Shown here: positions 1-64,000 of the stretch, piece by piece
Layout of the letters: every line of letters starts with the position of its first letter
How positions within the stretch are numbered: position 1 is the first letter of the stretch
Origin: Candidatus Poribacteria bacterium
GTDB lineage: Bacteria; Poribacteria; WGA-4E; WGA-3G
Direction of reading: 5' to 3'
NCBI GenBank assembly: GCA_965215265.1
Contig: OZ244048.1
Location: 4,224,001 to 4,288,000 of the forward strand
DNA length: 64,000 bases
Made by a program: the position numbers and the translations under genes
The notes under the pieces: generated by a model
The model's database searches: none
What the model was told of the DNA's origin: nothing
What the model saw: only the letters and a program-made list of their open reading frames with translations

Positions 1-93
1 AAGATCGGATTATTCAGGCAATTCGCAATTTACCTAAGGTATTGTATACTGCATCACAACACCTCCGGATGTAATATCCACCCTTGTACAAAT

Positions 94-686
94 ACAGGAG
101 CAGCGTTGTAAAATCCTAACCTTTGATGGTATGGAGATAGACAAAAATTAGATTTTTAAAGACATTACCTAGTTAACCTCCGACGAGATTTACACACGAG
201 TTATCATTACATACGCGGTGATAGTACGGAGATATACAAAAAACGAGATTGACACAGGAGCAGCGTTGTAAAATCCTAACCTTTGATGGTATGGAGATAG
301 ACAAAAATTAGATTTTTAAAGACATTACCTAGTTAACCTCCGACGAGATTTACACACGAGTTATCATTACATACGCGGTGATAGTACGGAGATATACAAA
401 AAACGAGATTGACACAGGAGCAGCGTTGTAAAATCATAATCTTTGATGGTACGGAGATAGACAAAAATTAGATTTTTAAAGACATTACCTAGTTAACCTC
501 CGACGAGATTTACACACGAGTTATCATTACATACGCGGTGATAGTACGGAGATATACGAAAAAACGAGATTTACACACGAGTTATCATTACATACGCGGT
601 GATAGTACGGAGATATACAAAAATACGAGATTTACACAGTCATTTACACAACATCAGCCGTTGGAGGGCTGAAATATACTAAAAAT
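94..686 (+). repeat. Foldback-repeat locus 1: three tandem 160-bp units followed by extra ~60-bp arms
   Basis: ACAGGAGCAGCGTTGTAAAATC recurs at 94, 254 and 414 (period 160). Each unit holds arms of the type CGAGATTTACACACGAG...GTACGGAGATATACAAAAA. Confidence 0.95.
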
Positions 687-700
687 TTGGAGGAATAACA

Positions 701-1510
701 GTGCAGATAAAATCGGCATTAGTCTCAGAAAGACTTGAACGTGTGGAACATGATCTGCGCGAAGTCGGATTCCACATTATTAAGAATGTCATTACTGTTG
801 AAGAAGCGGACGCGGCGCGCGAAGCAATCTGGAAACTAGTCGACCAGGATATCGCTAACGGACATGACCACAGCTACGGGAACGGGAAAATCCGGCGCGT
901 CTGGGGAATTGTTGGCAAATCTGCCATCTTCCGAAAACTCATTCAGCACCCAACCGTCATAGCCGTATGGAAAAGAATGTTGGGCGAAGATGTTATTGCA
1001 TCCACTTTTACCGCCAACATTGTCGGACCCGACGCACCAGAAGGGGGCTGGCATATCGACTATCCCTATTGGGCGATGCAGCCACCGTTTCCATCGGGCA
1101 CCTTGACTGGACAGACGGTATGGATGTTGGATGACTTCACGGAAGAAAACGGCGCAACGGCGTGCATTGCAGGCTCACACAAAACACTCCGCCGCCCAGA
1201 ACTAGGCGAAGCAGAGGGGCTCGAAAAGACAGTAGCTGCCGCACCAAAAGGCTCAATCCTGTTTACCAACGGAGCAATATGGCATCAATCATGCCCGAAT
1301 CTTACTGATACACCACGTGTTGGATTGCTCGGTATGTATAACCGTTCTGTTATCTATCCACAAGAGGATATGCCTCGACAACTGAGCGATGCTGAACTAA
1401 CTGCTGAAACTGAGATACTAAAACAGTTGTTAGGTAGAAATATCCCTTTCCGGGATCCAGACCACGGCCACAATTGGCATCGAACGGAAAGTGGATTCCG
1501 GGCTGAGTGA
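701..1510 (+). CDS. Phytanoyl-CoA dioxygenase (PhyH) family 2OG-Fe(II) oxygenase
   Basis: WHID (HxD) motif, LDDFTEENGAT..IAGSH and distal WH. GGAGG RBS before the GTG start. Confidence 0.9.
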   Translation: MQIKSALVSERLERVEHDLREVGFHIIKNVITVEEADAAREAIWKLVDQDIANGHDHSYGNGKIRRVWGIVGKSAIFRKLIQHPTVIAVWKRMLGEDVIASTFTANIVGPDAPEGGWHIDYPYWAMQPPFPSGTLTGQTVWMLDDFTEENGATACIAGSHKTLRRPELGEAEGLEKTVAAAPKGSILFTNGAIWHQSCPNLTDTPRVGLLGMYNRSVIYPQEDMPRQLSDAELTAETEILKQLLGRNIPFRDPDHGHNWHRTESGFRAE

Positions 1511-1595
1511 AAGCAACATGCCTAAAAACAGAAGGTGCCGGTTATTCTAATGTATTGCGATTTCCTATTGTCATGTGATATACTCTATAATTAGA

Positions 1596-1763
1596 TTCGT
1601 ATATTTAAGCGCGTTACCTACTGATGTTTTGATAAACCTCGCACAAATCTCGCCAGAGCCTTTGATGTGTTGACTTCAAAAGACTATACCTAAGTCATCT
1701 CCGACGAGATTTACACACGTATCAGCAAAACGTAAGCGTTGATAGTATGGAGATATAGAAAAA
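1596..1763. repeat. Foldback-repeat locus 2: single complete ~170-bp element (left arm, core, right arm)
   Basis: TTCGTATAT...ACAAATCTCGCCAGAG, then the core, then CTCCGACGAGATTTACAC...GGAGATATAGAAAAA. Ends just before the ATG at 1765. Confidence 0.9.
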
Positions 1764-1764
1764 T

Positions 1765-2814
1765 ATGCCTACAGTCTCTCACACTGTTCTCAGAAAATTC
1801 ACGTATGACATATACTGCGCCGCTGGCGGAACCGAGGAAGATGCAAAAATAGTCAGCAACCACGTCGTCGATTCCAATCTGGCCGGACACGATTCGCACG
1901 GGGTGATTAACGCACCAAACTACATCGGAGGGATGAAAGGCGGACCCGCTGCTGATAAGTTAGAAGTGGTACGGGATAGTCCCGCAGCTACCGTCATTAA
2001 CGCAAACGGGGCATTGGGAATGGTTGCAGCACGCAAAGCGATGGAGCTCGCTGTTGAGAAAGCAGGAACCTGTACCATCGGTGCTGTTGGTTTACATCGG
2101 TGCGGACATGCCGGACGGATGGGTGAATACCCACCGATTGCTGCGAAGGCCGGAATGATTGGCATTGTGCTATTAAATGGGGGCGGAAGGTTTATGCATC
2201 CACATGGCGGCACTTCACGCCGATTACCACCGAACCCAATCGCGATATCTGTGCCTCGTAAAAATGGATCACCGCTCCTGCTTGATATGACGTTGAGCGT
2301 TGTCGCAGGCGGGAAGTTACTTGTCCAAACCGCACGTGGTGAAGACATACCTGACGGGTGGATGATTGATGCAGACGGCAATCCCATAACAGATCCAGTC
2401 GCATTTCGAGAACGCCCGGATGACACAGCTGTGATGCCACTCGGAGGTTTTCAGTTTGGACACAAAGGATTCGGCTTGGCTGTCATGATTGATGCAATCG
2501 CCGGCGGACTCTCCTGGGCCGGATGCAGTCGCGAACAACCGACCCGCGGGGCAAGCGGCATCATGATGTTTGCAATTAATATTGACAATTTTATCCAACT
2601 AGCCTATTATGAAGAAGAGATTGAGTACCTTGTCGAGTGGATTAAATCCTCTACCAAACTTCCCAACGTTGACGAAATCTACGTCCCTGGGGAGTTCGAG
2701 GAACGGAGCCGTGAACGGAGACTCAAAGAAGGTATTCCAATTGAGGCGACAACGTGGCGGCGGCTTGTTGAAGCTGCAGAACATCACGGTGTCAAACCAC
2801 CGGTAGTCCTATAA
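1765..2814 (+). CDS. Ldh_2 family malate/L-lactate-type oxidoreductase
   Basis: NLAGHDSHG, H.GR.GEY, NPIA, GHKGFGL and VPGE motifs. Confidence 0.9.
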   Translation: MPTVSHTVLRKFTYDIYCAAGGTEEDAKIVSNHVVDSNLAGHDSHGVINAPNYIGGMKGGPAADKLEVVRDSPAATVINANGALGMVAARKAMELAVEKAGTCTIGAVGLHRCGHAGRMGEYPPIAAKAGMIGIVLLNGGGRFMHPHGGTSRRLPPNPIAISVPRKNGSPLLLDMTLSVVAGGKLLVQTARGEDIPDGWMIDADGNPITDPVAFRERPDDTAVMPLGGFQFGHKGFGLAVMIDAIAGGLSWAGCSREQPTRGASGIMMFAINIDNFIQLAYYEEEIEYLVEWIKSSTKLPNVDEIYVPGEFEERSRERRLKEGIPIEATTWRRLVEAAEHHGVKPPVVL

Positions 2815-2913
2815 AGATCGCATTCAAGTCATGAGACTGACTGAATTTCATTCTGTTTATCTGTTGTATCCGTCCAAACTAAATTGGTGATAACACTATA
2901 GGAGAAAATAACA

Positions 2914-3507
2914 ATGAGACTCTTAATCCTTCTATTCATTCTACTCATCGGAGTTGTCGGATGTGCTGTCCTCAATCAACCAATCATTGAGATTTTACCG
3001 GCGCGCCTTTCCTGCGAAACCAATCCGGGATTGGTGGATGGTAATTTGGAAACAGTTAGCACGTTTGCAGTCAACGGTTTCATCCAAAAAGAGTATCAAA
3101 TCTTTAATCGCCATCTCGCCTATGCCGAGAGACAGTATCTCACGAAAGTTGAAGGAAATAAACGGACCGAGGCTATTATCAAATTGGACGTACCCACTTA
3201 TGTCTCCTACGTTGAAGTCTATCCAGCATCGCGCATATCCAATTTCGCATTAATGACCACAACTGAGGAACCGCCTCGGTTTGATGTCTCTTTTGAAGCG
3301 GTGCACGACAAGCAACATCAGGACATAGAAGGCGTGAAACCTGTTAAATTCCAGATCGGGAGAGAAGTGCTTTACCTCCGCCTGAGTGCAGATGGAATGG
3401 AAGATAGGCAAAATTCTGTCAAGGGCGTAAATTCCCGCGTTAAAATTCCTCTGAAAGGTGCCTCAATTCGCGAGGTAAAATTCTATAGCATGGAAATAAA
3501 TAAATAA
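2914..3507 (+). CDS. Hypothetical lipoprotein
   Basis: Hydrophobic N-terminus ending in lipobox VVGC; GGAG RBS. Confidence 0.7.
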   Translation: MRLLILLFILLIGVVGCAVLNQPIIEILPARLSCETNPGLVDGNLETVSTFAVNGFIQKEYQIFNRHLAYAERQYLTKVEGNKRTEAIIKLDVPTYVSYVEVYPASRISNFALMTTTEEPPRFDVSFEAVHDKQHQDIEGVKPVKFQIGREVLYLRLSADGMEDRQNSVKGVNSRVKIPLKGASIREVKFYSMEINK

Positions 3508-3972
3508 ATAATGAACGTTCGTCTACTCAACTTTTTATCCATGCGATTCGTTGCTATTACAGGCCACGCTCTACTTTAAGATACTACAATAACGGAAACC
3601 CCGGCCTCATGACTTGCTTGCGTAAATTGCTTGATAAGGTAAACCTATCCGCTACTGTTGTCCTAATTCCTTACGTTACTATCCTTAGCTGCATGTACCC
3701 CAGGAACGGGATGGCTTTTCTCTCATCACCCTATGACGTTGCAACACCCATTACAGCCCCCAAAAAGTAGGGATGAATGCAAGCCTACAAAAGATTGAAT
3801 TTTATTTTGAAATTTGGTATAATTAAATCTGAAGATAATACGGTACGAAAATTATCTGTTTTCTGTTTTCTGGTTTCTGGTACAAACAGAAAAGCAAAAA
3901 AAATTGAGTTATACCATAGACAAACCCTATTAAGTTGCGCTCTAAAACTAAATCGGAGGTTCAGAACCGCGA

Positions 3973-4992
3973 TTGCAAAAACAAGACTCGAAGAGTGTTC
4001 CTGTACAGAGCAACACCGAAGTGCAAGCCCTTTTTGGACAAAGCGACACCTTCTTAAGGCGGATCGAAGACGATTTTGATGTACGCGTTGTTTTGAAAAG
4101 TGACAGTATCGCTGTCATTGGCGAAGACAGTAATGAAATCGAACGCGTTGTAACCGTATTGGAATCGCTACTTTACCGCATCCGAAAAGGGGAACAGATT
4201 CATGCAAATGATATTAGTTACATAATCCGAGCATCCGGAGTAGATGAAAAGGAGACTTTGATAGAAAGCACGGCAGAATCTATACCCGTGTTTTCAAAAC
4301 GAGGTGTCATTCGCCCTAAAACCGCAGGACAGAAACGGTACGTTGAAGCCATTAAGCACAACGACCTCGTTTTCGGGATTGGCCCTGCAGGTACTGGCAA
4401 GACATATCTTGCGATGGCGATGGCAGTCTCCGCACTTAAGACCGGACAGGTCAGCCGCATTATTCTCACGCGACCCGCCGTTGAAGCCGGAGAACGCCTC
4501 GGGTTCTTACCAGGAGATATTGCAGCGAAGGTGCATCCGTACCTACGGCCATTATATGACGCACTTTACGACATGATGCCCCCTGATGCCCTTGACAAGT
4601 ACATTGAACGGAACGTCATTGAAGTTGCCCCTATTGCTTTCATGCGCGGTAGGACACTCAATAATTCTTTCGTTGTCCTAGACGAAGCACAAAATGCAAC
4701 GGTTGAACAGATGAAGATGTTCTTGACGCGCCTCGGCTTTGATTCCAAAGCTGTTGTCACTGGAGACATCACGCAAACCGACCTGCCGACACACAAGATA
4801 TCCGGACTCGCTGACGCACAAGAAGTACTCGCAGGAATCAAAGGAATCGACTTTATCTACTTCTCAAAAATAGATGTTGTCCGGCATGAATTGGTGCAAC
4901 GTATCGTTGAAGCATACGAGCAAGCATCATTGCAGAATCTGAAACGGAGTCCAGATGCTTCATTGCAAAAATCGAAAGAGGCATCCATGTGA
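3973..4992 (+). CDS. phoH: PhoH family ATPase
   Basis: GPAGTGKT Walker A, RPAVEAGERLGFLPGD, MRGRT and LDEAQN. Confidence 0.95.
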   Translation: MQKQDSKSVPVQSNTEVQALFGQSDTFLRRIEDDFDVRVVLKSDSIAVIGEDSNEIERVVTVLESLLYRIRKGEQIHANDISYIIRASGVDEKETLIESTAESIPVFSKRGVIRPKTAGQKRYVEAIKHNDLVFGIGPAGTGKTYLAMAMAVSALKTGQVSRIILTRPAVEAGERLGFLPGDIAAKVHPYLRPLYDALYDMMPPDALDKYIERNVIEVAPIAFMRGRTLNNSFVVLDEAQNATVEQMKMFLTRLGFDSKAVVTGDITQTDLPTHKISGLADAQEVLAGIKGIDFIYFSKIDVVRHELVQRIVEAYEQASLQNLKRSPDASLQKSKEASM

Positions 4993-5534
4993 CGAAACCA
5001 AAAGACCGTTCTAACACATACGCCATTTTCATTACCTGTCATTGTCCAAATACCGAGTTTAGCACAGACATCGTGCACCAAGCAGTCCTAGCAACACTGG
5101 GCATCTCCGATAAGGAGTCTTATGCAAGAAAATCTCATCCCAGAGTCATTCGACTGATACCCGAAGCATGTGAAGTCAGCGTTTTGTTGACAGATGATGC
5201 AGAAATGATTGTACTGAATCGAGAATACCGTGGACTTGACGCGTCAACCGATGTCCTTGCTTTCCCAATGTATGAAATGTATGAAGGGGAAGAGAACTTG
5301 AATTGCCTGACAGCAGGCGATGTGCGATACCCTCTGCCCCTCGGGGATATCGTTATATCGTTAGAAACAGCACAGCGACAAGCAGACACAGCGAGGCACT
5401 CATTGGAAGCAGAAGTCGCGTTCTTGACAGTGCATGGGGTGCTGCATCTACTTGGCTATCAACACAAAACTCCCGAAGAAACCACTGTTATGTTTGAGAA
5501 ACAAGAAGCGATTTTACGAAACATCTGTCTATAG
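4989..5534 (+). CDS. ybeY: rRNA maturation endoribonuclease YbeY
   Basis: LNREYRG..STDVLAFP, LGDIVIS and HGVLHLLGYQH; classic phoH-ybeY-corC order. Confidence 0.9.
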   Translation: MTKPKDRSNTYAIFITCHCPNTEFSTDIVHQAVLATLGISDKESYARKSHPRVIRLIPEACEVSVLLTDDAEMIVLNREYRGLDASTDVLAFPMYEMYEGEENLNCLTAGDVRYPLPLGDIVISLETAQRQADTARHSLEAEVAFLTVHGVLHLLGYQHKTPEETTVMFEKQEAILRNICL

Positions 5535-5587
5535 GCGAACCTACTAGTCCCGACAAAAGCAAATCCTCAGGAGGTGTTATTTCTCGT

Positions 5588-6883
5588 TTGGATGAACTAA
5601 GTACAGTGATTAAACTGCTCAGTTTAGCGGTGCTTTTTGTTTTGACGGCACTCTTTTCAGCCGCGGAGGCCCTCCTCTCTCGACTGACTCGTGAAGATCT
5701 TCTGAACTTTGCCGAGGCAGAAGAAAAACGTTATGATCTGTTGGCATCGCTGCTGCGCCGTCCACGGCGTTATTCGCTTACAATTATTATTGGGAAAACC
5801 GTTTTAATGGTAAGCATCACCGTCTTTTTCATAACCGCTTTCGGTTCTGATACATGGCAGTCTCAGCTCGGACGAACCGCACTCGCAGTGGTACTACTTA
5901 TCATCTTTACAGAGTTGTTTCCCAAAAACTACGTGCAGAGTAGCTCAGGAAACGCCACTATCACTGCACTCCGTGTACTTCGAGTCATATATTGGGGCGG
6001 CTGTGTCGTTATCGTTCCTTTGAACTTTATCGCTAAAGTTGCTGTGAGAGTGTTCGGCGGCAAGGTTCAAGATGAACAAGATAGTCTCGTCTCACCGGAG
6101 GTGTTAGAAACGCTCGTTAGCGTCGGGGATAGCCAAGAAATTTTAGAAGCGGATGAACGGGAAATGATTTCACGGATTCTCGATCTGCCAGACAAAGTTG
6201 CTCGCGAAATCATGGTCGCGCGAACAGACATGGCATGCTTGGACATCTCAACACCTGAAGAAGATGTCTTGAAAACCACTATTGAGTGCCGGCACACGCG
6301 CATCCCTATCTATGAAGAAACAATTGATCGAATTATTGGTATCCTACATGTCAAGGATATGCTTGAGTACTGGGCAGTGGGAAACCCCATTAACTTGCGG
6401 CAACTCATCCACGATCGAACCCCCTTTTTTACGCCCGAAAGTAAGAAAATTTCTGAGCTTTTTCGAGAATTGCGGGCACACAAGCAACACCTCGCTATTG
6501 TTGTTGATGAATATGGCGGGACAGCTGGAATTGTAACGCTAGAGAACATCATAGAAGAGATTGTAGGCGAAATCCACGATGAAGACGAAGCTGACCAGCA
6601 GGATGCTTATATTCAACTCGATGATAACATATACTCCGTTGATGCCAGGCTGAACCTAGTTGAATTGAACGAAAAACTCGGCACAGAATTAGAAGCAGAG
6701 AATATTGATACAATTGGTGGATTTATTGTAGACTACCTTGGCAGAGTTCCTGAACAGAACACGCAATTCACTTACCGAGGAATTCGCTTCACGATAATTG
6801 AAGCAGATGAACGACGTATTCATCGTATTCAGATTCAGATGACACTCCAGGATCCAGCGGATTTAACAGCAGATTTGTCTTAA
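5588..6883 (+). CDS. Hemolysin/CorC-family CBS-domain membrane protein
   Basis: N-terminal TM region, HTRIPIY, VVDEYGGTAGIVTLENIIEEIVGEI.DE and a CorC C-terminal domain. Confidence 0.9.
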   Translation: MDELSTVIKLLSLAVLFVLTALFSAAEALLSRLTREDLLNFAEAEEKRYDLLASLLRRPRRYSLTIIIGKTVLMVSITVFFITAFGSDTWQSQLGRTALAVVLLIIFTELFPKNYVQSSSGNATITALRVLRVIYWGGCVVIVPLNFIAKVAVRVFGGKVQDEQDSLVSPEVLETLVSVGDSQEILEADEREMISRILDLPDKVAREIMVARTDMACLDISTPEEDVLKTTIECRHTRIPIYEETIDRIIGILHVKDMLEYWAVGNPINLRQLIHDRTPFFTPESKKISELFRELRAHKQHLAIVVDEYGGTAGIVTLENIIEEIVGEIHDEDEADQQDAYIQLDDNIYSVDARLNLVELNEKLGTELEAENIDTIGGFIVDYLGRVPEQNTQFTYRGIRFTIIEADERRIHRIQIQMTLQDPADLTADLS

Positions 6884-6928
6884 ACTGTTAGGGCGAAGCA
6901 CCTCGTTTTCATAAAAATTGAAATTAAT

Positions 6929-6957
6929 TTGACAAAGGTTGTAAAATAGCGTATAAT
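6929..6957 (+). promoter_or_regulatory. Sigma70 promoter for tRNA-Pro
   Basis: TTGACA, 17 bp, TATAAT: perfect consensus, 12 bp before the tRNA. Confidence 0.85.
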
Positions 6958-6969
6958 TAAGGAAAAGGA

Positions 6970-7044
<75 letters not shown>

Positions 7045-7197
7045 TTTTCGGACGGATAAGTAAGTTTCTCAGGGTTCTGTCAACATTTTTTTTGCACAGA
7101 TTTGACACCAGCACTGCCCTTCTGCTTTTGTATTGTGGGCTAATCCCTCGCCTACGAAGATGCAATTCACGTTACGAATGCACAAATTCGCAAAATT

Positions 7198-7968
7198 ATG
7201 CCTGCTCGAAAAACACAAGCGATTGTGATTCGCACTTTCCCTTTCCGCGAATTTCATAAGATCATCACCTTCTATACGCCTGATTTCGGTAAAGTGAAAG
7301 CCGTGGCATACGGCGTAAAAAGCGCGAAAAGCAAACTCGCCGGTAGTTTGGAACTCCTTAACCACGGCACCCTTCTTTTTAACTACCATGAAAATCGAGA
7401 ATTGCAGAACATAACCGATTTCAATTTAATTGATGGGTTTGATACCATCCGCTCCGATTTTACGCGTCTCACTTATGGATGCTATTTCGCCGAATTAGTA
7501 GATGCCATTGAATCCGAATCTGTTTCAAATCCGGCGGTGTTCCATTTACTGCAAAGTACCTATCAATTCTTAGTCCATGCAACCGATATCCGGCTCCTCG
7601 CGAGGACATTTGAAATTAAGTTTATAGACTTTGCAGGCTACGGACCGCAACTTTCCCGGTGTGCCTATTGTAATTCAGAGATTACAGCAGAAATACTAAA
7701 ATTTAGTGTGAAGCACGGTGGACTGCTTTGCGCAGAGTGCGAGCACCGTGATGCAGCAAAGTTTTCAATGGCACTCGGAAGTTGCAATTTACTCAAAAAA
7801 CTCCGGATCCTCCAGATTAACTCGCAAACTTCATCTGAGCTTAATCGGCTTCGCGCCTCCACACGTAATCATCGTGAACTGAAACAGACACTAGGAAACT
7901 TCATCGAGTACCATACCGAACGCAATCTAAAAAGCCTCAGATTTATTGAGAAAGTATTAGATGTCTAA
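7198..7968 (+). CDS. recO: DNA repair protein RecO
   Basis: N-terminal OB fold (AIVIR..., GKVKAVAYG), CxxC...CxxC zinc site and EYHTERNLKS C-terminus. Confidence 0.9.
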   Translation: MPARKTQAIVIRTFPFREFHKIITFYTPDFGKVKAVAYGVKSAKSKLAGSLELLNHGTLLFNYHENRELQNITDFNLIDGFDTIRSDFTRLTYGCYFAELVDAIESESVSNPAVFHLLQSTYQFLVHATDIRLLARTFEIKFIDFAGYGPQLSRCAYCNSEITAEILKFSVKHGGLLCAECEHRDAAKFSMALGSCNLLKKLRILQINSQTSSELNRLRASTRNHRELKQTLGNFIEYHTERNLKSLRFIEKVLDV

Positions 7969-7992
7969 TGCAGAAATATACAGTTTAGTATC

Positions 7993-8411
7993 TTTTCGTC
8001 TACAGGAGCCCTACAAAGGCTGCTGCAATATTAAAACCTTTACAAATCTCGCTCTTTTGTCTACAGGAGCCCTACAAAGGCTGCTGCAATGTTAACCCCT
8101 TTACAAATCTTGTCAGCGCCTTTCGATGTTTTGATTTTTAAATAACGACATTACCTAAGTCATCTCCGACGAGATTTACACACGAGTTATTATTACATAC
8201 GCGGTGATAGTACGGAGATATACGAAAAGACGAGATTTACACACGAATTATTATTACATACGCGGTGATAGTACGGAGATATACGAAAAGACGAGATTTA
8301 CACACGAATTATTATTACATACGCGGTGATAGTACGGAGATATACGAAAAGACGAGATTTACACACGAGTACTCATTACATACGCGTTGATGGTACGGAA
8401 ATATACAAAAA
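7993..8411. repeat. Foldback-repeat locus 3: two left arms, core and four tandem 61-bp right arms
   Basis: CGAGATTTACAC starts at 8170, 8231, 8292 and 8353. Left arms CTACAGGAGCCCTACAAAGGCTGCTGCAAT occur twice. Confidence 0.95.
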
Positions 8412-8412
8412 T

Positions 8413-11400
8413 ATGCAAACAGATGGCGTTTTGGTTTCACAAAAGGGATGTCCAAAGCAACACTTGCAAGCACGGCTTGTGTCTCGCAGCGCGCTAGATT
8501 TCTTATGTATCCTAAGCATCGTTATATGTGTATTGATAGTAGGTACGACCCGAACCTCTGCCTCCGTAACAGGTAAGATTTCAGGTATTGTCACCACTGT
8601 AAGCGGAACGTCTACTTCCGGCGCTATTGAAAAAGCAGAAGTGCCTCTGAGAAATGTAACCATAACGCTCCTCGGGACAAGTAGTACCGCTCAGACAAAC
8701 CAAAATGGATATTATGTTCTCACCAATATCCCACCGGGCAAGTACGATGTAAAAGCTGAACGTGTCGGTTACCGTTCAGCAACCCTTTCAAATGCGAGGG
8801 TGCTCGCCGGACTGACTACGACCTTGGACTTCACGCTTGAGGCAGCTGCTGTTGAACTTGAAGGCATCACCGTGACAGCAGCTAAACCACTTATTAAGCA
8901 GGATGTGACACAAACGACTCGCATCATTGAATCAGAGGATATCGCTGCGATGCCCCGCGATACCGTGAATGGAATTATCGCAACGCAGGCAGGTATTTCG
9001 GTTCTCAACTCCAGCGGCACCTTACACATCCGCGGCGGGCGCACCATGGAAGTCAAATATCTGCTTGACGGCATCCCCATCAATGACCCAATTGGTAGAA
9101 GCATCGGCACACATATCACCACAAATTCGCTGGAGCAGATGGAAATCATCACAGGTGGATTCAACGCAGAGCACGGCGATGCCCAATCTGGGATTATTAA
9201 CCTGATCACAAAGACAGGCGGACAACGGTTTTCAGGCAGAATTCGATACCGAACCGGACAGTGGGCATCACATCACGGAGACCCGATATACGCACCTTGG
9301 AGAAACCCAGACGAAGGTTTCCGACCAGAGGCACTCGCACCGTTCCGAGGTATCTTCATCGGAAAACCGTACGATTACCAAAAGCCATATCGAGGTGAAG
9401 ATGTCACCGTCGGAGAATTGGCAAGGCAGGAAGGCTCTTCCCGCGTTATCTTCACAGAAATTATCCCCGGCATCTACGCAGACAGAACTCAAAACCCACT
9501 GCTTCCAATCATTGATCAGAAAACCGGGAAACCCAAAGTCGATTCGAATACCGGAGAAACCGTTATGGCACGGCAACCTTACAAAGACACCGACGGCACA
9601 CTAATTGACTATGAAAAGAAGCAGGTCACGTTGTTAGATGGATATCAGGTAGATCTCAATCAGTATCGTGGATTGTTTAACGAAACGAAAGATTACGATT
9701 TGAGCCCAAGCCACATCGGCGAATTTGCATTCAGCGGACCGATATGGCAGAATCGGCTGACATTCGCCTTTGCCAGTCAATTGCGACGAAATGAAAGTTA
9801 CTTACCCCGTGATAATGCTAGCGGGTATACACTTCAAGGGAAAATCAAGTTTGAATTAACACGCAACATCAAACTCACTGCCAGCGCACTTTTAGACACA
9901 CGAGAAAGTACATTCTATGGCGGCAGCCTCCGTTTTTTACCGAGCGCGATTCCAATCGGAAACAGGGAGGCACAGAGTCTCTCCTTTCAACTTTCACATA
10001 ATATCAACTCCGGCACGTTTTATAGATTAACATTTGGCAGGTTTGACCGACACTTCGAAAGCCATCAGCCGGACAAATGGTGGGACCCGCTGAATAAAAA
10101 TTTTGATGAAAACGCTTGGGACCCAAACAAATCCTTTGAGCAAAATCAAGCAGAAGGCAGAATTAGAAACCCTACCCAGCAGGCATACAACGATACCAAC
10201 TACTTTATTGCCGGGGATGACAACAGTTGGACGACCCGAAATTCTACCACCAACATCCTCAAAGCCGTTTTTGCAAGCCAACTCACTGAAAATCATCTCA
10301 TCCAGACAGGGACTGAATTTTCTGTCGATAACATCTATAATTTGGGCACGACTAATTGGGGACAATCCAATCTCTATATGGAGTTTTATGATGTCACCCC
10401 GCGCCTCTTCAGTGTTTACGCGCAAGACAAAATGGAGTACGCCGGAATGATTGTTAACGCTGGCGTGCGATATGACTTATATGAACCAGACGGTGCCTCG
10501 CCCGCAGATCCGCTGGACCCACTTGAACTAAATCCTGATGGAACAGTCAAATTGGATAAAACCGTCTATAAGGTCGGGCTTCCTATCATCAAAAATCCAG
10601 TTGCGGCATCAGTCAAACACATGCTCTCGCCGCGCCTCGGTATCTCATTTCCGATTACGGAAAGCGCAAAATTGCACTTTACCTACGGGCATTACTACCA
10701 GATTCCCCAAGGTGATGACCTTTACGAAAACCTCAATTTTGATATACGAGGCGCGATCCGGCGAAGAGGCAACCCAGATCTCAAACCAGAGAAAACCATC
10801 GCTTACGAAGTCGGAGTTGCACATCAAATTACACGCGACTTAACCGCCGAACTCACCGGATTTAACAAGAACATCAACAACCTTGTCGATAGCATACATG
10901 TTGATATTACTAACGATTACAGTTATTTCATCAATAACACTTACGGGCGAGTACAAGGGTTTGAACTCATGCTACGCAAATGGAGAACAGCGCACAACTC
11001 AATTTCAGGGATGCTGAGTTATACCTATTCGGTTGCGAAAGGCAAGGGCTCCAGCCGGAATCTCGGCTATCTCACATATTATCGGCAGCAGCCAGAGGTT
11101 ACCGAAAGCCATCCATTAGCATGGGATCAACGGCACGTGGTTTCCGCACTGTTGGACATTCAATTGCCTTACAATTTTGCAATTAACCTAATTGCCAAGT
11201 ATGGCAGCGGCTTACCCTATACGCCTAATCCGAGCGCCCCGATAAAACCTGATATCAACTCAAAGCGGTACCCACCAACTTACAATGTCGACGCACTTAT
11301 CAGCAAAAAAAGCAGAATTGGTGGATTAACGTATACCTTCTTTGCGGATATCCGCAACGTCTTCAACACCAAAAACCTATTTGACTTAATAGATCCTGTA

Positions 11401-11505
11401 ACTTACGACCGGTACGGCATTCCGCTGAACAATAAAAAGCATTCAACACCGCTATCGTGGAGCGCACCTCGGCAGATAATGCTCGGCGTAAGCTTAGACT
11501 TTTAG
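8413..11505 (+). CDS. TonB-dependent receptor with N-terminal carboxypeptidase-regulatory-like domain
   Basis: GKISG..NIPPGKY domain, plug HIRGGR..YLLDGIPIND, GGFNAEHG, GNPDLKPEKT and C-terminal ..GVSLDF. The extension from 8326 is repeat-derived, so the start was moved to ATG 8413 (exact start uncertain). Confidence 0.9.
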   Translation: MQTDGVLVSQKGCPKQHLQARLVSRSALDFLCILSIVICVLIVGTTRTSASVTGKISGIVTTVSGTSTSGAIEKAEVPLRNVTITLLGTSSTAQTNQNGYYVLTNIPPGKYDVKAERVGYRSATLSNARVLAGLTTTLDFTLEAAAVELEGITVTAAKPLIKQDVTQTTRIIESEDIAAMPRDTVNGIIATQAGISVLNSSGTLHIRGGRTMEVKYLLDGIPINDPIGRSIGTHITTNSLEQMEIITGGFNAEHGDAQSGIINLITKTGGQRFSGRIRYRTGQWASHHGDPIYAPWRNPDEGFRPEALAPFRGIFIGKPYDYQKPYRGEDVTVGELARQEGSSRVIFTEIIPGIYADRTQNPLLPIIDQKTGKPKVDSNTGETVMARQPYKDTDGTLIDYEKKQVTLLDGYQVDLNQYRGLFNETKDYDLSPSHIGEFAFSGPIWQNRLTFAFASQLRRNESYLPRDNASGYTLQGKIKFELTRNIKLTASALLDTRESTFYGGSLRFLPSAIPIGNREAQSLSFQLSHNINSGTFYRLTFGRFDRHFESHQPDKWWDPLNKNFDENAWDPNKSFEQNQAEGRIRNPTQQAYNDTNYFIAGDDNSWTTRNSTTNILKAVFASQLTENHLIQTGTEFSVDNIYNLGTTNWGQSNLYMEFYDVTPRLFSVYAQDKMEYAGMIVNAGVRYDLYEPDGASPADPLDPLELNPDGTVKLDKTVYKVGLPIIKNPVAASVKHMLSPRLGISFPITESAKLHFTYGHYYQIPQGDDLYENLNFDIRGAIRRRGNPDLKPEKTIAYEVGVAHQITRDLTAELTGFNKNINNLVDSIHVDITNDYSYFINNTYGRVQGFELMLRKWRTAHNSISGMLSYTYSVAKGKGSSRNLGYLTYYRQQPEVTESHPLAWDQRHVVSALLDIQLPYNFAINLIAKYGSGLPYTPNPSAPIKPDINSKRYPPTYNVDALISKKSRIGGLTYTFFADIRNVFNTKNLFDLIDPVTYDRYGIPLNNKKHSTPLSWSAPRQIMLGVSLDF

Positions 11506-11510
11506 CATAA

Positions 11511-11943
11511 TTTCGTATTTTTGTATATTTCCGTACCATCATCGCTGATGTTTTGATGGCTCGTGTTGTAAAGTTATTAACATTGCAGTGGCAGGATAGG
11601 TATTCTGCCATCTATAGATTTTGATAACCTTAGCACAAATCTCGCCGGAAACTACTTAAGGCATAGTCTTTAAAGTCAAAGCATAAACGGCTCAGGCGAG
11701 ATTTACACACGAGTACTCATGACATAAGCGTCGATGGTACGGAGATATACGAAAAAAGCATTGTGGGGCTCCAGTATACAAAAAGGCGAGATTTACACAC
11801 GAGCGATCAAAACAGAAGCAGTGATGGTACGGAGATATACAATAATACGAAAATATGATTCATAGCATCGAAAACCTCCGACGAGATTTACACAGTGATT
11901 AACATGACATCAGCCTTTTTACGGGCTCCTGTATACAAAAAAA
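11511..11943. repeat. Foldback-repeat locus 4: complex cluster of arms and core, overlapping the start of the next CDS
   Basis: A reverse arm follows the stop at 11505, then a reversed core and three or more forward arms. Confidence 0.9.
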
Positions 11944-13706
11944 CGGAAATAATCCTGTTCTGTATTCTGATTACCTCGGGTACCTTGGTATTGCGGCATC
12001 TTGCACACAATGGGATTACCTATTGGGACGAAGGATTTCACGCGATTGTCGCTCGGAATTTGACGAAACACCCGCTCAAATTCACCCTCTACGATCAACC
12101 TTGGCTGCCTTATGATTACAAAGGGTGGGGAGAAAACCATATCTGGTTGCATAAACCGCCTGTCGCGATGTGGGCAATCTGCCTTTCTCATTTCATTTTT
12201 GGTATCAACACCTTCGCGCTCCGGTTGCCTTCTGCCATCAGTCTCATTGTGACGGTGTGGCTGACATTCCGCATTGCTTCGGATCTTTTCGATCAACGTG
12301 CAGGGCTCATCGCCGCATTCCTCCACGCCTTCAATCCGTTTCTCTTTGAATCCGTCCACGGATATCGTTATTCAGACCATATCGACATCGCACTGCTACT
12401 CTGGGTTCAGGTTTCGTGTTGGCTGTTGCTACGCGCCATTCGGACAGGCAAACGCAAAAATTACATCCTATCGGGTATTGCGATGGGAATCGCTTACTTG
12501 TCGAAAAGTTACCTCGCCCTCATTACCTTCGGCATCGCATTTGTCGTGTGGCTTGCAGCTCGCCTCAAATTGCTCAAACTTGATAAACAGGTCCGGATAA
12601 CTGACATCTGCCTAAATATTCTCTCTGCAATTGTAACAGTTGCCCCGTGGGTCGGCTACTGTCTCATCCGCTATCCGAAGGAATTCTTATGGGAACACAA
12701 GCGGGTTCTCGACCATCTGAACACTGATGTCGAAAACTGGGGGGCAACGTGGGACCGGCCGCTGTTTGACTACATGCCGCTTTTCTATCCGGCCTTCTAT
12801 GCTGCTGTCATTGCGGCAGTACTCTGCTTGATAGTAGTTCTGTTCAAACGCAGGAAACTCCCCGAATTTTTTGTGTTGGCGTGGGGTATCGGGGTTATTG
12901 TCCCGCACACGCTCGCTGAAACCAAAACCCCGTCTGCGACGATGATTGCCCTGCCACCGCTGCTGATCTGTTTAGCAGCAGTCATCAGCCGGGCATGGCA
13001 GCGGAAGGATTGGCTCTACACCGCAATCTGGAGCGCAGCGATGGGCTCGATAACTCTAATTTCAGGGGGACGTTCCCTTGTTAAAAGTCGAGACCAGTTT
13101 GATAAACTCCCAGAAATTGCGCCTTTCATCCGGACAAACTTTTGGATTGTTGAACAACTCATCGGATTTGGGGTGCTCCTGGCCGTTTTCGCTGGAGGAT
13201 ATCTGCTAATTCATCACATTTCGCAAGACACACTTGAAGGCTCCGCGATGCAATCTCAAAAATGGATATGGCACGGACTTCGCACCGCAGCTTTTCTGCT
13301 CGCATTGTTCTATACATTCCAATATTTGAACACAGCCTACCAAGTCACGGAACGGAATTATGCAACGCCATTATACGCGAAAAGCGGGCCGCGGCTCAAA
13401 CGTGAGTTACCAGAAAACGCTTGTCTTTTTCTCGATCATGAACGCGTCGGCGCACATTTTGATCTGATGTACTACGCTGACCGTTCAACTTACCAGATTT
13501 ACAACCAGCACATGAAAGCACCGCGAGATTTCATAAATCAGGCAAAGATAGCGCGAAAGGCAGGCGCAATTCCATATCTTTTCTCTGTCAACGAAACTAA
13601 TTACGATTATCCACTCTTCCTTGAGGGCGAGGTGGAAATTAGCCAAGGCAAGAAGCAACGGTATCGGGTTTTTGAAATTACCGAAATGCACGGATTAGAT
13701 GAATGA
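11904..13706 (+). CDS. ArnT/PMT-like glycosyltransferase (family 39-like) membrane protein
   Basis: WDEGFHAIVARN, HKPP, FALRLPSA and many TM segments. The start codon lies inside a repeat arm. Confidence 0.85.
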   Translation: MTSAFLRAPVYKKTEIILFCILITSGTLVLRHLAHNGITYWDEGFHAIVARNLTKHPLKFTLYDQPWLPYDYKGWGENHIWLHKPPVAMWAICLSHFIFGINTFALRLPSAISLIVTVWLTFRIASDLFDQRAGLIAAFLHAFNPFLFESVHGYRYSDHIDIALLLWVQVSCWLLLRAIRTGKRKNYILSGIAMGIAYLSKSYLALITFGIAFVVWLAARLKLLKLDKQVRITDICLNILSAIVTVAPWVGYCLIRYPKEFLWEHKRVLDHLNTDVENWGATWDRPLFDYMPLFYPAFYAAVIAAVLCLIVVLFKRRKLPEFFVLAWGIGVIVPHTLAETKTPSATMIALPPLLICLAAVISRAWQRKDWLYTAIWSAAMGSITLISGGRSLVKSRDQFDKLPEIAPFIRTNFWIVEQLIGFGVLLAVFAGGYLLIHHISQDTLEGSAMQSQKWIWHGLRTAAFLLALFYTFQYLNTAYQVTERNYATPLYAKSGPRLKRELPENACLFLDHERVGAHFDLMYYADRSTYQIYNQHMKAPRDFINQAKIARKAGAIPYLFSVNETNYDYPLFLEGEVEISQGKKQRYRVFEITEMHGLDE

Positions 13707-13719
13707 CAAGTTGCGACTT

Positions 13720-13975
13720 ATAGCGTCGAAAAACTCCGACGAGATTTTTCGTATATTGCAGCCCGCAACAAGGCTGCTGCTATGCTAAGCCCTTTACAAA
13801 TCTCGCCTGAGCCGTTTATGTTTAGATTTTAAAGACATTACCTAGATAACCTCCGACGAGATTTACACAGTGATTAACATGACATCAGCCTTTTACAGGC
13901 TCCTGTATACAAAAAGACGTGATTTACACACGAGTTATCATTACATACGCGGTGATAGTACGAAGATATACAAAA
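13720..13975. repeat. Foldback-repeat locus 5
   Basis: Left arm at ~13745, core, and two right arms ending 2 nt before ATG 13978. Confidence 0.9.
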
Positions 13976-13977
13976 CT

Positions 13978-16965
13978 ATGAAATTATTACGATACATCCT
14001 CCTATCTGCAGCACTGGCAATAACCGCCCTATCGGTAAGTGCAGACGTAGATTGGAAAGCACTTGATGTAGGCAATCTATCGTCTGCCATTTATAACACA
14101 GCAGTAGTAGGATTTCCTAGCAATCCGACTGCAAACCCGTCAGGATGGTGGCCAGCTGGATCTAACGACTCCTACATTTATGAAGGAAACATCTGGATCG
14201 GCGCGAAGAAAGGCAATCAAATCGGGGTTTCTACATCGGATGGACGGCAAACTGAAATCTGGCCGACAGATGATGTACCAAAAGTTGTTTCAAATAAACC
14301 TGGTACAACAACCACCGGAACCCCGACAAGTCAATCTATTATGTTCAAATGTACCGATATGAATCCCGAGGCAAATCAAGGCTTAATCCTTGGATTAGAA
14401 CTTGAAGTCAACGGATTCCAATGGAGTTATGCCCCTTTGTTCGACTTTTTTGTTTTAGAATACAAAATTAGAAATGTAGGCAACGACATATTGCAAGATG
14501 TCTTCATGGCGTTCCGCTACGATATTGATGTCTCTAGCAACGAAACCGGTACAGCGAGTTACTCAGCCGATGATTTCGTTGCACTGGACCCGACTCCGGA
14601 TGCACTTAACCCCCAGGCACACCCGAATCGCTACCTCTCTTATGGGTTCTCTAACGCCTCTGCCCCAGGTTACATCGGGTTGCGCGCATTGGATGCCTAT
14701 TTTGGCGATGATGCACACAACCCTAGCGCCAAAATCCCTTTCACCGCACACAAAAGGATTACCATCTCCACAGATCCGACGACCGACGCGGAAATGTACG
14801 CCTTAATCAGCACCCCCGGGATTGACCCCCTTCCCGCAAACTACGACGATCAACGGTTTATCCAGTCTTACGGCCCAGTCGAATCTTTGGCACCCGGAGA
14901 AGAGTTCAACATCATTATCGTTGTCGCCATCGGCGCAGGCCTTAACGGACTGCAAGCCTCTTCGGATTGGGCACAAAAACTATACGACGATGCCTATGTC
15001 GCGCCCGCACCACCACCATCGCCTCAGGTGACTGCCTACCCCGGAGACCGAAAGGTCACCCTAGTTTGGGACAGTGCGAAACTCTGGGTTGACAACGGTG
15101 CCAACAAAAGCATTGAAGAATATGTCGATGCCACGGATCCAGAGAAAATTTTTGAAGGTTATAGAGTTTACCGGCGAGCAACCTCTTATCATACAGCTAC
15201 CGGGAACCCTGTTAAAGACTGGCAAATGCTTGCTGAATTCGACAAGCCTAGCACGACCGGCAATTTCTTCACAGTATCACATGTTGGCAAACTGTCAGAT
15301 ACTACTATCGCCAGCCTTGGAGATGAACCCCACTTTGCTGATTTCTTCAAAAATGCAGTTTACATTATCAAATTTAATTCCAGTACAACCTTCGAACTGA
15401 TTAATACAACCTTGTGGGAAGTCATGGAGTATAATTCACAGTTTCCACAAGACGGAAGTGGATATGCTGTCCTGAAAGACTTTGATACCGGTGAACCTTA
15501 CCCGGATGGCACTTACCGTTCTGATGCACCGATCTATTTTGGCGGGTTGTACGTGCAAATCACAGATGGGCCTTCAGCCCCCCCCACAGCAGGCGACATT
15601 TTCCGTATCGTTTCCACACCGTCGCAGGCACTAGGAGAAGATTTAGGTATCAAGAACTTTTACACCGACGAAGGACTCACGAACGGACTGCAATACACCT
15701 ATGCCGTTACCTCTTTTGATACAGGAAATCCAAAAACCGGGCTCATAGCAATGGAGAGTAGCCAGATCGAGACGATGGTTCACGTTACTCCTCGCGCGCA
15801 ACCCGCTGGCCATCGAGAGGCAACAGCTGAAATTATAGAACTATCCTCCTCGCGAATCGGAACTGTCACCATTGAACCGATGCTCCTCGTCCCAAAGGAA
15901 ATTACAGGACATCAATACAAAATCGTCTGGCATGGCGCGAAACAGACAGGCCCCGGCGCATACATCACAGGTCCCGGCTATCAGCCGCCAACTTATGACA
16001 TCGTTGACATGACAAAAAATCAAAAAGTGGTGGAAAATCAGCCTTTTGAGTGGTACGATCCGATTAACCAAACCGCGGTTGAAGTCCTCTCCCCCATGTT
16101 TGATGGAATCGTCTTGAAAATAACGGGCGTTGATGTCTCCTATGACAGTTCAAACGAAAACCCAATTAACGAGGTTAAGTTGGTGGACGGCACCGTAACA
16201 GGCTGGTCTGTGGATATCCAATCGCCCGGTGTCGGCGAGAATACATGGCCGAATGTCTTCTGGGCTACGTATTACCGCCCCCATACGTATTCGATTGCGT
16301 TTATTGACGATACGCATGTCAAAGTAGTTGACGAAGATACAGGAGAGGAGATTGAATTTAACGAGCGGCGTGCCGACGGTTACGCAATCCTCACGGGGAC
16401 CGGGTGGAGCGACGAATATGTTCGCGCAGACACACCGGATTACTTCCGAATTTTCATCCGCGGCGGCTATGTATACATAAAAGATCCGAATCAGGAAATT
16501 TCCGCAGGCGACATCTTCCATGTTGAGATGCGTGGAGTCAGCGCACCACAGGATGGCGATGAAATGCTGCTCGCAACGCTAGCGGAAACGCTGTTATCAG
16601 AAAACATTGAGGCAGAGCTCGGGAAGATACGCGTTGTCCCAAATCCTTACCTCGTCACCAATAGAGCCGTCACTGCCGAAGGAACCGATAAAATCTTTTT
16701 CACACATCTACCACCGCGGTGTACCATTCGTATCTATACGTTAGCAGGTGAGTTGGTGCGAGAAATTGAACATGAACACACCACGCCCTTTAGCCCTCAT
16801 GAACGTTTCGCGCAAGGAGACCGGGGCGGCACCGCAGAATTTGCAATCCTCAACCGCCATAACCAGGCACTTGCAAGCGGTATCTATATTTACCACGTTG
16901 AAGCACGTGATGAAAGCAACACCGTTGTCGGTAATAAAATCGGTCGGTTCGCAATCATTCGATAA
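13978..16965 (+). CDS. Large secreted protein with FN3-like segment and T9SS/FlgD-like C-terminal domain
   Basis: Signal peptide MKLLRYILLSAALAITALSVSA; PPPSPQV..GDRKVTLVWD..FEGYRVYR; C-terminal VVPNPY..IFFTHLP..IRIYTLAGELVR..ASGIYIYHV..RFAIIR. Confidence 0.8.
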   Translation: MKLLRYILLSAALAITALSVSADVDWKALDVGNLSSAIYNTAVVGFPSNPTANPSGWWPAGSNDSYIYEGNIWIGAKKGNQIGVSTSDGRQTEIWPTDDVPKVVSNKPGTTTTGTPTSQSIMFKCTDMNPEANQGLILGLELEVNGFQWSYAPLFDFFVLEYKIRNVGNDILQDVFMAFRYDIDVSSNETGTASYSADDFVALDPTPDALNPQAHPNRYLSYGFSNASAPGYIGLRALDAYFGDDAHNPSAKIPFTAHKRITISTDPTTDAEMYALISTPGIDPLPANYDDQRFIQSYGPVESLAPGEEFNIIIVVAIGAGLNGLQASSDWAQKLYDDAYVAPAPPPSPQVTAYPGDRKVTLVWDSAKLWVDNGANKSIEEYVDATDPEKIFEGYRVYRRATSYHTATGNPVKDWQMLAEFDKPSTTGNFFTVSHVGKLSDTTIASLGDEPHFADFFKNAVYIIKFNSSTTFELINTTLWEVMEYNSQFPQDGSGYAVLKDFDTGEPYPDGTYRSDAPIYFGGLYVQITDGPSAPPTAGDIFRIVSTPSQALGEDLGIKNFYTDEGLTNGLQYTYAVTSFDTGNPKTGLIAMESSQIETMVHVTPRAQPAGHREATAEIIELSSSRIGTVTIEPMLLVPKEITGHQYKIVWHGAKQTGPGAYITGPGYQPPTYDIVDMTKNQKVVENQPFEWYDPINQTAVEVLSPMFDGIVLKITGVDVSYDSSNENPINEVKLVDGTVTGWSVDIQSPGVGENTWPNVFWATYYRPHTYSIAFIDDTHVKVVDEDTGEEIEFNERRADGYAILTGTGWSDEYVRADTPDYFRIFIRGGYVYIKDPNQEISAGDIFHVEMRGVSAPQDGDEMLLATLAETLLSENIEAELGKIRVVPNPYLVTNRAVTAEGTDKIFFTHLPPRCTIRIYTLAGELVREIEHEHTTPFSPHERFAQGDRGGTAEFAILNRHNQALASGIYIYHVEARDESNTVVGNKIGRFAIIR

Positions 16966-16969
16966 TTGA

Positions 16970-17451
16970 TTTTATGAATACCTTAGCACAAATCTCGTTC
17001 TTTCGTCTACAGGAGCCCGATACAAGGCTGCTGCAATGTTAAAACCTGTGAAAATCTCGCCGGAGCCGTCTGGTGCTTTGATTTTTAAAGACATACTCCG
17101 ACGAGATGTACGCAGTGATTGACACAACATCAGGCATTGTGGGGCTTCAGTATACAAAAAGACGAGATGTACACAGTGATTGACACAACATCAGGCGTTG
17201 ATGGGCTGACATATACGAAAAAACATCAGGCGTTGTGGGGCTCCAGTATACAAAAAAGACGAGATTTACATCGGAGCGCAAAAACATAACCCTTGATGGT
17301 ACGGAGATAGACAAAAAACGGATTTAACAAGACATAACCCTTGATGGGGCTGAAATAGACAAAAAAAATGATTCAATACATAAACGGCTCCGACGAGATT
17401 TACACACGAATCAGCAAAGCAGCAGCGATGATGGTACTGAAATATACGAAT
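16970..17451. repeat. Foldback-repeat locus 6: left arms, core and about six right arms or partial arms
   Basis: Repeated CGAGAT[G/T]TAC..TATAC[A/G]AAAA blocks; the last arm runs into the PorV-like CDS. Confidence 0.9.
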
Positions 17452-18501
17452 TATATTCTTTTATTTTCGCTTATGTTTTTAGGCATCGCACCTACTAACG
17501 CAGTAACCAACGTCGGTACTGCAGGGGCCCAATTTTTGAAGATTGGACCCGGTGCACGGGTAGACAGTTTGGGTGGTGCGTTCAGTGCTATCGCAAATGA
17601 TGTCACCACTATCTATTGGAATCCCGCAGGTCTAAGCCAACTAAAAAACACCAGTTTTTCTGATACACATATCACTTGGCTTGCCGACATTCGCTATAAC
17701 TATCTCGCTTTTGCCACTCCAATAGAAAAAGTCGGCACCTTGGGAGCAAGCGTCACATTCCTCAACGTTCCCGATATGGAAATTACAACCTTGGCAAAGC
17801 CAGATGGCACCGGGCTCTGGTTCTCCGCCTGGGATGCTGCGCTCTCTTTAGCGTATTCCAGGCAGTTATACGAAAAAGAATCCGGCGTGAAGTTATCATT
17901 TGGTATCAATGCCAAATACATCCATCAGCATATCTATAGAGAAAGTGCTAGAGGTGTCGCGCTTGATGTCGGCACCTTATACCATACCGGCTGGCGAAGT
18001 TTAAGAATCGGCATGGCATTTTCAAATTTTGGACCGGAAATGCGTTTCAGTGGGCCAAATCTTAAAACCGGGGCTGAGATAGCCGGCGACGCGAGAAACG
18101 CCGACTATCGTCCTTATCCAGAAACAACCAATCCAACGCGAAAGGCAGAATTAGAAACCACAGAATTTCCGCTGCCCTCTAACTTCCGCCTTGGCATCGC
18201 CTACAATTTAGTCAATACGGAAGACAATCTACTTACCCTGGCGATTGATGCAAATCACCCCAATGACAATAGCGAGCGGCTCAACTTAGGAATAGAATAT
18301 TGGTTTAAAAAGATGGCCGCAATTCGCGCCGGTTACAAACTTAGATTGGGCCCTGAATGGCGAGATGACGAGGAAGGGTTAACATGTGGTTTAGGCATCC
18401 ATCTAAATGTTGCTGCAACTCTGCTTTCTCTTGACTATGCCTTCGCCGATTTTGGCCATCTACAGCAAGCGCACCGCGTCAGTTTAGGATTGACATTCTA
18501 A
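17428..18501 (+). CDS. PorV/UPF0164-family outer-membrane beta-barrel protein
   Basis: AQFLKIGPGAR...GGAF.AIAND...YWNPAGL N-terminal motif; C-terminal HRVSLGLTF. Start is at 17368, 17428 or 17431, all repeat-associated. Confidence 0.85.
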   Translation: MMVLKYTNYILLFSLMFLGIAPTNAVTNVGTAGAQFLKIGPGARVDSLGGAFSAIANDVTTIYWNPAGLSQLKNTSFSDTHITWLADIRYNYLAFATPIEKVGTLGASVTFLNVPDMEITTLAKPDGTGLWFSAWDAALSLAYSRQLYEKESGVKLSFGINAKYIHQHIYRESARGVALDVGTLYHTGWRSLRIGMAFSNFGPEMRFSGPNLKTGAEIAGDARNADYRPYPETTNPTRKAELETTEFPLPSNFRLGIAYNLVNTEDNLLTLAIDANHPNDNSERLNLGIEYWFKKMAAIRAGYKLRLGPEWRDDEEGLTCGLGIHLNVAATLLSLDYAFADFGHLQQAHRVSLGLTF

Positions 18502-18517
18502 ATTTTGCGGCTTTGAA

Positions 18518-18661
18518 TTTTTGCCTACAGGAGCCCGTTAAAAGGTTGCTGCAATGCTAAGTCCTTTATAAATCGGAGTTGACACAACATAACCTTTGAT
18601 GGTACAGAGATATACGAAAGATCAAAATCATAAGCGGCGATGGTACGGAGATATACAAAAA
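18518..18661. repeat. Foldback-repeat locus 7
   Basis: Left arm CTACAGGAGCCC..GCTGCAATG plus two partial right arms GATGGTAC.GAGATATAC.AAA. Confidence 0.85.
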
Positions 18662-18675
18662 GAAGGATATCAACT

Positions 18676-20091
18676 ATGACAGACAAACCGAACATTGTTT
18701 ACCTCCTCGCAGACCAAATTCGGGCGTGTTCGTTGCCAGCGTACGGTGAAACGCAGATTGAAACCCCACACATCGACAAACTTGCACAGCAAGGCACCCT
18801 CTTTTCCAATGCCATTGCGACGGCTCCAGTTTGCACACCCTATCGCTCTATGCTCTTGACAGGCCGCCATCCACAGACGACAGGGCATCTCATTAATTTT
18901 GTCAAAACCCGCCACGATGAAATCGGTATCGGTGATGTTTTTAGCCGCAACGGCTACCAGACAGCATGGATAGGTAAATGGCACCTCCACACCGGTTCGT
19001 TTCCTGAAATTGGCGGACGGGATTACGTCCCCGAAGGACGCGACCGGCTCGGATTCCAACATTGGCGCGGTTACAATTTCCACACCGACTATTTCAACGG
19101 CACAGTTAATCTTGACAATTGGCAAAACGAAAGATGGAACGGCTACGAGACGAACGCACTTAACCGATACGCCTTTCAGTTTATGGATAACTTGCATGAC
19201 GATGCACCGTTCTGCTTGTTCATCTCACCGCACCAAGCGCACTTCACACCCTACGAATTTGCACCGCAAGAATACTATGAGCGGCTGCCCCCGCAACTCC
19301 ACTTACCCGATAACGTACCAGATTCAATTCGCACAGAGGCGCTACAGATTTACCGGCATTACCTCGCCATGACGTTAACTGTAGATGATATGCTCGGGGA
19401 ATTAATGGCCTACCTTGAAAGAAGCGGACGTGTTGAAAATACGCTGCTAATTCTCGGGTCGGACCACGGCACACAAGGTGGCGCGCAAGGCATCAATTTC
19501 TGGGCAAAAAAGCAGCCCTACGAGGAATCTATCAAAGTTCCACTGATGATGCGCCTACCCGGCGTTTTTGACGCGGGCAGCGTCTGCGATACCCTCATAT
19601 CACCTGTAGATGTGTTTCCATCTCTTTGTGGTTTATGTGGTATTCGTCCACCTCGTACAATCGAAGGCTATGATTTATCTACCTCATGGCGTGGCGAAGT
19701 GGATGCATTTGAACAGAATGCGCTACTGACAATGAATTTTGGGAAAACCTACGATTATCTTGTCGACGGAGATGAGTGGCGCGGTGTGCGTACAAAAACA
19801 CACAGTTACGCGCAGTGGCTTAACGGCAGACGCGTCCTGTACGACTTACAAGCAGACCCACTACAGTTGACGAATCTCATTGATAGTCCCCAGGCAAAAA
19901 CACTCGCAGACGAAATGGAACACACCCTCTTGAAATTGATGGATGCCCGAAATGACAAACTGCAACCAGCGACAAATTACAAGGATTGGTATGATGCACA
20001 ACGACGCATCGTCCATAATGCCCACGGACCCCTTGGAAATCCTGAAGACAAACCAGACTGGTCACTCTTGCTGAATCCCGTGCATTTTTGA
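18676..20091 (+). CDS. Sulfatase
   Basis: KPNIVYLLADQ, CTPYR (CxPxR), GKWH and SDHG. Confidence 0.92.
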   Translation: MTDKPNIVYLLADQIRACSLPAYGETQIETPHIDKLAQQGTLFSNAIATAPVCTPYRSMLLTGRHPQTTGHLINFVKTRHDEIGIGDVFSRNGYQTAWIGKWHLHTGSFPEIGGRDYVPEGRDRLGFQHWRGYNFHTDYFNGTVNLDNWQNERWNGYETNALNRYAFQFMDNLHDDAPFCLFISPHQAHFTPYEFAPQEYYERLPPQLHLPDNVPDSIRTEALQIYRHYLAMTLTVDDMLGELMAYLERSGRVENTLLILGSDHGTQGGAQGINFWAKKQPYEESIKVPLMMRLPGVFDAGSVCDTLISPVDVFPSLCGLCGIRPPRTIEGYDLSTSWRGEVDAFEQNALLTMNFGKTYDYLVDGDEWRGVRTKTHSYAQWLNGRRVLYDLQADPLQLTNLIDSPQAKTLADEMEHTLLKLMDARNDKLQPATNYKDWYDAQRRIVHNAHGPLGNPEDKPDWSLLLNPVHF

Positions 20092-20276
20092 TAGCAATAT
20101 TGTTAAGTATTCCATCATAAAGCGCACCTGCAAATAATCAGGCGGCTCAATGAAACGTTAACTTCAATCTGTTCCGTTCACTTACATCATTAGAAGCAAG
20201 ACATCCCGCTACCCTAAGTTGACATAGAGTTACACATAAGTTTGCACAGCTCGCACATCTTTTTCTCAAGAAATTC

Positions 20277-20305
20277 TTGATTAAAAAAAGACGTTGTGTT
20301 AAAAT
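20277..20305 (+). promoter_or_regulatory. Putative sigma70 promoter for glyQS
   Basis: TTGATT, 17 bp, TAAAAT. Confidence 0.55.
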
Positions 20306-20348
20306 ATCACTGAATTTCTGAATTGGAGAATACGACTGAAAACAGAAT

Positions 20349-23300
20349 ATGAGTTTCCAAGAGATTATTTTAGCATTAGAAAAATTTTGGGCAGAGCAGG
20401 GCTGTCTTATCCAGCAACCTTACGATGTTGAGGTAGGAGCAGGCACGTTTAACCCTGCAACTTTTTTACGATGCCTTGGCCCCGAACCATGGCAGGCAGC
20501 TTATGTTGAACCTGTCCGCCGTCCAACTGATGGACGCTACGCCGAAAACCCTTTCCGCTTAGGAGCGTACTACCAATATCAGGTAATTTTAAAGCCCGCT
20601 CCAGAGAATGTTTTACCCCTCTATCTTCAGAGTTTACATCACCTCGGCATTTCCGCTCGCCACAACGACATCCGGTTTGTTGAGGACGACTGGGAATCTC
20701 CTACCCTTGGTGCCTCTGGCCTCGGTTGGGAGGTCTGGTGGAATGGAGCGGAGGTTACGCAATTTACCTATTTTCAGCAAATGGGCGGCATTGAACTCAA
20801 TCCGATTTGCGCCGAAATTACATACGGGCTCGAGCGCATCGCACTCTATTTGCAGGATGTCGACAGCTTCTTTAATATTCGCTGGAACGAAAACCTCTCT
20901 TATGGCGATGTCTATCGTCACAGTGAGATAGAGCACTCAATCTATAATTTCCAGCAGGCAAATGTTGAGATGCTTTTTGAACTGTTCTATACATACGAGA
21001 AAGAAACCTATGCTTGCTTGGACGGAGGATTGGTACTCCCGGCAACAGACTATGTGTTAAAGTGCTCGCATACGTTCAATATGCTGGATGCACGCGGGGT
21101 TATCAGTGTAACAGAACGTGTGAATTACATTGAACGAGTCCGGCGACTCGCCCAACAGGTCGCACGCGCTTATGTGAAACAGCGTGAAGAAATGGAGCAT
21201 CCCTTACTCGGAAAATGGAAAACCCAAGAGCCGTCCGATGTACAACACAAAACAGAGAACCCCTCCGACGAGATTTACACAAGTGACGAAAATCTAAACA
21301 GAGAACCCCTCCGACGAGATTTACACACGAATTATCAAAACAAACGCGATGACGGTACCGAGATAGACGAAAACACAAAAAACGAATTGCTTTTTGAAAT
21401 CGGTACGGAAGAAATACCAGCCAGTTACTTCCCGCCCGCATTGGAAAAACTCCGGCTTATGGCAGCCGAATCATTGATGCACCATAGGATCGAATTTGAC
21501 GAAGTCAAAACCTTTGGCACACCACGCCGCATCACACTTGCTGTTAAGGGCCTAGCAACACGTCAAAAAGATAAACAGATAGAGATAGTCGGACCCCCAA
21601 AACGTATCGCTTATGATAAAGAAGGACAACCAACCAAGGCGGCAATCGGCTTTGCCAAGACCCACGACGTGGCATTTGAAGCACTCCGTATCGTTGAAAC
21701 GCCCCGAGGCGAATACGTCGCAGTTACCAAACTCGAAAAAGGTATGCCAACCGCTGAAGTATTGAAAACGCTCATACCGGACTGGATTGAAAAACTCCGT
21801 TTTCCGAAAACGATGCGCTGGTTCAATGATGAGAAATCAAGCCGGAAACGGTTCGCACGCCCTATCCGATGGCTTGTTGCACTCTTAAACGAAAAAATTG
21901 TACCTTGCATCTACGGCTCGTTAACCGCAGGATGTCTAACGTATGGGCATCGTAACCTGCATCCAGAACCAATAATTCTTGAATCCGCTGCACTTGAGAA
22001 CTACATAACCGAATTGCGGAAGGCAAATGTAATCGTCCATCCAGAGGAACGGCGTCAGACAATCAAAAACCAACTCCTGAATATTTTAGAGGCAGAAAAG
22101 TGTCTCACTACAATTGATGAAGAATTATTGGATACAGTCAATTACTTGGTGGAAAACCCACAACCTATTGTAGGAAGTTTCAGCGAATCGCACTTAGTGT
22201 TACCACCTGAAGTATTGATCACCGCTATGAAGAAGCATCAACGCTATTTCCCGATGTGGAAATTGGGAGAGTCGTCCTCGAGCACCATACAAAACAGATT
22301 CATTACTATTTCCAATGGAACAGATGGGAATTTCGATGGCGTTCGTCACGGAAACGAACGCGTTTTACACGCTCGACTCAATGATGCCGAGTTTTTCTAC
22401 CGCGAGGACCAGAAAACTCCTTTTGCCGATAAAGTAGAACGGTTAGGGACCGTTGTTTTCCACGCGAAACTCGGTTCATTGCTGGATAAAGCCAAACGAC
22501 TTAAGGAATTGGTTCGGTTTATTGCGACAACACTACAGCTACCAGAAACAACGTGCTGCCACGCAGAACGTTGTGCTTGGCTCTGCAAGGTAGACTTGAC
22601 AACACAGTTGGTGATTGAATTTCCTTCCTTGCAAGGCATCGCAGGCAAATATTATGCACAGAACGCCGGTGAGACAGCACTTGTAGCGGACGGTATTGCT
22701 GAACATTATCAGCCACTCGGCGCGGATACTGCGAGCCCCGAAACAGAAGTCGGCGCACTTGTAGCCGCAGCCGATAAAGTGGATACCATCGTTGGATACT
22801 TTGGAATTAAGGAACGTCCGACAGGTTCACAGGACCCGTACTCGCTACGTCGGCATGCCCTGGGTGCCCTCCGTATTCTACAAGAACGGCGGCTGCCTCT
22901 CTCGTTCGATGCTGTTGTCAAAAAGGCAATATCGCTCTACAAAGTTGAATTGGCGACGGATACTGAAACAAGTGTCCTCGGTTTTATCAAGGAACGGCTG
23001 CGAGGCATCCTCCAAACACAAGGAAACTACGCCCCGGATGTGGCAGATGCCGTACTGGCAGTAAGCCATATCAATGTGCCGGATGTTTTAAAGCGCGCTG
23101 AGGTACTTGCAAAGTTTAAGCAGACCGCAAACGAATCAAAAAAAAGTTATAGTGACACGCACAGTCAGTTGACTTTGAATTTTGAACGCGTCTATAATGC
23201 ACTTAATCGAGTGTTGCGAATTTTACCGGAGACACCGCCGATAGATGTAGATGAAACACTTCTAATTGATGATGCCGAAAAAAGCCTGGCCGAGTTTATT

Positions 23301-23528
23301 AACACCGCGGAGCCGCACTTTGAAAAAAGCATTCAGGACGGAGACTATTTAGAACTACTCACACAGTTAGCGAAACTACAACCCGCAATAGATCGGTTTT
23401 TCGACGATGTTTTGGTTATGGCAAAGGAACCGCAAATACGACAGAACCGGTTAGCATTACTCAATCGAATCGCAAAACGCATCTATGCTATCGCTGATTT
23501 GACAAAATTGGTAATTGCAGGATATTAG
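20349..23528 (+). CDS. glyQS: Fused glycine--tRNA ligase alpha/beta subunits
   Basis: Alpha: [31 protein letters not shown]. Beta: [25 protein letters not shown]. Single ORF. Confidence 0.95.
21228..21373 (+). repeat. Foldback-repeat locus 8, translated in frame as the GlyQ-GlyS linker
   Basis: CTCCGACGAGATTTACACA occurs twice (~21263, ~21309), and the second arm ends GGTACCGAGATAGACGAAAA. Confidence 0.9.
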
Positions 23529-23670
23529 AAATGTTTAAAGTTGGCAAAAGACTTCTTATGTAACGAAGCCGCTGAAACTTTAGCAGACTTTACCGATTTC
23601 ATAGTTTCTCTGTTTTAACACACTTTACTTCCTTGACGAGACTTTTTTACTAAATTTTGAGGTTTGCTGT

Positions 23671-26600
23671 ATGAAAAAATATACTATCAGGACGAGGTTT
23701 GCAAGTATATATTGCAAAATCTGCATCCATCTTATTCTGGTTGTTATACTAGCGTTTTTGATGGGATGCGGAGAGAAAGAGGATAAGGACATTATTGAGG
23801 CACGGAGCGCGATCGTTCGCGGAGACTATAATGCCGCACAGACAGCCGTTCAAAAGGCAGCTGCAAATACAAACCCTGCATCGCGAAATGCAAGTCAGGA
23901 GGCACGAATCATAAATAGTTTCCTGAAACTCCGCACTAACACCGAAACAGCCGATTGGCATAAAGCAATTACGCAATCGCTCGCGCATCTTGAAACATTG
24001 CATACTGACATCCATGCTATTTCGATGCATGAAGACCCAGATTCAGACGAATTAGACCGCAAAGAGCGCCTGATTCGCTCGCGAAACGCAATCTCCGGAC
24101 TCTTCATTATGGCGCTTGCTGATGCCGTCAAAAAACGTGTTGAATTGTTACCTGAGCTCATATCACCCGCTGCCAATCGTATACACACCAGTGCTTCAAT
24201 CATATCACTCTTAGAGACAGAAAAGTGTTATCAGCCCACAGTCCGAAAAACGCTCGCGCAACTGATGGAGAAACTCATCTCACCCGGAGGAAGAACTGCC
24301 GGTGCCAACTCCCCCATTGCAAAACTACTCATTCAGGAAACACAGAATACCGATACTGCAATCCGAAAAGAGGCAATATACCACCTGGGCACAATGCAGC
24401 ACACCGAATTCATCCCTATATTTGAGGCAGTGCTTGCCAAACCGGATGAAGCAACTGCCGTTGCATATAAGGCAGTAACAGCACTTGAGCAATTGAACGA
24501 TCCGGTAGTCGTTCCAGCCCTTCAGATGGCGTTGAAGAACGATAGCGCACAGGTCCGCATGCATGCAGCCAAACTTATCGGACATCACTTTCAAGCGTAT
24601 AGTGAAATGAATGCCGCCGAAGCAGAGACTATTGTCTACGAACTCCTCCGACTCCTCGCCGATTCAAACGGTTATGTCAGAGATACCGCTATAGAGGCTC
24701 TCAACCGTATTGGCGATGCTGCACTACCACTTTTATTGGAAGTGATAGAGACGCAAGCCCGGAACCTTATTCCAGATGAAGATACTGCCTCCCAGGCTGC
24801 TGCCCCCTCCACGGAATATCGATACATCGCCAGTGCGTATATTGACGATTCATGGATGAAAAAGTATCGGATTGGGGCACAAGCAGCGGCGATTAGCGCA
24901 CTAGGAAAACTCAAGTCCGAAGCAGGAGTCGCCCCGCTGATTGCACGCTTAGCAGATGAGGACTTGCAAGCTGATGCACTTGCTGCACTGATTGAGATGC
25001 AAGGCACCGCGATGAATCCCCTGCTGGATGCACTCAAAAATGGTACCACGAAGATCCGGGTGAAGGTAGCAGAGGCACTCGGCACTATAGGCGACCGGCG
25101 CGCGATAATGCCGCTTATTGACGCACTGAACACCGATTCTCACAAAGAGGTGAAGGCACTCGCAGCAAAGGCATTAGGAGATATGCACGCAAGAGGTAAG
25201 AATAATCTCGCAGTTACTGCCTTGACACAAGCGCTTACTTATGACGACACGACGGTTGCAAATGCGGCAGAAGCACTCGGCAAAATTAACGTACAGACAG
25301 AACGCGCCGTTCAAAAGCTGATTATAATCTCCATGGATAAGCAGCGTCGTGAAACCGTACGCTTAGCAGCTATTAACGCACTAGCGCAGCTCAAACCTCC
25401 CAAAGCTACACAACCCATGCTCTTGTTACTCCTCAGTGATGAAACCAGTCCCGTTATCCGGGCCAACGCCGCGAAGGTGCTGAGCCGAATTAAAGCACCG
25501 GAAACTGTCCCCGCGCTTCTATGGGTGTTGTCTACACAATTTGATGAAATTTCAGATTTCCAGCGATATATGAAACGTGAGTATAAAACACTTGACGGCC
25601 TCAGAATGCAAGTCGATTCCTTAAAGATTCAGTGGACAGCAGATTACCCCCGCGCAAACTATCGGACCTGGGGCGAACTTAAACCGATTCCGAGCCTCGT
25701 GCGGAGCGAAGTCGCGCGCACACTCGGTATCATAAAAGGGGATACCGTCATAGAACCCCTCATCCAAGCCCTTGACAAAGATCAGCGCGCAACCGTCCGG
25801 CAAAGTGCCGCCTGGGCATTAGGAGAAGTGAAGGGCGAACCTACAATCGCGCCCCTTGTAACCGCACTTAAAAAAGACAAGCAGGGGGCCGTTCGACAAG
25901 AAGCAGCGATCGCTTTAGGAAAAATTAAGGGACAGACTGTTGTCGCACCGTTGTTAGATGTACTAAAGAACGATAAATATGAAACCACGCGTCTGGAAGC
26001 AGCGAAGGCTCTCCGGGAAATTCAGAACGCAGATGAAGGACTCGTGGATATTATAAAGAAAGGTTTAGGCAGCTTTGATGAAGGCTATGAGGTGCAGTCT
26101 GTACAAAATGAAGTCATAGGTGCCTTAATCAAAGATGGTAATGCAGCTACAGCGCAATTTGCCCTTGACGCGCTCAAGACAGCTAATGATGAATGGACCC
26201 GATGGGCATTGGTACACGTGCTCGGTAGTACCGCCAAAAAACTTGCAGTTGACGCAATGGTGGCGGAATTAAACCATTCAAGTTATGTTATCCGCAAACG
26301 TGCAACCAAATCTCTCGGCGGTTTTAGAGAACGTCGAACCGTTGAACCTTTAATTGCGATGCTCACAAACGGTGATGAGATGAAATCTATTCGCGCAGCT
26401 GCGGCAGATTCGCTTGGCGTGCTTAAAGATGAGAGCGCAGCTACACCTTTGTTGGCTGCACTTGAGGATGAAAATGCTGAAGTACGTTTGCAAGCCGCAG
26501 CCGCCCTTGGAAAAATCCGGGATGCAAAAGCAGTCCCTAAACTGAGCACGATGGTTGAAAATTCTCTAGAGACAGATGAGGTCCGCGCAACTGCAGCGGC

Positions 26601-27633
26601 CGCACTTGGAAATATAGGGGACAAGACCGCTGAGGCTGTGTTAATGAAGGCATTAGACATCCGCGTCGGCAACATCGCAAATAATGCCATTGTTGCCCTC
26701 GGGCAGCTTAAAAGTGAGGCAGCACTCCCCAAATTAATTGCTATTCTTGAAGACAAACGGGTACCGTTAGATGCCAGCACGGATGCATTGGCGAAAACCT
26801 CTGCCCGGACAAAAGCGGCCATAGCCCTCGGTGAAATTGGAGGCGAGTTGGCAGCGGAAGCTATCGGGAAACGCCTAATTGACGATACGGAGTATATAGT
26901 CGCACTTCAAGATGAAGTAGAAAGACGCACTGTTGGGAACGACTCTTTGAAACGTAACTGGAACTGGGAGGGCTATGTCAATGCCGCCAAAAAACTTGAG
27001 TTACCTGCATTCGTCGCACCTAAAATGGCGGTACGCGCAGCAGATGAATGGGAAAGCCATCAGGTGCAAAACGCTGCAATGGTCGCTCTCGGAAAGTGCA
27101 GTGGACCTGAATTAACAGATGTATCACAATTTAAACAGCGGTTAACTGACCCGGATGTGGACATCCGAAAAGCTACCGCGCTCAGCATCGGTCAGGCAGG
27201 CATTGCCGTGCTTACACCAGACCTCATTCAGATTATGACAGGCCAAAGTGAAGCCGAAAAGGACGTGCGGCGCGCAGCCACCCAAGCACTCGGAGAATTC
27301 GCCGATATTGAAACAACAGACGTGCTCATTGAAGTGATGAACAACGATGAAAATCATGTGGAAATTCGGCGCGATGCCTCGCGTGCCTTAGGAAAAATCG
27401 GAATAGATAAGGCTGTCGATGCACTCGTTCAGAAACTCGCCGCACTCCATGAAACTCAACTCCTAAGAGGATTCCGGCTCGATCTCATCAAAGCTCTTGG
27501 GGATGCAAAGAACGCACGTGGCGTACAATTGCTTGAATTAATTCTCGAAGATCAGGATGCTGAAATTCACTTCCAAGCAGCATCCGCACTCTTTGAGATT
27601 ACAGGGAAAGGCTACGGCTATAATCGACTATAA
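23671..27633 (+). CDS. Large HEAT/PBS-lyase repeat lipoprotein
   Basis: Lipobox LMGC; many VRxxAAxALGxIG repeats. Confidence 0.88.
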   Translation: MKKYTIRTRFASIYCKICIHLILVVILAFLMGCGEKEDKDIIEARSAIVRGDYNAAQTAVQKAAANTNPASRNASQEARIINSFLKLRTNTETADWHKAITQSLAHLETLHTDIHAISMHEDPDSDELDRKERLIRSRNAISGLFIMALADAVKKRVELLPELISPAANRIHTSASIISLLETEKCYQPTVRKTLAQLMEKLISPGGRTAGANSPIAKLLIQETQNTDTAIRKEAIYHLGTMQHTEFIPIFEAVLAKPDEATAVAYKAVTALEQLNDPVVVPALQMALKNDSAQVRMHAAKLIGHHFQAYSEMNAAEAETIVYELLRLLADSNGYVRDTAIEALNRIGDAALPLLLEVIETQARNLIPDEDTASQAAAPSTEYRYIASAYIDDSWMKKYRIGAQAAAISALGKLKSEAGVAPLIARLADEDLQADALAALIEMQGTAMNPLLDALKNGTTKIRVKVAEALGTIGDRRAIMPLIDALNTDSHKEVKALAAKALGDMHARGKNNLAVTALTQALTYDDTTVANAAEALGKINVQTERAVQKLIIISMDKQRRETVRLAAINALAQLKPPKATQPMLLLLLSDETSPVIRANAAKVLSRIKAPETVPALLWVLSTQFDEISDFQRYMKREYKTLDGLRMQVDSLKIQWTADYPRANYRTWGELKPIPSLVRSEVARTLGIIKGDTVIEPLIQALDKDQRATVRQSAAWALGEVKGEPTIAPLVTALKKDKQGAVRQEAAIALGKIKGQTVVAPLLDVLKNDKYETTRLEAAKALREIQNADEGLVDIIKKGLGSFDEGYEVQSVQNEVIGALIKDGNAATAQFALDALKTANDEWTRWALVHVLGSTAKKLAVDAMVAELNHSSYVIRKRATKSLGGFRERRTVEPLIAMLTNGDEMKSIRAAAADSLGVLKDESAATPLLAALEDENAEVRLQAAAALGKIRDAKAVPKLSTMVENSLETDEVRATAAAALGNIGDKTAEAVLMKALDIRVGNIANNAIVALGQLKSEAALPKLIAILEDKRVPLDASTDALAKTSARTKAAIALGEIGGELAAEAIGKRLIDDTEYIVALQDEVERRTVGNDSLKRNWNWEGYVNAAKKLELPAFVAPKMAVRAADEWESHQVQNAAMVALGKCSGPELTDVSQFKQRLTDPDVDIRKATALSIGQAGIAVLTPDLIQIMTGQSEAEKDVRRAATQALGEFADIETTDVLIEVMNNDENHVEIRRDASRALGKIGIDKAVDALVQKLAALHETQLLRGFRLDLIKALGDAKNARGVQLLELILEDQDAEIHFQAASALFEITGKGYGYNRL

Positions 27634-27639
27634 CTTTGA

Positions 27640-27904
27640 TTTTTCGTCTACTGTTTTCGTTCTTTCGTCCACAGGAGCCCGATACAAGGCTGCTGCAATG
27701 TTAAAACCTGTATAAATCTCGTCGGAGCCTTCTGATGCTTTGACTTCAAAAGACTATGCTTAAGTAGGCTCTGGCGAGATTTATCTATAGATTGGCAGGT
27801 AAAAGGTAATCTTTTCTCATGGACAGAGAAAGATACCTATCCTGCCAACACACGACTCATCAAAACAGAGACGTTGATGGTACGGAGATATACAAAAAGA
27901 CGAG
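27640..27904. repeat. Foldback-repeat locus 9 with nested 65-bp hairpin insertion
   Basis: Left arm, core and right arm; the right arm is split between CGAGATTT and ACACACGA by 27783-27847. Confidence 0.9.
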
Positions 27905-27915
27905 GATAAAAAATT

Positions 27916-28239
27916 ATGGCTTTTTTTGAATTGCGACAGTACCGAACCAAACCCGGACAACGCGATAACTGGGTAAAATATATGGAAGAAACGGTTATCC
28001 CGTTTCAGATCTCCAAAGGGATGGTAGTCATCGGCAGCTTTGTCGGTGAAGAGGAAGACGATCTCTACATCTGGATTCGCAGGTTTGAAAGCGAAGAACA
28101 ACGTGAACGACTATACGCAGCTGTTTATGAAAGCGACCGGTGGATAAACGAAATCTCACCTCGTGTAGGCGAGCTACTCGATCGCGATAAAATCATCGTC
28201 ACACGGCTCGAACCTACTTCGCGCTCAGCACACCAATAG
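27916..28239 (+). CDS. NIPSNAP family protein
   Basis: FFELRQYRTKPGQR..VIGSF..YIWIRRF pattern. Confidence 0.85.
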   Translation: MAFFELRQYRTKPGQRDNWVKYMEETVIPFQISKGMVVIGSFVGEEEDDLYIWIRRFESEEQRERLYAAVYESDRWINEISPRVGELLDRDKIIVTRLEPTSRSAHQ

Positions 28240-28300
28240 CTGCAGATCTTCCGTTTACTCTCGCGGTGTGTAAACACCGTCTTCACGGAGGGCTTTTCGA

Positions 28301-29047
28301 ATGAACGCTGAAGAAAAATACTTGTTTGATCTATGGGGGTATGTTAACATCGAAAACGTCTTGGGTGAGGAAGAATTGTCCCAACTGAATACCCTCATTG
28401 ATTCGCAGAACTACGCAGACCCAGTAGATGATGACGTTTATTCGCAACGGTTTGGCGGATTCCTGAGTTGGAAGGACGATGCGTTTCGAAAACTCCTTAA
28501 TCATCCGCGCCTTATGCCTTTCTTAGCTGAAATTGTCGGACCAAAATTCCGACTGGACCATGTCTATGGTATCTTGATGAAGGAAGGCAACCCCGGCGGT
28601 ACACTCCACGGCGGCGGTACCCCTTATGATCCCGCGCAATACTACGTCTTTCGGAACGGCAGGATGTATAATGGCTTAACCGTAGTTTCATGGGCACTCA
28701 CTGATATGCTGGAAGGCGATGGGGGGTTCTGTTGTATCCCCGGCAGTCATAAGAGCAACTATCCTTGTCCCTCTCAGTTTCGTCCAGTCAAAGACAACCG
28801 AACCTGTATGGTGCCTGTGCATCAAAAAGCAGGCGATGTTGTTATTTTCACCGAAGCATTGACACATGGGACACTCCCATGGACTGCAAAGCACCAACGG
28901 AGATCTATCCTATTTAAGTATTCGCCCGGGCATTCTTCATGGGGGCAAGGCAGGTACGATGATGATATTCGTGCTAAGATGGATTCCGAAGATCAGAAAT
29001 TGATGTTGGAACCACCTTACGTCGCAAATCGGAAACCGGTGATTTAG
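28301..29047 (+). CDS. PhyH family dioxygenase
   Basis: KYLFDLWGY, LHGG, GGFCCIPGSHKSN and KAGDVVIFTEALTHG. Confidence 0.88.
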   Translation: MNAEEKYLFDLWGYVNIENVLGEEELSQLNTLIDSQNYADPVDDDVYSQRFGGFLSWKDDAFRKLLNHPRLMPFLAEIVGPKFRLDHVYGILMKEGNPGGTLHGGGTPYDPAQYYVFRNGRMYNGLTVVSWALTDMLEGDGGFCCIPGSHKSNYPCPSQFRPVKDNRTCMVPVHQKAGDVVIFTEALTHGTLPWTAKHQRRSILFKYSPGHSSWGQGRYDDDIRAKMDSEDQKLMLEPPYVANRKPVI

Positions 29048-29055
29048 GTATGAGT

Positions 29056-29086
29056 TGGCGAGTGTTACACTTCAGCATACTCGCCA
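29056..29086. terminator. Hairpin between convergent genes (possible bidirectional terminator)
   Basis: Stem TGGCGAGTGT / ATACTCGCCA; no strong U tract. Confidence 0.4.
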
Positions 29087-29095
29087 TTGGTACGT

Positions 29096-30241
29096 CTACC
29101 AGTCTGCCACGCTACCATCGGTATCGTAGTAAAACTCGCCACCGAGTTCTTCCGTACAGATGTCTAAATTCTGCTCTGCTTCTTTTTCGTTAATTTCAAA
29201 CCCAAGCCCCGGCTTTGTGGGTAATTCAATGTGCCCATCTTTAACCTGCCACTCTTCAGTCAGCAGCCCTGCCCCCAAACCGTTATCGATCTGTTCTTGA
29301 ATGAGGAAGTTTGGGACCACGGCATCTACGTGGAGAGAAGCGGAAAAAGCGACAGGGCCGATGGCGCAATGCGGCGCGATGTGCATGTAGTAGACCTCGG
29401 CCATGTTCGCAATCTTTTTGAGCTCCGTTATACCGCCAGCGTGAGAAGCATCCGGCTGTAAGTAAGCTACCGCCTGTTTCTCAAAAATTTCGCGAAATCC
29501 CCAGCGGGTGAGCAGTCGCTCCCCCGTAGCTATAGGAAATGGCACGTGATCAGAAACCTGTTTCAGGGCATCAACGTTTTCCTGCGGAATCGGCTCCTCT
29601 ACAAACATCGGACGCATGCCTTTGAGTTCATGGCAGATTTCAATCGCGAGCGCAGGAGTCATCTTGCCGTGAAAATCAAAGGCGAGTTCAACATCGGGAC
29701 CTACCCACTCGCGCATCAGATAGGCACGCTCCACAAAAGCATCAATAACCGCCGGGGGTTCATGCGCACGCCATTTCCCACCAGGACCGCTTTTAAAGGC
29801 TTTGTATCCCCCCTTCTGCTGTAAAAACTCTAACCGTTGCTTGGCTGAAGCTTGCCCCTCATCTGTCAAACTCCCAATTCCCCAATGTGCGTAGACGCGA
29901 ATTCTGTCACGAACAGCACCGCCTAAGAGTTGATACGTTGGTACATCGTAGTACTTACCGGCTATATCCCACAATGCCTGATCTATGCCAGATAATGCTG
30001 ACATCAGGATGTTACCACCCCTGAAGAATGCAGAACGATAGACGTGTTGCCAATGGTGTTCAATGCGCAACGGGTCTTTACCGATGAAATAGTCCGACAG
30101 CTCGTCAACCGCGGCACAAGTACTTTTGGGTTTGCCTTCAAGTGTCGTCTCTCCCCAACCAATAATACCGGTATCGGTTGTGATTTTGACGAGCCGCATT
30201 CGGGAACGCGGAAAAAATTGTTCAATTCTAGCAATTTTCAT
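29096..30241 (-). CDS. dgoD: Galactonate dehydratase-like enolase-superfamily enzyme
   Basis: RSAFFRGG..ALSGIDQALWDI, DFHG, EEP, ATGERL and APHC. Substrate not certain. Confidence 0.75.
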   Translation of the reverse strand: MKIARIEQFFPRSRMRLVKITTDTGIIGWGETTLEGKPKSTCAAVDELSDYFIGKDPLRIEHHWQHVYRSAFFRGGNILMSALSGIDQALWDIAGKYYDVPTYQLLGGAVRDRIRVYAHWGIGSLTDEGQASAKQRLEFLQQKGGYKAFKSGPGGKWRAHEPPAVIDAFVERAYLMREWVGPDVELAFDFHGKMTPALAIEICHELKGMRPMFVEEPIPQENVDALKQVSDHVPFPIATGERLLTRWGFREIFEKQAVAYLQPDASHAGGITELKKIANMAEVYYMHIAPHCAIGPVAFSASLHVDAVVPNFLIQEQIDNGLGAGLLTEEWQVKDGHIELPTKPGLGFEINEKEAEQNLDICTEELGGEFYYDTDGSVADW

Positions 30242-30484
30242 TTTTTTTCGTATATCTCCGTACCGTCAACGCTTTTTCGTATACTGGAGCCCTACACCGC
30301 CTGATGTTTTTTCGTATAGTGCAGCACAACACCAATCTATGCTATGATAACCCTTGTACAAATCTCGTCGCCCACCCACCCAAATCCTTTCTATGCTATG
30401 AATCTAAACATCTAAAGGCTCCGGCGAGATTTGTAAGGGGTTTAATATAGCAGCAACTAGCATTGGGCTCCTATATACAAAAAG
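30242..30484. repeat. Foldback-repeat locus 10 between divergent genes
   Basis: Three TTTTCGTATA-initiated arms or partial arms, a core fragment AATCTAAACATC, and an outward arm ending TATACAAAAA. Confidence 0.9.
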
Positions 30485-30523
30485 ATTGAAAACCGAATGA
30501 TGCTGTAGATAGGATAAGCCAAC

Positions 30524-32272
30524 ATGAAGAAAATATCAATATTTTTTCTCTGTTTTTTATTATTTTTTAGCAATAGTTCTCTGAGTCAAGAGAGACTTGA
30601 TATTGGAGAATCAATACATCTAACTTTTAAAGTCCTAGGTTGGCAGCCTAAAGATGCTGTCGGTATTAAATATCCGGGTCGTGTCTCCAAGGAGCGGATA
30701 CAAGGAGATCTGAGTGCCTTAGCACAAGCACACGGCTGGAGGTATTTTGAAAACGCCTTAGAGATTACGTCTGAAAAAGGCAATAAAGTGGCGTGGCAAA
30801 GTGGAGTTCTTTCAGAAAAACAGCATCTTGCTATGCACTTTACACTCAACTTTCAAAAGCTGCGAGAGCAGTTTCAAGATGCTGATAGCATTATTATTGA
30901 TATCATCGGTAAAAACGGATTTACCTATCGGGATGCCTTTACACCTGTCGAGGCTATGAATAACGGCGTTGAATTGCAGAATCAGAAGAGGTATAGCGAA
31001 TTTACATTCCACAAAAGTTGGAGTGGGATGGCAACTTACCAAATTCGCTATACCCTTCACCTTTCACAATTATCTGCAAAGGTTATCTTGCCAACACTTA
31101 AAGCTGAGACATCATTTTCCAAGACGTGGTTGTTCAAGATAAGTCCACTTCTAATACTTCTAATCTTATTACCTGGAGTAACCCTTTATTTATTCATTAG
31201 GCAAGGTCTATCCCGCGACGAACGCGGTAAACTTAGGAACTCACCCCTCCAAGGGGGTATACTAAGTTTTGAAATCCACCTCGGTATGGCAATAACTCTT
31301 CATCTTGGTTGTGCAGAGGTATGTTCTGCATTAATGCGAAACGCACTTTTAGGAGTTATCTTTGGTGTTTTTCCAGTCGGCTTAGCTTCAGGTCTAATTA
31401 TTTTCCTGATTGTCCACCACTACGAAAAAGACGTGCGTGGCACCACCTGGAGTTTTCGTGAAAACTTCCTTACCAATCTGCGGATGATGGTTTTAAGTAC
31501 GCCTGCCCTGCTACTTCCGTTCTGCTTCTTTGCGACACAGAAAGCCTTCCCACACTTACCATTTTTTGTCTTCGGGCTCCTCCTTTTAGCACAATACGCA
31601 CTATTGACGGCACTTTTCGCCTGTGTGATACCTTTTGCCTTAGGTTGGGTCTGGAAAGGAAAACCTTTAGAAGACAGCACACTTCGGCAACGCCTACATC
31701 AACTCGCAGATAAGGCAGGCGTAGCTTATAGAGACATCATCTTACTGCGAACTCAAAGCAGTAAGTTAGCCAACGCCTGGGTTGCAGGTATCCTCCCGCA
31801 GTGGCGTTCGGTATTTCTAACGGATTACCTGCTTGAACATCTGACACCGGAGGAGATTGAAACTATTTTTGCTCATGAGTTGGGACATATCAAACATCGG
31901 CATCTGCTGAAGCAGGTGGCGTGGATAGTTCTCGGGTTCGGGGGGCAATTACTCCTCATACACTTGAGCCTTTTACTCTTTGACTCACTGCCTATGTTAC
32001 CCACATGGCTCTATTGGTTGCTATTTGTCGGTGTCAATTTGGGTGTGATTCTGTTGGTGGTTCAGTTGGGTTTGATGCGTTTTTGGCGGGGGATGGAGTT
32101 TGAGGCAGACGCTTATGCGGTGGCCCTGACGCAGCAACCGGCGGTTTTTCTACAGGGGCTGCGGAAACTGATTGAGTTGAATGACGCACCTGAAGACCTT
32201 GACACATTTAACGAGATGTTATCCACCCATCCCAATTTTACCGCGCGCGCCGAGGCGATTGAAAACTTGTAG
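30524..32272 (+). CDS. M48 family membrane metallopeptidase, copy 1
   Basis: Signal peptide, TM segments, ANAWVAG, HELGH, EFEADAYA and STHP. Confidence 0.9.
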   Translation: MKKISIFFLCFLLFFSNSSLSQERLDIGESIHLTFKVLGWQPKDAVGIKYPGRVSKERIQGDLSALAQAHGWRYFENALEITSEKGNKVAWQSGVLSEKQHLAMHFTLNFQKLREQFQDADSIIIDIIGKNGFTYRDAFTPVEAMNNGVELQNQKRYSEFTFHKSWSGMATYQIRYTLHLSQLSAKVILPTLKAETSFSKTWLFKISPLLILLILLPGVTLYLFIRQGLSRDERGKLRNSPLQGGILSFEIHLGMAITLHLGCAEVCSALMRNALLGVIFGVFPVGLASGLIIFLIVHHYEKDVRGTTWSFRENFLTNLRMMVLSTPALLLPFCFFATQKAFPHLPFFVFGLLLLAQYALLTALFACVIPFALGWVWKGKPLEDSTLRQRLHQLADKAGVAYRDIILLRTQSSKLANAWVAGILPQWRSVFLTDYLLEHLTPEEIETIFAHELGHIKHRHLLKQVAWIVLGFGGQLLLIHLSLLLFDSLPMLPTWLYWLLFVGVNLGVILLVVQLGLMRFWRGMEFEADAYAVALTQQPAVFLQGLRKLIELNDAPEDLDTFNEMLSTHPNFTARAEAIENL

Positions 32273-32400
32273 TGCCGAGCGGCTGTCCGATGGTAGACGC
32301 GTTTTTCATAGAGAGAAGCGATCTATTTTAGTATCGTTTTTCCGGGAATGTTAATATCAGACCGCTCGCCAGACAGCCACCGAAAGGGAAATAAGCACGC

Positions 32401-32490
32401 ATAGTCGCGAACATCATAACGCTCTGTCGCCTATTGTTAACCTTTCTCGTTGTGATTCTATTTCGACTCCAGCGTATACTTGACATCGCC
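32401..32490 (+). pseudogene. Truncated 5-prime copy of the CDP-alcohol phosphatidyltransferase gene
   Basis: Near-identical to 36351-36440, but ATG is ATA and the match is cut off before the TA module. Confidence 0.75.
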
Positions 32491-32621
32491 AAGGAGACAA
32501 TACTTCGCAAAAAAAGTTAAGCTGAGCGAAGAATGTTTCTACAAAGAATAAAGGAACCTTCGCACTTTCGCGCAGAGAGTCTCTCAAGTCTACAATCGAG
32601 GCGTAAATAAATTCCCTATAA

Positions 32622-32951
32622 CTAAACAGCAACCACCCGCCGCTGTCCTTCTCTATCTTCTGAAGGAATAATGTGAATCTCAATATCGCGATGTAACCGA
32701 TTAAGAAACGTCATCAACCGCTCGACACTGTAGTAAGAAAGCTTGGCGGCTTTAAGGCGAGAAACTTCAGGCTGTTTAACGCCAAGTAACTTCGCCGCCT
32801 CTACCTGAGTTAACTTGCGTTCCTTCAGAACGCGGAAAATCTCCGCCCCCAACTGCGCTTTTAGCAGTTCTGCCGCTGCAACTTCATCAGAAAACCCCAA
32901 ATCCTTGAAAATATTCTCGCTGCCTTCTTCAATCTTAATTTTATTGCTCAT
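32622..32951 (-). CDS. XRE-family HTH antitoxin (HigA-like)
   Basis: GSENIFKDLGF..LTQVEAAKLLGVKQPEVSRL; overlaps the toxin stop. Confidence 0.88.
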   Translation of the reverse strand: MSNKIKIEEGSENIFKDLGFSDEVAAAELLKAQLGAEIFRVLKERKLTQVEAAKLLGVKQPEVSRLKAAKLSYYSVERLMTFLNRLHRDIEIHIIPSEDREGQRRVVAV

Positions 32952-33310
32952 AACCCTTTCTCCATCTCCTTAGCTCGTCTTAATCTTCGTTTAATCAAGT
33001 CGAGCTCCTTCTTCGGTGTGCTAAGCCTTCTCTTTGATTTCTTTTGAAAACAATGCAGTACATACATGCTTAGACCAATCTTAACCGTATAAACCGCTCG
33101 ATAAGTATCTGTGTTATAGTTATCAACAATCTCAAATACGCCGGATTCTATATCTTTCATCGGTTTTGCCGATGGCGGAGTTTCACCTATCTGCACACGA
33201 TACAGTGCATGCCCAATATCCTTACGCACCGGCTCTGGAAAAGCCTGTAACCGTTCTCTTGAATCACCAACCCATCGAACGTTTCTAGGTGTTGTTATTT
33301 CTTGAGCCAT
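32948..33310 (-). CDS. RelE/ParE-family toxin (Gp49/HigB-like)
   Basis: GVFEIV..YRAVYTVK..YVLHCFQKKS..TPKKELDLIKRRL; toxin-first gene order. Confidence 0.88.
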   Translation of the reverse strand: MAQEITTPRNVRWVGDSRERLQAFPEPVRKDIGHALYRVQIGETPPSAKPMKDIESGVFEIVDNYNTDTYRAVYTVKIGLSMYVLHCFQKKSKRRLSTPKKELDLIKRRLRRAKEMEKGL

Positions 33311-33315
33311 ATCCT

Positions 33316-33344
33316 ATTATAACTAATTATCTATATTTTCGCAA
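33316..33344 (-). promoter_or_regulatory. Putative sigma70 promoter of the TA operon, near-leaderless
   Basis: Minus strand TTGCGA, 17 bp, TATAAT, ending 5 nt before the ATG. Confidence 0.6.
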
Positions 33345-33513
33345 GTCCAGAGTCATAATTACTGCTTGCTATAGTATACATTCTGCGTGCGTTCAACCGG
33401 ACGCTCGCACGCGAAAATTACACTGTGTATTTTGATAGACACCGCTTCCCTTATGAGTCTATGGGATGGATTCCACGTGAGTAAGGACTTAGTGATTTCC
33501 GAGGATATCCTTG

Positions 33514-33765
33514 TCGGTATTTCTGACGGATTACCTGCTTGAACATCTGACACTGGAGGAGATTGAAACTATTTTTGCTCATGAGTTGGGGCATATCAAA
33601 CATCGGCATCTGCTGAAGCAGGCCCGGCAACCGGCGGTTTTTCTACAAGCATTGCGGAAACTGATTCAGTTGAATGACGGGCCCGAAGACCTTGACACAT
33701 TTAACGAGATGTTATCCACCCATCCCAATTTTACCGTGCGCGCCGAGGCGATTGAAAGATTGTAG
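33514..33765 (+). pseudogene. M48 peptidase C-terminal fragment with internal deletion
   Basis: Matches SVFLTDYLL..HELGH..LLKQ fused directly to QPAVFL..STHP; the TM pair and EFEAD motif are missing. Confidence 0.85.
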
Positions 33766-33782
33766 TGCAGACGGAGTGTCCT

Positions 33783-34366
33783 ATGGTAAACGCTTTTCTG
33801 GTACGAAGAATCAATTGACAATTATTCTCTTGAATGGTATCGTTCACATTTTAAACACGCAATCTATTTATGGGCAGCTAGAGTTATCTGAGGTGCCTCG
33901 TAACATTCAGATTGCAATTTCAGTTCTCGGTGGTTTTTCTATTATCGCCGGGGCATTTATCAGTTGGTTGCTAATAAGCGTTGTCCTCTTCTTCTGGTGT
34001 GAGTTATTTTACGATGTTGAAGGAAGTTTCCGAAATTTCTTTGAACTTGTAGGTATCTGCCATCTCGTGTTGTTAGTCGGAACGTTAGGTTGCTCCTTTT
34101 TCATCATTTTCGGTTTACCTGCTGATTTCACGATGGTTGAATCCAACGCCACAGATTCACAAGAAATGTTAGACACAATTACTGAAACATTGTCACCGCT
34201 GAGACTTATCGGTGCAGTTGGCAATATATGCTTCGGGTTCATCATCGTAATAGTGATTCGCGGGTTCTTTGAAATCACGTGGCTCAAAGCATTTTGCAGT
34301 GTGGTGATTCCTTATGTTATTTATTGGCTGATGAGCAAAGGTCTGAAAGCTGTTTTTTCGTTTTAA
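33783..34366 (+). CDS. Yip1-like multi-pass membrane protein (start uncertain, possibly frameshifted at the 5-prime end)
   Basis: Several hydrophobic segments with a GSFRNFFELVG and ..ITWLKAF.. pattern. The GGAG-ATG at 33783 is out of frame with the main ORF. Confidence 0.55.
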
Positions 34367-34431
34367 TCTATTTACACGTCAAATCCGCATGCTAAAACGT
34401 GAGGGCACATCAGCGAGGAGAAAGGCACGAC

Positions 34432-36198
34432 ATGAAAATAATCTCGTTTTTCTGTATAGGGTTTTTCCTTTTCCTGGGTAACAATTCCATAAGTCAGGAG
34501 TCGTCCGAGACTGGAACTTCCGTTCATCTGATGTTCAGAGTGCTCGGTTGGCAGCCAAACGAGGCGATTGGGATAAAATATCCAGCAAACGTTTCCAAGG
34601 AACAGATACAAGCCGACATGGCAGCTTTAGCACAGGCATACGGTTGGACGTATGCTGAAAAATCCCTTGAAATAAGGTATAAAAATGGGAGGAAGGTTGC
34701 TTGGCAAGAAGGGGCACTTTCAGAAAAACAGCGTCTTGCTAGGAACTTTGTGCTAAACTTGCAAGTCTTGCATGAGCAGTTTCACAACGCTGATAGCATT
34801 GTTATTGATATCATAGGTCAAAACGGATTCGTCTATCAGGATTCTTTTGCAGCTGTCGAGGTTGCAAACAACAATATTAATATGAATGAGCAGAAGTGGC
34901 ATCGCCAGTTTGGTTTCCGTAAAATCTGGTCGGGCGAGCTCAGTTTCGTTGGGCTGTCAACTTACCGAATTCGGTACATGCTTCATCCCGTGCAGTTCTC
35001 AGGCAATATGAATTTGCCCGTGCTCAAAGCCAATTTCTCATTTTCCAAAGTATGGTTTTTAAAGGTGGTTCCACTCCTGCTTTTTTTAATAGTAGTGCCA
35101 AGTGTAACGGTGCATCTGTTGTTAAAGCGGGACGTACGTTTCAACGAACGCGGTAAAATTATACTCAAACCGCTCCAATTGCTAATCATTTACATTGAAC
35201 TTCATATTATTATAAGTTCGGTGTTCTATCTAGGTTATATATATCTATGTATAGCAGTAACACAAAGTGTATTTTTGGGCTTTCTATTGAGTGTGGTTCC
35301 GGTTAGTGTAACTTGCCTTCTAATTTTCCTCCGTGTTCTTCACCATCACGAAAAAGCCTCACGTGGCACCACTTGGAGTTTTCGTGAAAACGTCCTTACC
35401 AATCTGCGGATGATGGTTTTGGGTGCCCCCGCACTGCTACTTCCGTTCTGCTTCTTTGCGACACAGAAAGCCTTCCCACACTTACCATTTTTTGTCTTCG
35501 GGCTCCTCCTTTTAGCACAATACGCACTATTGACGGCACTTTTCGCCTGTGTGATACCTTTTGCCTTAGGTTGGGTCTGGAAAGGAAAACCTTTAGAAGA
35601 CAGCACACTTCGGCAACGCCTACATCAACTCGCAGATAAGGCAGGCGTAGCTTATAGAGACATCATCTTACTGCGAACTCAAAGCAGTAAGTTAGCCAAT
35701 GCCTGGGTTGCAGGTATCCTCCCGCAGTGGCGTTCGGTATTTCTGACGGATTACCTGCTTGAGCATCTGACATTGGAGGAGATTGAAACTATTTTTGCTC
35801 ATGAGTTGGGACATATCAAACATCGGCATCTGCTGAAGCAGGTGGCGTGGATAGTTCTCGGGTTCGGGGGGCAATCACTCCTTATACACTTGAGCCTTTT
35901 ACTCTTTGACTCATTGCCCACGTTACCGCCATGGCTCTATTGGTTGTTATTTGTCGGTGTCAATTTGGGTGCGATTCTGTTGGTGGTTCAGTTGGGTTTG
36001 ATGCGTTTTTGGCGGGGGATGGAGTTTGAGGCAGACGCTTATGCGGTGGCCCTGACGCAGCAACCGGCGGTTTTTCTACAGGCGCTGCGGAAACTGATTG
36101 AGTTGAATGATGCACCTGAAGACCTTGACACATTTAACGAGATGTTATCCACCCATCCCAATTTTACCGCGCGCGCCGAGGCGATTGAAAACTTGTAG
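34432..36198 (+). CDS. M48 family membrane metallopeptidase, copy 2
   Basis: Same architecture as copy 1; the C-terminal half is near-identical to copy 1. Confidence 0.9.
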   Translation: MKIISFFCIGFFLFLGNNSISQESSETGTSVHLMFRVLGWQPNEAIGIKYPANVSKEQIQADMAALAQAYGWTYAEKSLEIRYKNGRKVAWQEGALSEKQRLARNFVLNLQVLHEQFHNADSIVIDIIGQNGFVYQDSFAAVEVANNNINMNEQKWHRQFGFRKIWSGELSFVGLSTYRIRYMLHPVQFSGNMNLPVLKANFSFSKVWFLKVVPLLLFLIVVPSVTVHLLLKRDVRFNERGKIILKPLQLLIIYIELHIIISSVFYLGYIYLCIAVTQSVFLGFLLSVVPVSVTCLLIFLRVLHHHEKASRGTTWSFRENVLTNLRMMVLGAPALLLPFCFFATQKAFPHLPFFVFGLLLLAQYALLTALFACVIPFALGWVWKGKPLEDSTLRQRLHQLADKAGVAYRDIILLRTQSSKLANAWVAGILPQWRSVFLTDYLLEHLTLEEIETIFAHELGHIKHRHLLKQVAWIVLGFGGQSLLIHLSLLLFDSLPTLPPWLYWLLFVGVNLGAILLVVQLGLMRFWRGMEFEADAYAVALTQQPAVFLQALRKLIELNDAPEDLDTFNEMLSTHPNFTARAEAIENL

Positions 36199-36350
36199 TG
36201 CCGAGCGGCTGTCCGATGGTAGACGCGTTTTTCATAGAGAGAAGCGATCTATTTTAGTATCGTTTTTCCGGGAATGTTAATATCAGACCGATTGCCAGAC
36301 AGCCGCCGACATTGAAATACATTGCCCCAGAATTAAGGAAATAAGCACGC

Positions 36351-36929
36351 ATGGTCGCGAACATCATAACGCTCTGTCGCCTATTGTTAACCTTTCTCGT
36401 TGTGATTCTATTTCGACTCCATCGTATACTTGACATCGCCCTAATTTTCACAATCACCGGTATCTTCATACTTGATGCCCTGGACGGCTACATCGCCCGA
36501 AAACGCCACGAAACTTCTCAACTGGGTGAGATCCTTGATACTGTATCCGACAGAATTATTGAAAACACGTTCTGGATTTATTTCGCTGTGGTAGGCGATA
36601 TTCCACTCTGGATGCCACTCGTAGTCATGGCACGCGGTTTTATCACTGATGCCTCGCAACACCTGTCTGGATACCCGCAAAGCGGGTGGAGATCCGCCCT
36701 CACCCGCTCACGTATCAGTCGTGCCCTATCTGGCATGACCAAGATGCTCGCTTTTACCGGTCTCGCCAGCGTTCCTGTTTTCAATAACGACACCCTCGAA
36801 ACCGTCAGCTTCATCCTCGCCACGTTTGCTGTTGGCTTTTGTCTGCTTCGTGGGCTCCCTTTCTTCTTCATCAGTAAACCGCTATGTCAACCAAACACCT
36901 CAAAGACATCGCGTTCTTCTGCGATGTGA
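36351..36929 (+). CDS. CDP-alcohol phosphatidyltransferase family protein
   Basis: ANIITLCR and LDALDGYIARK...GEILDTVSDR motif. Confidence 0.88.
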   Translation: MVANIITLCRLLLTFLVVILFRLHRILDIALIFTITGIFILDALDGYIARKRHETSQLGEILDTVSDRIIENTFWIYFAVVGDIPLWMPLVVMARGFITDASQHLSGYPQSGWRSALTRSRISRALSGMTKMLAFTGLASVPVFNNDTLETVSFILATFAVGFCLLRGLPFFFISKPLCQPNTSKTSRSSAM

Positions 36930-37004
36930 ACGCTTGAGTGTCTCATCTACGTAGGGGTTGTTCTTCTTTGCGCTATCCTATCCGATCAACGGTATTGTTT
37001 GCAT

Positions 37005-37125
37005 TTTATAGTTAACCTAAAAATATCTTGACATTTGCTTTGACTTGTGTTAGGTTCATTGTATTATGAGATATTCAATAGATTTACGAAAACGCGTCCT
37101 GGATTTTATTCATAACAGAGGCTAA
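37005..37125 (+). mobile_element. Possible IS630-family left-end remnant
   Basis: Mini-ORF 37066-37125 MRYSIDLRKRVLDFIHNRG resembles the IS630 transposase N-terminus (YSxDLRxRV); a TATA precedes the putative end. Confidence 0.5.
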
Positions 37126-37178
37126 GTGGCACGCTGCAGTCCATTTTTCAATTTCATTAGCCAGTGGAGGTTCACAAT

Positions 37179-38993
37179 ATGAAGAAAATATTATACTTTT
37201 GTCTCTGTTTTCTGTTTTTTTTCAGCAACAATGCTTTGAGTCAGGAGTCGCCCGATACTAGAGAATCAATACATCTAACTTTTAAAGTCCTAGGTTGGCA
37301 GCCTAAAGATACCGTTGGTATTAAATATCCGGGTCGCGTTTCCAAGGAGCGGATACAAGGAGATCTGAGTGCCTTAGCACAAGCACACGGCTGGAGGTAT
37401 TTTGAAAACGCCTTAGAGATTGCATATGAAAAGGGCAATAAAGTGGCGTGGCAAGGTGGAGTTCTTTCAGAAAAACAGCATCTTGCTGCGCACTTTACAC
37501 TCAACTTTCAAAAGCTGCGAGAGCAGTTTCAAGATGCTGAGAGTATTATTATTGATATCATCGGTAAAAACGGATTTACCTATCAAGGGACCTTCTCATT
37601 TTACGCTGATATAAATAAAAACACTAATTTGCTAGCTCGGAACTGGCAAGAACAATTCTCCTTCCATAAGAGTTGGATAGGCATCTCAAATTACCGAATT
37701 CGCTATATCCTTCACCCCATGCATCACCCAGAATCCTTGACTTTTCCAATGCTCAGAGCTACAGCATCCTTCTCCAAAACCTGGATGTTAAAGACGATAC
37801 CGTTCTTGATTTTTCTAACGTTTATACCGAGCACAATCCTTTATCTATTTATTCAACAAGGAGTGTCTCAAAATGAAACAGGAAAAATTAGATTATCTCC
37901 TGCCAAATCAATCATAATCAATATGCTATTTCCTTTAATGGTATGGGTGGTAACAGTTATCGGATGTGCAGATGTACTCACTACGCTGACACAAAACAGA
38001 ATTTTAGGTGGAATATTGGGAATTGCAACGGTACCTATTCTATCCTACGTGATTTTTCTATTTGTCTTGCATAGGTATGAAAAAAATGAACGCAATACTA
38101 CGTGGAGTTTCCAAGAAAATTTTCTGACGAACCTACGTATGATAATTCTCGGGGCCCCTACACTGTTATTGCCTTTCTGCTACTTCGGCACACAAAAAAT
38201 CTTTCCCCAACTCCCATTCCTTCTGTTCCTTGTTCTCCTTTTAGGTCAGTATGCACTATTGACAGCACTCTTTGGCTGTGTGATACCGTTCGTTATGAGT
38301 TGGATTTGGAAAGGAAGCCCTTTAGAAGACGGCGCACTTCGGCAACGTCTACAGCAACTCGCACACAACGCAGGCGTAGTTTATAGAGACATCATCTTAC
38401 TGCGAACTCAAAGCAGTAAGTTAGCCAACGCCTGGGTTGCAGGTATCCTCCCGCAGTGGCGCTCGGTATTTCTAACGGATTACCTGCTTGAGCATCTGAC
38501 ACTGGAGGAGATTGAAACTATTTTTGCTCATGAGTTGGGGCATATCAAACATCGGCATCTGCTGAAGCAGGTGGCGTGGATAGTTCTCGGGTTCGGGGGG
38601 CAATTACTCCTTATACACTTGAGCCTTTTACTCTTTGACTCATTGCCCACGTTACCCGCATGGCTCTATTGGTTGTTATTTGTAGGGGTTAATTTGGGTG
38701 TGATTCTGTTGGTGGTTCAGTTGGGTTTGATGCGTTTTTGGCGGGGGATGGAGTTTGAGGCAGACGCTTATGCGGTGGCCCTGACGCAGCAACCGGCGGT
38801 TTTTCTACAGGCGCTGCGGAAACTGATTGAGTTGAATGACGCACCTGAAGACCTTGACACATTTAACGAGATGTTATCTACCCATCCCAATTTTACAGCG
38901 CGCACCGAGGCGATTGAAAACTTGGAGTGCAGGGGGCTGTCCGATGGTAGACGCGTTTCTGGGACGAAGAATCAATTGACAATTATTGATTAA
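37179..38993 (+). CDS. M48 family membrane metallopeptidase, copy 3
   Basis: N-terminus near-identical to copy 1. The stop TAG is changed to GAG, giving a short read-through tail. Confidence 0.9.
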   Translation: MKKILYFCLCFLFFFSNNALSQESPDTRESIHLTFKVLGWQPKDTVGIKYPGRVSKERIQGDLSALAQAHGWRYFENALEIAYEKGNKVAWQGGVLSEKQHLAAHFTLNFQKLREQFQDAESIIIDIIGKNGFTYQGTFSFYADINKNTNLLARNWQEQFSFHKSWIGISNYRIRYILHPMHHPESLTFPMLRATASFSKTWMLKTIPFLIFLTFIPSTILYLFIQQGVSQNETGKIRLSPAKSIIINMLFPLMVWVVTVIGCADVLTTLTQNRILGGILGIATVPILSYVIFLFVLHRYEKNERNTTWSFQENFLTNLRMIILGAPTLLLPFCYFGTQKIFPQLPFLLFLVLLLGQYALLTALFGCVIPFVMSWIWKGSPLEDGALRQRLQQLAHNAGVVYRDIILLRTQSSKLANAWVAGILPQWRSVFLTDYLLEHLTLEEIETIFAHELGHIKHRHLLKQVAWIVLGFGGQLLLIHLSLLLFDSLPTLPAWLYWLLFVGVNLGVILLVVQLGLMRFWRGMEFEADAYAVALTQQPAVFLQALRKLIELNDAPEDLDTFNEMLSTHPNFTARTEAIENLECRGLSDGRRVSGTKNQLTIID

Positions 38994-38996
38994 CAC

Positions 38997-39076
38997 AACC
39001 TAAAGTCGCTCTGGCGAGATTTGTATAGGCGTTATGAAAGCAGCAGCCTTTATGATACTTCAATAGACAAAAAAAA
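38997..39076. repeat. Foldback-repeat locus 11 (single arm)
   Basis: CTCTGGCGAGATTTGTA..CAGCAGCC..TAGACAAAAA. Confidence 0.8.
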
Positions 39077-39153
39077 TGTTGAAGGAAAAGGAATTCACCC
39101 TGCTTTGCAGGGAGAACTTCCTAAATCCGAATTTTCTTTGAGGAGGAGAAAAT

Positions 39154-40485
39154 ATGTCCGCACGGCCGAATATTCTTTTTATGATTGCCGATGACCATCG
39201 ATTTGATGCCATCGGGGGCATGGGCGATGCAACGGTGCAAACGCCCATTATGGATTCACTTATGGAACGCGGCACAACGTTCAGGCGAACACATATCATG
39301 GGCTCTCTCGTCGGTGCAGTCTGCATACCAAGCCGAGCCGCTGTACTCACTAGCGCGAATTTGTTTCGAAGCGGGATGCATGAGGTTAACCGTGACCTAG
39401 CCGTGTGGCCAGAAGTCATGCGCGAAGCAGAATATTACACGTTCGCAACCGGCAAATGGCACAACGACAAAAAAAACTTCACTAACAGTTTTGATGGCGG
39501 TGCAAAGATTTTCTTTGGCGGAATGGGAAATCATTTCAAAGTCCCTATTTTCGATTATGATGAAACGGGTAACTATCCGGCTGAGGCGAAATACGTTGGC
39601 GAAAAGTTTTCTACCGAACTTTTTGTCGATGCTGCTGTACAATTCTTGCAGGAATATGACGCAGAAAACCCTTTCCTCCTCTATCTTGCTTTTACTTCTC
39701 CGCATGACCCGCGCACGCCGCCTCCGGAATACGCCGCGATGTATCCACCAGAGAAAATACCGATGCCTGAAAATTTTCTTCCGGAGCATCCTTTTGATAA
39801 CGGTGAAATGCGGATTCGAGACGAAGTGTTGGCACCGTTCCCACGCACACCTGAAATTATTCAGCAACATATTGCTGACTATTACGGTATGATTAGCCAC
39901 ATGGACGCAGAGATCGGCCGCGTGCTGGAAACCCTCGAAGTCACCGGACATCTAGAAAACACAATTATCATCTATACCGCAGACCATGGGCTCGCTGTTG
40001 GGCAACACGGACTCTTAGGAAAACAGAACCTTTATGACCACAGCATTCGCGTTCCATCTATATTCGCCGGCCCAGGTGTCCCCGAAGGCAAGACTGTTGA
40101 TGCGTTAACCTATCTCTATGATGTATTTCCGACTGTTTGCACGCTAACCGATGTGGAGTGCCCAGATACCGTTGAGGGTAGAAACTTAGTACCGCTCATG
40201 GATGGAAGTGCTGAACAGGTACGGGAAACGGTTTTCGCAGCCTATCGCGATATGCAACGCACAATCAGCGACGGACGTTGGAAGCTGATTCGTTATTACA
40301 TTTCCGAAGAAACAGGAGCAGGGACAAACCGCATCCAACTTTTTGACCTCGCCCAAGATCCGTGTGAGACAACAGATCTCTCAACGCAGCCTGAGCACGC
40401 TGACCGGATCCGATCGCTTGCCGCTGATATGCAAATGTGGCAGATAGAGACAAACGATTTCTTAAAAGAGGCACCGGTGTTGTAA
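39154..40485 (+). CDS. Sulfatase
   Basis: RPNILFMIADD, CIPSR, GKWH and ADHG. Confidence 0.92.
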   Translation: MSARPNILFMIADDHRFDAIGGMGDATVQTPIMDSLMERGTTFRRTHIMGSLVGAVCIPSRAAVLTSANLFRSGMHEVNRDLAVWPEVMREAEYYTFATGKWHNDKKNFTNSFDGGAKIFFGGMGNHFKVPIFDYDETGNYPAEAKYVGEKFSTELFVDAAVQFLQEYDAENPFLLYLAFTSPHDPRTPPPEYAAMYPPEKIPMPENFLPEHPFDNGEMRIRDEVLAPFPRTPEIIQQHIADYYGMISHMDAEIGRVLETLEVTGHLENTIIIYTADHGLAVGQHGLLGKQNLYDHSIRVPSIFAGPGVPEGKTVDALTYLYDVFPTVCTLTDVECPDTVEGRNLVPLMDGSAEQVRETVFAAYRDMQRTISDGRWKLIRYYISEETGAGTNRIQLFDLAQDPCETTDLSTQPEHADRIRSLAADMQMWQIETNDFLKEAPVL

Positions 40486-40515
40486 GGATAAATTTCCTCG
40501 ATTCGCTTGTTGTGC

Positions 40516-41658
40516 TTACAAAAGATCACGCCCGATGGCGATTAATCGTGTTGCTTGCTCCGCTGTATCGGCTATCAACCGTGATGCATCCGCAACCGCG
40601 AGGTCAAGGGACATCGGTTCCTGCACGATACCCAGCATTGCGTCAATACCGTGCTTATAAACCGCTTCCGCACCTTTGGCAATACCGCCTGCAATTGCAA
40701 TGACCGGGGTATTGTACACTTTCGCAACTTTTGCAACACCGACGGGAGTTTTGCCAAACGTAGTCTGAAAATCAAGTTGACCTTCACCGGTGAAAACGAG
40801 CGCAGCACCTTTGATACGTTCTGTGAGTTTTACGGCATCAATCATAATATCAACACCGAGCCGCAACTCAGCATTGAGGAATGCCATGAGTCCTGCACCT
40901 AAACCGCCGGCCGCGCCGGCACCGGGGATGTTATTAAAGGAGTTTCCAAGGGCACCCCCCAAAATTTTATCAAAATGTGTCAAATTTTCATCAAGCGTTT
41001 CAATCATATCCGGGGTTGCCCCTTTTTGAGACCCATAAACGTGCGACGCGCCCTCTGGTCCAGTTAAAGGATTGTTGACATCACATGCTACAACGGTTTC
41101 GGTTTCCGCAATAGCGGGATGTAAATGAGTTATATCTACCGTTGCCAATTCGCTAAGTCCACCGCCGCCGTGCGCTACCGGCTCTCCGGCTGTATTCAGC
41201 AATCTTACACCGAGCGCCTCTGCCATGCCAGCCCCGCCATCGTTTGTTGCGCTGCCACCAATACCGATGATAAGCCGGCGGCAGCCAGCATCCAAAGCTG
41301 CATGGATGAGTTGACCTGTGCCGTACGTTGTGGTGAGGAGCGGATTCCGTTTCTCGCGCGGCACGAGCGGAAGACCTGAAGCGGTTGCCATTTCAATAAC
41401 TGCAGTGTGCTTATCCGAAAGGATGCCAAATCGCGCATCGACTTCGTTACCGAGTGGGGCAATCACACGCTCTCTCCGAATGGTGCCACCCATCGCGTCA
41501 ACGAGGGATTGCGCAGTGCCTTCGCCACCATCTGCCATTGGCACTTTCTCAATCACTGCCGATGGAAAGACGCGGCGGATTCCTTGTTCAATCGCACTTG
41601 CCGCTTGCAGTGCACTAACGCTTCCTTTGAATGAATCAGGGGCGACTACAATTTTCAT
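40516..41658 (-). CDS. glxK: Glycerate kinase (GlxK/GarK family)
   Basis: APDSFKGS, MADGGEG, GGSATNDGG, GAGAAGGLG and TGEG. Confidence 0.92.
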   Translation of the reverse strand: MKIVVAPDSFKGSVSALQAASAIEQGIRRVFPSAVIEKVPMADGGEGTAQSLVDAMGGTIRRERVIAPLGNEVDARFGILSDKHTAVIEMATASGLPLVPREKRNPLLTTTYGTGQLIHAALDAGCRRLIIGIGGSATNDGGAGMAEALGVRLLNTAGEPVAHGGGGLSELATVDITHLHPAIAETETVVACDVNNPLTGPEGASHVYGSQKGATPDMIETLDENLTHFDKILGGALGNSFNNIPGAGAAGGLGAGLMAFLNAELRLGVDIMIDAVKLTERIKGAALVFTGEGQLDFQTTFGKTPVGVAKVAKVYNTPVIAIAGGIAKGAEAVYKHGIDAMLGIVQEPMSLDLAVADASRLIADTAEQATRLIAIGRDLL

Positions 41659-41882
41659 GTTGATTGTATCATGCTTTCCGAACGCAGTTTATCATCAAAC
41701 TGCCTTCCTGGCAAACCTTGAACGTTTCTTGACTAACACGCTAATAACAATTTATCACGAGCATTGCAATTTTTCAAGTTTTTTTCAATGCACTTCTATC
41801 TTAATGCAGCCTATGAGGGCAGCAAAAACGGATACGTTCCTAGCTACAGATCTAAACTATAATTTCAAAAAAGGAGTCACAC

Positions 41883-42745
41883 ATGAATTGGGAATTGGAA
41901 ACAGCTGTCTCTGATGAACAAGTTGAATTTTACAGAGAAAATGGATACCTCAAATTCGGTAGAATTTTTACCAAACCCGAAGTCGATTTTTCGTCTAGTG
42001 CAGCCCAATAAAGGTTTATGCTATGTTAAAGCCCTTACAAATCTCGTCAGAGCCGTCTTAGGTTTAGAATCTAAACATCTTTGAACTTCGAGAGTATGTC
42101 GATGAAATGATTGCGAATTTGCCGGACGGAAAACGACCGGAACAGATGGATGTCCCGCACTTTGAGCACCCTTTCCTCTTCAAATATCTTACCCATCCAC
42201 GTGTCCTAAAGGTAATAGAACGGTTTATCGGACCGGATATCGTGCTCTGGTCTAGTCACTTCATTAGCAAGCGCGAAGGAGATGGCATGGAAGTTCCGTG
42301 GCATCAGGACGGTGTCTATTGGGGAAAAATGCTTGAACCGATGAACGTCATCACTATGTGGTTGGCCGTAGATGAATCCACGCTCGAAAATGGATGTATG
42401 CGCGTCATCCCCAAAAGTCACCAATTACGGAACCGCCGGTATGAATCCGTGAATAGGAAAAATAACCTCTTTGGAAGCGAAATTATTCATGAAGACATGG
42501 CCGCATCCCAAGCGGTTGACTTGGAATTGCAAGTCGGCGAGTCTCATTTTCATGATGCCTGGACAATTCACAACTCTTCTGCTAATACGTCACAGAAACG
42601 GCGATGCGGTTACACAATGCGTTACATGCCAGCCGATGTCCGGTACCCAGGAGCAGAATGGCGACGCACACACTACATCTATCTCTTGCAAGGCGAAGAT
42701 CGAACGGATGGGTTTAATACCTACGCGCCCGTGCCAGTTTCATAA
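41883..42745 (+). pseudogene. PhyH family dioxygenase interrupted by a 95-bp repeat insertion
   Basis: AAGGAG RBS and ATG 41883 give MNWELETAVSDEQVEFYRENGYLKFGRIFTKPEVD. After the insert the gene resumes ELREYVDEMIANL..WHQD.. The insert carries TAA at 42009. Confidence 0.85.
41988..42082. mobile_element. Foldback-repeat locus 12: left arm plus palindromic core inserted in phyH
   Basis: TTTTCGTCTAG..ACAAATCTCGTCAGAGCC..GTTTAGAATCTAAACATC. Confidence 0.9.
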
Positions 42746-42750
42746 CCGGC

Positions 42751-42826
42751 TTTTGTATATCTCCGTACCATCAACGCTTAGGTATTGACAACTCGTGTGT
42801 AAATCTCGTCGGAGATTCCTTAGGTT
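42751..42826. repeat. Foldback-repeat locus 13 (reverse right arm after the phyH stop)
   Basis: TTTTGTATATCTCCGTACCATC..GTGTGTAAATCTCGTCGGAG. Confidence 0.9.
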
Positions 42827-42941
42827 ATGATTCCTCAATCACTTTTCTCGCAAACTCCTCAATCTCCGCAGGATCCCCACCTTGATATAGAACTACCGTG
42901 GAACGCTCTCACAATTTCCATCAGGTTGACACATTATAGTA

Positions 42942-43796
42942 TTATTTTACAATTTCAACTGCGCGAATGCGGTGACGAAGAACAAGCACACAGAGAAGCG
43001 CCAACACCACTATTGTGAGAAGAGTCCAAAACCAAGAGACAGAGTAGTTCTTAGAAAGACCAAACAGCACAGTCCCTAGTCTATCATAACTTGTCCATAC
43101 TGAAACCCACGCCACTTTACTGCTGTGTGTAATTTCGCGTAGAATTTCAAAGATTATATACGTGCCAAACCAAACAGCACAAAAACCTATTGTCGCGTAA
43201 CGCGGATTTGATGTCAGCGACGAGAATAATAGGATCAGCAAACTTGCAGACACGATAATAATCGTCGAATACGCTATGATAGACAACGGTAACCAATAGT
43301 TTTCACGGAAGAACGGCGTATCCGTTAACAGCAGGTGTTCTAAAAATAGAAGGATCCCCGGAACTACCGTCAGGCAAGCAAGAAGAATGCCAACCACAGC
43401 ACATTTTCCAACGAGATAATCGACCCAGGAAATCGGTTTGGAGAGATAAAGCGTTAACGCGTTATTTTTCAGATCATTCGCTATTAAACCAGAACCTCCA
43501 AAAATTGCAATCAGAGCAATGAGGAATGGAGTGACCGGAATTAAAAATAAAAATTGCTGGAAAGCCTTTACATCAACAGAAAATATAGGAGTTGAGGCAG
43601 GAAATTGATTCACGATATAGATAAGCATAGCGTGAACTAAAATGTAGATTACAGGCGGTATGGCAACGATGAGGCGAACGATTTTCCGTTGCGCGAGCAG
43701 CCTCAGTTCAGCTTTCGTGATAATCCACCAACGCATACGAGTGTGCGGTTTTAACGTCCCATCCCAATGCCGGTAATGTTGCGTGTGAATAGGCAT
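42942..43796 (-). CDS. ABC-2 type transporter permease
   Basis: GSGLIANDLKNNALTLYLSKPISWVDYLVGK motif; about six TM segments. Confidence 0.85.
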   Translation of the reverse strand: MPIHTQHYRHWDGTLKPHTRMRWWIITKAELRLLAQRKIVRLIVAIPPVIYILVHAMLIYIVNQFPASTPIFSVDVKAFQQFLFLIPVTPFLIALIAIFGGSGLIANDLKNNALTLYLSKPISWVDYLVGKCAVVGILLACLTVVPGILLFLEHLLLTDTPFFRENYWLPLSIIAYSTIIIVSASLLILLFSSLTSNPRYATIGFCAVWFGTYIIFEILREITHSSKVAWVSVWTSYDRLGTVLFGLSKNYSVSWFWTLLTIVVLALLCVLVLRHRIRAVEIVK

Positions 43797-43798
43797 AG

Positions 43799-44485
43799 TT
43801 AATACTTATAGATAGAAGTTCTTTCCAATGTATCTGAAAACGGACCCTGCTTCTTAGTCTGAATTTCAACGGTGATAATCCCCAAGGGTGTATCGCGCTC
43901 CGGGTCCTCTTCAATCAGGGCACGCGGAATCTCAGCACTCAGGAGTCTATCAAGCCTGTTGAGTTCCTGAGACCAGCGAAGATCTATGAGGCGCCCATCG
44001 TAAACCTTCTTGTGCTTTGCCCCATTGCGTATCGAGTAAACCTGGGCGTTAGTCGTAAACTCTGCCTCGGAGATAGTACTGATGCCAACGTTCGGGCTCA
44101 GAATGCTTTGGTTCCATATAAGAGGCGTTCCATTTCTATCAAGCAGATAAATTCTAACGTCTATACGGTCAACGCGCGGGTCCGATTGAATCTCGATGCC
44201 TTCAAAATTTTGGATTTCCCCACTGCCGCACGATAACAGCAGAAGCACACAAATACCGACTCCCACTCGGCATAACTGTTCCTTCCATTGCCCGAATTTG
44301 AACCCGGCATTAATCACATTTATCTCTCGCACTACATTTCGCAGCCGCGCATAAAATTGGTGGAACATCCCCGCAGCACCTCTTTTTAAACCGAACACGT
44401 TCACCTCCGTCTTTTGGATATTAGGCAGAATTAGCACGCCCAATATAGTAAAATTGGCTTGGACTATTATAACCTGTTTCAGCAA
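43799..44485 (-). CDS. Hypothetical protein, possibly a lipoprotein (true start probably downstream of 44485)
   Basis: Internal lipobox-like LLLSCG; stop is 2 nt before the permease start. Confidence 0.55.
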   Translation of the reverse strand: MLKQVIIVQANFTILGVLILPNIQKTEVNVFGLKRGAAGMFHQFYARLRNVVREINVINAGFKFGQWKEQLCRVGVGICVLLLLSCGSGEIQNFEGIEIQSDPRVDRIDVRIYLLDRNGTPLIWNQSILSPNVGISTISEAEFTTNAQVYSIRNGAKHKKVYDGRLIDLRWSQELNRLDRLLSAEIPRALIEEDPERDTPLGIITVEIQTKKQGPFSDTLERTSIYKY

Positions 44486-44586
44486 TAGATGTCAACGGTA
44501 AAACGCCGCAGCAAGATAAAAAACCTCTTGCCTTTTTTTTTAAAATCCATATAATACCTCCTAAGCCATTTTAAAGGGGGAACCTC

Positions 44587-45675
44587 ATGAAAGCCGCTGT
44601 ACTGTATGAAATTGACACACATCTAAAAATTGAGGAATTTGACTTACCAGATACACGCCCCAATCAAGTACGAGTACGCTTGGTAGCAAGCGGAGTCTGC
44701 CATTCCGATTGGCACATCGTAAAAGGAGAGTGGCCCCACGTTCGACTCCCTATCATCCTTGGACATGAAGGCGCAGGCATTGTAGAAGAAATAGGAAGCG
44801 AAGTAACCCAAGTTCAAGCCGGTGACCACGTTATCCTCTCATGGAAACGGAACTGTGGATATTGCGAAATGTGCCAGAAAGGATTTCCCAATCTGTGTGC
44901 GTTACCAGCCGATAGCTCAGGCCGCCCAGCTACAAAAATAAGTAGACGCGAAATAGATCAGATGGCAGGATTGGGCACCTTTGGAACCGAGACGCTCGTA
45001 CCGCAAGACGCAGTTGTTCCAATTGCTAAAGACATGCCACTAGCACAAGCAGCGTTGATTGGATGTGGTGTAATGACTGGAGTCGGCGCAGCCATCAATA
45101 CCGCTCAAGTCGCACCCGGCAGCTCGGTAGCTGTTTTTGGATGCGGCGGCGTCGGCTTAAACTGCATCCAAGGGTCCGCACTCTCAGGCGCAGAATCAAT
45201 TATTGCCGTTGATATATTGGATAACAAACTTGAATTGGGAAAGCAGTTTGGCGCTACACACACCGTCAATGCCGCACAAGTCGACCCGGTAGAACAGATT
45301 CGCGAGATTACCGGCGGACCCGGTGTACATTATGCCTTTGAAGCAATCGGACTTATTGGAGAAACATTTAAACAAGCCATTCTTTGCACGCGAAGCCGCG
45401 GCGTAACGGTTTTCGTCGGACATGCACCCGAAAATACACCCGTCGATTTTGACGCACGAATGCTCATGCCCGAGAAGACTGTTATCGGTTCCATGTACGG
45501 CACCGCACGGCCCCATGTCGACTTCCCGCGGTTGGTTGCACTCTATAAAGCACGACAACTTAAACTAGACGAGTTAGTCACGCGAACCTATACCCTTGAA
45601 CGAGTTAATGACGCGTTTGAAGCACTACAGAGAGGTGAAGTCGCACGGAGTGTCCTAGATTTGACATCGGTCTAA
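44587..45675 (+). CDS. Zn-dependent alcohol dehydrogenase (class III-like MDR)
   Basis: GVCHSD, GHEGAG, CGYCEMC..C, GCGVMTG and GCGGVG. Confidence 0.93.
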   Translation: MKAAVLYEIDTHLKIEEFDLPDTRPNQVRVRLVASGVCHSDWHIVKGEWPHVRLPIILGHEGAGIVEEIGSEVTQVQAGDHVILSWKRNCGYCEMCQKGFPNLCALPADSSGRPATKISRREIDQMAGLGTFGTETLVPQDAVVPIAKDMPLAQAALIGCGVMTGVGAAINTAQVAPGSSVAVFGCGGVGLNCIQGSALSGAESIIAVDILDNKLELGKQFGATHTVNAAQVDPVEQIREITGGPGVHYAFEAIGLIGETFKQAILCTRSRGVTVFVGHAPENTPVDFDARMLMPEKTVIGSMYGTARPHVDFPRLVALYKARQLKLDELVTRTYTLERVNDAFEALQRGEVARSVLDLTSV

Positions 45676-45800
45676 TTATCAGATGCTTTCTAATGAAATT
45701 GAATCTTGTTACAATATGCTAATATTATTTCAAAGGAATCGGGGGCGGGAGCTCACTCCCACTTTCATGTAAATTAAGACAGTTTCCCTGGAGGACTAAC

Positions 45801-47468
45801 GTGTTTCCTAAGAGATACATTGTTGGAACTATCATTGTCGGAATCTTAGCGTGTGCAGACAGCATAATTGCAGATACCCCGCTTTTTACAGATGTAACCG
45901 CTGAACTCGGTTTTGAGTATCCTAATACAGCATGGCCAACTGGAACTTACGCACTCCACGAAGTAATCGGCAGCGGTGTCGCGCTATTTGACTACAATGC
46001 AGACGGTTTGTTAGATATCCTGCATATCCGATTCCCGCCCCCCGGCCAGCCCGATGCCCCTGCCCCTAATCAGTTATTTCAACAGCAGACGGACGGCACT
46101 TTCCTAGACGTTACAGAACCCGCCCAAATTGGGCACCCAGGATATGGGCAAGGCGTAGCAATCGGGGATGTCAATAACGACGGCCACAGCGATGTATACG
46201 TCACGAACTTCGGTGAAGATGCATTCTATCGAAACAACGGAGATGCCACCTTTACGTTAGAAATTGACTCTGGGCTCTCAAATGAAGCCTGGGGCACATC
46301 CGCTGCGTTCGGTGATGTCAATCGGGATGGATACCTTGATATCTACATAGCGAATTACGTCCAATTCGATGCAGAGACGATTTGCCGCGGTAAGCATGGG
46401 GCACCGGATTACTGTAACCCACAAGTCTTCCCGCCAGCTCCGGATCGGCTATTTCAAAACAATGGCGATGGAACTTTTACAGACATCACAAGGCAAGCGG
46501 GCATTGAATCCGCACCCAACCGGGGACTCGGCGTTGTCTGTCTAGATTTAACAGCCGATGGATGGCTCGATTTTTATGTCGCTAACGATGGAGAGGCAAA
46601 CCAACTCTGGGTAAATCAGCACGATGGAACCTTTACTGAAGAAGCCATCGTGCACGGGCTTGCCTTCAACACCTACGGACAGCCTGAAGGCAGCATGGGT
46701 ATCGCTGTTGGGGATATCAACGCGGATACGCGCCCAGACCTATTCGTAACGCATTTAACAGGCGAGACAAATACACTCTATATAACCTCACCTTACTCTA
46801 TTTTTTTTGATATCACTGAGAATGCCGGATTTGCAGGACAAGATCTCCCTTTTACAGGATTTGGATGTGGATTCCTGGATTTTGACAACGATGCTGACCT
46901 GGATATCGCCCTCGTCAATGGTAGAGTCAAACGCGGAAACGTGATTGAAGGCGCAGACCAAGGCGAATTCTGGAATTTTTACGCCGAACCTAATCTCCTT
47001 TTCCAAAATTCAGAACAAAATCCCCCGGCTTTCAACGATGTTAGTCTATACGCCCCAGATTTCACGGAACAAATAGAAGTCAGCCGCGGCCTGGCCCTCG
47101 GTGATATTGACAGGGATGGCGATCTTGATATGGTAGTGAGCAGTCTTAACAACCGACTTCGTGTCTATCAAAACAACGCACCACCACCAAAACACAATTG
47201 GCTTTGTGTCCAAGCCCTCACCCAAAACCGCGATGCATTTGGCGCACTCGTAACCCTTAAAACCGCAATGGGAAAACACACAGCGTTCATACTCCCCAAC
47301 ATAAGTTATCTCAGTAGCAGCCAACCGAACGCACATTTCGGATTGGGCATAATTGATGTTATTCAAGCGATTGAGGTTCACTGGCCAGATGGAACCCGGG
47401 AAACATTTGGTGGGGCACTTGCCAATCAGTGGATCCAAGTTTATCAAGGAGAGGGGACAGCCTTTTGA
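45801..47468 (+). CDS. CRTAC1-like FG-GAP/ASPIC-UnbV secreted protein
   Basis: Repeated DxNxDGxxD motifs; C-terminal SYLSSS..AHFGLG..IEVHWPDG. Confidence 0.9.
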   Translation: MFPKRYIVGTIIVGILACADSIIADTPLFTDVTAELGFEYPNTAWPTGTYALHEVIGSGVALFDYNADGLLDILHIRFPPPGQPDAPAPNQLFQQQTDGTFLDVTEPAQIGHPGYGQGVAIGDVNNDGHSDVYVTNFGEDAFYRNNGDATFTLEIDSGLSNEAWGTSAAFGDVNRDGYLDIYIANYVQFDAETICRGKHGAPDYCNPQVFPPAPDRLFQNNGDGTFTDITRQAGIESAPNRGLGVVCLDLTADGWLDFYVANDGEANQLWVNQHDGTFTEEAIVHGLAFNTYGQPEGSMGIAVGDINADTRPDLFVTHLTGETNTLYITSPYSIFFDITENAGFAGQDLPFTGFGCGFLDFDNDADLDIALVNGRVKRGNVIEGADQGEFWNFYAEPNLLFQNSEQNPPAFNDVSLYAPDFTEQIEVSRGLALGDIDRDGDLDMVVSSLNNRLRVYQNNAPPPKHNWLCVQALTQNRDAFGALVTLKTAMGKHTAFILPNISYLSSSQPNAHFGLGIIDVIQAIEVHWPDGTRETFGGALANQWIQVYQGEGTAF

Positions 47469-49114
47469 GCTTAGTAAATACACAATTCGCGCACCGATAT
47501 TGCAAAATTTTTCTGCTTTGCACACTCATAAACAGTTTGGTTGGAACAACTGCCGCCAGTGAAATCGAAATTCCACAACCTGCCGAGCTCGGGTTCGTTG
47601 AGGAGAAGTTGCTGTTGGAGGCAATTGCGTTCGCACAAGAAGCCGTTCGAGATAAACCGAACGACGCGGAAAAATGGGGAAAGTTAGGGCATGTCTACCT
47701 TGTCCACGGATGGGAGCAAACCGCAGTAACTTGTTATCGCCAAGCTATTACCCTCGCCCCTAATGAATTCCGGTGGCACTATTTTCTCGGAAGACTGACA
47801 GCACAGCAGCAACCGCAAGAAGCGATCCGGGTACTCACACGCGCGATGCAATTAAAACGAGATTCCGCACCCGCACACCTTTATCTCGCATCTGCCATGC
47901 GGATTTTAGGAAGGCTCGATGAAGCCAAACAACATTTAAAACGCGCCAAGCAGCTCCAACCCGAAAACCCTTTTTCTGACCTCTGGTTGGCTGAAATCGC
48001 GCTGCAGAAAATAAAACCAACAACCGACGATAAACTCCTCAACCAAAATTTCACACAACAGGTCGAACTCGCCCGAACACATTTGCAACACGCACTCCAG
48101 CTCAACCCAGCACAAAGCGAAGCACACGCCATCATGGCACAATTGCAGCGCCTTTTGGGCAATACACACCTTGCGCAACAGCATGCACGCGCAGCACGGC
48201 AACCCAGCCAATTTATCCCATTAGCCGAACCGCTGTGGTGGGAGGTACTTCAACAAGGCGTAACCGCTCCGCTGTACGCCCAACGCGGCAAGTGGCATAT
48301 TGCTGAAGGGGATTTTGAAAGCGCAGTCGCAGAATTTCAAGCACTAATCTCAAACGCACAAAAAGATGTCGAGGTTTGGATTGACTACAGCGTCGCACTC
48401 TTTTATACCCAACGTTATAACGAAGCATTCGCCGCATTAGCAAGCGCACAAGTATTACTCCGCAACGACCCAGATCTCAAAAAGTATAAAAAAACTACTG
48501 AACTTGACTATTTAACTGCCCAGGTGCACTACTATTTCGGACGCATCTATTATAAAACAGGTAGGAACGCCGCTGCTATTCGTGAGTGTCAGAAGGCGTT
48601 GCAATATCAACCGACACCTCGCATCTACCAAGTTGTCCCTGATAATGCAACAATAGCAACCTTTTTCTCTGACGTTTACGCGAATCTCGGCATGCTCTAT
48701 GAAGAAACCAACCAACTTGACCTGGCAATTGAGCAATATCAGAACGCTCTCAGACTGACACCGAAAACTCCGGCATTGCACCGAGACCTCGCGGTCGTCC
48801 TTTGGAAAAAACGGAACTATGCTAAAGCAGAATCCCATTACAAAGTCGTTGTCAACCACGATAAAACGGATATACAAGCGGTTTATAGACTTGGCTTAAT
48901 TTTTTTGATGCAGGAGCACTACGTACAGGCAGCCAGGCAGTTTAAAAAAGTACTTGAACTTGACGATAAACACGCCCAGGCGTATGGAGCATTGGGAATT
49001 GCACACCAAAAACTCGGAAATATACCGGAAGCAATTGCAGCATTTGAAAAGGTCTTACAGCTGGATCCAGCAAATCAGAATGCATTACAAATGCTCAGAC
49101 AACTCAAGCAGTAG
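47429..49114 (+). CDS. Tetratricopeptide repeat protein (start uncertain)
   Basis: Many TPR-type repeats, e.g. YGALGIAHQKLGNIPEAIAAFEKVLQLDP. Confidence 0.88.
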   Translation: MDPSLSRRGDSLLSLVNTQFAHRYCKIFLLCTLINSLVGTTAASEIEIPQPAELGFVEEKLLLEAIAFAQEAVRDKPNDAEKWGKLGHVYLVHGWEQTAVTCYRQAITLAPNEFRWHYFLGRLTAQQQPQEAIRVLTRAMQLKRDSAPAHLYLASAMRILGRLDEAKQHLKRAKQLQPENPFSDLWLAEIALQKIKPTTDDKLLNQNFTQQVELARTHLQHALQLNPAQSEAHAIMAQLQRLLGNTHLAQQHARAARQPSQFIPLAEPLWWEVLQQGVTAPLYAQRGKWHIAEGDFESAVAEFQALISNAQKDVEVWIDYSVALFYTQRYNEAFAALASAQVLLRNDPDLKKYKKTTELDYLTAQVHYYFGRIYYKTGRNAAAIRECQKALQYQPTPRIYQVVPDNATIATFFSDVYANLGMLYEETNQLDLAIEQYQNALRLTPKTPALHRDLAVVLWKKRNYAKAESHYKVVVNHDKTDIQAVYRLGLIFLMQEHYVQAARQFKKVLELDDKHAQAYGALGIAHQKLGNIPEAIAAFEKVLQLDPANQNALQMLRQLKQ

Positions 49115-49120
49115 TCCTTT

Positions 49121-51336
49121 TTATTCTTGTGGAATATATAAAGCCCCTGTGCCCTGTGGACTCTTTCCATCAGTACCACCCCAGACAATCATTTTATCTT
49201 TTGCCCAGATTGCGGTGTGAAGTACTTTCCCATCCGGAATACCGTCAGTGGGTAATGGATGCCACATGTCCGTTGTAGATTTATACACACCGCCGGTTTT
49301 TAGTGGCTTGCCTTTACTACCAAAACCTCCCCAGACAATCATGCCGATACTGCTCCACACGGCACGATGCCCAAAACGCTCAGCCGGCGCGTTTCGCATC
49401 GAAATAGAGTGCCAGGTGTCTGTTTCCGGATCGTACATTCTACCGGTGTTGAGAGAACGGGTGCCGTCTGTGCCGCCCCAAATAAGCAGGCGTGAACCAC
49501 TCCACACCGCCGTGTGGCCGAATCTGCCCTCCGGCGCACCGGTTATACTCATTGGATGCCACGTATCCGTCGCAGGATCATACACTCCGCCTGTGTTGAC
49601 ATACCCTTCTCCTGTCGTACCACCCCAAACGAGCATTGCAGAGCCGTTCCACACAGCAGTATGTCCGCTGCGCGCATTCGGCGCACGTTCGCTAGAAATA
49701 GGCACCCACGTGTCACTGTTCGGCGTATAAATAGCCCCTGTCTGCACCGGTGTTTCGGCTGCATTCAAACCACCCCACACGATGAGCTCTGTTCCTGTCC
49801 ATACCGCACCGTGAAGAAATACCCCCTCAGGTGCTTGTGGAGCCGGTAGAGGACCCCACGTATCTGCCTGGAGTTTGTAACGCCCCCCGGTATTGAGGAA
49901 CCCTGCCTGCGATGCACCGCCCCAGACGAGCATCTCGGCACCCGTCCATACCGCAGTATGCCCGCCACGAGGAGCAGGGGCTTCAACTACAGAAAGCGGT
50001 TGCCAACTCTCTGTTTGTGGCGTGTAACGCCCCCCGGTATTTAGATAACCGGCTTGTGTGATGCCACCCCAAATTAGCATCTGATGTCCTGTCCACACCG
50101 CGGTATGTCCACCCCGAGCGGACATACCCTGTCCAGACAGGAGGTCGATCCACCGCCCCGTTTCCGGTTCATATCGACTCCCTGTATCCAGATACTGTTG
50201 CTTGTCTGTTCCACCCCAGACAAACATCTCTTTACCAGTCCAAACAGTCGTATGCCCAATGCGTCCTTGTAGACGTGTCGTCACTGGCATAGGCATCCAA
50301 GTATCCGTTCCCGGGTCGTATATGCCGCCTGTCTTTAGAGGCTGTCCGTTCCCGCCAAATCCACCCCAGATGAGCATCCTATCGCCTATCCAGACTGCAG
50401 TATGGCCCGCACGTGCCGCCGGTGCACCCTCCATAGCAAGCGGCATCCAAGTATTCGTTTCAGGACTGTATACGCCCCCGTTGCTAAGCGGTTTTGCGCA
50501 TCGTTAAGTCCACCCCACACAACCATTACACCAGAAGACCCGGTTTTTGCCCAAATAGCAGTATGCGCCGCACGTGGAGTTGGCGCGTTAAGTGTTGAAA
50601 GCCGATGCCATTTATCCGTTTTTGACTCATAAACTCCACCGGTTTGGAGAGGCTGCCTCTTCGCATCAAACCCACCCCACACCAGCATGTGGATGCCAGT
50701 CCAAACTGCTGTGTGGCTTATACGCGGCGCAGGCGCTTGTTCCGTCGAAACCGGCTCCCACCGCGCTGCTCCCGGAAGATAACTGCCTGCTGTACTGAGA
50801 AATTTATTTTTCCCATCCCATCCACCCCAGACAATCATCTCTTCTCCATTCCAGACCGAGGTATGACCGCCACGTGCTTCAGGGGCATTTTCGGTTGTGA
50901 GGATTTTCCACCGACGTTTGCCCGGCATGTATATACCACCGTTTTTCAAAGGAGTATCATCCGACGAAAAACCACCCCAAATGATGAGTTGCTCGTCTGC
51001 CCAGACTGCACCATGGTCGCCACGTGCTTCTGGGGCTCCATGAGCCGGAAGAGGATGCCACACATCTGTGGCAGGATTGTAGCTGCTACCGTCCTGTAAC
51101 TGCCCCGTTGCATTAACCCCACCCCATACGATGACCTGTTTGCCTGTCCATACTGCGGTATGGAGCCATCTTGCACTCGGTGGCCCAGCCGCAACGGGCT
51201 CCCATGTCCCTTGTGAATCAACTGGAAGAGGGATAACGCATAAAAGCAAAAAGAAAAGCAATATCAACCCAGATTTAAAGCGCGTTACACAGACATAGAT
51301 AAAAAAAAACGGCGGGATACGCCAAGGTAGGTTCAT
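49121..51336 (-). pseudogene. Kelch-repeat beta-propeller protein split by a 1-bp frameshift
   Basis: Two overlapping ORFs carry HTAVWTGxxMxxWGG repeats. One extra base in the C5 run at 50475-50479 restores TGGVYSPETNTWMP. Confidence 0.8.
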
Positions 51337-51409
51337 GCTACTTATCCGTCCAGTACTGTTTTACGCCAACACTACATTGAACAGTCAGAGTACGTTTTTT
51401 GTTTGTGTG

Positions 51410-51444
51410 TTCGGTAGACACGCTCACAACGCGTGCCTACCGAA
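51410..51444. terminator. Hairpin downstream of the LamG gene (terminator or GTAG-type REP-like palindrome)
   Basis: TTCGGTAGACACGC-TCACAAC-GCGTGCCTACCGAA, a 14-bp stem with one non-Watson-Crick pair. Confidence 0.5.
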
Positions 51445-51477
51445 AATTATTAAATTTGAAGACGGGGCATTACACGC

Positions 51478-52245
51478 TTATTTCAAGTGATTAATCGACT
51501 TGAGGTGCCCCCACGTTACGCCAAGTTTACCGGCCGGTTCAATTGCCAAATACGTTTGGAACCCATCCATAAGAACCTGAATATCTTCTTGCTCAAGTGC
51601 AGAATGAAAAATAGCGACTTCATCCATAGCCCCCGTGAAAAAGTTCCCAGTGGCATCCCATACGCCGCATCCACCGATGTTAACATTAAAAGCGGATGTG
51701 CCGTGATTCGCCCAGCCCCCTTTTTTCTCTTTATATTCGCCATCAATGTAGACGTGAACGTAGTCTGTTGTCGCAACACACCCAACGTGGTGCCAATCGC
51801 CATTGTCGTGTTTGAATGGCCAAGGATGCTCTGTACCACCAGCAGTTGGGGTCCAGAGGTTTACGGTCTGAGGGTTAATAAATCCGAATTCCGGCGAATC
51901 GTTTTGGCCCACTAGACCTATTCGATTGGCACTAATGTCGCCCGTTTGCACCCACGTAATAATCGTGAACTCTTCCAGGTTATCCAGCAGCTTCTGTTCT
52001 GTTTGAACGCAGCTAGCCTTGCCATCAAATTCAAGAGCCATCCCATATTTTCCCCTTACCCATGCAGGGGACTTAACCAATGTTCCATCATTTCCTGCGT
52101 TGGACAAGTCGCCAGCAACTTCGCCTTTACCTTCATCAAAGAGCCAGATGCCGACAGCTGTCTCTAGGTCTATCTCCGCGGTGCTAATATGAACAGCAAT
52201 GAGACTGAAACACACAACACCGAGAACTAACAGATTTTTTTTCAT
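51478..52245 (-). CDS. Secreted LamG/concanavalin-like domain protein
   Basis: Signal peptide, IWLFDEGKG, ALEFDG, WHHV, FTGAMDEVAIF and tail EPAGKLGVTWG. Confidence 0.88.
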   Translation of the reverse strand: MKKNLLVLGVVCFSLIAVHISTAEIDLETAVGIWLFDEGKGEVAGDLSNAGNDGTLVKSPAWVRGKYGMALEFDGKASCVQTEQKLLDNLEEFTIITWVQTGDISANRIGLVGQNDSPEFGFINPQTVNLWTPTAGGTEHPWPFKHDNGDWHHVGCVATTDYVHVYIDGEYKEKKGGWANHGTSAFNVNIGGCGVWDATGNFFTGAMDEVAIFHSALEQEDIQVLMDGFQTYLAIEPAGKLGVTWGHLKSINHLK

Positions 52246-52765
52246 GTCATGTTCCTCCTACTGTAATGTAAACCTGAGTTCAACATAAGCATTTAGAAGT
52301 TCGCAGGCAACCGCAATGCTCGTAAACATCAAATTAACGGTGCCATTTGGAAAAGGTGCGGTCTCTTCATCGTACTAGAGACGTTCGCTAACTACCACAA
52401 TTATATCGAACTCACGTTTCTATATCTGATCAGAATTACAACAGCGTTCGCCATTGCATCTGAAATTAAGATTCGTTTAAAGCTTAATTTATTATAGAGT
52501 AAAATGAGATAAATTTACAAGAAAAAAAGTGAAGTTTTTTTTACTCGGTGCAGATAAAGTTCTTTTGGCGTGAATCGGCTTATCTGTATCCCGTCAGAAC
52601 TGTCTCGTGAAATAAAAAAATAGGGCGCATTTAAGACGTGACTGCCTACACCTTAAATCCGCCCTTATACACACAAAGTCTAATAACTCGCTTTTAGGTG
52701 CCCCCAACAGGCTTATGAGAAAGAGGTTCTTGTGGAGAGTCTGGGGTGTTGGATATCAGAATTCA

Positions 52766-52880
52766 GAATTAGGATTTGCAGCATTTTAGGATGCGCAGAA
52801 GAAGAAGGGACCCGGTGTTAGCATTGTCATCCTGGTTGGCTAATAGGTGGCTCTAACTCACCACAAAAAATGGGAATAAA
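52766..52880 (+). repeat. Degenerate direct repeat, left copy flanking the methylase island
   Basis: AGGATTTGCAGCA, GGTGTTAG and GGTGGCTCTAACTCAC are shared with 56933-57033. Confidence 0.7.
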
Positions 52881-52951
52881 TGCGTGAAAACTATCAGCTT
52901 CTTAGAACAATCCAATAACAAAGGCGCGTATCACGCATAGTGAACCCCCTC

Positions 52952-55732
52952 TTAGAACAGTGTCTGCCTGCGTTGCGCTAAGCCCATCTCCTGCTCTATA
53001 TCTCGCCACTCCGACACGAGCAGGTTGTAGTCTGACGCACGTTCCGCATCTCCGCACCTCTCATAGTGGGCATACAACACGCGCGCTAAACGCACCGCTG
53101 ACTCGCTCTCTCGCATCCCAAGCCCTACCCTAACGCACCCCTGAATCCCACCGCTAAACTCTATACCCGACAGATGCCAAACCATCCGCTGACACCCCTC
53201 CCACGCCGTCATCCTTTCACTGTGCTCGCGCGCTGCCAACTCTCCGCCTCGCAGCAACCGAACCTGACCTCGTTCCGCAAGCAGCACCTTGTCGTGCAGT
53301 GCGGCGATGTCTACGCCTTTCGCTTTTGACAGTCCATCGGCATCCCCGAAAGTGCCTACCGTGTAATCGTGCTGCTGCAGCCACGTCAGACAGAACTGAC
53401 TCTCCGCATCCAGTTCGCCTGTCTCTTTTTCATGATAAGCCACGATTTCGTGATTGATGTGCCGAAGCGCCTCGCGTATAGAAATGAGTTCTCCGCTGAT
53501 TCGCGTCACCTGGCGATAGCGGGAGTAAACAGCCATCCCTGGGCCGATGGCGGCTTGCGCCAGATCAACAGGTCTGATGTTTGCGGTGCGTGTGAGCCTG
53601 TCAAGCGCGGGTGGCATTGCGGCTTTGAGTTCTTTCAAGAAGTCGTTACGGATAATGATAGGTGCCTCTTCCGGGCGTGGGCGGCACACCAGCAGAATAG
53701 AGGTGGCAAGCGCATTTACCTGCGTCTTGAGTGCTTTCGTTTGTTCGGTGCGTATGGGCCAGGTAGCCACAATTTGAAAGCCTGCATTGACGAGCGCAGC
53801 GAGCATCGTCTCCCAGCCGGTGGAGGTGTTATCCTCGCGTTTCGCGGCCTGCTGTTTGTAGGCGTAGAAGATGAGCGTAGGAAACTTGTCAGAGCAGTCC
53901 TGCCGCAGCCGCAGCAAGGCTTTGCCGAGCAGTTCTTCAAACCGCTCTCGCGCCCCCTCAAACCTGGGCGCAGCAATAATCTCTTCACTCTTCGGTGTCA
54001 TCATTCCGCCGAACAACTCTGGATAAGTGTCGCGAAGCAACGGGCGCAGCCAGACATAGAAAAAGTCTGACAAATCGGCGTAGTTAATGTTGTCGTAGTA
54101 GGGCGGATCTGTGACGATAACAGGTCTCTCCTTAGCATGTGGTGTGTTGGTAGCGTCTGCCTGATACACGGTGCCGCTGTTCGCGGTGGCGGGTAAATGC
54201 TCAATCACTTTTGCAATCCACTCCACCTGTGCCATCCAGTTCTGTGTTGAATTTGAGAACGGGTTGCCTTCCACGAAGTCCCATATCATTGGAATGGCTT
54301 GGCGTATGAAGGTAGGGGCAATAAAGGTTGATGAGTTTCCCCACAATGCAAAACTGCAGTGTGCCTCAGCAGTTCTCCCGATAGCGAGTGCGAGATAGGT
54401 ACAAACCGCATCGGCGTAGCTTTCCTCTGCGCCGTCTTGTAGGATACGATGGCGGACTTCTGGCAACAGGTCGCTGAAAGTGGTTAGTGCCGTGAGTTGC
54501 CGCTCAGTGAAGAGTTCATGCCAATGTGTCATGCCGTAACCGAGACTGCTAACCTTTGGCGTATTCATTATGGCTTGCCTTGGCCGCCATTTTGGAATAG
54601 CAGCCATTGCCACTTGAAGATGTTCGTCAGTAGGCGACAGGAACAACTTTTTGCGTTGGGTGGGTGGGCTCTCGGCCACTATCGCCGTCATCATCTCCCC
54701 CATCTTCCCGCGTTTCGCTTGCTCGCGAAGATAAGCCAATTTAACTGCCGTGCCGCACGCGCAGCAGTGCGCGCCCGTACGCCTCACTGTCGGCATCGGC
54801 ACACCCGTCTTTGAAGATTGCACCACCCACGATAGCGTGTTGGTGTCTCTGTCCACTACAGGCCTTGTCCAATATTCATTGCCACGCCTCTTTGACAACT
54901 GAAAGCTTTTCATCAGCGGCTTCTGGAGGCCGCAGGCAGGGTTGCTACACGGCACCGTGCGCGCCCACAGCCACGCCACAACGGTGGCAGCCGTGCCGTC
55001 TCGCAACCGCACTGGCGGATAGAGGTGCCCGATGCGTTGGTGGGCTTGTTCACGCAGCCACTGGCCGTAGTGGCGGATGTCGGCAGCCAAGCCCGCAGTG
55101 CCACGCCAACTCTGCTCTGTGACGATGCTATTGGCTGAATCCGCTTTGAGATAGAGCGGTGGATGGTTATGAAATCTCGGCGGCAATTCAATCATCGCCT
55201 TCGTAAGCAGCACTGGGAGTGGATTTAGATCCGAGCCGCGGGCATGCACGCCCAATCGTTGTGCTTCAAGGGGGATGGAGCCCCCGCCACAGAACGCATC
55301 GTAGACAGCAGGACCGTGTTCTCGCAGATAGTTTAGCACCGCCCCCGGTTCATTCTCAAACCGCTGCCGAAAAGCCGTCAACTCTTCGCCGTTGTTGCGT
55401 GCCACAGACAAAGCAATCTCGTAGCGTGCCTCGGCTAACAAGTTGTCATCGGTGCTATTTTTCCAAACCACAAGCCGGCTAAGCAGGCGATGGAGCCTCT
55501 CGCGTTCAGCGTTCTGTGCGGTTTCAGTTGGGAACTCGGCGGGGCAGTCGCCCGGATCATCTACAAGGCAGGCGAAGATGACGGCGCGACAAGCAGCCAG
55601 CGGGCGGCGCGCCCAATAGCGGTGCAGCGTTGAAGGGTGTCCATGTGTCAGCGAGGCATCCTTTGCCGATTCCGCGTTGATAGCTGGCAGCGGGATATTC
55701 ACCTCAATCAGTTTTTTGCGATAAACGGGCAT
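52952..55732 (-). CDS. DUF1156-containing adenine DNA methyltransferase with Zn ribbon
   Basis: KKLIEV..LHRYWARRPLAACRA, FCGGGSIPLEAQRLG, CxxPxC and TDPPYYDNINYADLSDFFYVWLR. Confidence 0.9.
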   Translation of the reverse strand: MPVYRKKLIEVNIPLPAINAESAKDASLTHGHPSTLHRYWARRPLAACRAVIFACLVDDPGDCPAEFPTETAQNAERERLHRLLSRLVVWKNSTDDNLLAEARYEIALSVARNNGEELTAFRQRFENEPGAVLNYLREHGPAVYDAFCGGGSIPLEAQRLGVHARGSDLNPLPVLLTKAMIELPPRFHNHPPLYLKADSANSIVTEQSWRGTAGLAADIRHYGQWLREQAHQRIGHLYPPVRLRDGTAATVVAWLWARTVPCSNPACGLQKPLMKSFQLSKRRGNEYWTRPVVDRDTNTLSWVVQSSKTGVPMPTVRRTGAHCCACGTAVKLAYLREQAKRGKMGEMMTAIVAESPPTQRKKLFLSPTDEHLQVAMAAIPKWRPRQAIMNTPKVSSLGYGMTHWHELFTERQLTALTTFSDLLPEVRHRILQDGAEESYADAVCTYLALAIGRTAEAHCSFALWGNSSTFIAPTFIRQAIPMIWDFVEGNPFSNSTQNWMAQVEWIAKVIEHLPATANSGTVYQADATNTPHAKERPVIVTDPPYYDNINYADLSDFFYVWLRPLLRDTYPELFGGMMTPKSEEIIAAPRFEGARERFEELLGKALLRLRQDCSDKFPTLIFYAYKQQAAKREDNTSTGWETMLAALVNAGFQIVATWPIRTEQTKALKTQVNALATSILLVCRPRPEEAPIIIRNDFLKELKAAMPPALDRLTRTANIRPVDLAQAAIGPGMAVYSRYRQVTRISGELISIREALRHINHEIVAYHEKETGELDAESQFCLTWLQQHDYTVGTFGDADGLSKAKGVDIAALHDKVLLAERGQVRLLRGGELAAREHSERMTAWEGCQRMVWHLSGIEFSGGIQGCVRVGLGMRESESAVRLARVLYAHYERCGDAERASDYNLLVSEWRDIEQEMGLAQRRQTLF

Positions 55733-55771
55733 AATGATGCCTTAGTCCCTCTCCCGACAGGGCTAGCGTTC

Positions 55772-56707
55772 CTATCTATTTAGGCTTCGTGCGAAACTAT
55801 CAAGACTCTCTGCTTGAACGGCGGCCAGGTGCAGCTGCTCAAGGTGTTGTAAATCGGTAATGCGTTGCAACGCCGGTGCTAACGCCTTGACAGTATTCGG
55901 TGAAAACTTAGCGCTCAGCACCGCCAATGTATTTTTGATGGTGCTCTCTTTCGCACCTTGTTCTATGCCGCGTTCTATGCCTCGTTCTATACCTTGTTCT
56001 ATACCTTGTTCTATACCTTGCGCGATAAATTCATCGCGTAACAGTTGGAAATATTTAGATTCTCGCATCAGTCCCTCCGGTATCAGACGTTTGAAAAGCG
56101 ACGCGTCATGCACAATACCCCCGAAAACCGACAGCGCACACAGTAAATCTCCTTGCGCCCCCTCATCCAAATCCGTTCCTGTCGTCGCGGTTATACATCT
56201 TTGAATCCAAGCCGCCGAGTCCAAACCTTCAGGCGGTTTCATCAATGGTGTGAGCGGCAACAGCCCAGGCGCAGCCAACGCCAAAATAGATTCACCTGCT
56301 ACTTCTATCAGACGGATAACCTTATACCGCAACCGATAGGCATAGCCACACAGACTATATTCATACACACCCCCATCCCTTCTACCCGCTGACGGATGAA
56401 AGTACAGCACATTCGAATACACCGGCAGCTGGTATTCCCCGAGCAGATACCCGTGATACGCTGCGTTTCGTGCCCACATCGGTTTGGGTGTGCTATCTCG
56501 CACCTGCAACTCTATGTGTAGGATAGCCTCTTCGTTATCAATACGGATACGCTTGGTGCTATCGACACGCTGCCCGATAACCACCTGTTGTTCCGTGTCA
56601 AGGTTTTCAAGCACCTCAACATTGTCCACCCCGAGTATAAACCGTGAGATGTCGTCGGCATGCTCCGTCAACAACTCTTTTGCCATATTATCATAGTCCT
56701 GTGCCAT
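55772..56707 (-). CDS. Rpn-family recombination-promoting nuclease / putative transposase (PD-(D/E)XK)
   Basis: YDNMAKELL, RVD..ILHIELQ, LPLTPLM, MRES and GIEQ repeats. Start placed at ATG 56707. Confidence 0.8.
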   Translation of the reverse strand: MAQDYDNMAKELLTEHADDISRFILGVDNVEVLENLDTEQQVVIGQRVDSTKRIRIDNEEAILHIELQVRDSTPKPMWARNAAYHGYLLGEYQLPVYSNVLYFHPSAGRRDGGVYEYSLCGYAYRLRYKVIRLIEVAGESILALAAPGLLPLTPLMKPPEGLDSAAWIQRCITATTGTDLDEGAQGDLLCALSVFGGIVHDASLFKRLIPEGLMRESKYFQLLRDEFIAQGIEQGIEQGIERGIERGIEQGAKESTIKNTLAVLSAKFSPNTVKALAPALQRITDLQHLEQLHLAAVQAESLDSFARSLNR

Positions 56708-56713
56708 AAAGTT

Positions 56714-56743
56714 ATTATACACCAATGCGTTAAAAAAAGTCAA
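56714..56743 (-). promoter_or_regulatory. Putative sigma70 promoter of the rpn-DUF1156 unit, near-leaderless
   Basis: Minus strand TTGACT, 18 bp, TATAAT, ending 6 nt before the ATG. Confidence 0.6.
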
Positions 56744-56744
56744 G

Positions 56745-56835
56745 TTTTCGTATATTTCAGCGCTATAAAGGCTGCTGCTCTATTAAAACCTTTACAAACC
56801 TCGTCAGAGCCGTTTATGTTTTGAATCTAAACATC
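56745..56835. repeat. Foldback-repeat locus 14: left arm plus core, same extent as the phyH insert
   Basis: TTTTCGTATATTTCAG..ACAAACCTCGTCAGAGCC..GAATCTAAACATC. Confidence 0.88.
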
Positions 56836-56932
56836 ATCACACACAGACGACTCTCAGAAAAAAATGGAGGTAAGTGAGAGAAGCGGGGCCTCATTTACCC
56901 GGGCTTGTGGAAAAAGTGTATAATTCGGGTCT

Positions 56933-57033
56933 GAATCAGGATTTGCAGCAGAAAAAGGAGCCGGCCGGGTGTTAGAGTTGTGGTTCTATTTGACTGACGG
57001 GTGGCTCTAACTCACGAAAAACGAGGGTAAGTG
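56933..57033 (+). repeat. Degenerate direct repeat, right copy flanking the methylase island
   Basis: Same three blocks as 52766-52880, with a 32-bp offset between the last two blocks in both copies. Confidence 0.7.
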
Positions 57034-57049
57034 ACGCATCAATTCAGAC

Positions 57050-57078
57050 TTGACAAAAAAAGTCGCATCGGTTAGGAT
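57050..57078 (+). promoter_or_regulatory. Putative sigma70 promoter
   Basis: TTGACA, 17 bp, TAGGAT. Confidence 0.6.
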
Positions 57079-57127
57079 TCTACATAATCCGAAAGAATCA
57101 CCCTATTAAGCGAAGGATGAAAAGATT

Positions 57128-58195
57128 ATGGAAGAAAAACATCTGTTTGATGCGAGTCATCTTCACGCAATTGCGCGAACTATATTTGTTGCTGCAGGTA
57201 CGTCTCTACACATCGCTAACGATGTGGCAGAGATTTTAGTTAAGGCAAACCTCGCCGGTCACGATTCACACGGTGTGCTCCGCATTCCAGCTTATTTAAG
57301 AGGGATTGATAGCGGTGCTCTTAAACCATCTGCTGAACCAGAAATCTTGGCTGAAACCGCCAATACCTTACGTATTGATGGAAAAGGCGGTTTTGGGCAC
57401 TACACTGCCCGTTGGGCTATTAAGCGAGCTATCGAAAAGGCGAAAACGTCCACTTCCTGTTCCGTCAGTCTTTCTAATACAGGGCACATTGGACGTTTAG
57501 GTGAATATGCCGAAGAAGCCACAGCAGCGGGATGTATTGGGTTGATTAGCGTTGGGGGTGGTGGAAGGAAGGGAGGTCCCACCGTCCCTTATGGCGGTGC
57601 GCAAGGGGTATTCGGGACTAACCCTATCGCCCTTGGAGTACCTACTGGAGACAGTACGCCGTTTATAGTTGATTATGCAACCAGCATGGTAGCCGAAGGT
57701 AAAATCCAGGTCGCGCGCAGCAAAGGCACTGAACTACCAGAAGGCTGTATCTTAGATAAGCACGGTGTGCCCAGCGTTAAGCCTGCAGATTTCTATGACG
57801 GTGGGGCACTACTCGCATTCGGTAAGCATAAAGGTTATGCACTGTCTATGTTTACGTGTCTGCTCGGCGGTTTGGCCGGAACGTTTGACGTTGAGAATGG
57901 ACGCATGAGCGGGACTTTTATGCAAGCGATTGATGTCAACGCTTTCACACCGGTCGACGAATATCAGAAAGCCGTGCGTGCCTTTTTGGATGGCATTAAG
58001 AGCACGCCGCCGGCCCCCGGTTTTAATGAAGTCTTAGTCCCAGGTGATTTTGAAGCCCGAACCCGCGCGCAACGACTTAAGAGCGGCATTGAGATACCAG
58101 ATACAATTTACACCCAACTTCAAGAGTGTTCCGAAAAACTTAATCTTTCTCTCGGTGATGACATAGTTGAAGAGGAAGATAAGACGCGTTACTAA
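57128..58195 (+). CDS. Ldh_2 family oxidoreductase
   Basis: NLAGHDSHG, GHIGRLGEY, TNPIA and HKGYAL. Confidence 0.9.
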   Translation: MEEKHLFDASHLHAIARTIFVAAGTSLHIANDVAEILVKANLAGHDSHGVLRIPAYLRGIDSGALKPSAEPEILAETANTLRIDGKGGFGHYTARWAIKRAIEKAKTSTSCSVSLSNTGHIGRLGEYAEEATAAGCIGLISVGGGGRKGGPTVPYGGAQGVFGTNPIALGVPTGDSTPFIVDYATSMVAEGKIQVARSKGTELPEGCILDKHGVPSVKPADFYDGGALLAFGKHKGYALSMFTCLLGGLAGTFDVENGRMSGTFMQAIDVNAFTPVDEYQKAVRAFLDGIKSTPPAPGFNEVLVPGDFEARTRAQRLKSGIEIPDTIYTQLQECSEKLNLSLGDDIVEEEDKTRY

Positions 58196-58367
58196 TTTTT
58201 TGTATAGCACGTCAAATTGTGTCCACGGCTATAAATTCTTTTTGTCTCCTACTCGGGGACAATGAATATGGCCGGGCTGAGATTTTTATCAGACTCAGTA
58301 GCCTAAAAAAAAACTCCTGAGGGCGTTGTTAGGTTTATTCAAACAATTTGATAGGAGATGAGTCATC

Positions 58368-59399
58368 ATGAAAAGGCACATAATTCACGCCCCACAACTT
58401 AGGACATTTACAAGCAAGCTTTTTGTGGTTGCAGGGACACCAAAACATATTGCCGATGGCGTTGCCGAGATTTTGATTAAAGCCAATCTGGTTGGGCACG
58501 ATTCTCACGGCGTGCTGCGCATTCCATCTTATCTGGAAGCAATTGAAAACGGTGGTATCCAACCAGCCGCAGAGCCGAAAATACTCAGTGAAACCGACAA
58601 TACTTTCTCCGTTGATGGTGAGAATGGTTTTGGACACTATACTGCGCGCTGCGCAATGCAACGTGCGATTGAGAAAGCCAAATACAGTCGAACCTGCTAC
58701 GCAACGTTAACCCGCACAGGACATGTGGGTAGGGTTGGTGAATATGCAGAACAAGCTGCTGCAGCTGGGTGTATTGGGATTATCACTGTCGGTGGTGGCG
58801 CGAAAGCTGGTGGGCGCATACTCCCTTTCGGCGGCACAGAGGGGGTGCTCGGTACAAACCCTATCGCTATCGGGGTTCCGACCGGTGATGACAGTCCGTT
58901 TCTGCTTGATTTCGCAACGAGCATGATTGCAAATGGGAAAACCTACGTTGCCGATAGTGAAAATCGGGCTCTCCCGGTAGGTTGCGCAGTTGACAAACAC
59001 GGAAACCCTACCGTGAAAACGGATGAATATCGCGATGGTGGACACCTCCTTGCATTCGGTAAACATAAAGGTTATGCCCTCTCTCTCTTCGTCTCTCTTC
59101 TAGGAGGTTTAGGTGGCACCTTTAACATCCAAACTGGGCAGATGGGTGGTATATTTATGCAGGTGATTAATCCCGATGCCTTCATGTCCTTGTCAGAGTA
59201 CCAAAAAGGCGTGCGTGCGTTCTTAGATACGATTAAAGCGACACCACCAGCCCCCGGTTTTGATGAAGTGTTAGTCCCCGGCGATTTTGAAGCCCGTTCC
59301 CAGGCACATAGACTTGAGAACGGTATTGATATACCGGATACCATTTTTCAACAGCTTCAGGAATATGCTGAAAAACTGAATGTCTCTATGGATGTTTAA
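58368..59399 (+). CDS. Ldh_2 family oxidoreductase (tandem paralog)
   Basis: Same motifs, clearly similar to the preceding gene. Confidence 0.9.
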   Translation: MKRHIIHAPQLRTFTSKLFVVAGTPKHIADGVAEILIKANLVGHDSHGVLRIPSYLEAIENGGIQPAAEPKILSETDNTFSVDGENGFGHYTARCAMQRAIEKAKYSRTCYATLTRTGHVGRVGEYAEQAAAAGCIGIITVGGGAKAGGRILPFGGTEGVLGTNPIAIGVPTGDDSPFLLDFATSMIANGKTYVADSENRALPVGCAVDKHGNPTVKTDEYRDGGHLLAFGKHKGYALSLFVSLLGGLGGTFNIQTGQMGGIFMQVINPDAFMSLSEYQKGVRAFLDTIKATPPAPGFDEVLVPGDFEARSQAHRLENGIDIPDTIFQQLQEYAEKLNVSMDV

Positions 59400-59463
59400 T
59401 CACACAATTTTTTATCAGATTCAGCCGGACACTTCTTAGGTAAATAGTGAGGTGTATTTATTC

Positions 59464-60099
59464 CTACCACGCTGCGTGCTTGAGGAATTCTAATGCCATT
59501 AAGGTATGCCCCTCCGCGTTCGGATGAACGCCGTCTTCGGTTGTCCACAATGCCCCGGGGCGTGCTGCAACCGCGTTCCTAAAGGCTGAACTCGTACGGA
59601 CTAATCGCGCGTCAAACTCCTCGGCGAGTTTGTGGATGCTGGCGTTATAGGCATCGATGGGTAACGGACGTGGCATCTCGACATCTTCCTCAATATAGAA
59701 GATTTCAAAAAGAAAGAGTCGGGCGGATAGTTCCTCGTGCGTCCGCTGCAGGATGCGGCGGTAGCAGGCTTCCCAGTGAGGCAGATAGTCTTCCGTTAAA
59801 ACGCCTTCGGCATGCTGGCGGCTAGCATTGTTAATGCCGATTTTAACAGAAAGCCAATCCGGTATTTCGTCAATAACATCGCTACTCCACCGATGCTCTA
59901 AACCCTCAACTATATCACCGCTAATTCCTTTGTTCACATAGGCGATATTGCGTTCAGGGTACTTAGCAGTAATCAGTTCGGTTATTTTTCGGACGTACCC
60001 ATGCCCCAAAGGCGTGTGTGCATCACGTCTTCCACAATCTGTAATGCTATCTCCGATGAAAAGCACCTTATCTCCGGATTGAAAGACCAAATTGTTCAC
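59464..60099 (-). CDS. SGNH/GDSL hydrolase
   Basis: FIGDSIT, NKGISG, IGINN and DGVHP. GTG start with GGAG RBS. Confidence 0.88.
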   Translation of the reverse strand: MNNLVFQSGDKVLFIGDSITDCGRRDAHTPLGHGYVRKITELITAKYPERNIAYVNKGISGDIVEGLEHRWSSDVIDEIPDWLSVKIGINNASRQHAEGVLTEDYLPHWEACYRRILQRTHEELSARLFLFEIFYIEEDVEMPRPLPIDAYNASIHKLAEEFDARLVRTSSAFRNAVAARPGALWTTEDGVHPNAEGHTLMALEFLKHAAW

Positions 60100-60263
60100 A
60101 GAAATTCTCCTGTCTGTTGTATAATAATTAAACACAGTTTTTTGCTGCGCTGTGAAGGCCGATTGCAACATCTACTATTCTCCAAACGGCCTTTCACATG
60201 CGGAGTTTAGCATAGATACGGCTTAATTTGCAAATTCTTACGAAAAATTAATGAGTTATTAGG

Positions 60264-60929
60264 ATGAAAAACATCGGAGCCCTCCACGTCATTACAGACA
60301 TAACACTTCAGTCGCGATTCACACATGCGGAACTTGCGAGGCTTGCAATTGCAGGTGGCGCGGATACGATACAATTTCGGCATAAAACAGGGACGACGCG
60401 CGCATTAATACAAATGGCAGAAGAGATGCAGCGGATATGCGCACAAAGCGACGTGCCTTTGATAATTAACGATAGGGCAGATATTGCGTTGGCTATCGAG
60501 GCTACGGGCGCGCATTTCGGACAAGACGACATGTCTATCTCTATTGCCCGACGTATTCTCCCTATGTCGGCAATCATCGGTGCCTCTGCCCGTACTGAGC
60601 AGAAAATACTCACTGCGATTCGGGATGGGGCAGACTACATCGGCTTCGGGCCCATCTACGGCACGCAATCAAAACCGGATGCAGAAACCGCTAAAGGGTT
60701 GGAGCGGCTTCATAGGATGTGTGAGATTGCACCCTGCCCTGTCATCGCAATTGGTGGGATTACAGTAGAAACGGCAGCAAAGGTTATTCATGCTGGGGCA
60801 CATGGCATCGCTGTTATCTCTGCTGTGTGCTCGCACCCTCATCCGGAGGAAGCTGCGGCGGCGCTCCGCAGTGAAATTCAGGGTGCCAAAAAAAATCAGT
60901 CGGTTAACAACCCTAAGGGGCAGTTTTAA
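60264..60929 (+). CDS. thiE: Thiamine-phosphate synthase
   Basis: QFRHK, LIIND, H.GQDD, GADYIGFGP, TQSK and AIGGI. Confidence 0.92.
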   Translation: MKNIGALHVITDITLQSRFTHAELARLAIAGGADTIQFRHKTGTTRALIQMAEEMQRICAQSDVPLIINDRADIALAIEATGAHFGQDDMSISIARRILPMSAIIGASARTEQKILTAIRDGADYIGFGPIYGTQSKPDAETAKGLERLHRMCEIAPCPVIAIGGITVETAAKVIHAGAHGIAVISAVCSHPHPEEAAAALRSEIQGAKKNQSVNNPKGQF

Positions 60930-60935
60930 AGAAAT

Positions 60936-62468
60936 ATGACATATACGCATAGCATTGAAACAAATACCAAGGCGTTCTGGGAACTCGACCAGCATTATGA
61001 ACCAGATCTGAGTCGGATTGACGAGGCGTTCGTTCAGAAATTGTGGCACACACAACGTTTTTTCGATGCCAATGTTGCGGCATTCGATGCCAATGTCGCC
61101 GCAATTGATAGGCGCACGATCCGGGTACTAAAACCCGGTACCTGGAACCACGGTGAAGGGCCCGATTTCATGAACGCCGAAATGGAGATTGATGGAAAAC
61201 TACACGTTGGCGATGTCGAAATTCATGTTAAATCTTCGGAATGGTACGCACACAAACACCATCTCAATTCCAGATATAACCGCGTCATCTTACATACAGT
61301 CTTCTTTAACGATGATTTCAATCTACGCACGCGCCTTCAGAACGGGAAGCGGATTCCGACACTGGAACTCCTCAAATTCATTAATATCCCTACCGGAGAT
61401 CTGCTTGACTCAACCCAAGAGACTGAAGTAGATGCCAGCAGTTACTGTCGAATAACAGGACATGAACTCAACATAGACATCCTTCGCGGCGTTTTTGATT
61501 CCTTGGGCAGAGAACGTTTTTTGGAAAAGACAGAGTCCATGCGCTTATTGAGAACGCGCCTTAATTACGAACAATTGCTCTATGAAGGAATCATGGAGGC
61601 GTTAGGCTACAAAGAAAACAGCACACCTTTACGCGAATTGGCGCAACGGGTTCCTTTCGCCGATTTCGATAATAAATCTGAACCGGAAATCCAAGCCTGC
61701 CTCTTCGGGGTGGCCGGGCTCCTTCCATCACAACTGAAGAAACCGATTCCGACTGAAGAGGCAAATAACCCTTTTGTTGTGCAATTAGAAAACGCGTGGG
61801 ATACGTCAAAATACGCCGCATCCCCCGACAGGATGGCTGAATCACAGTGGCGTTTTGCAACACGCCCCTTTAACCATCCAACCCGGCGGATTGCAGCAAT
61901 AAGTCAGTTAATTCAACGTTGTAATGGGAGTTTGATGATGTACTTTCTACCGACGTGTGAACGCATCACCACCGCGGATACACCCAAGTTATTGCGGACA
62001 ATTCAAAAACAACTCTTAGCACTGCTAATCCTTGAACCCCAAGGCTATTGGAAAACTCATGCAAACTTCGGAAAACCAGTTCGTCAAGCAAGCCTCATTG
62101 GGGAATCACGGGCATTGGACATCATTGTCAATAAAGTCCTACCGGTCGCTTATGTTTGGGCACTTGAGGCGGATAGCCGTGGATTGCAGGAGGCAATTTT
62201 GCAACTCTATAGCAGTTGCGCAACATTGCAAAAAAATAAATATATCCGCAAAATTGAGGAGCAAATTTTCACGACTGCGCAGCCCATGCGCTCTCTCAAA
62301 CTTAGTGCCAAAATTCAGCAGGGCGCAATTCGCCTCTATAAAAACTATTGTGCAGATAGACTCTGTGACTTGTGCCCAATCCTTGAGCATGACGCGATTC
62401 TTGCCGAGAATATCGCGCAGATGACACCAGGCAAACTTCATAGTCAACCAGGAACGGATGATGCCTAA
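60936..62468 (+). CDS. DUF2851 family protein
   Basis: PG.WN..GPDF..GDVEIH..W.AH.HH..YNRVILH, RPFNHP.RR and terminal C..C..CPI. Confidence 0.8.
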   Translation: MTYTHSIETNTKAFWELDQHYEPDLSRIDEAFVQKLWHTQRFFDANVAAFDANVAAIDRRTIRVLKPGTWNHGEGPDFMNAEMEIDGKLHVGDVEIHVKSSEWYAHKHHLNSRYNRVILHTVFFNDDFNLRTRLQNGKRIPTLELLKFINIPTGDLLDSTQETEVDASSYCRITGHELNIDILRGVFDSLGRERFLEKTESMRLLRTRLNYEQLLYEGIMEALGYKENSTPLRELAQRVPFADFDNKSEPEIQACLFGVAGLLPSQLKKPIPTEEANNPFVVQLENAWDTSKYAASPDRMAESQWRFATRPFNHPTRRIAAISQLIQRCNGSLMMYFLPTCERITTADTPKLLRTIQKQLLALLILEPQGYWKTHANFGKPVRQASLIGESRALDIIVNKVLPVAYVWALEADSRGLQEAILQLYSSCATLQKNKYIRKIEEQIFTTAQPMRSLKLSAKIQQGAIRLYKNYCADRLCDLCPILEHDAILAENIAQMTPGKLHSQPGTDDA

Positions 62469-63255
62469 TCATACTAAAAATCTGACAGATGAATCCTATT
62501 GGACAGCGCTTTGGGATGGGCAACAGCATAAAGTACGGCATCTCCGGTGGGCGTACGTCGCGAACCGCCAACTCGCCAAACTTTTTCGCCGCACGCTTTC
62601 CGGTTTAGATACTCCTAAGTTGCTTGAAGTCGGCTGTGCAGATTCACTGTGGCTGCCGTATCTTGCACATACCTATGAATGCGACTGCCACGGCATAGAT
62701 TTTTCGGAAGTAGGATGTCAGTTGGCAAAACGGAACTTACAACGGGCTAACGCGGTCGGGAAGATTCTCTGCGAAGATGTCTTCACGTTTGCAAAGATGC
62801 ATCAAGGCACGTTTGATTTTGTCTATTCAATGGGACTCATAGAACATTTTACCGATACAGAATTAATTTTAAAAGAACTGTCTTATCTCCTTAAACCCAC
62901 GGGGAGAATGCTAACTGTTTTCCCGAACCTGCGTGGCATGTATACACCGATAGCGCGCGTCGCAAGTCCTAAGCTCCTCGCCACCCATCAGGTGATTACG
63001 CCGATGGAACTTCACGGAGTGTTGCAAGACGTTGGTTTTCAAGTTACAGAATTTGGGTACACGGGCGGCCCGTTGAAGTTAAGTGTCGTCGATTATTCTC
63101 CGTGGCGGGCTGTCATCGGCAAGTGGGGACACGAGGTACTTTGCAAGTTTGTCAATTTAACCGATATTGTGGTTGGGAATCTATTGGTAGGGCTCCAAGT
63201 TCCTAACCAACAGTTGACTTCACCCTATGTGTATGCGATATCTACAAAATTGTAG
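62458..63255 (+). CDS. Class I SAM-dependent methyltransferase
   Basis: LLEVGC, GIDFS, FDFVYSMGLIEHF and LLKPTG. Confidence 0.88.
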   Translation: MMPNHTKNLTDESYWTALWDGQQHKVRHLRWAYVANRQLAKLFRRTLSGLDTPKLLEVGCADSLWLPYLAHTYECDCHGIDFSEVGCQLAKRNLQRANAVGKILCEDVFTFAKMHQGTFDFVYSMGLIEHFTDTELILKELSYLLKPTGRMLTVFPNLRGMYTPIARVASPKLLATHQVITPMELHGVLQDVGFQVTEFGYTGGPLKLSVVDYSPWRAVIGKWGHEVLCKFVNLTDIVVGNLLVGLQVPNQQLTSPYVYAISTKL

Positions 63256-63301
63256 GTGCATGGTAAAATTGCCTATATAAAAAACAAATTGGAGGATTCT
63301 C

Positions 63302-64000
63302 ATGAAAACGTTGTGTCTTTTTACTCTTATCTTGCTTTGTGTTTCTGCATCTGTGGCAGAGGAGACTTTCTTTTCTGCACTGGAGAGCAAAGCAGAAGTA
63401 GAAAAAGAGGGCGGTGCCGTTGACGGTGGAAGTTTCGCCCCCGGTAAATTCGGAAACGGTTTCGTCAGCGAAGAAGTTGGCGATGTCATTCACTTCCCGG
63501 TTGAAGACCGGTTCGTGAATCTTGATGAGGGAACGGTTGAATTATGGGTAACAATGGGACTAGATGCAAGTGAAGTCACCGGCGAACTTTTTATGTTCAT
63601 GACTTACAAACGGGGTACCGATGCAGTTTTTTTGCAATTTAACACCGGCAGCATTGCCCAGATGCGCATTAAAAGCGCGGGTTCTTGGCATAATGCTAAT
63701 AGCACTCCGCTCGATTGGAAAAAAGGTGAACATCACCACATGGCTGGTACATGGGGCCCGGACGGTTTGAAACTCTATTTAGACGGCGAGTTAGAGGGGG
63801 AAGCCGACTTCAAAAAGGGGCCCACCGTGTTCGCCGAAACCTTTGAAATCAACAACGCCTCTCCGCCAGATCCCAAATTTCCAACGAATTGCGTTGTCGA
63901 CGGGCTGCGGATTTCTGACCATCAGAAGGAAGCCGATGAATTGGTACTGGACGATCCGGCACCTGTCGAACCTATTGCTAAATTAACGACAACGTGGGCA
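63302..64000 (+). CDS. Secreted LamG-like domain protein (runs off the window)
   Basis: GGAGG RBS, signal peptide MKTLCLFTLILLCVSASVA, GTVELW, HHMAGTW..LKLYLDG and tail PVEPIAKLTTTWA. Confidence 0.8.
   Translation, partial: MKTLCLFTLILLCVSASVAEETFFSALESKAEVEKEGGAVDGGSFAPGKFGNGFVSEEVGDVIHFPVEDRFVNLDEGTVELWVTMGLDASEVTGELFMFMTYKRGTDAVFLQFNTGSIAQMRIKSAGSWHNANSTPLDWKKGEHHHMAGTWGPDGLKLYLDGELEGEADFKKGPTVFAETFEINNASPPDPKFPTNCVVDGLRISDHQKEADELVLDDPAPVEPIAKLTTTWA

Follow-up and report, generated by a model that had tools for sequence, protein, structure and literature searches.

Mosaic repeats built from 61-bp arms in the intergenic gaps of a sponge-symbiont-like bacterium

The window, a stretch of 64,000 nucleotides analysed at its full length, raises the question of what the short inverted repeats between its genes are and how they came to be there. 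It belongs to the genome of a sponge-symbiont-like bacterium (G000; a single contig, 95% complete, with gene calls from a crude longest-ORF caller), whose intergenic gaps are filled with hundreds of small non-coding repeats made of 61-base modules.

Architecture of units and loci

The initial annotation described about 14 loci of one architecture with arms of about 60 bp. An iterated nhmmer profile also counts 14 loci in the window, comprising 43 units (Table 1), but four of them are half-elements of one arm and half a core, and the arm is more exactly 61 bp long and often in tandem. Genome-wide, the same profile detects 861 units of 61 bp in 423 loci. Neighbouring units on the same strand are spaced by 61 bp in 83 pairs and by 60-62 bp in 111, and Tandem Repeats Finder (TRF) reports period-61 arrays at 503-638, 7991-8110, 8168-8411, and 17100-17222. 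The repeats are confirmed to be real, well in excess of chance expectation: the inner motif ACAAATCTCG, with at most one mismatch, occurs 14 times in the window (shuffle mean 4.9, maximum 11; 0 of 100 shuffles reach 14), and the whole-unit pattern, CGAGATTT followed after 31-33 nt by GNNCNNNNNTAKACRAAA, has 19 matches there against 0 expected. Contigs from four other public short-read runs break at the repeats.

Loci share one order, in which left arms precede a core of 41-50 nt and inverted right arms follow it; the opposite order is almost absent. Among the 423 loci, 155 are strictly (-)n(+)m, 255 hold units of a single orientation, and 13 are mixed. When 662 genomic units are aligned, the conserved columns are CGAGATTT, CA[T/G]xAGC, GTACGGAGA or GGGCTCC, and TATAC, the very blocks that had been named as fixed from the window. 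The best-conserved part of the unit is its outer end (G43, C46, and TAKACRAAAA), so that elements carry terminal inverted repeats, TTTTYGTMTA and TAKACRAAAA. The junction between arm and core carries CGTC/GACG, arranged as AAATCT-CGTC-GGAG ... CTCC-GACG-AGATTT.

Table 1. Repeat loci in the window, with the program that delimited each
Position	Strand	Feature	Basis
42..684	.	Composite locus upstream of PhyH gene (701-1510); left arm 42-93	nhmmer
94-581		Part of 42..684: 160-bp unit, triplicated	TRF period 160 x3.0
178-242, 338-402, 498-562, 564-623, 625-684		Part of 42..684: right arms	nhmmer; TRF period 61 x2.2
1596..1763	.	Full element: left arm 1596-1655, core, right arm 1698-1763	nhmmer
7992..8411	.	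Gap between recO and TonB-dependent receptor gene: two left arms (7992-8051, 8054-8115), then core	
8163-8411		Part of 7992..8411: four right arms, period 61	nhmmer; TRF 61 x4.0
11518..11941	.	Gap between receptor gene and PMT_2 glycosyltransferase gene: one partial left arm, three right arms	nhmmer
13746..13977	.	Left arm, core, two right arms; end of last unit 4 nt ahead of ATG	nhmmer
17000..17450	.	Left arm, core, six right arms (full or partial)	nhmmer; TRF periods 61, 35, 96
18518..18661	.	Degenerate locus upstream of sulfatase gene: one left and two partial right units	nhmmer
21237..21373	+	Linker inside fused glyQ-glyS frame (20349-23528): duplicated inner-end fragment, one full sense unit	nhmmer
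27661..27898	.	Left arm, core, right arm (loc349)	nhmmer
30274..30484	.	Divergent gap: two left arms, core, one right arm	nhmmer
38995..39073	+	Half-element: half core, one right arm	nhmmer
41988..42080	-	Half-element: one left arm, half core; contains GTTTAGAATCTAAAC	nhmmer
42748..42835	-	Half-element in convergent gap: type-A left arm, half core	nhmmer
56744..56835	-	Half-element: left arm, half core	nhmmer

Several of these loci can be set against G001, a genome of the same genus. The composite locus at 42..684 corresponds to an orthologous gap of ~39 bp there, and the element at 1596..1763 is missing from the orthologous site; in G000 this element separates the ATG of an Ldh_2 gene from a conserved extended -10-like box, and its outer end GGAGATATAGAAAAAT adjoins that ATG, at 1765. 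The unit at 21237..21373 is read in frame within the glyQ-glyS linker, and in G001 the two genes are fused in the same way, with a linker that is 66 nt shorter and lacks the unit. The locus at 30274..30484 folds as a long DNA hairpin (DNA fold z = -2.69), and the half-element at 56744..56835 lies directly upstream of the start of a multi-copy gene of 323 aa (55772-56743, minus strand). The right arm of 27661..27898 is broken at ~27792-27846 by a different hairpin repeat of ~55 bp.

Relatives, gain of copies, and pairing of arms

Whether the family is lineage-specific, as the initial annotation held, depends on how widely it is drawn. The strict pattern has 319 matches in G000 and none in any of 150 further genomes from the order, and the repeat matches no Rfam family, whether the cut-off is the gathering threshold or an E value of 0.1. 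In a wider sense it is not confined to G000, as diverged relatives in G001 and G004 place it within an older superfamily: CTCCGACGAGATTT, with at most one mismatch, is found 380 times in G000, 228 times in G004, and 40 times in G001, and 0-9 times in each of the other 98 genomes of the family, versus 0-8 for a reversed-pattern control. Units in G004 and G001 are 61-63 nt long and have the same ends and the motif CTCCGACGAGAT, while their remaining sequence differs.

That the elements are non-autonomous agrees with their lack of coding capacity and with the six candidate arm-gene-arm arrangements, none of which holds a repeated gene; in the three that were examined, what lies between the arms is a single-copy gene, a different repeat family, or unique sequence. 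The further suggestion of a recognizing protein or nuclease encoded elsewhere, whether a RAYT, IS, or tyrosine recombinase gene with arm-bearing ends, found no counterpart in G000. Searches of this genome gave 0 matches to Y1_Tnp (PF01797; RAYT and IS200/IS605-type), with a control search positive in 6 of 14 reference genomes, and 0 each to IS110, TnpB, and rve. DDE_3 and DDE_Tnp_1 are present only as relics, none of them bracketed by arms, and the sole Phage_integrase (tyrosine recombinase) match is broken by a stop. No classical transposase occurs among the multi-copy gene families of G000, nor was a parent IS with these ends found in it. A single weak match to DDE_Tnp_1 has two units in its vicinity, at a distance of ~70-150 nt.

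Comparison of empty and filled sites, which had been proposed at the outset, reveals gains at sites that are empty in G001 or in paralogous copies. At all 55 loci whose two flanks were found in 400 kb of G001 the G000 unit is absent, and the profile has only three matches in these 400 kb, weak and partial ones to G001's own diverged units elsewhere. Clean filled/empty pairs (the paralogs loc41, loc215, and loc165, and loc44 versus G001) have the exact boundaries TTTTYGTATA...TAKACAAA. None of them has a target-site duplication, a statement that covers ~4 clean sites, most intergenic alignments of G000 and G001 being too diverged to set boundaries. The pieces are thus shown to have been inserted precisely, without target-site duplication, and we infer transposition from the empty sites and not from a known mechanism.

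Once in place, arms multiply by tandem duplication, and the tandemly duplicated unit is bounded by a short direct repeat, ACGA(G/A)A. Recent activity is indicated by tandem neighbours, 40 of 144 of which reach an identity of 90% or more, and by the 361 ungapped units, 36 of which recur unchanged at a different locus and a further 34 with a single base changed. Arms also swap segments, which yields the chimeras noticed from the start. Subtypes diverge by ~40%, which is large for a family missing from the orthologous sites of a congener, and therefore the subtypes either predate the expansion or come from outside.

The description of the elements as foldbacks applies to part of their length. Regular pairing is limited to the inner 10-16 bp and the core, and the two arms of a locus mostly differ in type: in 165 pairs of arms around one core, A-A pairs number 5 against 21.4 expected (Fisher p = 4e-8), and variable stem positions pair below the expectation under independence (at position 5, 27 Watson-Crick pairs versus 43 expected). 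Pairing between arms is avoided, not maintained. The proposed structural or spacing constraint gains support in that two other genomes keep the ~61-63-nt unit and CTCCGACGAGAT, but it does not extend to a conserved secondary structure of the unit, for which RNAalifold predicts 0 pairs and no consensus hairpin.

Gene context and competing explanations

The loci are unevenly placed with respect to genes. Co-directional gaps hold 287 of 344 loci, compared with 76% of all adjacent gene pairs, and divergent gaps hold 23 of 344, compared with 12%. Arms are more numerous on the start-facing side in 172 loci and less numerous there in 54 (p = 7e-12), and of the single-orientation loci 127 lie sense to transcription and 34 antisense to it (p = 8e-14). 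Type-A (GGAG) arms are more often start-facing (odds ratio 2.0, p = 2.6e-4), and outer ends that bear a Shine-Dalgarno sequence adjoin start codons. Of 293 start-facing outer ends, 107 have an ATG no more than 12 nt away, compared with 47 of 215 end-facing ones, and an ATG follows the outer end directly in 38 of 328 versus 7 of 237 (p = 1.2e-4). This abutment is present in G004 and G001 too. Within genes, 15 of the 861 units lie deep inside long reading frames, 14 of them co-oriented, with in-frame copies in the glyQS linker, a gcvP linker, and a uvrA-like frame; rpoC contains a unit fragment. An open sense frame 3 occurs in 48% of units versus 24% of shuffles, but there is no family-wide open-frame constraint.

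We consider it probable (roughly 0.6) that these repeats are a selfish, mosaic family of small, non-coding, non-autonomous mobile elements of the REP/BIME/NIME/RPE kind. The basic piece would be a half-element of ~86-90 nt, in which an arm of 61 nt, with TTTTYGTMTA outermost and AAATCTCG innermost, is joined to a half core that begins TCGGAG or TCWGAG. Two half-elements placed head to head would give a full element, whose inner 10-16 bp (CTCGTCGGAG...CTCCGACGAG) and core form an imperfect hairpin. A trans-acting enzyme, encoded beside no copy, presumably recognizes CTCCGACGAGAT and the outer end, and survival of copies may then be set by selection on gene expression and DNA stability. Under such selection long perfect palindromes would be purged, leaving heterotypic arms; copies would persist mainly in sense orientation in transcribed, co-directional gaps; arms with GGAG and an A-rich tail would persist beside start codons, where they replace the native leader; and copies within genes would remain only where they are stop-free, in frame, and placed in a tolerant linker. 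Host function or transcription-coupled insertion would explain the sense bias and the proximity to start codons just as well as selection after insertion does.

Host function is the basis of one alternative, in which the elements are domesticated expression modules kept as portable 5' leaders or translation-initiation cassettes, their core hairpin serving as an mRNA stabilizer or as an insulator between the genes of an operon. The sense bias, the excess of start-facing arms, the enrichment of GGAG arms and abutting ATGs at starts, the recurrence of that abutment in G004 and G001, and the replacement of a native leader by the element at 1596-1763 between a promoter-like box and an ATG all speak for it. 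We nevertheless regard it as unlikely, given that the same genes work without units in G001 at 55 of 55 sites, that copy and arm numbers vary freely, that 237 of 565 ends face gene 3' ends, and that type A accounts for only 132 of 293 outermost start-facing arms. GGAG also lies 11-12 nt from the ATG, and the usual spacing is shorter than that. A different and rather unlikely proposal is that the G000 family and its relatives in two genomes, which keep only CTCCGACGAGAT, the outer ACRAAAA end, and the length of ~61 nt, are moved by a mechanism undescribed for bacterial small repeats, such as transcription-coupled or single-strand-directed insertion by an unrecognized nuclease, possibly among the 24 + 9 Rpn/YhgA-like genes. 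Such insertion would fit the absence of Y1, IS110, TnpB, and rve, the lack of target duplication, and the bias to the sense strand and to positions before starts; if true, it would spread ready-made 5' leaders genome-wide.

Rpn-like genes also figure in a distinctly unlikely reading of the 61-bp modules as phased sites for a nucleoid-associated protein, gyrase, a site-specific recombinase, or a nuclease (for example, an expanded Rpn/YhgA-like PD-(D/E)XK family) that spread by recombination and not by transposition. Unit length is kept at 61-63 nt in three genomes while sequence turns over, each unit contains the similar blocks GAGATTTAC and GAGATATAC 42 bp apart, chimeric arms record recombination between units, and the Transposase_31 (Rpn-like) matches in G000, G004, and G001 (24, 8, and 0) rank as the CTCCGACGAGATTT counts do. 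However, G001 has the motif family and no such match, G003 and G006 have 7 and 10 matches but CTCCGACGAGATTT counts at background only, and in G000 a unit lies within 300 bp upstream of 0 of 24 Rpn-like genes and downstream of 1 of 24 (background 8-9%). The single, stop-interrupted tyrosine-recombinase match also counts against it, and homologous recombination alone would not produce precise insertions at unrelated sites. An integron attC or other recombination-site array was rejected as well; units follow one another without a break and lie between conserved housekeeping genes. Finally, structured non-coding RNA genes or a degenerate CRISPR-like array, with the period of 61 nt read as a 29-nt repeat and a 32-nt spacer, would account for a conserved junction of ~29 nt beside a more variable middle of ~32 nt, for the mostly sense units, and for the one column pair that covaries (GC 14 versus CG 12). 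This very improbable reading is already largely refuted: the middle is homologous between copies and falls into a few subtypes, unlike unique spacers, hundreds of loci have their arrays inverted about a core, a hand-drawn 6-bp stem pairs in only 57% of cells, and the whole element folds as RNA with z = -0.91, in line with the RNAalifold and Rfam results above.

Comparison with described repeats

The selfish-family reading draws on its likeness to several described classes. BIMEs (bacterial interspersed mosaic elements) are characterized as intergenic mosaics in which a repeated motif alternates in orientation and its copies are set apart by characteristic linkers (PMC2817692), and heterodimers are reported to predominate (PMC3733652). 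The present clusters resemble the BIME and REP/REPIN clusters of enterobacteria and pseudomonads in both respects, and also in occupying transcribed, co-directional gaps and in occurring both as singlets and as head-to-head doublets. They differ in having a 61-bp motif that is not itself a hairpin, instead of a GC-rich palindrome of 20-40 bp, in forming same-orientation tandem arrays of fixed 61-bp period, and in lacking the RAYT/Y1 transposase of REP/REPIN systems in G000. The 5' GTAG tag of REPs is also missing; by eye, type-B arms have GTAG 3' of a small hairpin, in the wrong polarity.

The class of CGTC-tagged repeats includes Neisseria dRS3/NIME clusters and Rickettsia RPE-4 and RPE-6, and is defined by an unpaired terminal CGTC followed by a stem of 8-9 bp that opens with A-T pairs, a loop of 4-5 nt, and a tail of 3 nt (Di Nocera et al. 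2013, PMC3733652). Both families lack a dedicated transposase, form head-to-head dimers that are often heterodimers, have intragenic in-frame copies and large mosaic intergenic clusters (in Neisseria), and carry the CGTC/GACG tetranucleotide, which stands here at the arm-core junction. Compared with that definition, CGTC lies here in the paired inner stem, is followed by GGAG and the 41-50-nt core and not by an 8-9-bp stem, loop, and tail, and belongs to long arms of unrelated sequence.

Like IS-derived MITEs (Correia/NEMIS, RUP), the elements are small, non-coding, and abundant, have conserved terminal inverted ends, and are intergenic, where they may affect the expression of neighbouring genes; unlike them, they have no target-site duplication at clean sites and no parent IS in G000, and they are modular, with half-elements and arrays of arms. 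RPEs reportedly insert in frame into proteins, and the copies in linkers of housekeeping proteins, which leave these proteins unbroken, are comparable. RPEs nevertheless have another architecture and apparently no sequence relation to this family, in which few units are deep in reading frames. As the described class of mosaic REP/BIME/NIME/RPE-type repeats covers the behaviour seen here, the novelty claimed for the family becomes smaller. What is new here is the heterotypic arms, the sense bias, the start-abutting ends, the in-frame copies, and the recurrence of CTCCGACGAGAT with a length of ~61 nt in two further genomes.

Anatomy and pairing of the 61-bp repeat units

The intergenic repeats described in the initial annotation are real: the window holds 14 occurrences of the inner motif versus 4.9 expected and 19 of the whole-unit pattern versus 0 expected, and an iterated nhmmer profile places 43 units there, grouped in 14 loci. 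The source genome (G000) is a single contig of 4.83 Mb with 48% GC, and its gene content, with sulfatases and PhyH, FGE-sulfatase, HEAT, Kelch and TPR proteins, is compatible with a Poribacteria sponge symbiont. In total, the same profile identifies 861 units in this genome (plus strand, 428; minus strand, 433), at a density that peaks at 4.0-4.6 Mb, window included. The family takes up about 65 kb and breaks short-read assemblies at every locus; contigs from four DNA runs end at the repeats, and the apparent "joints" are repeat-mediated chimeras.

The unit is an arm of 61 bp. Same-strand neighbours are spaced by exactly this length in 83 pairs and by 60-62 bp in 111, and Tandem Repeats Finder reports arrays with a period of 61 and 2-4 copies. 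In the right-arm orientation the unit starts with GACGAGATTT and ends with TAKACRAAAA. Conservation over 662 aligned units is highest at the outer end (G43, C46, T52, A53, A55, C56, A58 and A59), and the middle is variable yet homologous among copies. Arms fall into two main types, A (terminus GGTACGGAGATATAC) and B (terminus GGGCTSNNGTAKAC), together with several minor types and chimeras. Among 423 loci, 155 follow the grammar of one or more left (-) arms, a core and one or more inverted right (+) arms, 255 have arms in one orientation only and 13 are mixed; the one-orientation loci are half-elements, consisting of an arm and half a core. When the cores (41-50 nt) are mutually oriented, each element reads CGTCGGAG...CTCWGRCG, thus the whole element is polar and able to sit either way round.

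The loci had been described as foldbacks, a description that holds only in part. The core flanks CTCGTCGGAG and CTCCGACGAG pair as an imperfect stem, and cores folded as DNA have a mean z of -3.6, with 69% of 123 cores below -2. The arms of one locus, however, are no more complementary than random pairs: complementarity identity is 0.57 within loci versus 0.61 between them, and a level of 70% is reached by 23% of random pairs but by no pair among the 24 strict within-locus ones. In addition, A-A combinations are depleted among 165 core-flanking pairs (5 observed versus 21.4 expected, Fisher p = 4e-8), and Watson-Crick pairing at variable inner-stem positions falls below independence (e.g. 27 versus 43 and 22 versus 39), thus perfect palindromes are avoided rather than maintained. 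Passages of Di Nocera et al. (PMC3733652) relate a heterodimer preference in REP families to the instability of long hairpins; by analogy, the heterotypic arms of the 61-bp family may reflect the same instability, and the family bears on why inverted partners are heterotypic. RNAalifold returned no consensus structure for the unit. A conserved unit hairpin likewise gained no support: the stem proposed from a mutual-information scan pairs in just 57% of cells, with no more than two of its base pairs kept across the arm types. Single elements gave z = -0.91 (a heterotypic one, folded as RNA) and z = -2.69 (a more homotypic one, folded as DNA).

Mobility, relatives and placement in the genome

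Comparison of filled and empty orthologous sites, suggested in the initial annotation, supports mobility. The window has a syntenic counterpart, about 80% identical, in the same-genus genome G001, and in the 400 kb of G001 compared, where both flanks could be located for 55 of the 423 source loci, the source unit is present at none of the 55 sites; the only three profile matches there are weak, partial and elsewhere, and are G001's own diverged units. Most intergenic alignments between the two genomes are too diverged to place the insert ends. Clean sites are provided by loc44 against G001 and by recent paralogous duplications within the source genome at loc41 (a full element), loc215 (a half-element) and loc165. 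At these sites inserts start with TTTTYGTATA and end with TAKACAAA or in the half core, and no target duplication is visible at these few sites. Recent copying is also evident among the units themselves: of 361 ungapped units, 70 recur at another locus with 0-1 differences, and of 144 tandem neighbours, 40 share at least 90% identity, which indicates recent duplication in place. The triplicated 160-bp block in the window is a further sign of such activity.

Relatives of the family are narrowly distributed. With a whole locus as BLAST query, 30 relatives gave no match, and a strict pattern with 319 matches in the source genome had none in 150 other genomes of the order (reversed-pattern controls, 0). 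A sequence-only covariance model gave weak matches only in G004, a further related genome, among 100 genomes of the taxonomic family. The inner motif CTCCGACGAGATTT, allowing at most one mismatch, has 380 occurrences in the source genome, 228 in G004 and 40 in G001; the other 98 genomes have 0-9 apiece, versus 0-8 in the reversed-pattern control. On this count, three genomes are positive for the CTCCGACGAGAT motif and about 98 are negative. The G004 and G001 units share a common plan of about 61-63 nt, with a GACGAGATT start, an AAAAC..CA middle and an ACRAAAA end, and apart from this plan their sequence differs from that of the source units. Their arrays have periods of 69, 87 or 91 bp (G001) and 86 or 118 bp (G004), and their outer ends abut start codons too. 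The same plan in three genomes indicates that the design is older than the species, and unit sequences and insertion sites have turned over independently among them. The conserved motif and length are the probable recognition features of the family.

Placement, judged throughout by crude gene calls, follows the direction of genes. Co-directional genes flank 287 of the 344 classifiable loci, versus 76% of all adjacent gene pairs, and divergent gaps are under-used (23 loci, 6.7% versus 12%). Within co-directional gaps, arms on the start-facing side outnumber those on the other side at 172 loci and are outnumbered at 54 (p = 7e-12); one-orientation loci favour sense over antisense by 127 to 34 (p = 8e-14), and core polarity runs along transcription in 59 versus 33 (p = 0.009). 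As regards a replication-strand explanation of the orientation bias, the GC skew of the source genome shows no clean replichores and its genes have no strand bias; the orientation bias runs with the local gene direction and probably follows local transcription. Type-A arms carry GGAG and then an A-rich tail, and they are enriched at start-facing ends (132 A : 151 B) compared with ends facing a gene's 3' end (62 A : 143 B; odds ratio 2.0, p = 2.6e-4). Within 12 nt of the outer end, an ATG is present in 107 of 293 start-facing versus 47 of 215 end-facing cases, and it comes directly after that end in 38 of 328 versus 7 of 237 (p = 1.2e-4). At the Ldh_2 gene an element has replaced the leader, and G001 keeps its native GGAGAG leader at that site. 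The sequence directly upstream of many source genes has thereby been rewritten by the family, which bears on how selection by transcription and translation shapes where repeats survive.

Copies also lie inside genes. Reading frames of at least 250 aa contain 15 units at a depth of 450 nt or more, and 14 of these have the orientation of the frame. The glyQ-glyS fusion that carries a copy in its linker is also fused in G001, with a linker 66 nt shorter and without the unit. An inter-domain linker of gcvP holds a partial unit that is absent in G001, G004 and another genome, G012; in G004 the same linker holds a different duplicated in-frame repeat (GVCYGNPRSVPAT...), thus it has been hit independently in two genera. 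A 2068-aa uvrA-like frame stays open across eight units, one whole foldback among them, and rpoC has a 42-nt outer-end fragment in a variable linker, its length differing from that in G001 by one residue. Housekeeping proteins have gained peptide segments from the family. A family-wide coding constraint was rejected (48% of units, versus 24% of shuffles, have an open sense frame 3).

Candidate mobilising enzymes and relation to known repeats

The search for a transposase or recombinase gene whose ends carry the arm gave no such gene. The source genome has no match to Y1_Tnp (RAYT), IS110, TnpB or rve, and its relics, namely four DDE_3 fragments, four weak DDE_Tnp_1 matches and one integrase match with an internal stop, are nowhere bracketed by arms, with two units at about 70-150 nt from one weak DDE_Tnp_1 match. 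Only six intervals of 0.3-6 kb are bounded by a left and a right arm, and the three examined contain a single-copy gene, another repeat family and unique DNA. An IS630-type origin is disfavoured: all the DDE_3 fragments are more than 1 kb away from any unit, and no TA duplication is seen. Transposase_31 (Rpn/YhgA-like PD-(D/E)XK nucleases) is the only transposase-like family among the multi-copy gene families of the source genome, with 24 matches there, 8 in G004 and 0 in G001; the source copies do not adjoin units, and genomes G003 and G006 have Rpn-like genes without the motif family, so that these nucleases are a weak lead at best. G001 and the source genome hold opposite sets of mobile genes, 108 TnpB (Cas12f1-like_TNB) with no Rpn-like gene in the former and the reverse, no TnpB, in the latter; together with the roughly 40 diverged units of G001, this contrast makes the pair useful for a comparative enzyme search.

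A reverse transcriptase was rejected as mobiliser because the only one in the source genome belongs to a classical diversity-generating retroelement (DGR) cassette with FGE-sulfatase targets, and adenine mutagenesis is argued against by the invariant As at the unit's 3' end. The cassette adjoins two Rpn-like genes, and FGE-sulfatase proteins form the largest paralog family of the genome (25 members). A multi-copy 339-aa gene family was rejected as master, a unit lying upstream of just 4-5 of its 9 copies. This 312-339-aa family, with one copy in the window and eight paralogs, has no Pfam family; at the C terminus it carries a FliH-like stretch similar to one in Rpn-like proteins, and two copies lie beside Rpn-like genes.

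In behaviour, the 61-bp family is a selfish mosaic repeat of the REP/BIME/NIME/RPE type. It differs from REP-RAYT systems in having no RAYT and a unit that is not a short palindrome, and from IS-derived MITEs in having neither a parent IS nor, at the few clean sites, a target duplication. It also falls outside the definition of CGTC REPs in the relevant passages of PMC3733652, although these describe shared traits, namely the lack of a transposase, heterodimers and intragenic copies. Rfam, named as a check in the initial annotation, yields no match to the family at the gathering threshold or at E up to 0.1, its sole match being a tRNA. Phage and plasmid collections have no match, viral contigs have one 18-mer match that is not a unit, and the gapped unit pattern gave at least 13 single chance matches to unrelated taxa in a collection of genome contigs. 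Full-text searches returned nothing on repeats of this sort in Poribacteria, and no paper with the motifs in a relevant context. What is new here is the genome-wide grammar, the heterotypic-arm rule, the sense bias, the clean duplication-free empty sites, the in-frame gene insertions, the transposase census and the cross-genome superfamily. The family is a clean natural case for asking how small repeats move without a visible transposase, a question equally open for CGTC-type REPs according to the same passages of PMC3733652.

Other repeats and gene families

Coordinates of features in the window and elsewhere in the source genome (G000)
Location	Strand	Feature	Detail
Window 94-581		160-bp block	Triplicated, 98% identity
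Window 1596-1763		Element replacing leader	Between conserved TGATATACT box and ATG of Ldh_2 gene
Window 21237-21373		glyQS copy	Linker of fused glyQ-glyS frame
Window 27792-27846		Second, unrelated ~55-bp hairpin repeat (TGGCAGG...CCTGCCA)	Also around G000 4515600 and 150700
Window 30524-38993		M48/BlaR1-like peptidase genes	Three tandem paralogs (582, 599, 609 aa)
Window 49121-51336	minus	Two adjacent Kelch-repeat genes	Internal period 147-150 nt (DNA direct repeats)
Window 52952-55732		DUF1156 methyltransferase gene	Adjoins gene at 55772-56743
Window 55772-56743	minus	Gene of 312-339-aa family	
G000:C1:1074972-1076333		MgtE_N-like-domain protein gene	Example of family
G000:C1:1092379-1098129		rpoC	1916 aa
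G000:C1:1416737-1420944		DGR cassette	Two FGE-sulfatase-domain genes, bAvd gene, reverse transcriptase gene
G000:C1:4152971-4153392		Third repeat family, ~123-bp period (TTTAGCCGAAAACAAC...TTTTTGTCAAACTTTTTTT)	Nested between left and right arm

The hairpin repeat of about 55 bp interrupts a unit or core of the 61-bp family, thus the repeats are nested; the third family occurs in at least 10 other places. The rpoC product has a large lineage-specific insertion of repeated HPDCPL-containing modules, common to G001. The tandem M48/BlaR1-like paralogs share DNA blocks that are 66-99% identical and have small genes in between, and the 453-aa protein family with an MgtE_N-like domain has 23 copies in the source genome at about 87-94% DNA identity.

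Follow-up and report, generated by a model that had tools for sequence, protein, structure and literature searches.

Why does a phyH gene of a Poribacteria sponge symbiont fall into two open halves that lie in different frames, and what is the 95-bp sequence that stands between them? We address this in a window of 64,000 nt (the whole stretch of DNA analyzed; coordinates are window positions on the plus strand unless marked "genome") from a closed, one-contig genome of 4.83 Mb, referred to here as G000. The explanation we regard as probable is that a solo half-element of a genome-specific, modular palindromic repeat family was pasted into phyH, and that the gene is now a fixed pseudogene. The broken phyH itself is a routine pseudogene and an ordinary outcome. 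Its value lies in providing a clean, base-resolved landing site of a repeat family that occupies roughly 2% of the genome of a sponge symbiont, is absent from a sister species, enters essential genes in frame, and leaves no duplication behind.

The N-terminal part of the gene (41883..41987, plus strand) opens with an ATG at 41883, reads MNWELETAVSDEQVEFYRENGYLKFGRIFTKPEVD, and encodes 35 codons (MNWELE...TKPEVD) that align colinearly with residues 1-35 in each of the 11 orthologues. After TKPEVD, the open reading frame (41883..42011) continues with the foreign residues FSSSAAQ and ends at a stop at 42009-42011, inside the insert. The insert (41988..42082, plus strand) is a solo half-element that brings both a frameshift and this in-frame TAA, and it is absent from all 11 orthologues. 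The C-terminal part (42083..42745, plus strand; 220 codons and a stop), in a frame shifted by 95 bases, reads ELREYVDEM... from 42083, stays open to the stop at 42743-42745, and is colinear with the orthologues. It contains the whole catalytic domain and matches PF05721 (PhyH) over profile positions 40-211 of 213 with an E-value of 2.3e-28 and 100.4 bits (cut-off 22); the 35-aa N-terminal part taken alone gave no PF05721 match. A 212-aa ORF starting from the ATG at 42107 retains the whole catalytic domain, and a truncated product may be made from it. Five bases past the phyH stop lies a second half-element, of another subfamily (42751..42838, plus strand; 88 nt, with a unit match at 42751-42815), which has a 97.7% identical 88-nt copy with unrelated flanks at genome 4429292-4429379.

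An initial annotation of this locus had proposed that phyH is split by 95 bp whose precise removal restores the reading frame, with at most one ambiguous T at the junction and no evident target duplication, and comparison with relatives bears out each of these points. The orthologue search covered 40 relatives in addition to G000 and found close orthologues in most same-family genomes (80-87% identity over the C-terminal part), and the alignment used the 11 loci returned, all from the same family, with 81-86% identity and lengths of 254-255 aa from the start codon. All 11 begin MNW or MDW...GRIFT and continue ...PEL-D|E-LRDY..., running straight across ...GAT|GAA... without a gap or an added residue at D35|E36. 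The empty site is thus present in every one of them, and two orthologues carry the exact string GATGAACTTCGG there. The alignment and these two strings agree in defining an insert of exactly 95 bp, at 41988-42082 or 41987-42081 given the one ambiguous T, with zero target duplication. An intact second copy of phyH was not found in G000, where the next match is 44% identical; the genome holds 36 matches to the PhyH protein, the split copy being one among them. The same-genus relative, G001, has no orthologue of the split gene (its best match, with an E-value of 2.3e-40, is at paralogue level), and for this reason the split phyH appears to be dispensable in the lineage.

The insert can be divided into a 61-nt arm unit (TTTTCGTCTAG...ACAAATCTCGTC; 41988..42048, plus strand), which nhmmer recovers with the unit model as a match at 41988-42054 with an E-value of 1.8e-14; a 31-nt tail (42049..42079, plus strand), which matches the left half of the loop at the centre of full palindromic elements and ends in GAATCTAAACATC; and three extra bases, TTT (42080..42082, plus strand), which are the first bases of the next unit at the matching locus (CATC|TTTTCGTC). 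The tail motif recurs in the loops of full elements, at the ends of other half-elements, and in tandem modules of 87-90 nt. A chance resemblance to the tail motif is also seen in the 30-nt repeat (ending in ...GGAATCGAAAC) of a large CRISPR array at genome coordinates ~524000-535100. Positions 1-71 of the insert are 100% identical to genome 2322437-2322507, and positions 50-95, including the three final T, are 100% identical to genome 2322670-2322715; both pieces sit in one complex repeat cluster (genome 2322437-2322715) and are joined through a shared 22-nt stretch. The phyH copy looks as if its template had a further unit after the tail, which would explain the three extra T. The second copy that the initial annotation had placed at 56745-56835 is real: it is an intergenic sister half-element of equal extent (56745..56835, plus strand), 83% identical over insert positions 1-92 and ending in AATCTAAACATC. 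The insert is one module of a repeat family with hundreds of members, and not a special element.

The unit of this family is 61 nt long, starts with TTTTCGTATA, ends with AAATCTCGTC, and is abundant in the window, where it often forms head-to-tail arrays with a 61-nt period and is usually arranged in convergent groups around a loop. In a full element, one or more arm units lead into the stem CTCGTCGGAG, followed by a loop of ~35 nt containing GAATCTAAACATC, the stem CTCCGACGAG, and the inverted arm or arms; the conserved stem that follows the arm units starting with TTTTCGTATA reads ...AAATCTCGTCGGAG. A half-element consists of the left arm together with the loop up to its centre or just beyond, and tandem modules of such a build have a period of 87-90 nt. 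Across the 4.83 Mb of G000, nhmmer returned 840 unit matches (430 on the plus strand and 410 on the minus strand) at 438 loci, among them 217 solo units and 66 '+-' pairs, besides numerous larger mosaics (++-, +-- and similar). The repeat islands around these loci total about 91 kb. The cumulative GC skew of the whole genome is lowest at 0.66 Mb and highest at 4.71 Mb, and does not divide the genome into two similar replichores. Among the 30 relatives searched, a related family was seen in only one other genus, represented by G004 (G004:C1:312829-315864), and the family was not found in G001. What the families of G004 and G000 share is only the central hairpin (...CAAATCTCGTCAGAGG, loop, CCTCCGACGAGA...) and adjoining sequence, and this sharing across two genera points to the hairpin as the putative functional core. 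The two same-genus genomes carry opposite loads of mobile DNA, with the repeat family and 0 Y1_Tnp matches in G000, and 34 Y1_Tnp matches and no repeat family in G001.

The half-element is a discrete copied unit. Among 121 segment pairs of at least 97% identity and at least 60 nt at different loci, of which the 70 longest were inspected, the shared stretches end time and again at fixed landmarks: from the T-run, they extend either for 65-69 nt to ...CGTCGGAG or for 87-94 nt into the loop. In pairs of the latter length (identity at least 97%), neither flank is related between the two copies and direct repeats are lacking, as in an 89-nt pair that is 100% identical (genome 479840/4355585); further half-element pairs are found at genome 2588894/4309697 and 4408967/4409933. 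The 5' end of the unit always lies at a T-run before (C/T)GT(A/C)TA, and this end is fixed, while the 3' end falls in the loop and varies between subfamilies, with an overlap of 0-1 nt. Of seven full elements with unique flanks, six lack a duplication and one has a 2-nt match. The initial annotation had suggested deriving a target motif from further insertions; none emerged next to the left end, as the 139 unique left flanks of terminal units have no conserved tetra- or pentanucleotide. The junctions resolved to the base number only two, those in phyH and in a thioredoxin-domain gene.

A search of other genes for the same insert, also proposed in the initial annotation, showed that half-elements or a full element break at least three genes besides phyH, and other genes carry repeats in frame. 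A scan of repeat islands within long open frames gave 34 island/strand rows, with ~20 islands in ~15 ORFs carrying a unit match; several of these gene-internal islands are close to the start of their ORF, where they may represent leader sequence. Four proteins with gene-internal islands were compared with their orthologues. A UvrA-like ORF of 2083 aa (genome 1077177-1083425, minus strand; L019:177-6425) contains four in-frame repeat islands, two of which (~37 and ~80 aa) are clearly missing from five orthologues, including the same-genus one of 1901 aa. GlyQS, in which glyQ and glyS are fused as one ORF of 1059 aa (20349-23528), has a linker at about 21230-21385; the fusion is common to five relatives, and ~22-25 repeat-encoded linker residues, which derive from a minus-orientation unit (21308-21373) and a partial unit (21237-21281), are missing from five orthologues. 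An ORF of 1415 aa has ~29 extra repeat residues, and one of 959 aa has ~26. The typical inserted peptide corresponds to the minus orientation of the unit in its open frame. As judged from these reading frames, the repeat family enters coding sequence and is predicted to be translated there.

The broken genes were sought with two screens. A crude screen for open frames on either side of repeat clusters gave 197, 349, and 193 candidates and was set aside, any same-strand gene pair being enough to qualify. Requiring a paralogue across both halves left 3 of 193 candidates, in a screen that is blind to paralogue-less genes and to short halves and that missed phyH. The thioredoxin-domain gene is broken by a half-element of 86-87 nt, with a 1-nt T overlap and no duplication, and a 98.9% identical copy lies elsewhere. 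In a DNA-methylase/Mrr fusion gene, whose orthologues of 579-602 aa are colinear, a half-element of ~90 nt keeps the frame but introduces a TAA. The insertion there is not clean: ~5 nt were replaced for a net gain of 87 nt, at a target similar to a tail-end/unit-start junction. Another methylase gene is interrupted by a full element, with ~21 residues missing. The two broken members of the N6/N4 DNA-methylase family lie at genome 4517208-4519031 and 4338187-4339091, one of them fused to an Mrr-like nuclease domain, and this family reaches up to 54 matches in one relative.

We then consider whether the insertion in phyH is real and lasting. Parts of the stretch are held in 17 public runs from 11 studies, and four runs from four studies were examined as assembled contigs. 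In runs X2, which may be the source sample of the genome assembly, and X5, the left-flank contig extends 29 nt into the insert and the right-flank contig starts 30 nt inside it, stops of 29-30 nt being usual for unitigs at repeats. In X7, record 18 crosses the left junction with no mismatch, covering 193 nt of flank and then 71 nt of insert, and is the only contig that formally bridges a junction under a 31-letter rule; in X8, record 28 enters the insert from the right. The notion that the insert is an assembly artefact, a repeat misplaced in the gene, draws on the high copy number of the insert and on the breaking of short-read unitigs inside it. However, contigs from four studies enter it from unique flanks on both sides, record 18 of X7 among them, and none joins the flanks directly, and we give this notion practically no weight. 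The GTCGAT/GAACTT junction that the initial annotation had recommended looking for, that is, a direct joint of 41987 to 42083, is missing from the contigs of all four runs, although contigs drop rare variants and low-frequency excision could escape. The strain in X5, which differs over the 1.2 kb examined by 8 bases and a 1-base deletion, has the insert as well. Its coding changes are T30N, R40C (a codon with two changes), H113Y, and T196A, next to one synonymous change; none of the 11 orthologues varies at T30, R40, or H113. The argument for decay draws on this one variant strain and five changed codons. The description of both halves as showing no other decay holds for G000, where they are free of stops and frameshifts. 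We conclude from these contigs that the insertion appears to be older than the split of the sampled strains and fixed in them, and that phyH is probably a pseudogene starting to decay. The earlier claim of recent mobility is in keeping with the 100% identical pieces elsewhere in the genome, which show that the copying was recent in evolutionary terms; it has to be tempered, since the contigs of four runs, including the variant strain, hold the insert and none has the empty site. A reversible switch or RNA-level removal had also been raised. If the insert were taken out again by precise excision, by removal from the RNA, or by ribosomal bypassing from TTT (41988) to TTT (42080), phyH would be functional, and both halves are indeed intact in G000, with TTT at the start and end of the insert offering a take-off and landing pair that would give D-F-E. 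Yet the orthologues have no F at the junction, no stop follows the putative take-off codon, and the insert with its flanks, folded as DNA and RNA, does no better than shuffles (z -0.15 and -0.14). An Rfam scan of 41500-43200 with E-values up to 10 gave two chance-level hits outside the insert and nothing below an E-value of 2, and scanning for promoters and terminators revealed nothing promoter-like on the plus strand of the insert from which the C-terminal part could be expressed. With the empty site in contigs of 0 of 4 runs, with a sister strain altered at three invariant residues, and with UvrA-like, GlyQS, and other ORFs reading the repeat family through in frame, as if the cell translates these copies rather than removing them, we consider such removal very improbable, and infer that the insert is removed neither at the DNA nor at the RNA level.

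How, then, might a half-element have reached phyH? In the explanation we prefer, a half-element would have been copied from a template where the tail is followed by another unit, and the copy entered a phyH paralogue between GAT and GAA, leaving the target without a duplication; the insert shifts the frame and brings in a TAA seven codons on, making the gene a pseudogene. The copying would proceed by an enzyme or by a replication or repair route outside the known footprint-free transposases, and our best guess, held with low confidence, is the copy-in of a hairpin-bounded, probably single-stranded fragment with a 0-1 nt overlap at the T-run. DDE-type transposition is argued against because the duplication is missing throughout the family. 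This much agrees with the initial annotation, which had favored an HUH-type or recombinase-type insertion over DDE; the positive half of that preference fares less well. For HUH-type single-strand transposition, in which an IS200/IS605 TnpA or RAYT-like enzyme would move the repeat as a REP- or PATE-like non-autonomous partner by way of a short target motif, one can cite the lack of target duplication, the hairpin-forming core conserved in two genera, the BIME-like mosaic clusters, and the frequency of Y1 genes in the clade (18 of 24 relatives, with 34 matches in G001), such that a partner could have been recently lost. Closed G000, however, has 0 matches to Y1_Tnp (PF01797), with 6 of 14 control genomes positive; it likewise has 0 matches to IS110 (PF01548) and 0 to TnpB (PF07282), both with positive controls, and 0 Y2 matches, though the Y2 control genomes were also silent. 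The 139 left flanks lack the tetra- or pentanucleotide that such an enzyme would read, copies 100% identical at different loci speak of recent activity and make total loss of the enzyme less likely, and the orientation bias of solo units is weak (115 vs 82 on one side of the skew extremes, in a genome whose GC skew gives no credible replichores). The IS200/IS605 copies of G001 were considered as parents and dismissed, none of the six matching the unit model even at an E-value of 10. A larger parent element with the same ends was not found in G000, where 6 plus/minus unit pairs lie 300-5000 nt apart with unrelated inner ORFs, and the multi-copy ORF families of this genome are not flanked by units. 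Taken together, we hold an HUH-type origin to be improbable. The main rival to the copy-in proposal is a repair or replication accident, in which a break or stalled fork in phyH was patched from a repeat array through end joining or a template switch, the overlap being 0-1 nt. It would account for an insert made of two pieces of one locus, joined via the shared 22-nt stretch and overshooting by 3 nt into the next unit, for the overlap of just 1 nt (T) in both phyH and the thioredoxin-domain gene, for the untidy methylase insertion (87 nt net for ~5 nt, at a target like a tail-end/unit-start junction), and for the finding of no transposase in G000. The methylase and thioredoxin-domain gene targets both resemble the tail-end motif, with three sites considered in all. 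Microhomology-guided template switching, as a specific form for phyH, was rejected, as its junctions share at most 1 nt. Against accidents stand the recurrence of 87-94-nt half-elements with the same sharp ends at unrelated loci, which fits a defined mobile unit better, the 5' end that always lies at a T-run before (C/T)GT(A/C)TA, and the sheer number of ~840 units at 438 loci, which is many for accidents; we therefore regard this origin as unlikely, if more credible than the HUH-type one.

Returning to copy-in of a half-element, a bolder version of it would be that the family represents an undescribed kind of mobile DNA, namely a half-palindrome module that is footprint-free and transposase-orphan, has its 5' end fixed at a T-run and its 3' end lying in a hairpin loop, copies itself into intergenic and coding DNA alike, and is moved by host-side machinery outside the HUH, DDE, DEDD, and recombinase classes. 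We think this doubtful; if true, the phyH insertion would be one of few base-resolved records of its landing. Rpn/YhgA-like 'Transposase_31' proteins (PF04754) number 24 copies in G000 vs 0-7 in 30 relatives, and include near-identical families of 15 and 8 ORFs (for example, at genome 1264848-1265474, L047, and 4188098-4188706, L049). These genes are not nearer to repeats than others (19% vs 16% of other ORFs within 500 nt), and they are also present in 15 relatives that lack the repeat. These PD-(D/E)XK nucleases as the mover of the module are a lead and no more.

The family can be set beside several known systems of small repeats. The REP and BIME elements of enterobacteria and pseudomonads are mobilized by RAYT. 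Like these elements, the repeat family has hundreds of copies, a hairpin core, alternating mosaic clusters that are mostly intergenic, and no duplication, and it shares their makeup of high-copy, mosaic, imperfect palindromes; unlike them, it lies in a genome with no RAYT/Y1 gene, has longer units (61-nt arms and ~35-nt loops), and has gene-internal copies too. Mycobacterial MIRU-type repeats, as commonly described, are also head-to-tail units of ~50-100 nt between operon genes and sometimes within ORFs, whereas tandem arrays are here just one of the forms taken by a palindromic, dispersed family. For PATEs derived from IS200/IS605, one would look for insertion 3' of a conserved 4-5-nt target together with TnpA, and for IS110/IS1111 (DEDD) or TnpB-associated elements, for the gene of the enzyme; neither was found in G000. 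Nor does the insert have the stable structure or Rfam match of a self-splicing intron or structured RNA. DDE-derived MITEs (Correia/NEMIS, ERIC, and Chunjie), as far as they are treated in one published account (PMC10969869), resemble the family in their terminal inverted repeats (here TTTTCGTATA...TATACGAAAA), small size, non-coding nature, and occasional disruption of genes, but the family has no target-site duplication and no parent element or IS with the same ends in G000. The same account describes Rickettsia palindromic elements (RPEs) of about 150 bp in ten families, with 44 gene integrations in R. conorii, nearly half of them within ORFs (PMC10969869). As described there, these too are small palindromes in many copies that enter protein genes, are kept in frame as an added peptide, and have no known transposase of their own. 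The repeat family, being present in frame in conserved protein genes and absent from their orthologues, behaves alike, and the likeness is one of behavior only. Phylum and sequence are unrelated, the 61-nt arm units here also form tandem arrays, the gene-invading form is a half-palindrome of ~87-95 nt, and the phyH copy, far from being tolerated, is out of frame and has destroyed its host gene. By analogy, the behavior of the repeat family would be that of REP/BIME clusters in intergenic DNA and that of Rickettsia palindromic elements within genes.

The spread of REP-, RPE-, and BIME-like elements in genomes without RAYT is a long-standing question, and a closed genome with identical recent copies and several resolved junctions offers a reasonable test case for it. 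Among the matches listed from the literature on Poribacteria and palindromic repeats, judged by titles and the starts of abstracts, none describes the family, and they cover CRISPR or general genomics. The window also contains, at 30524-38993, three tandem paralogous membrane proteins of 582-609 aa with small genes interspersed. Their C-terminal halves carry HELGH (M48-like peptidase) and are nearly identical among the three, and their N-terminal halves have diverged.
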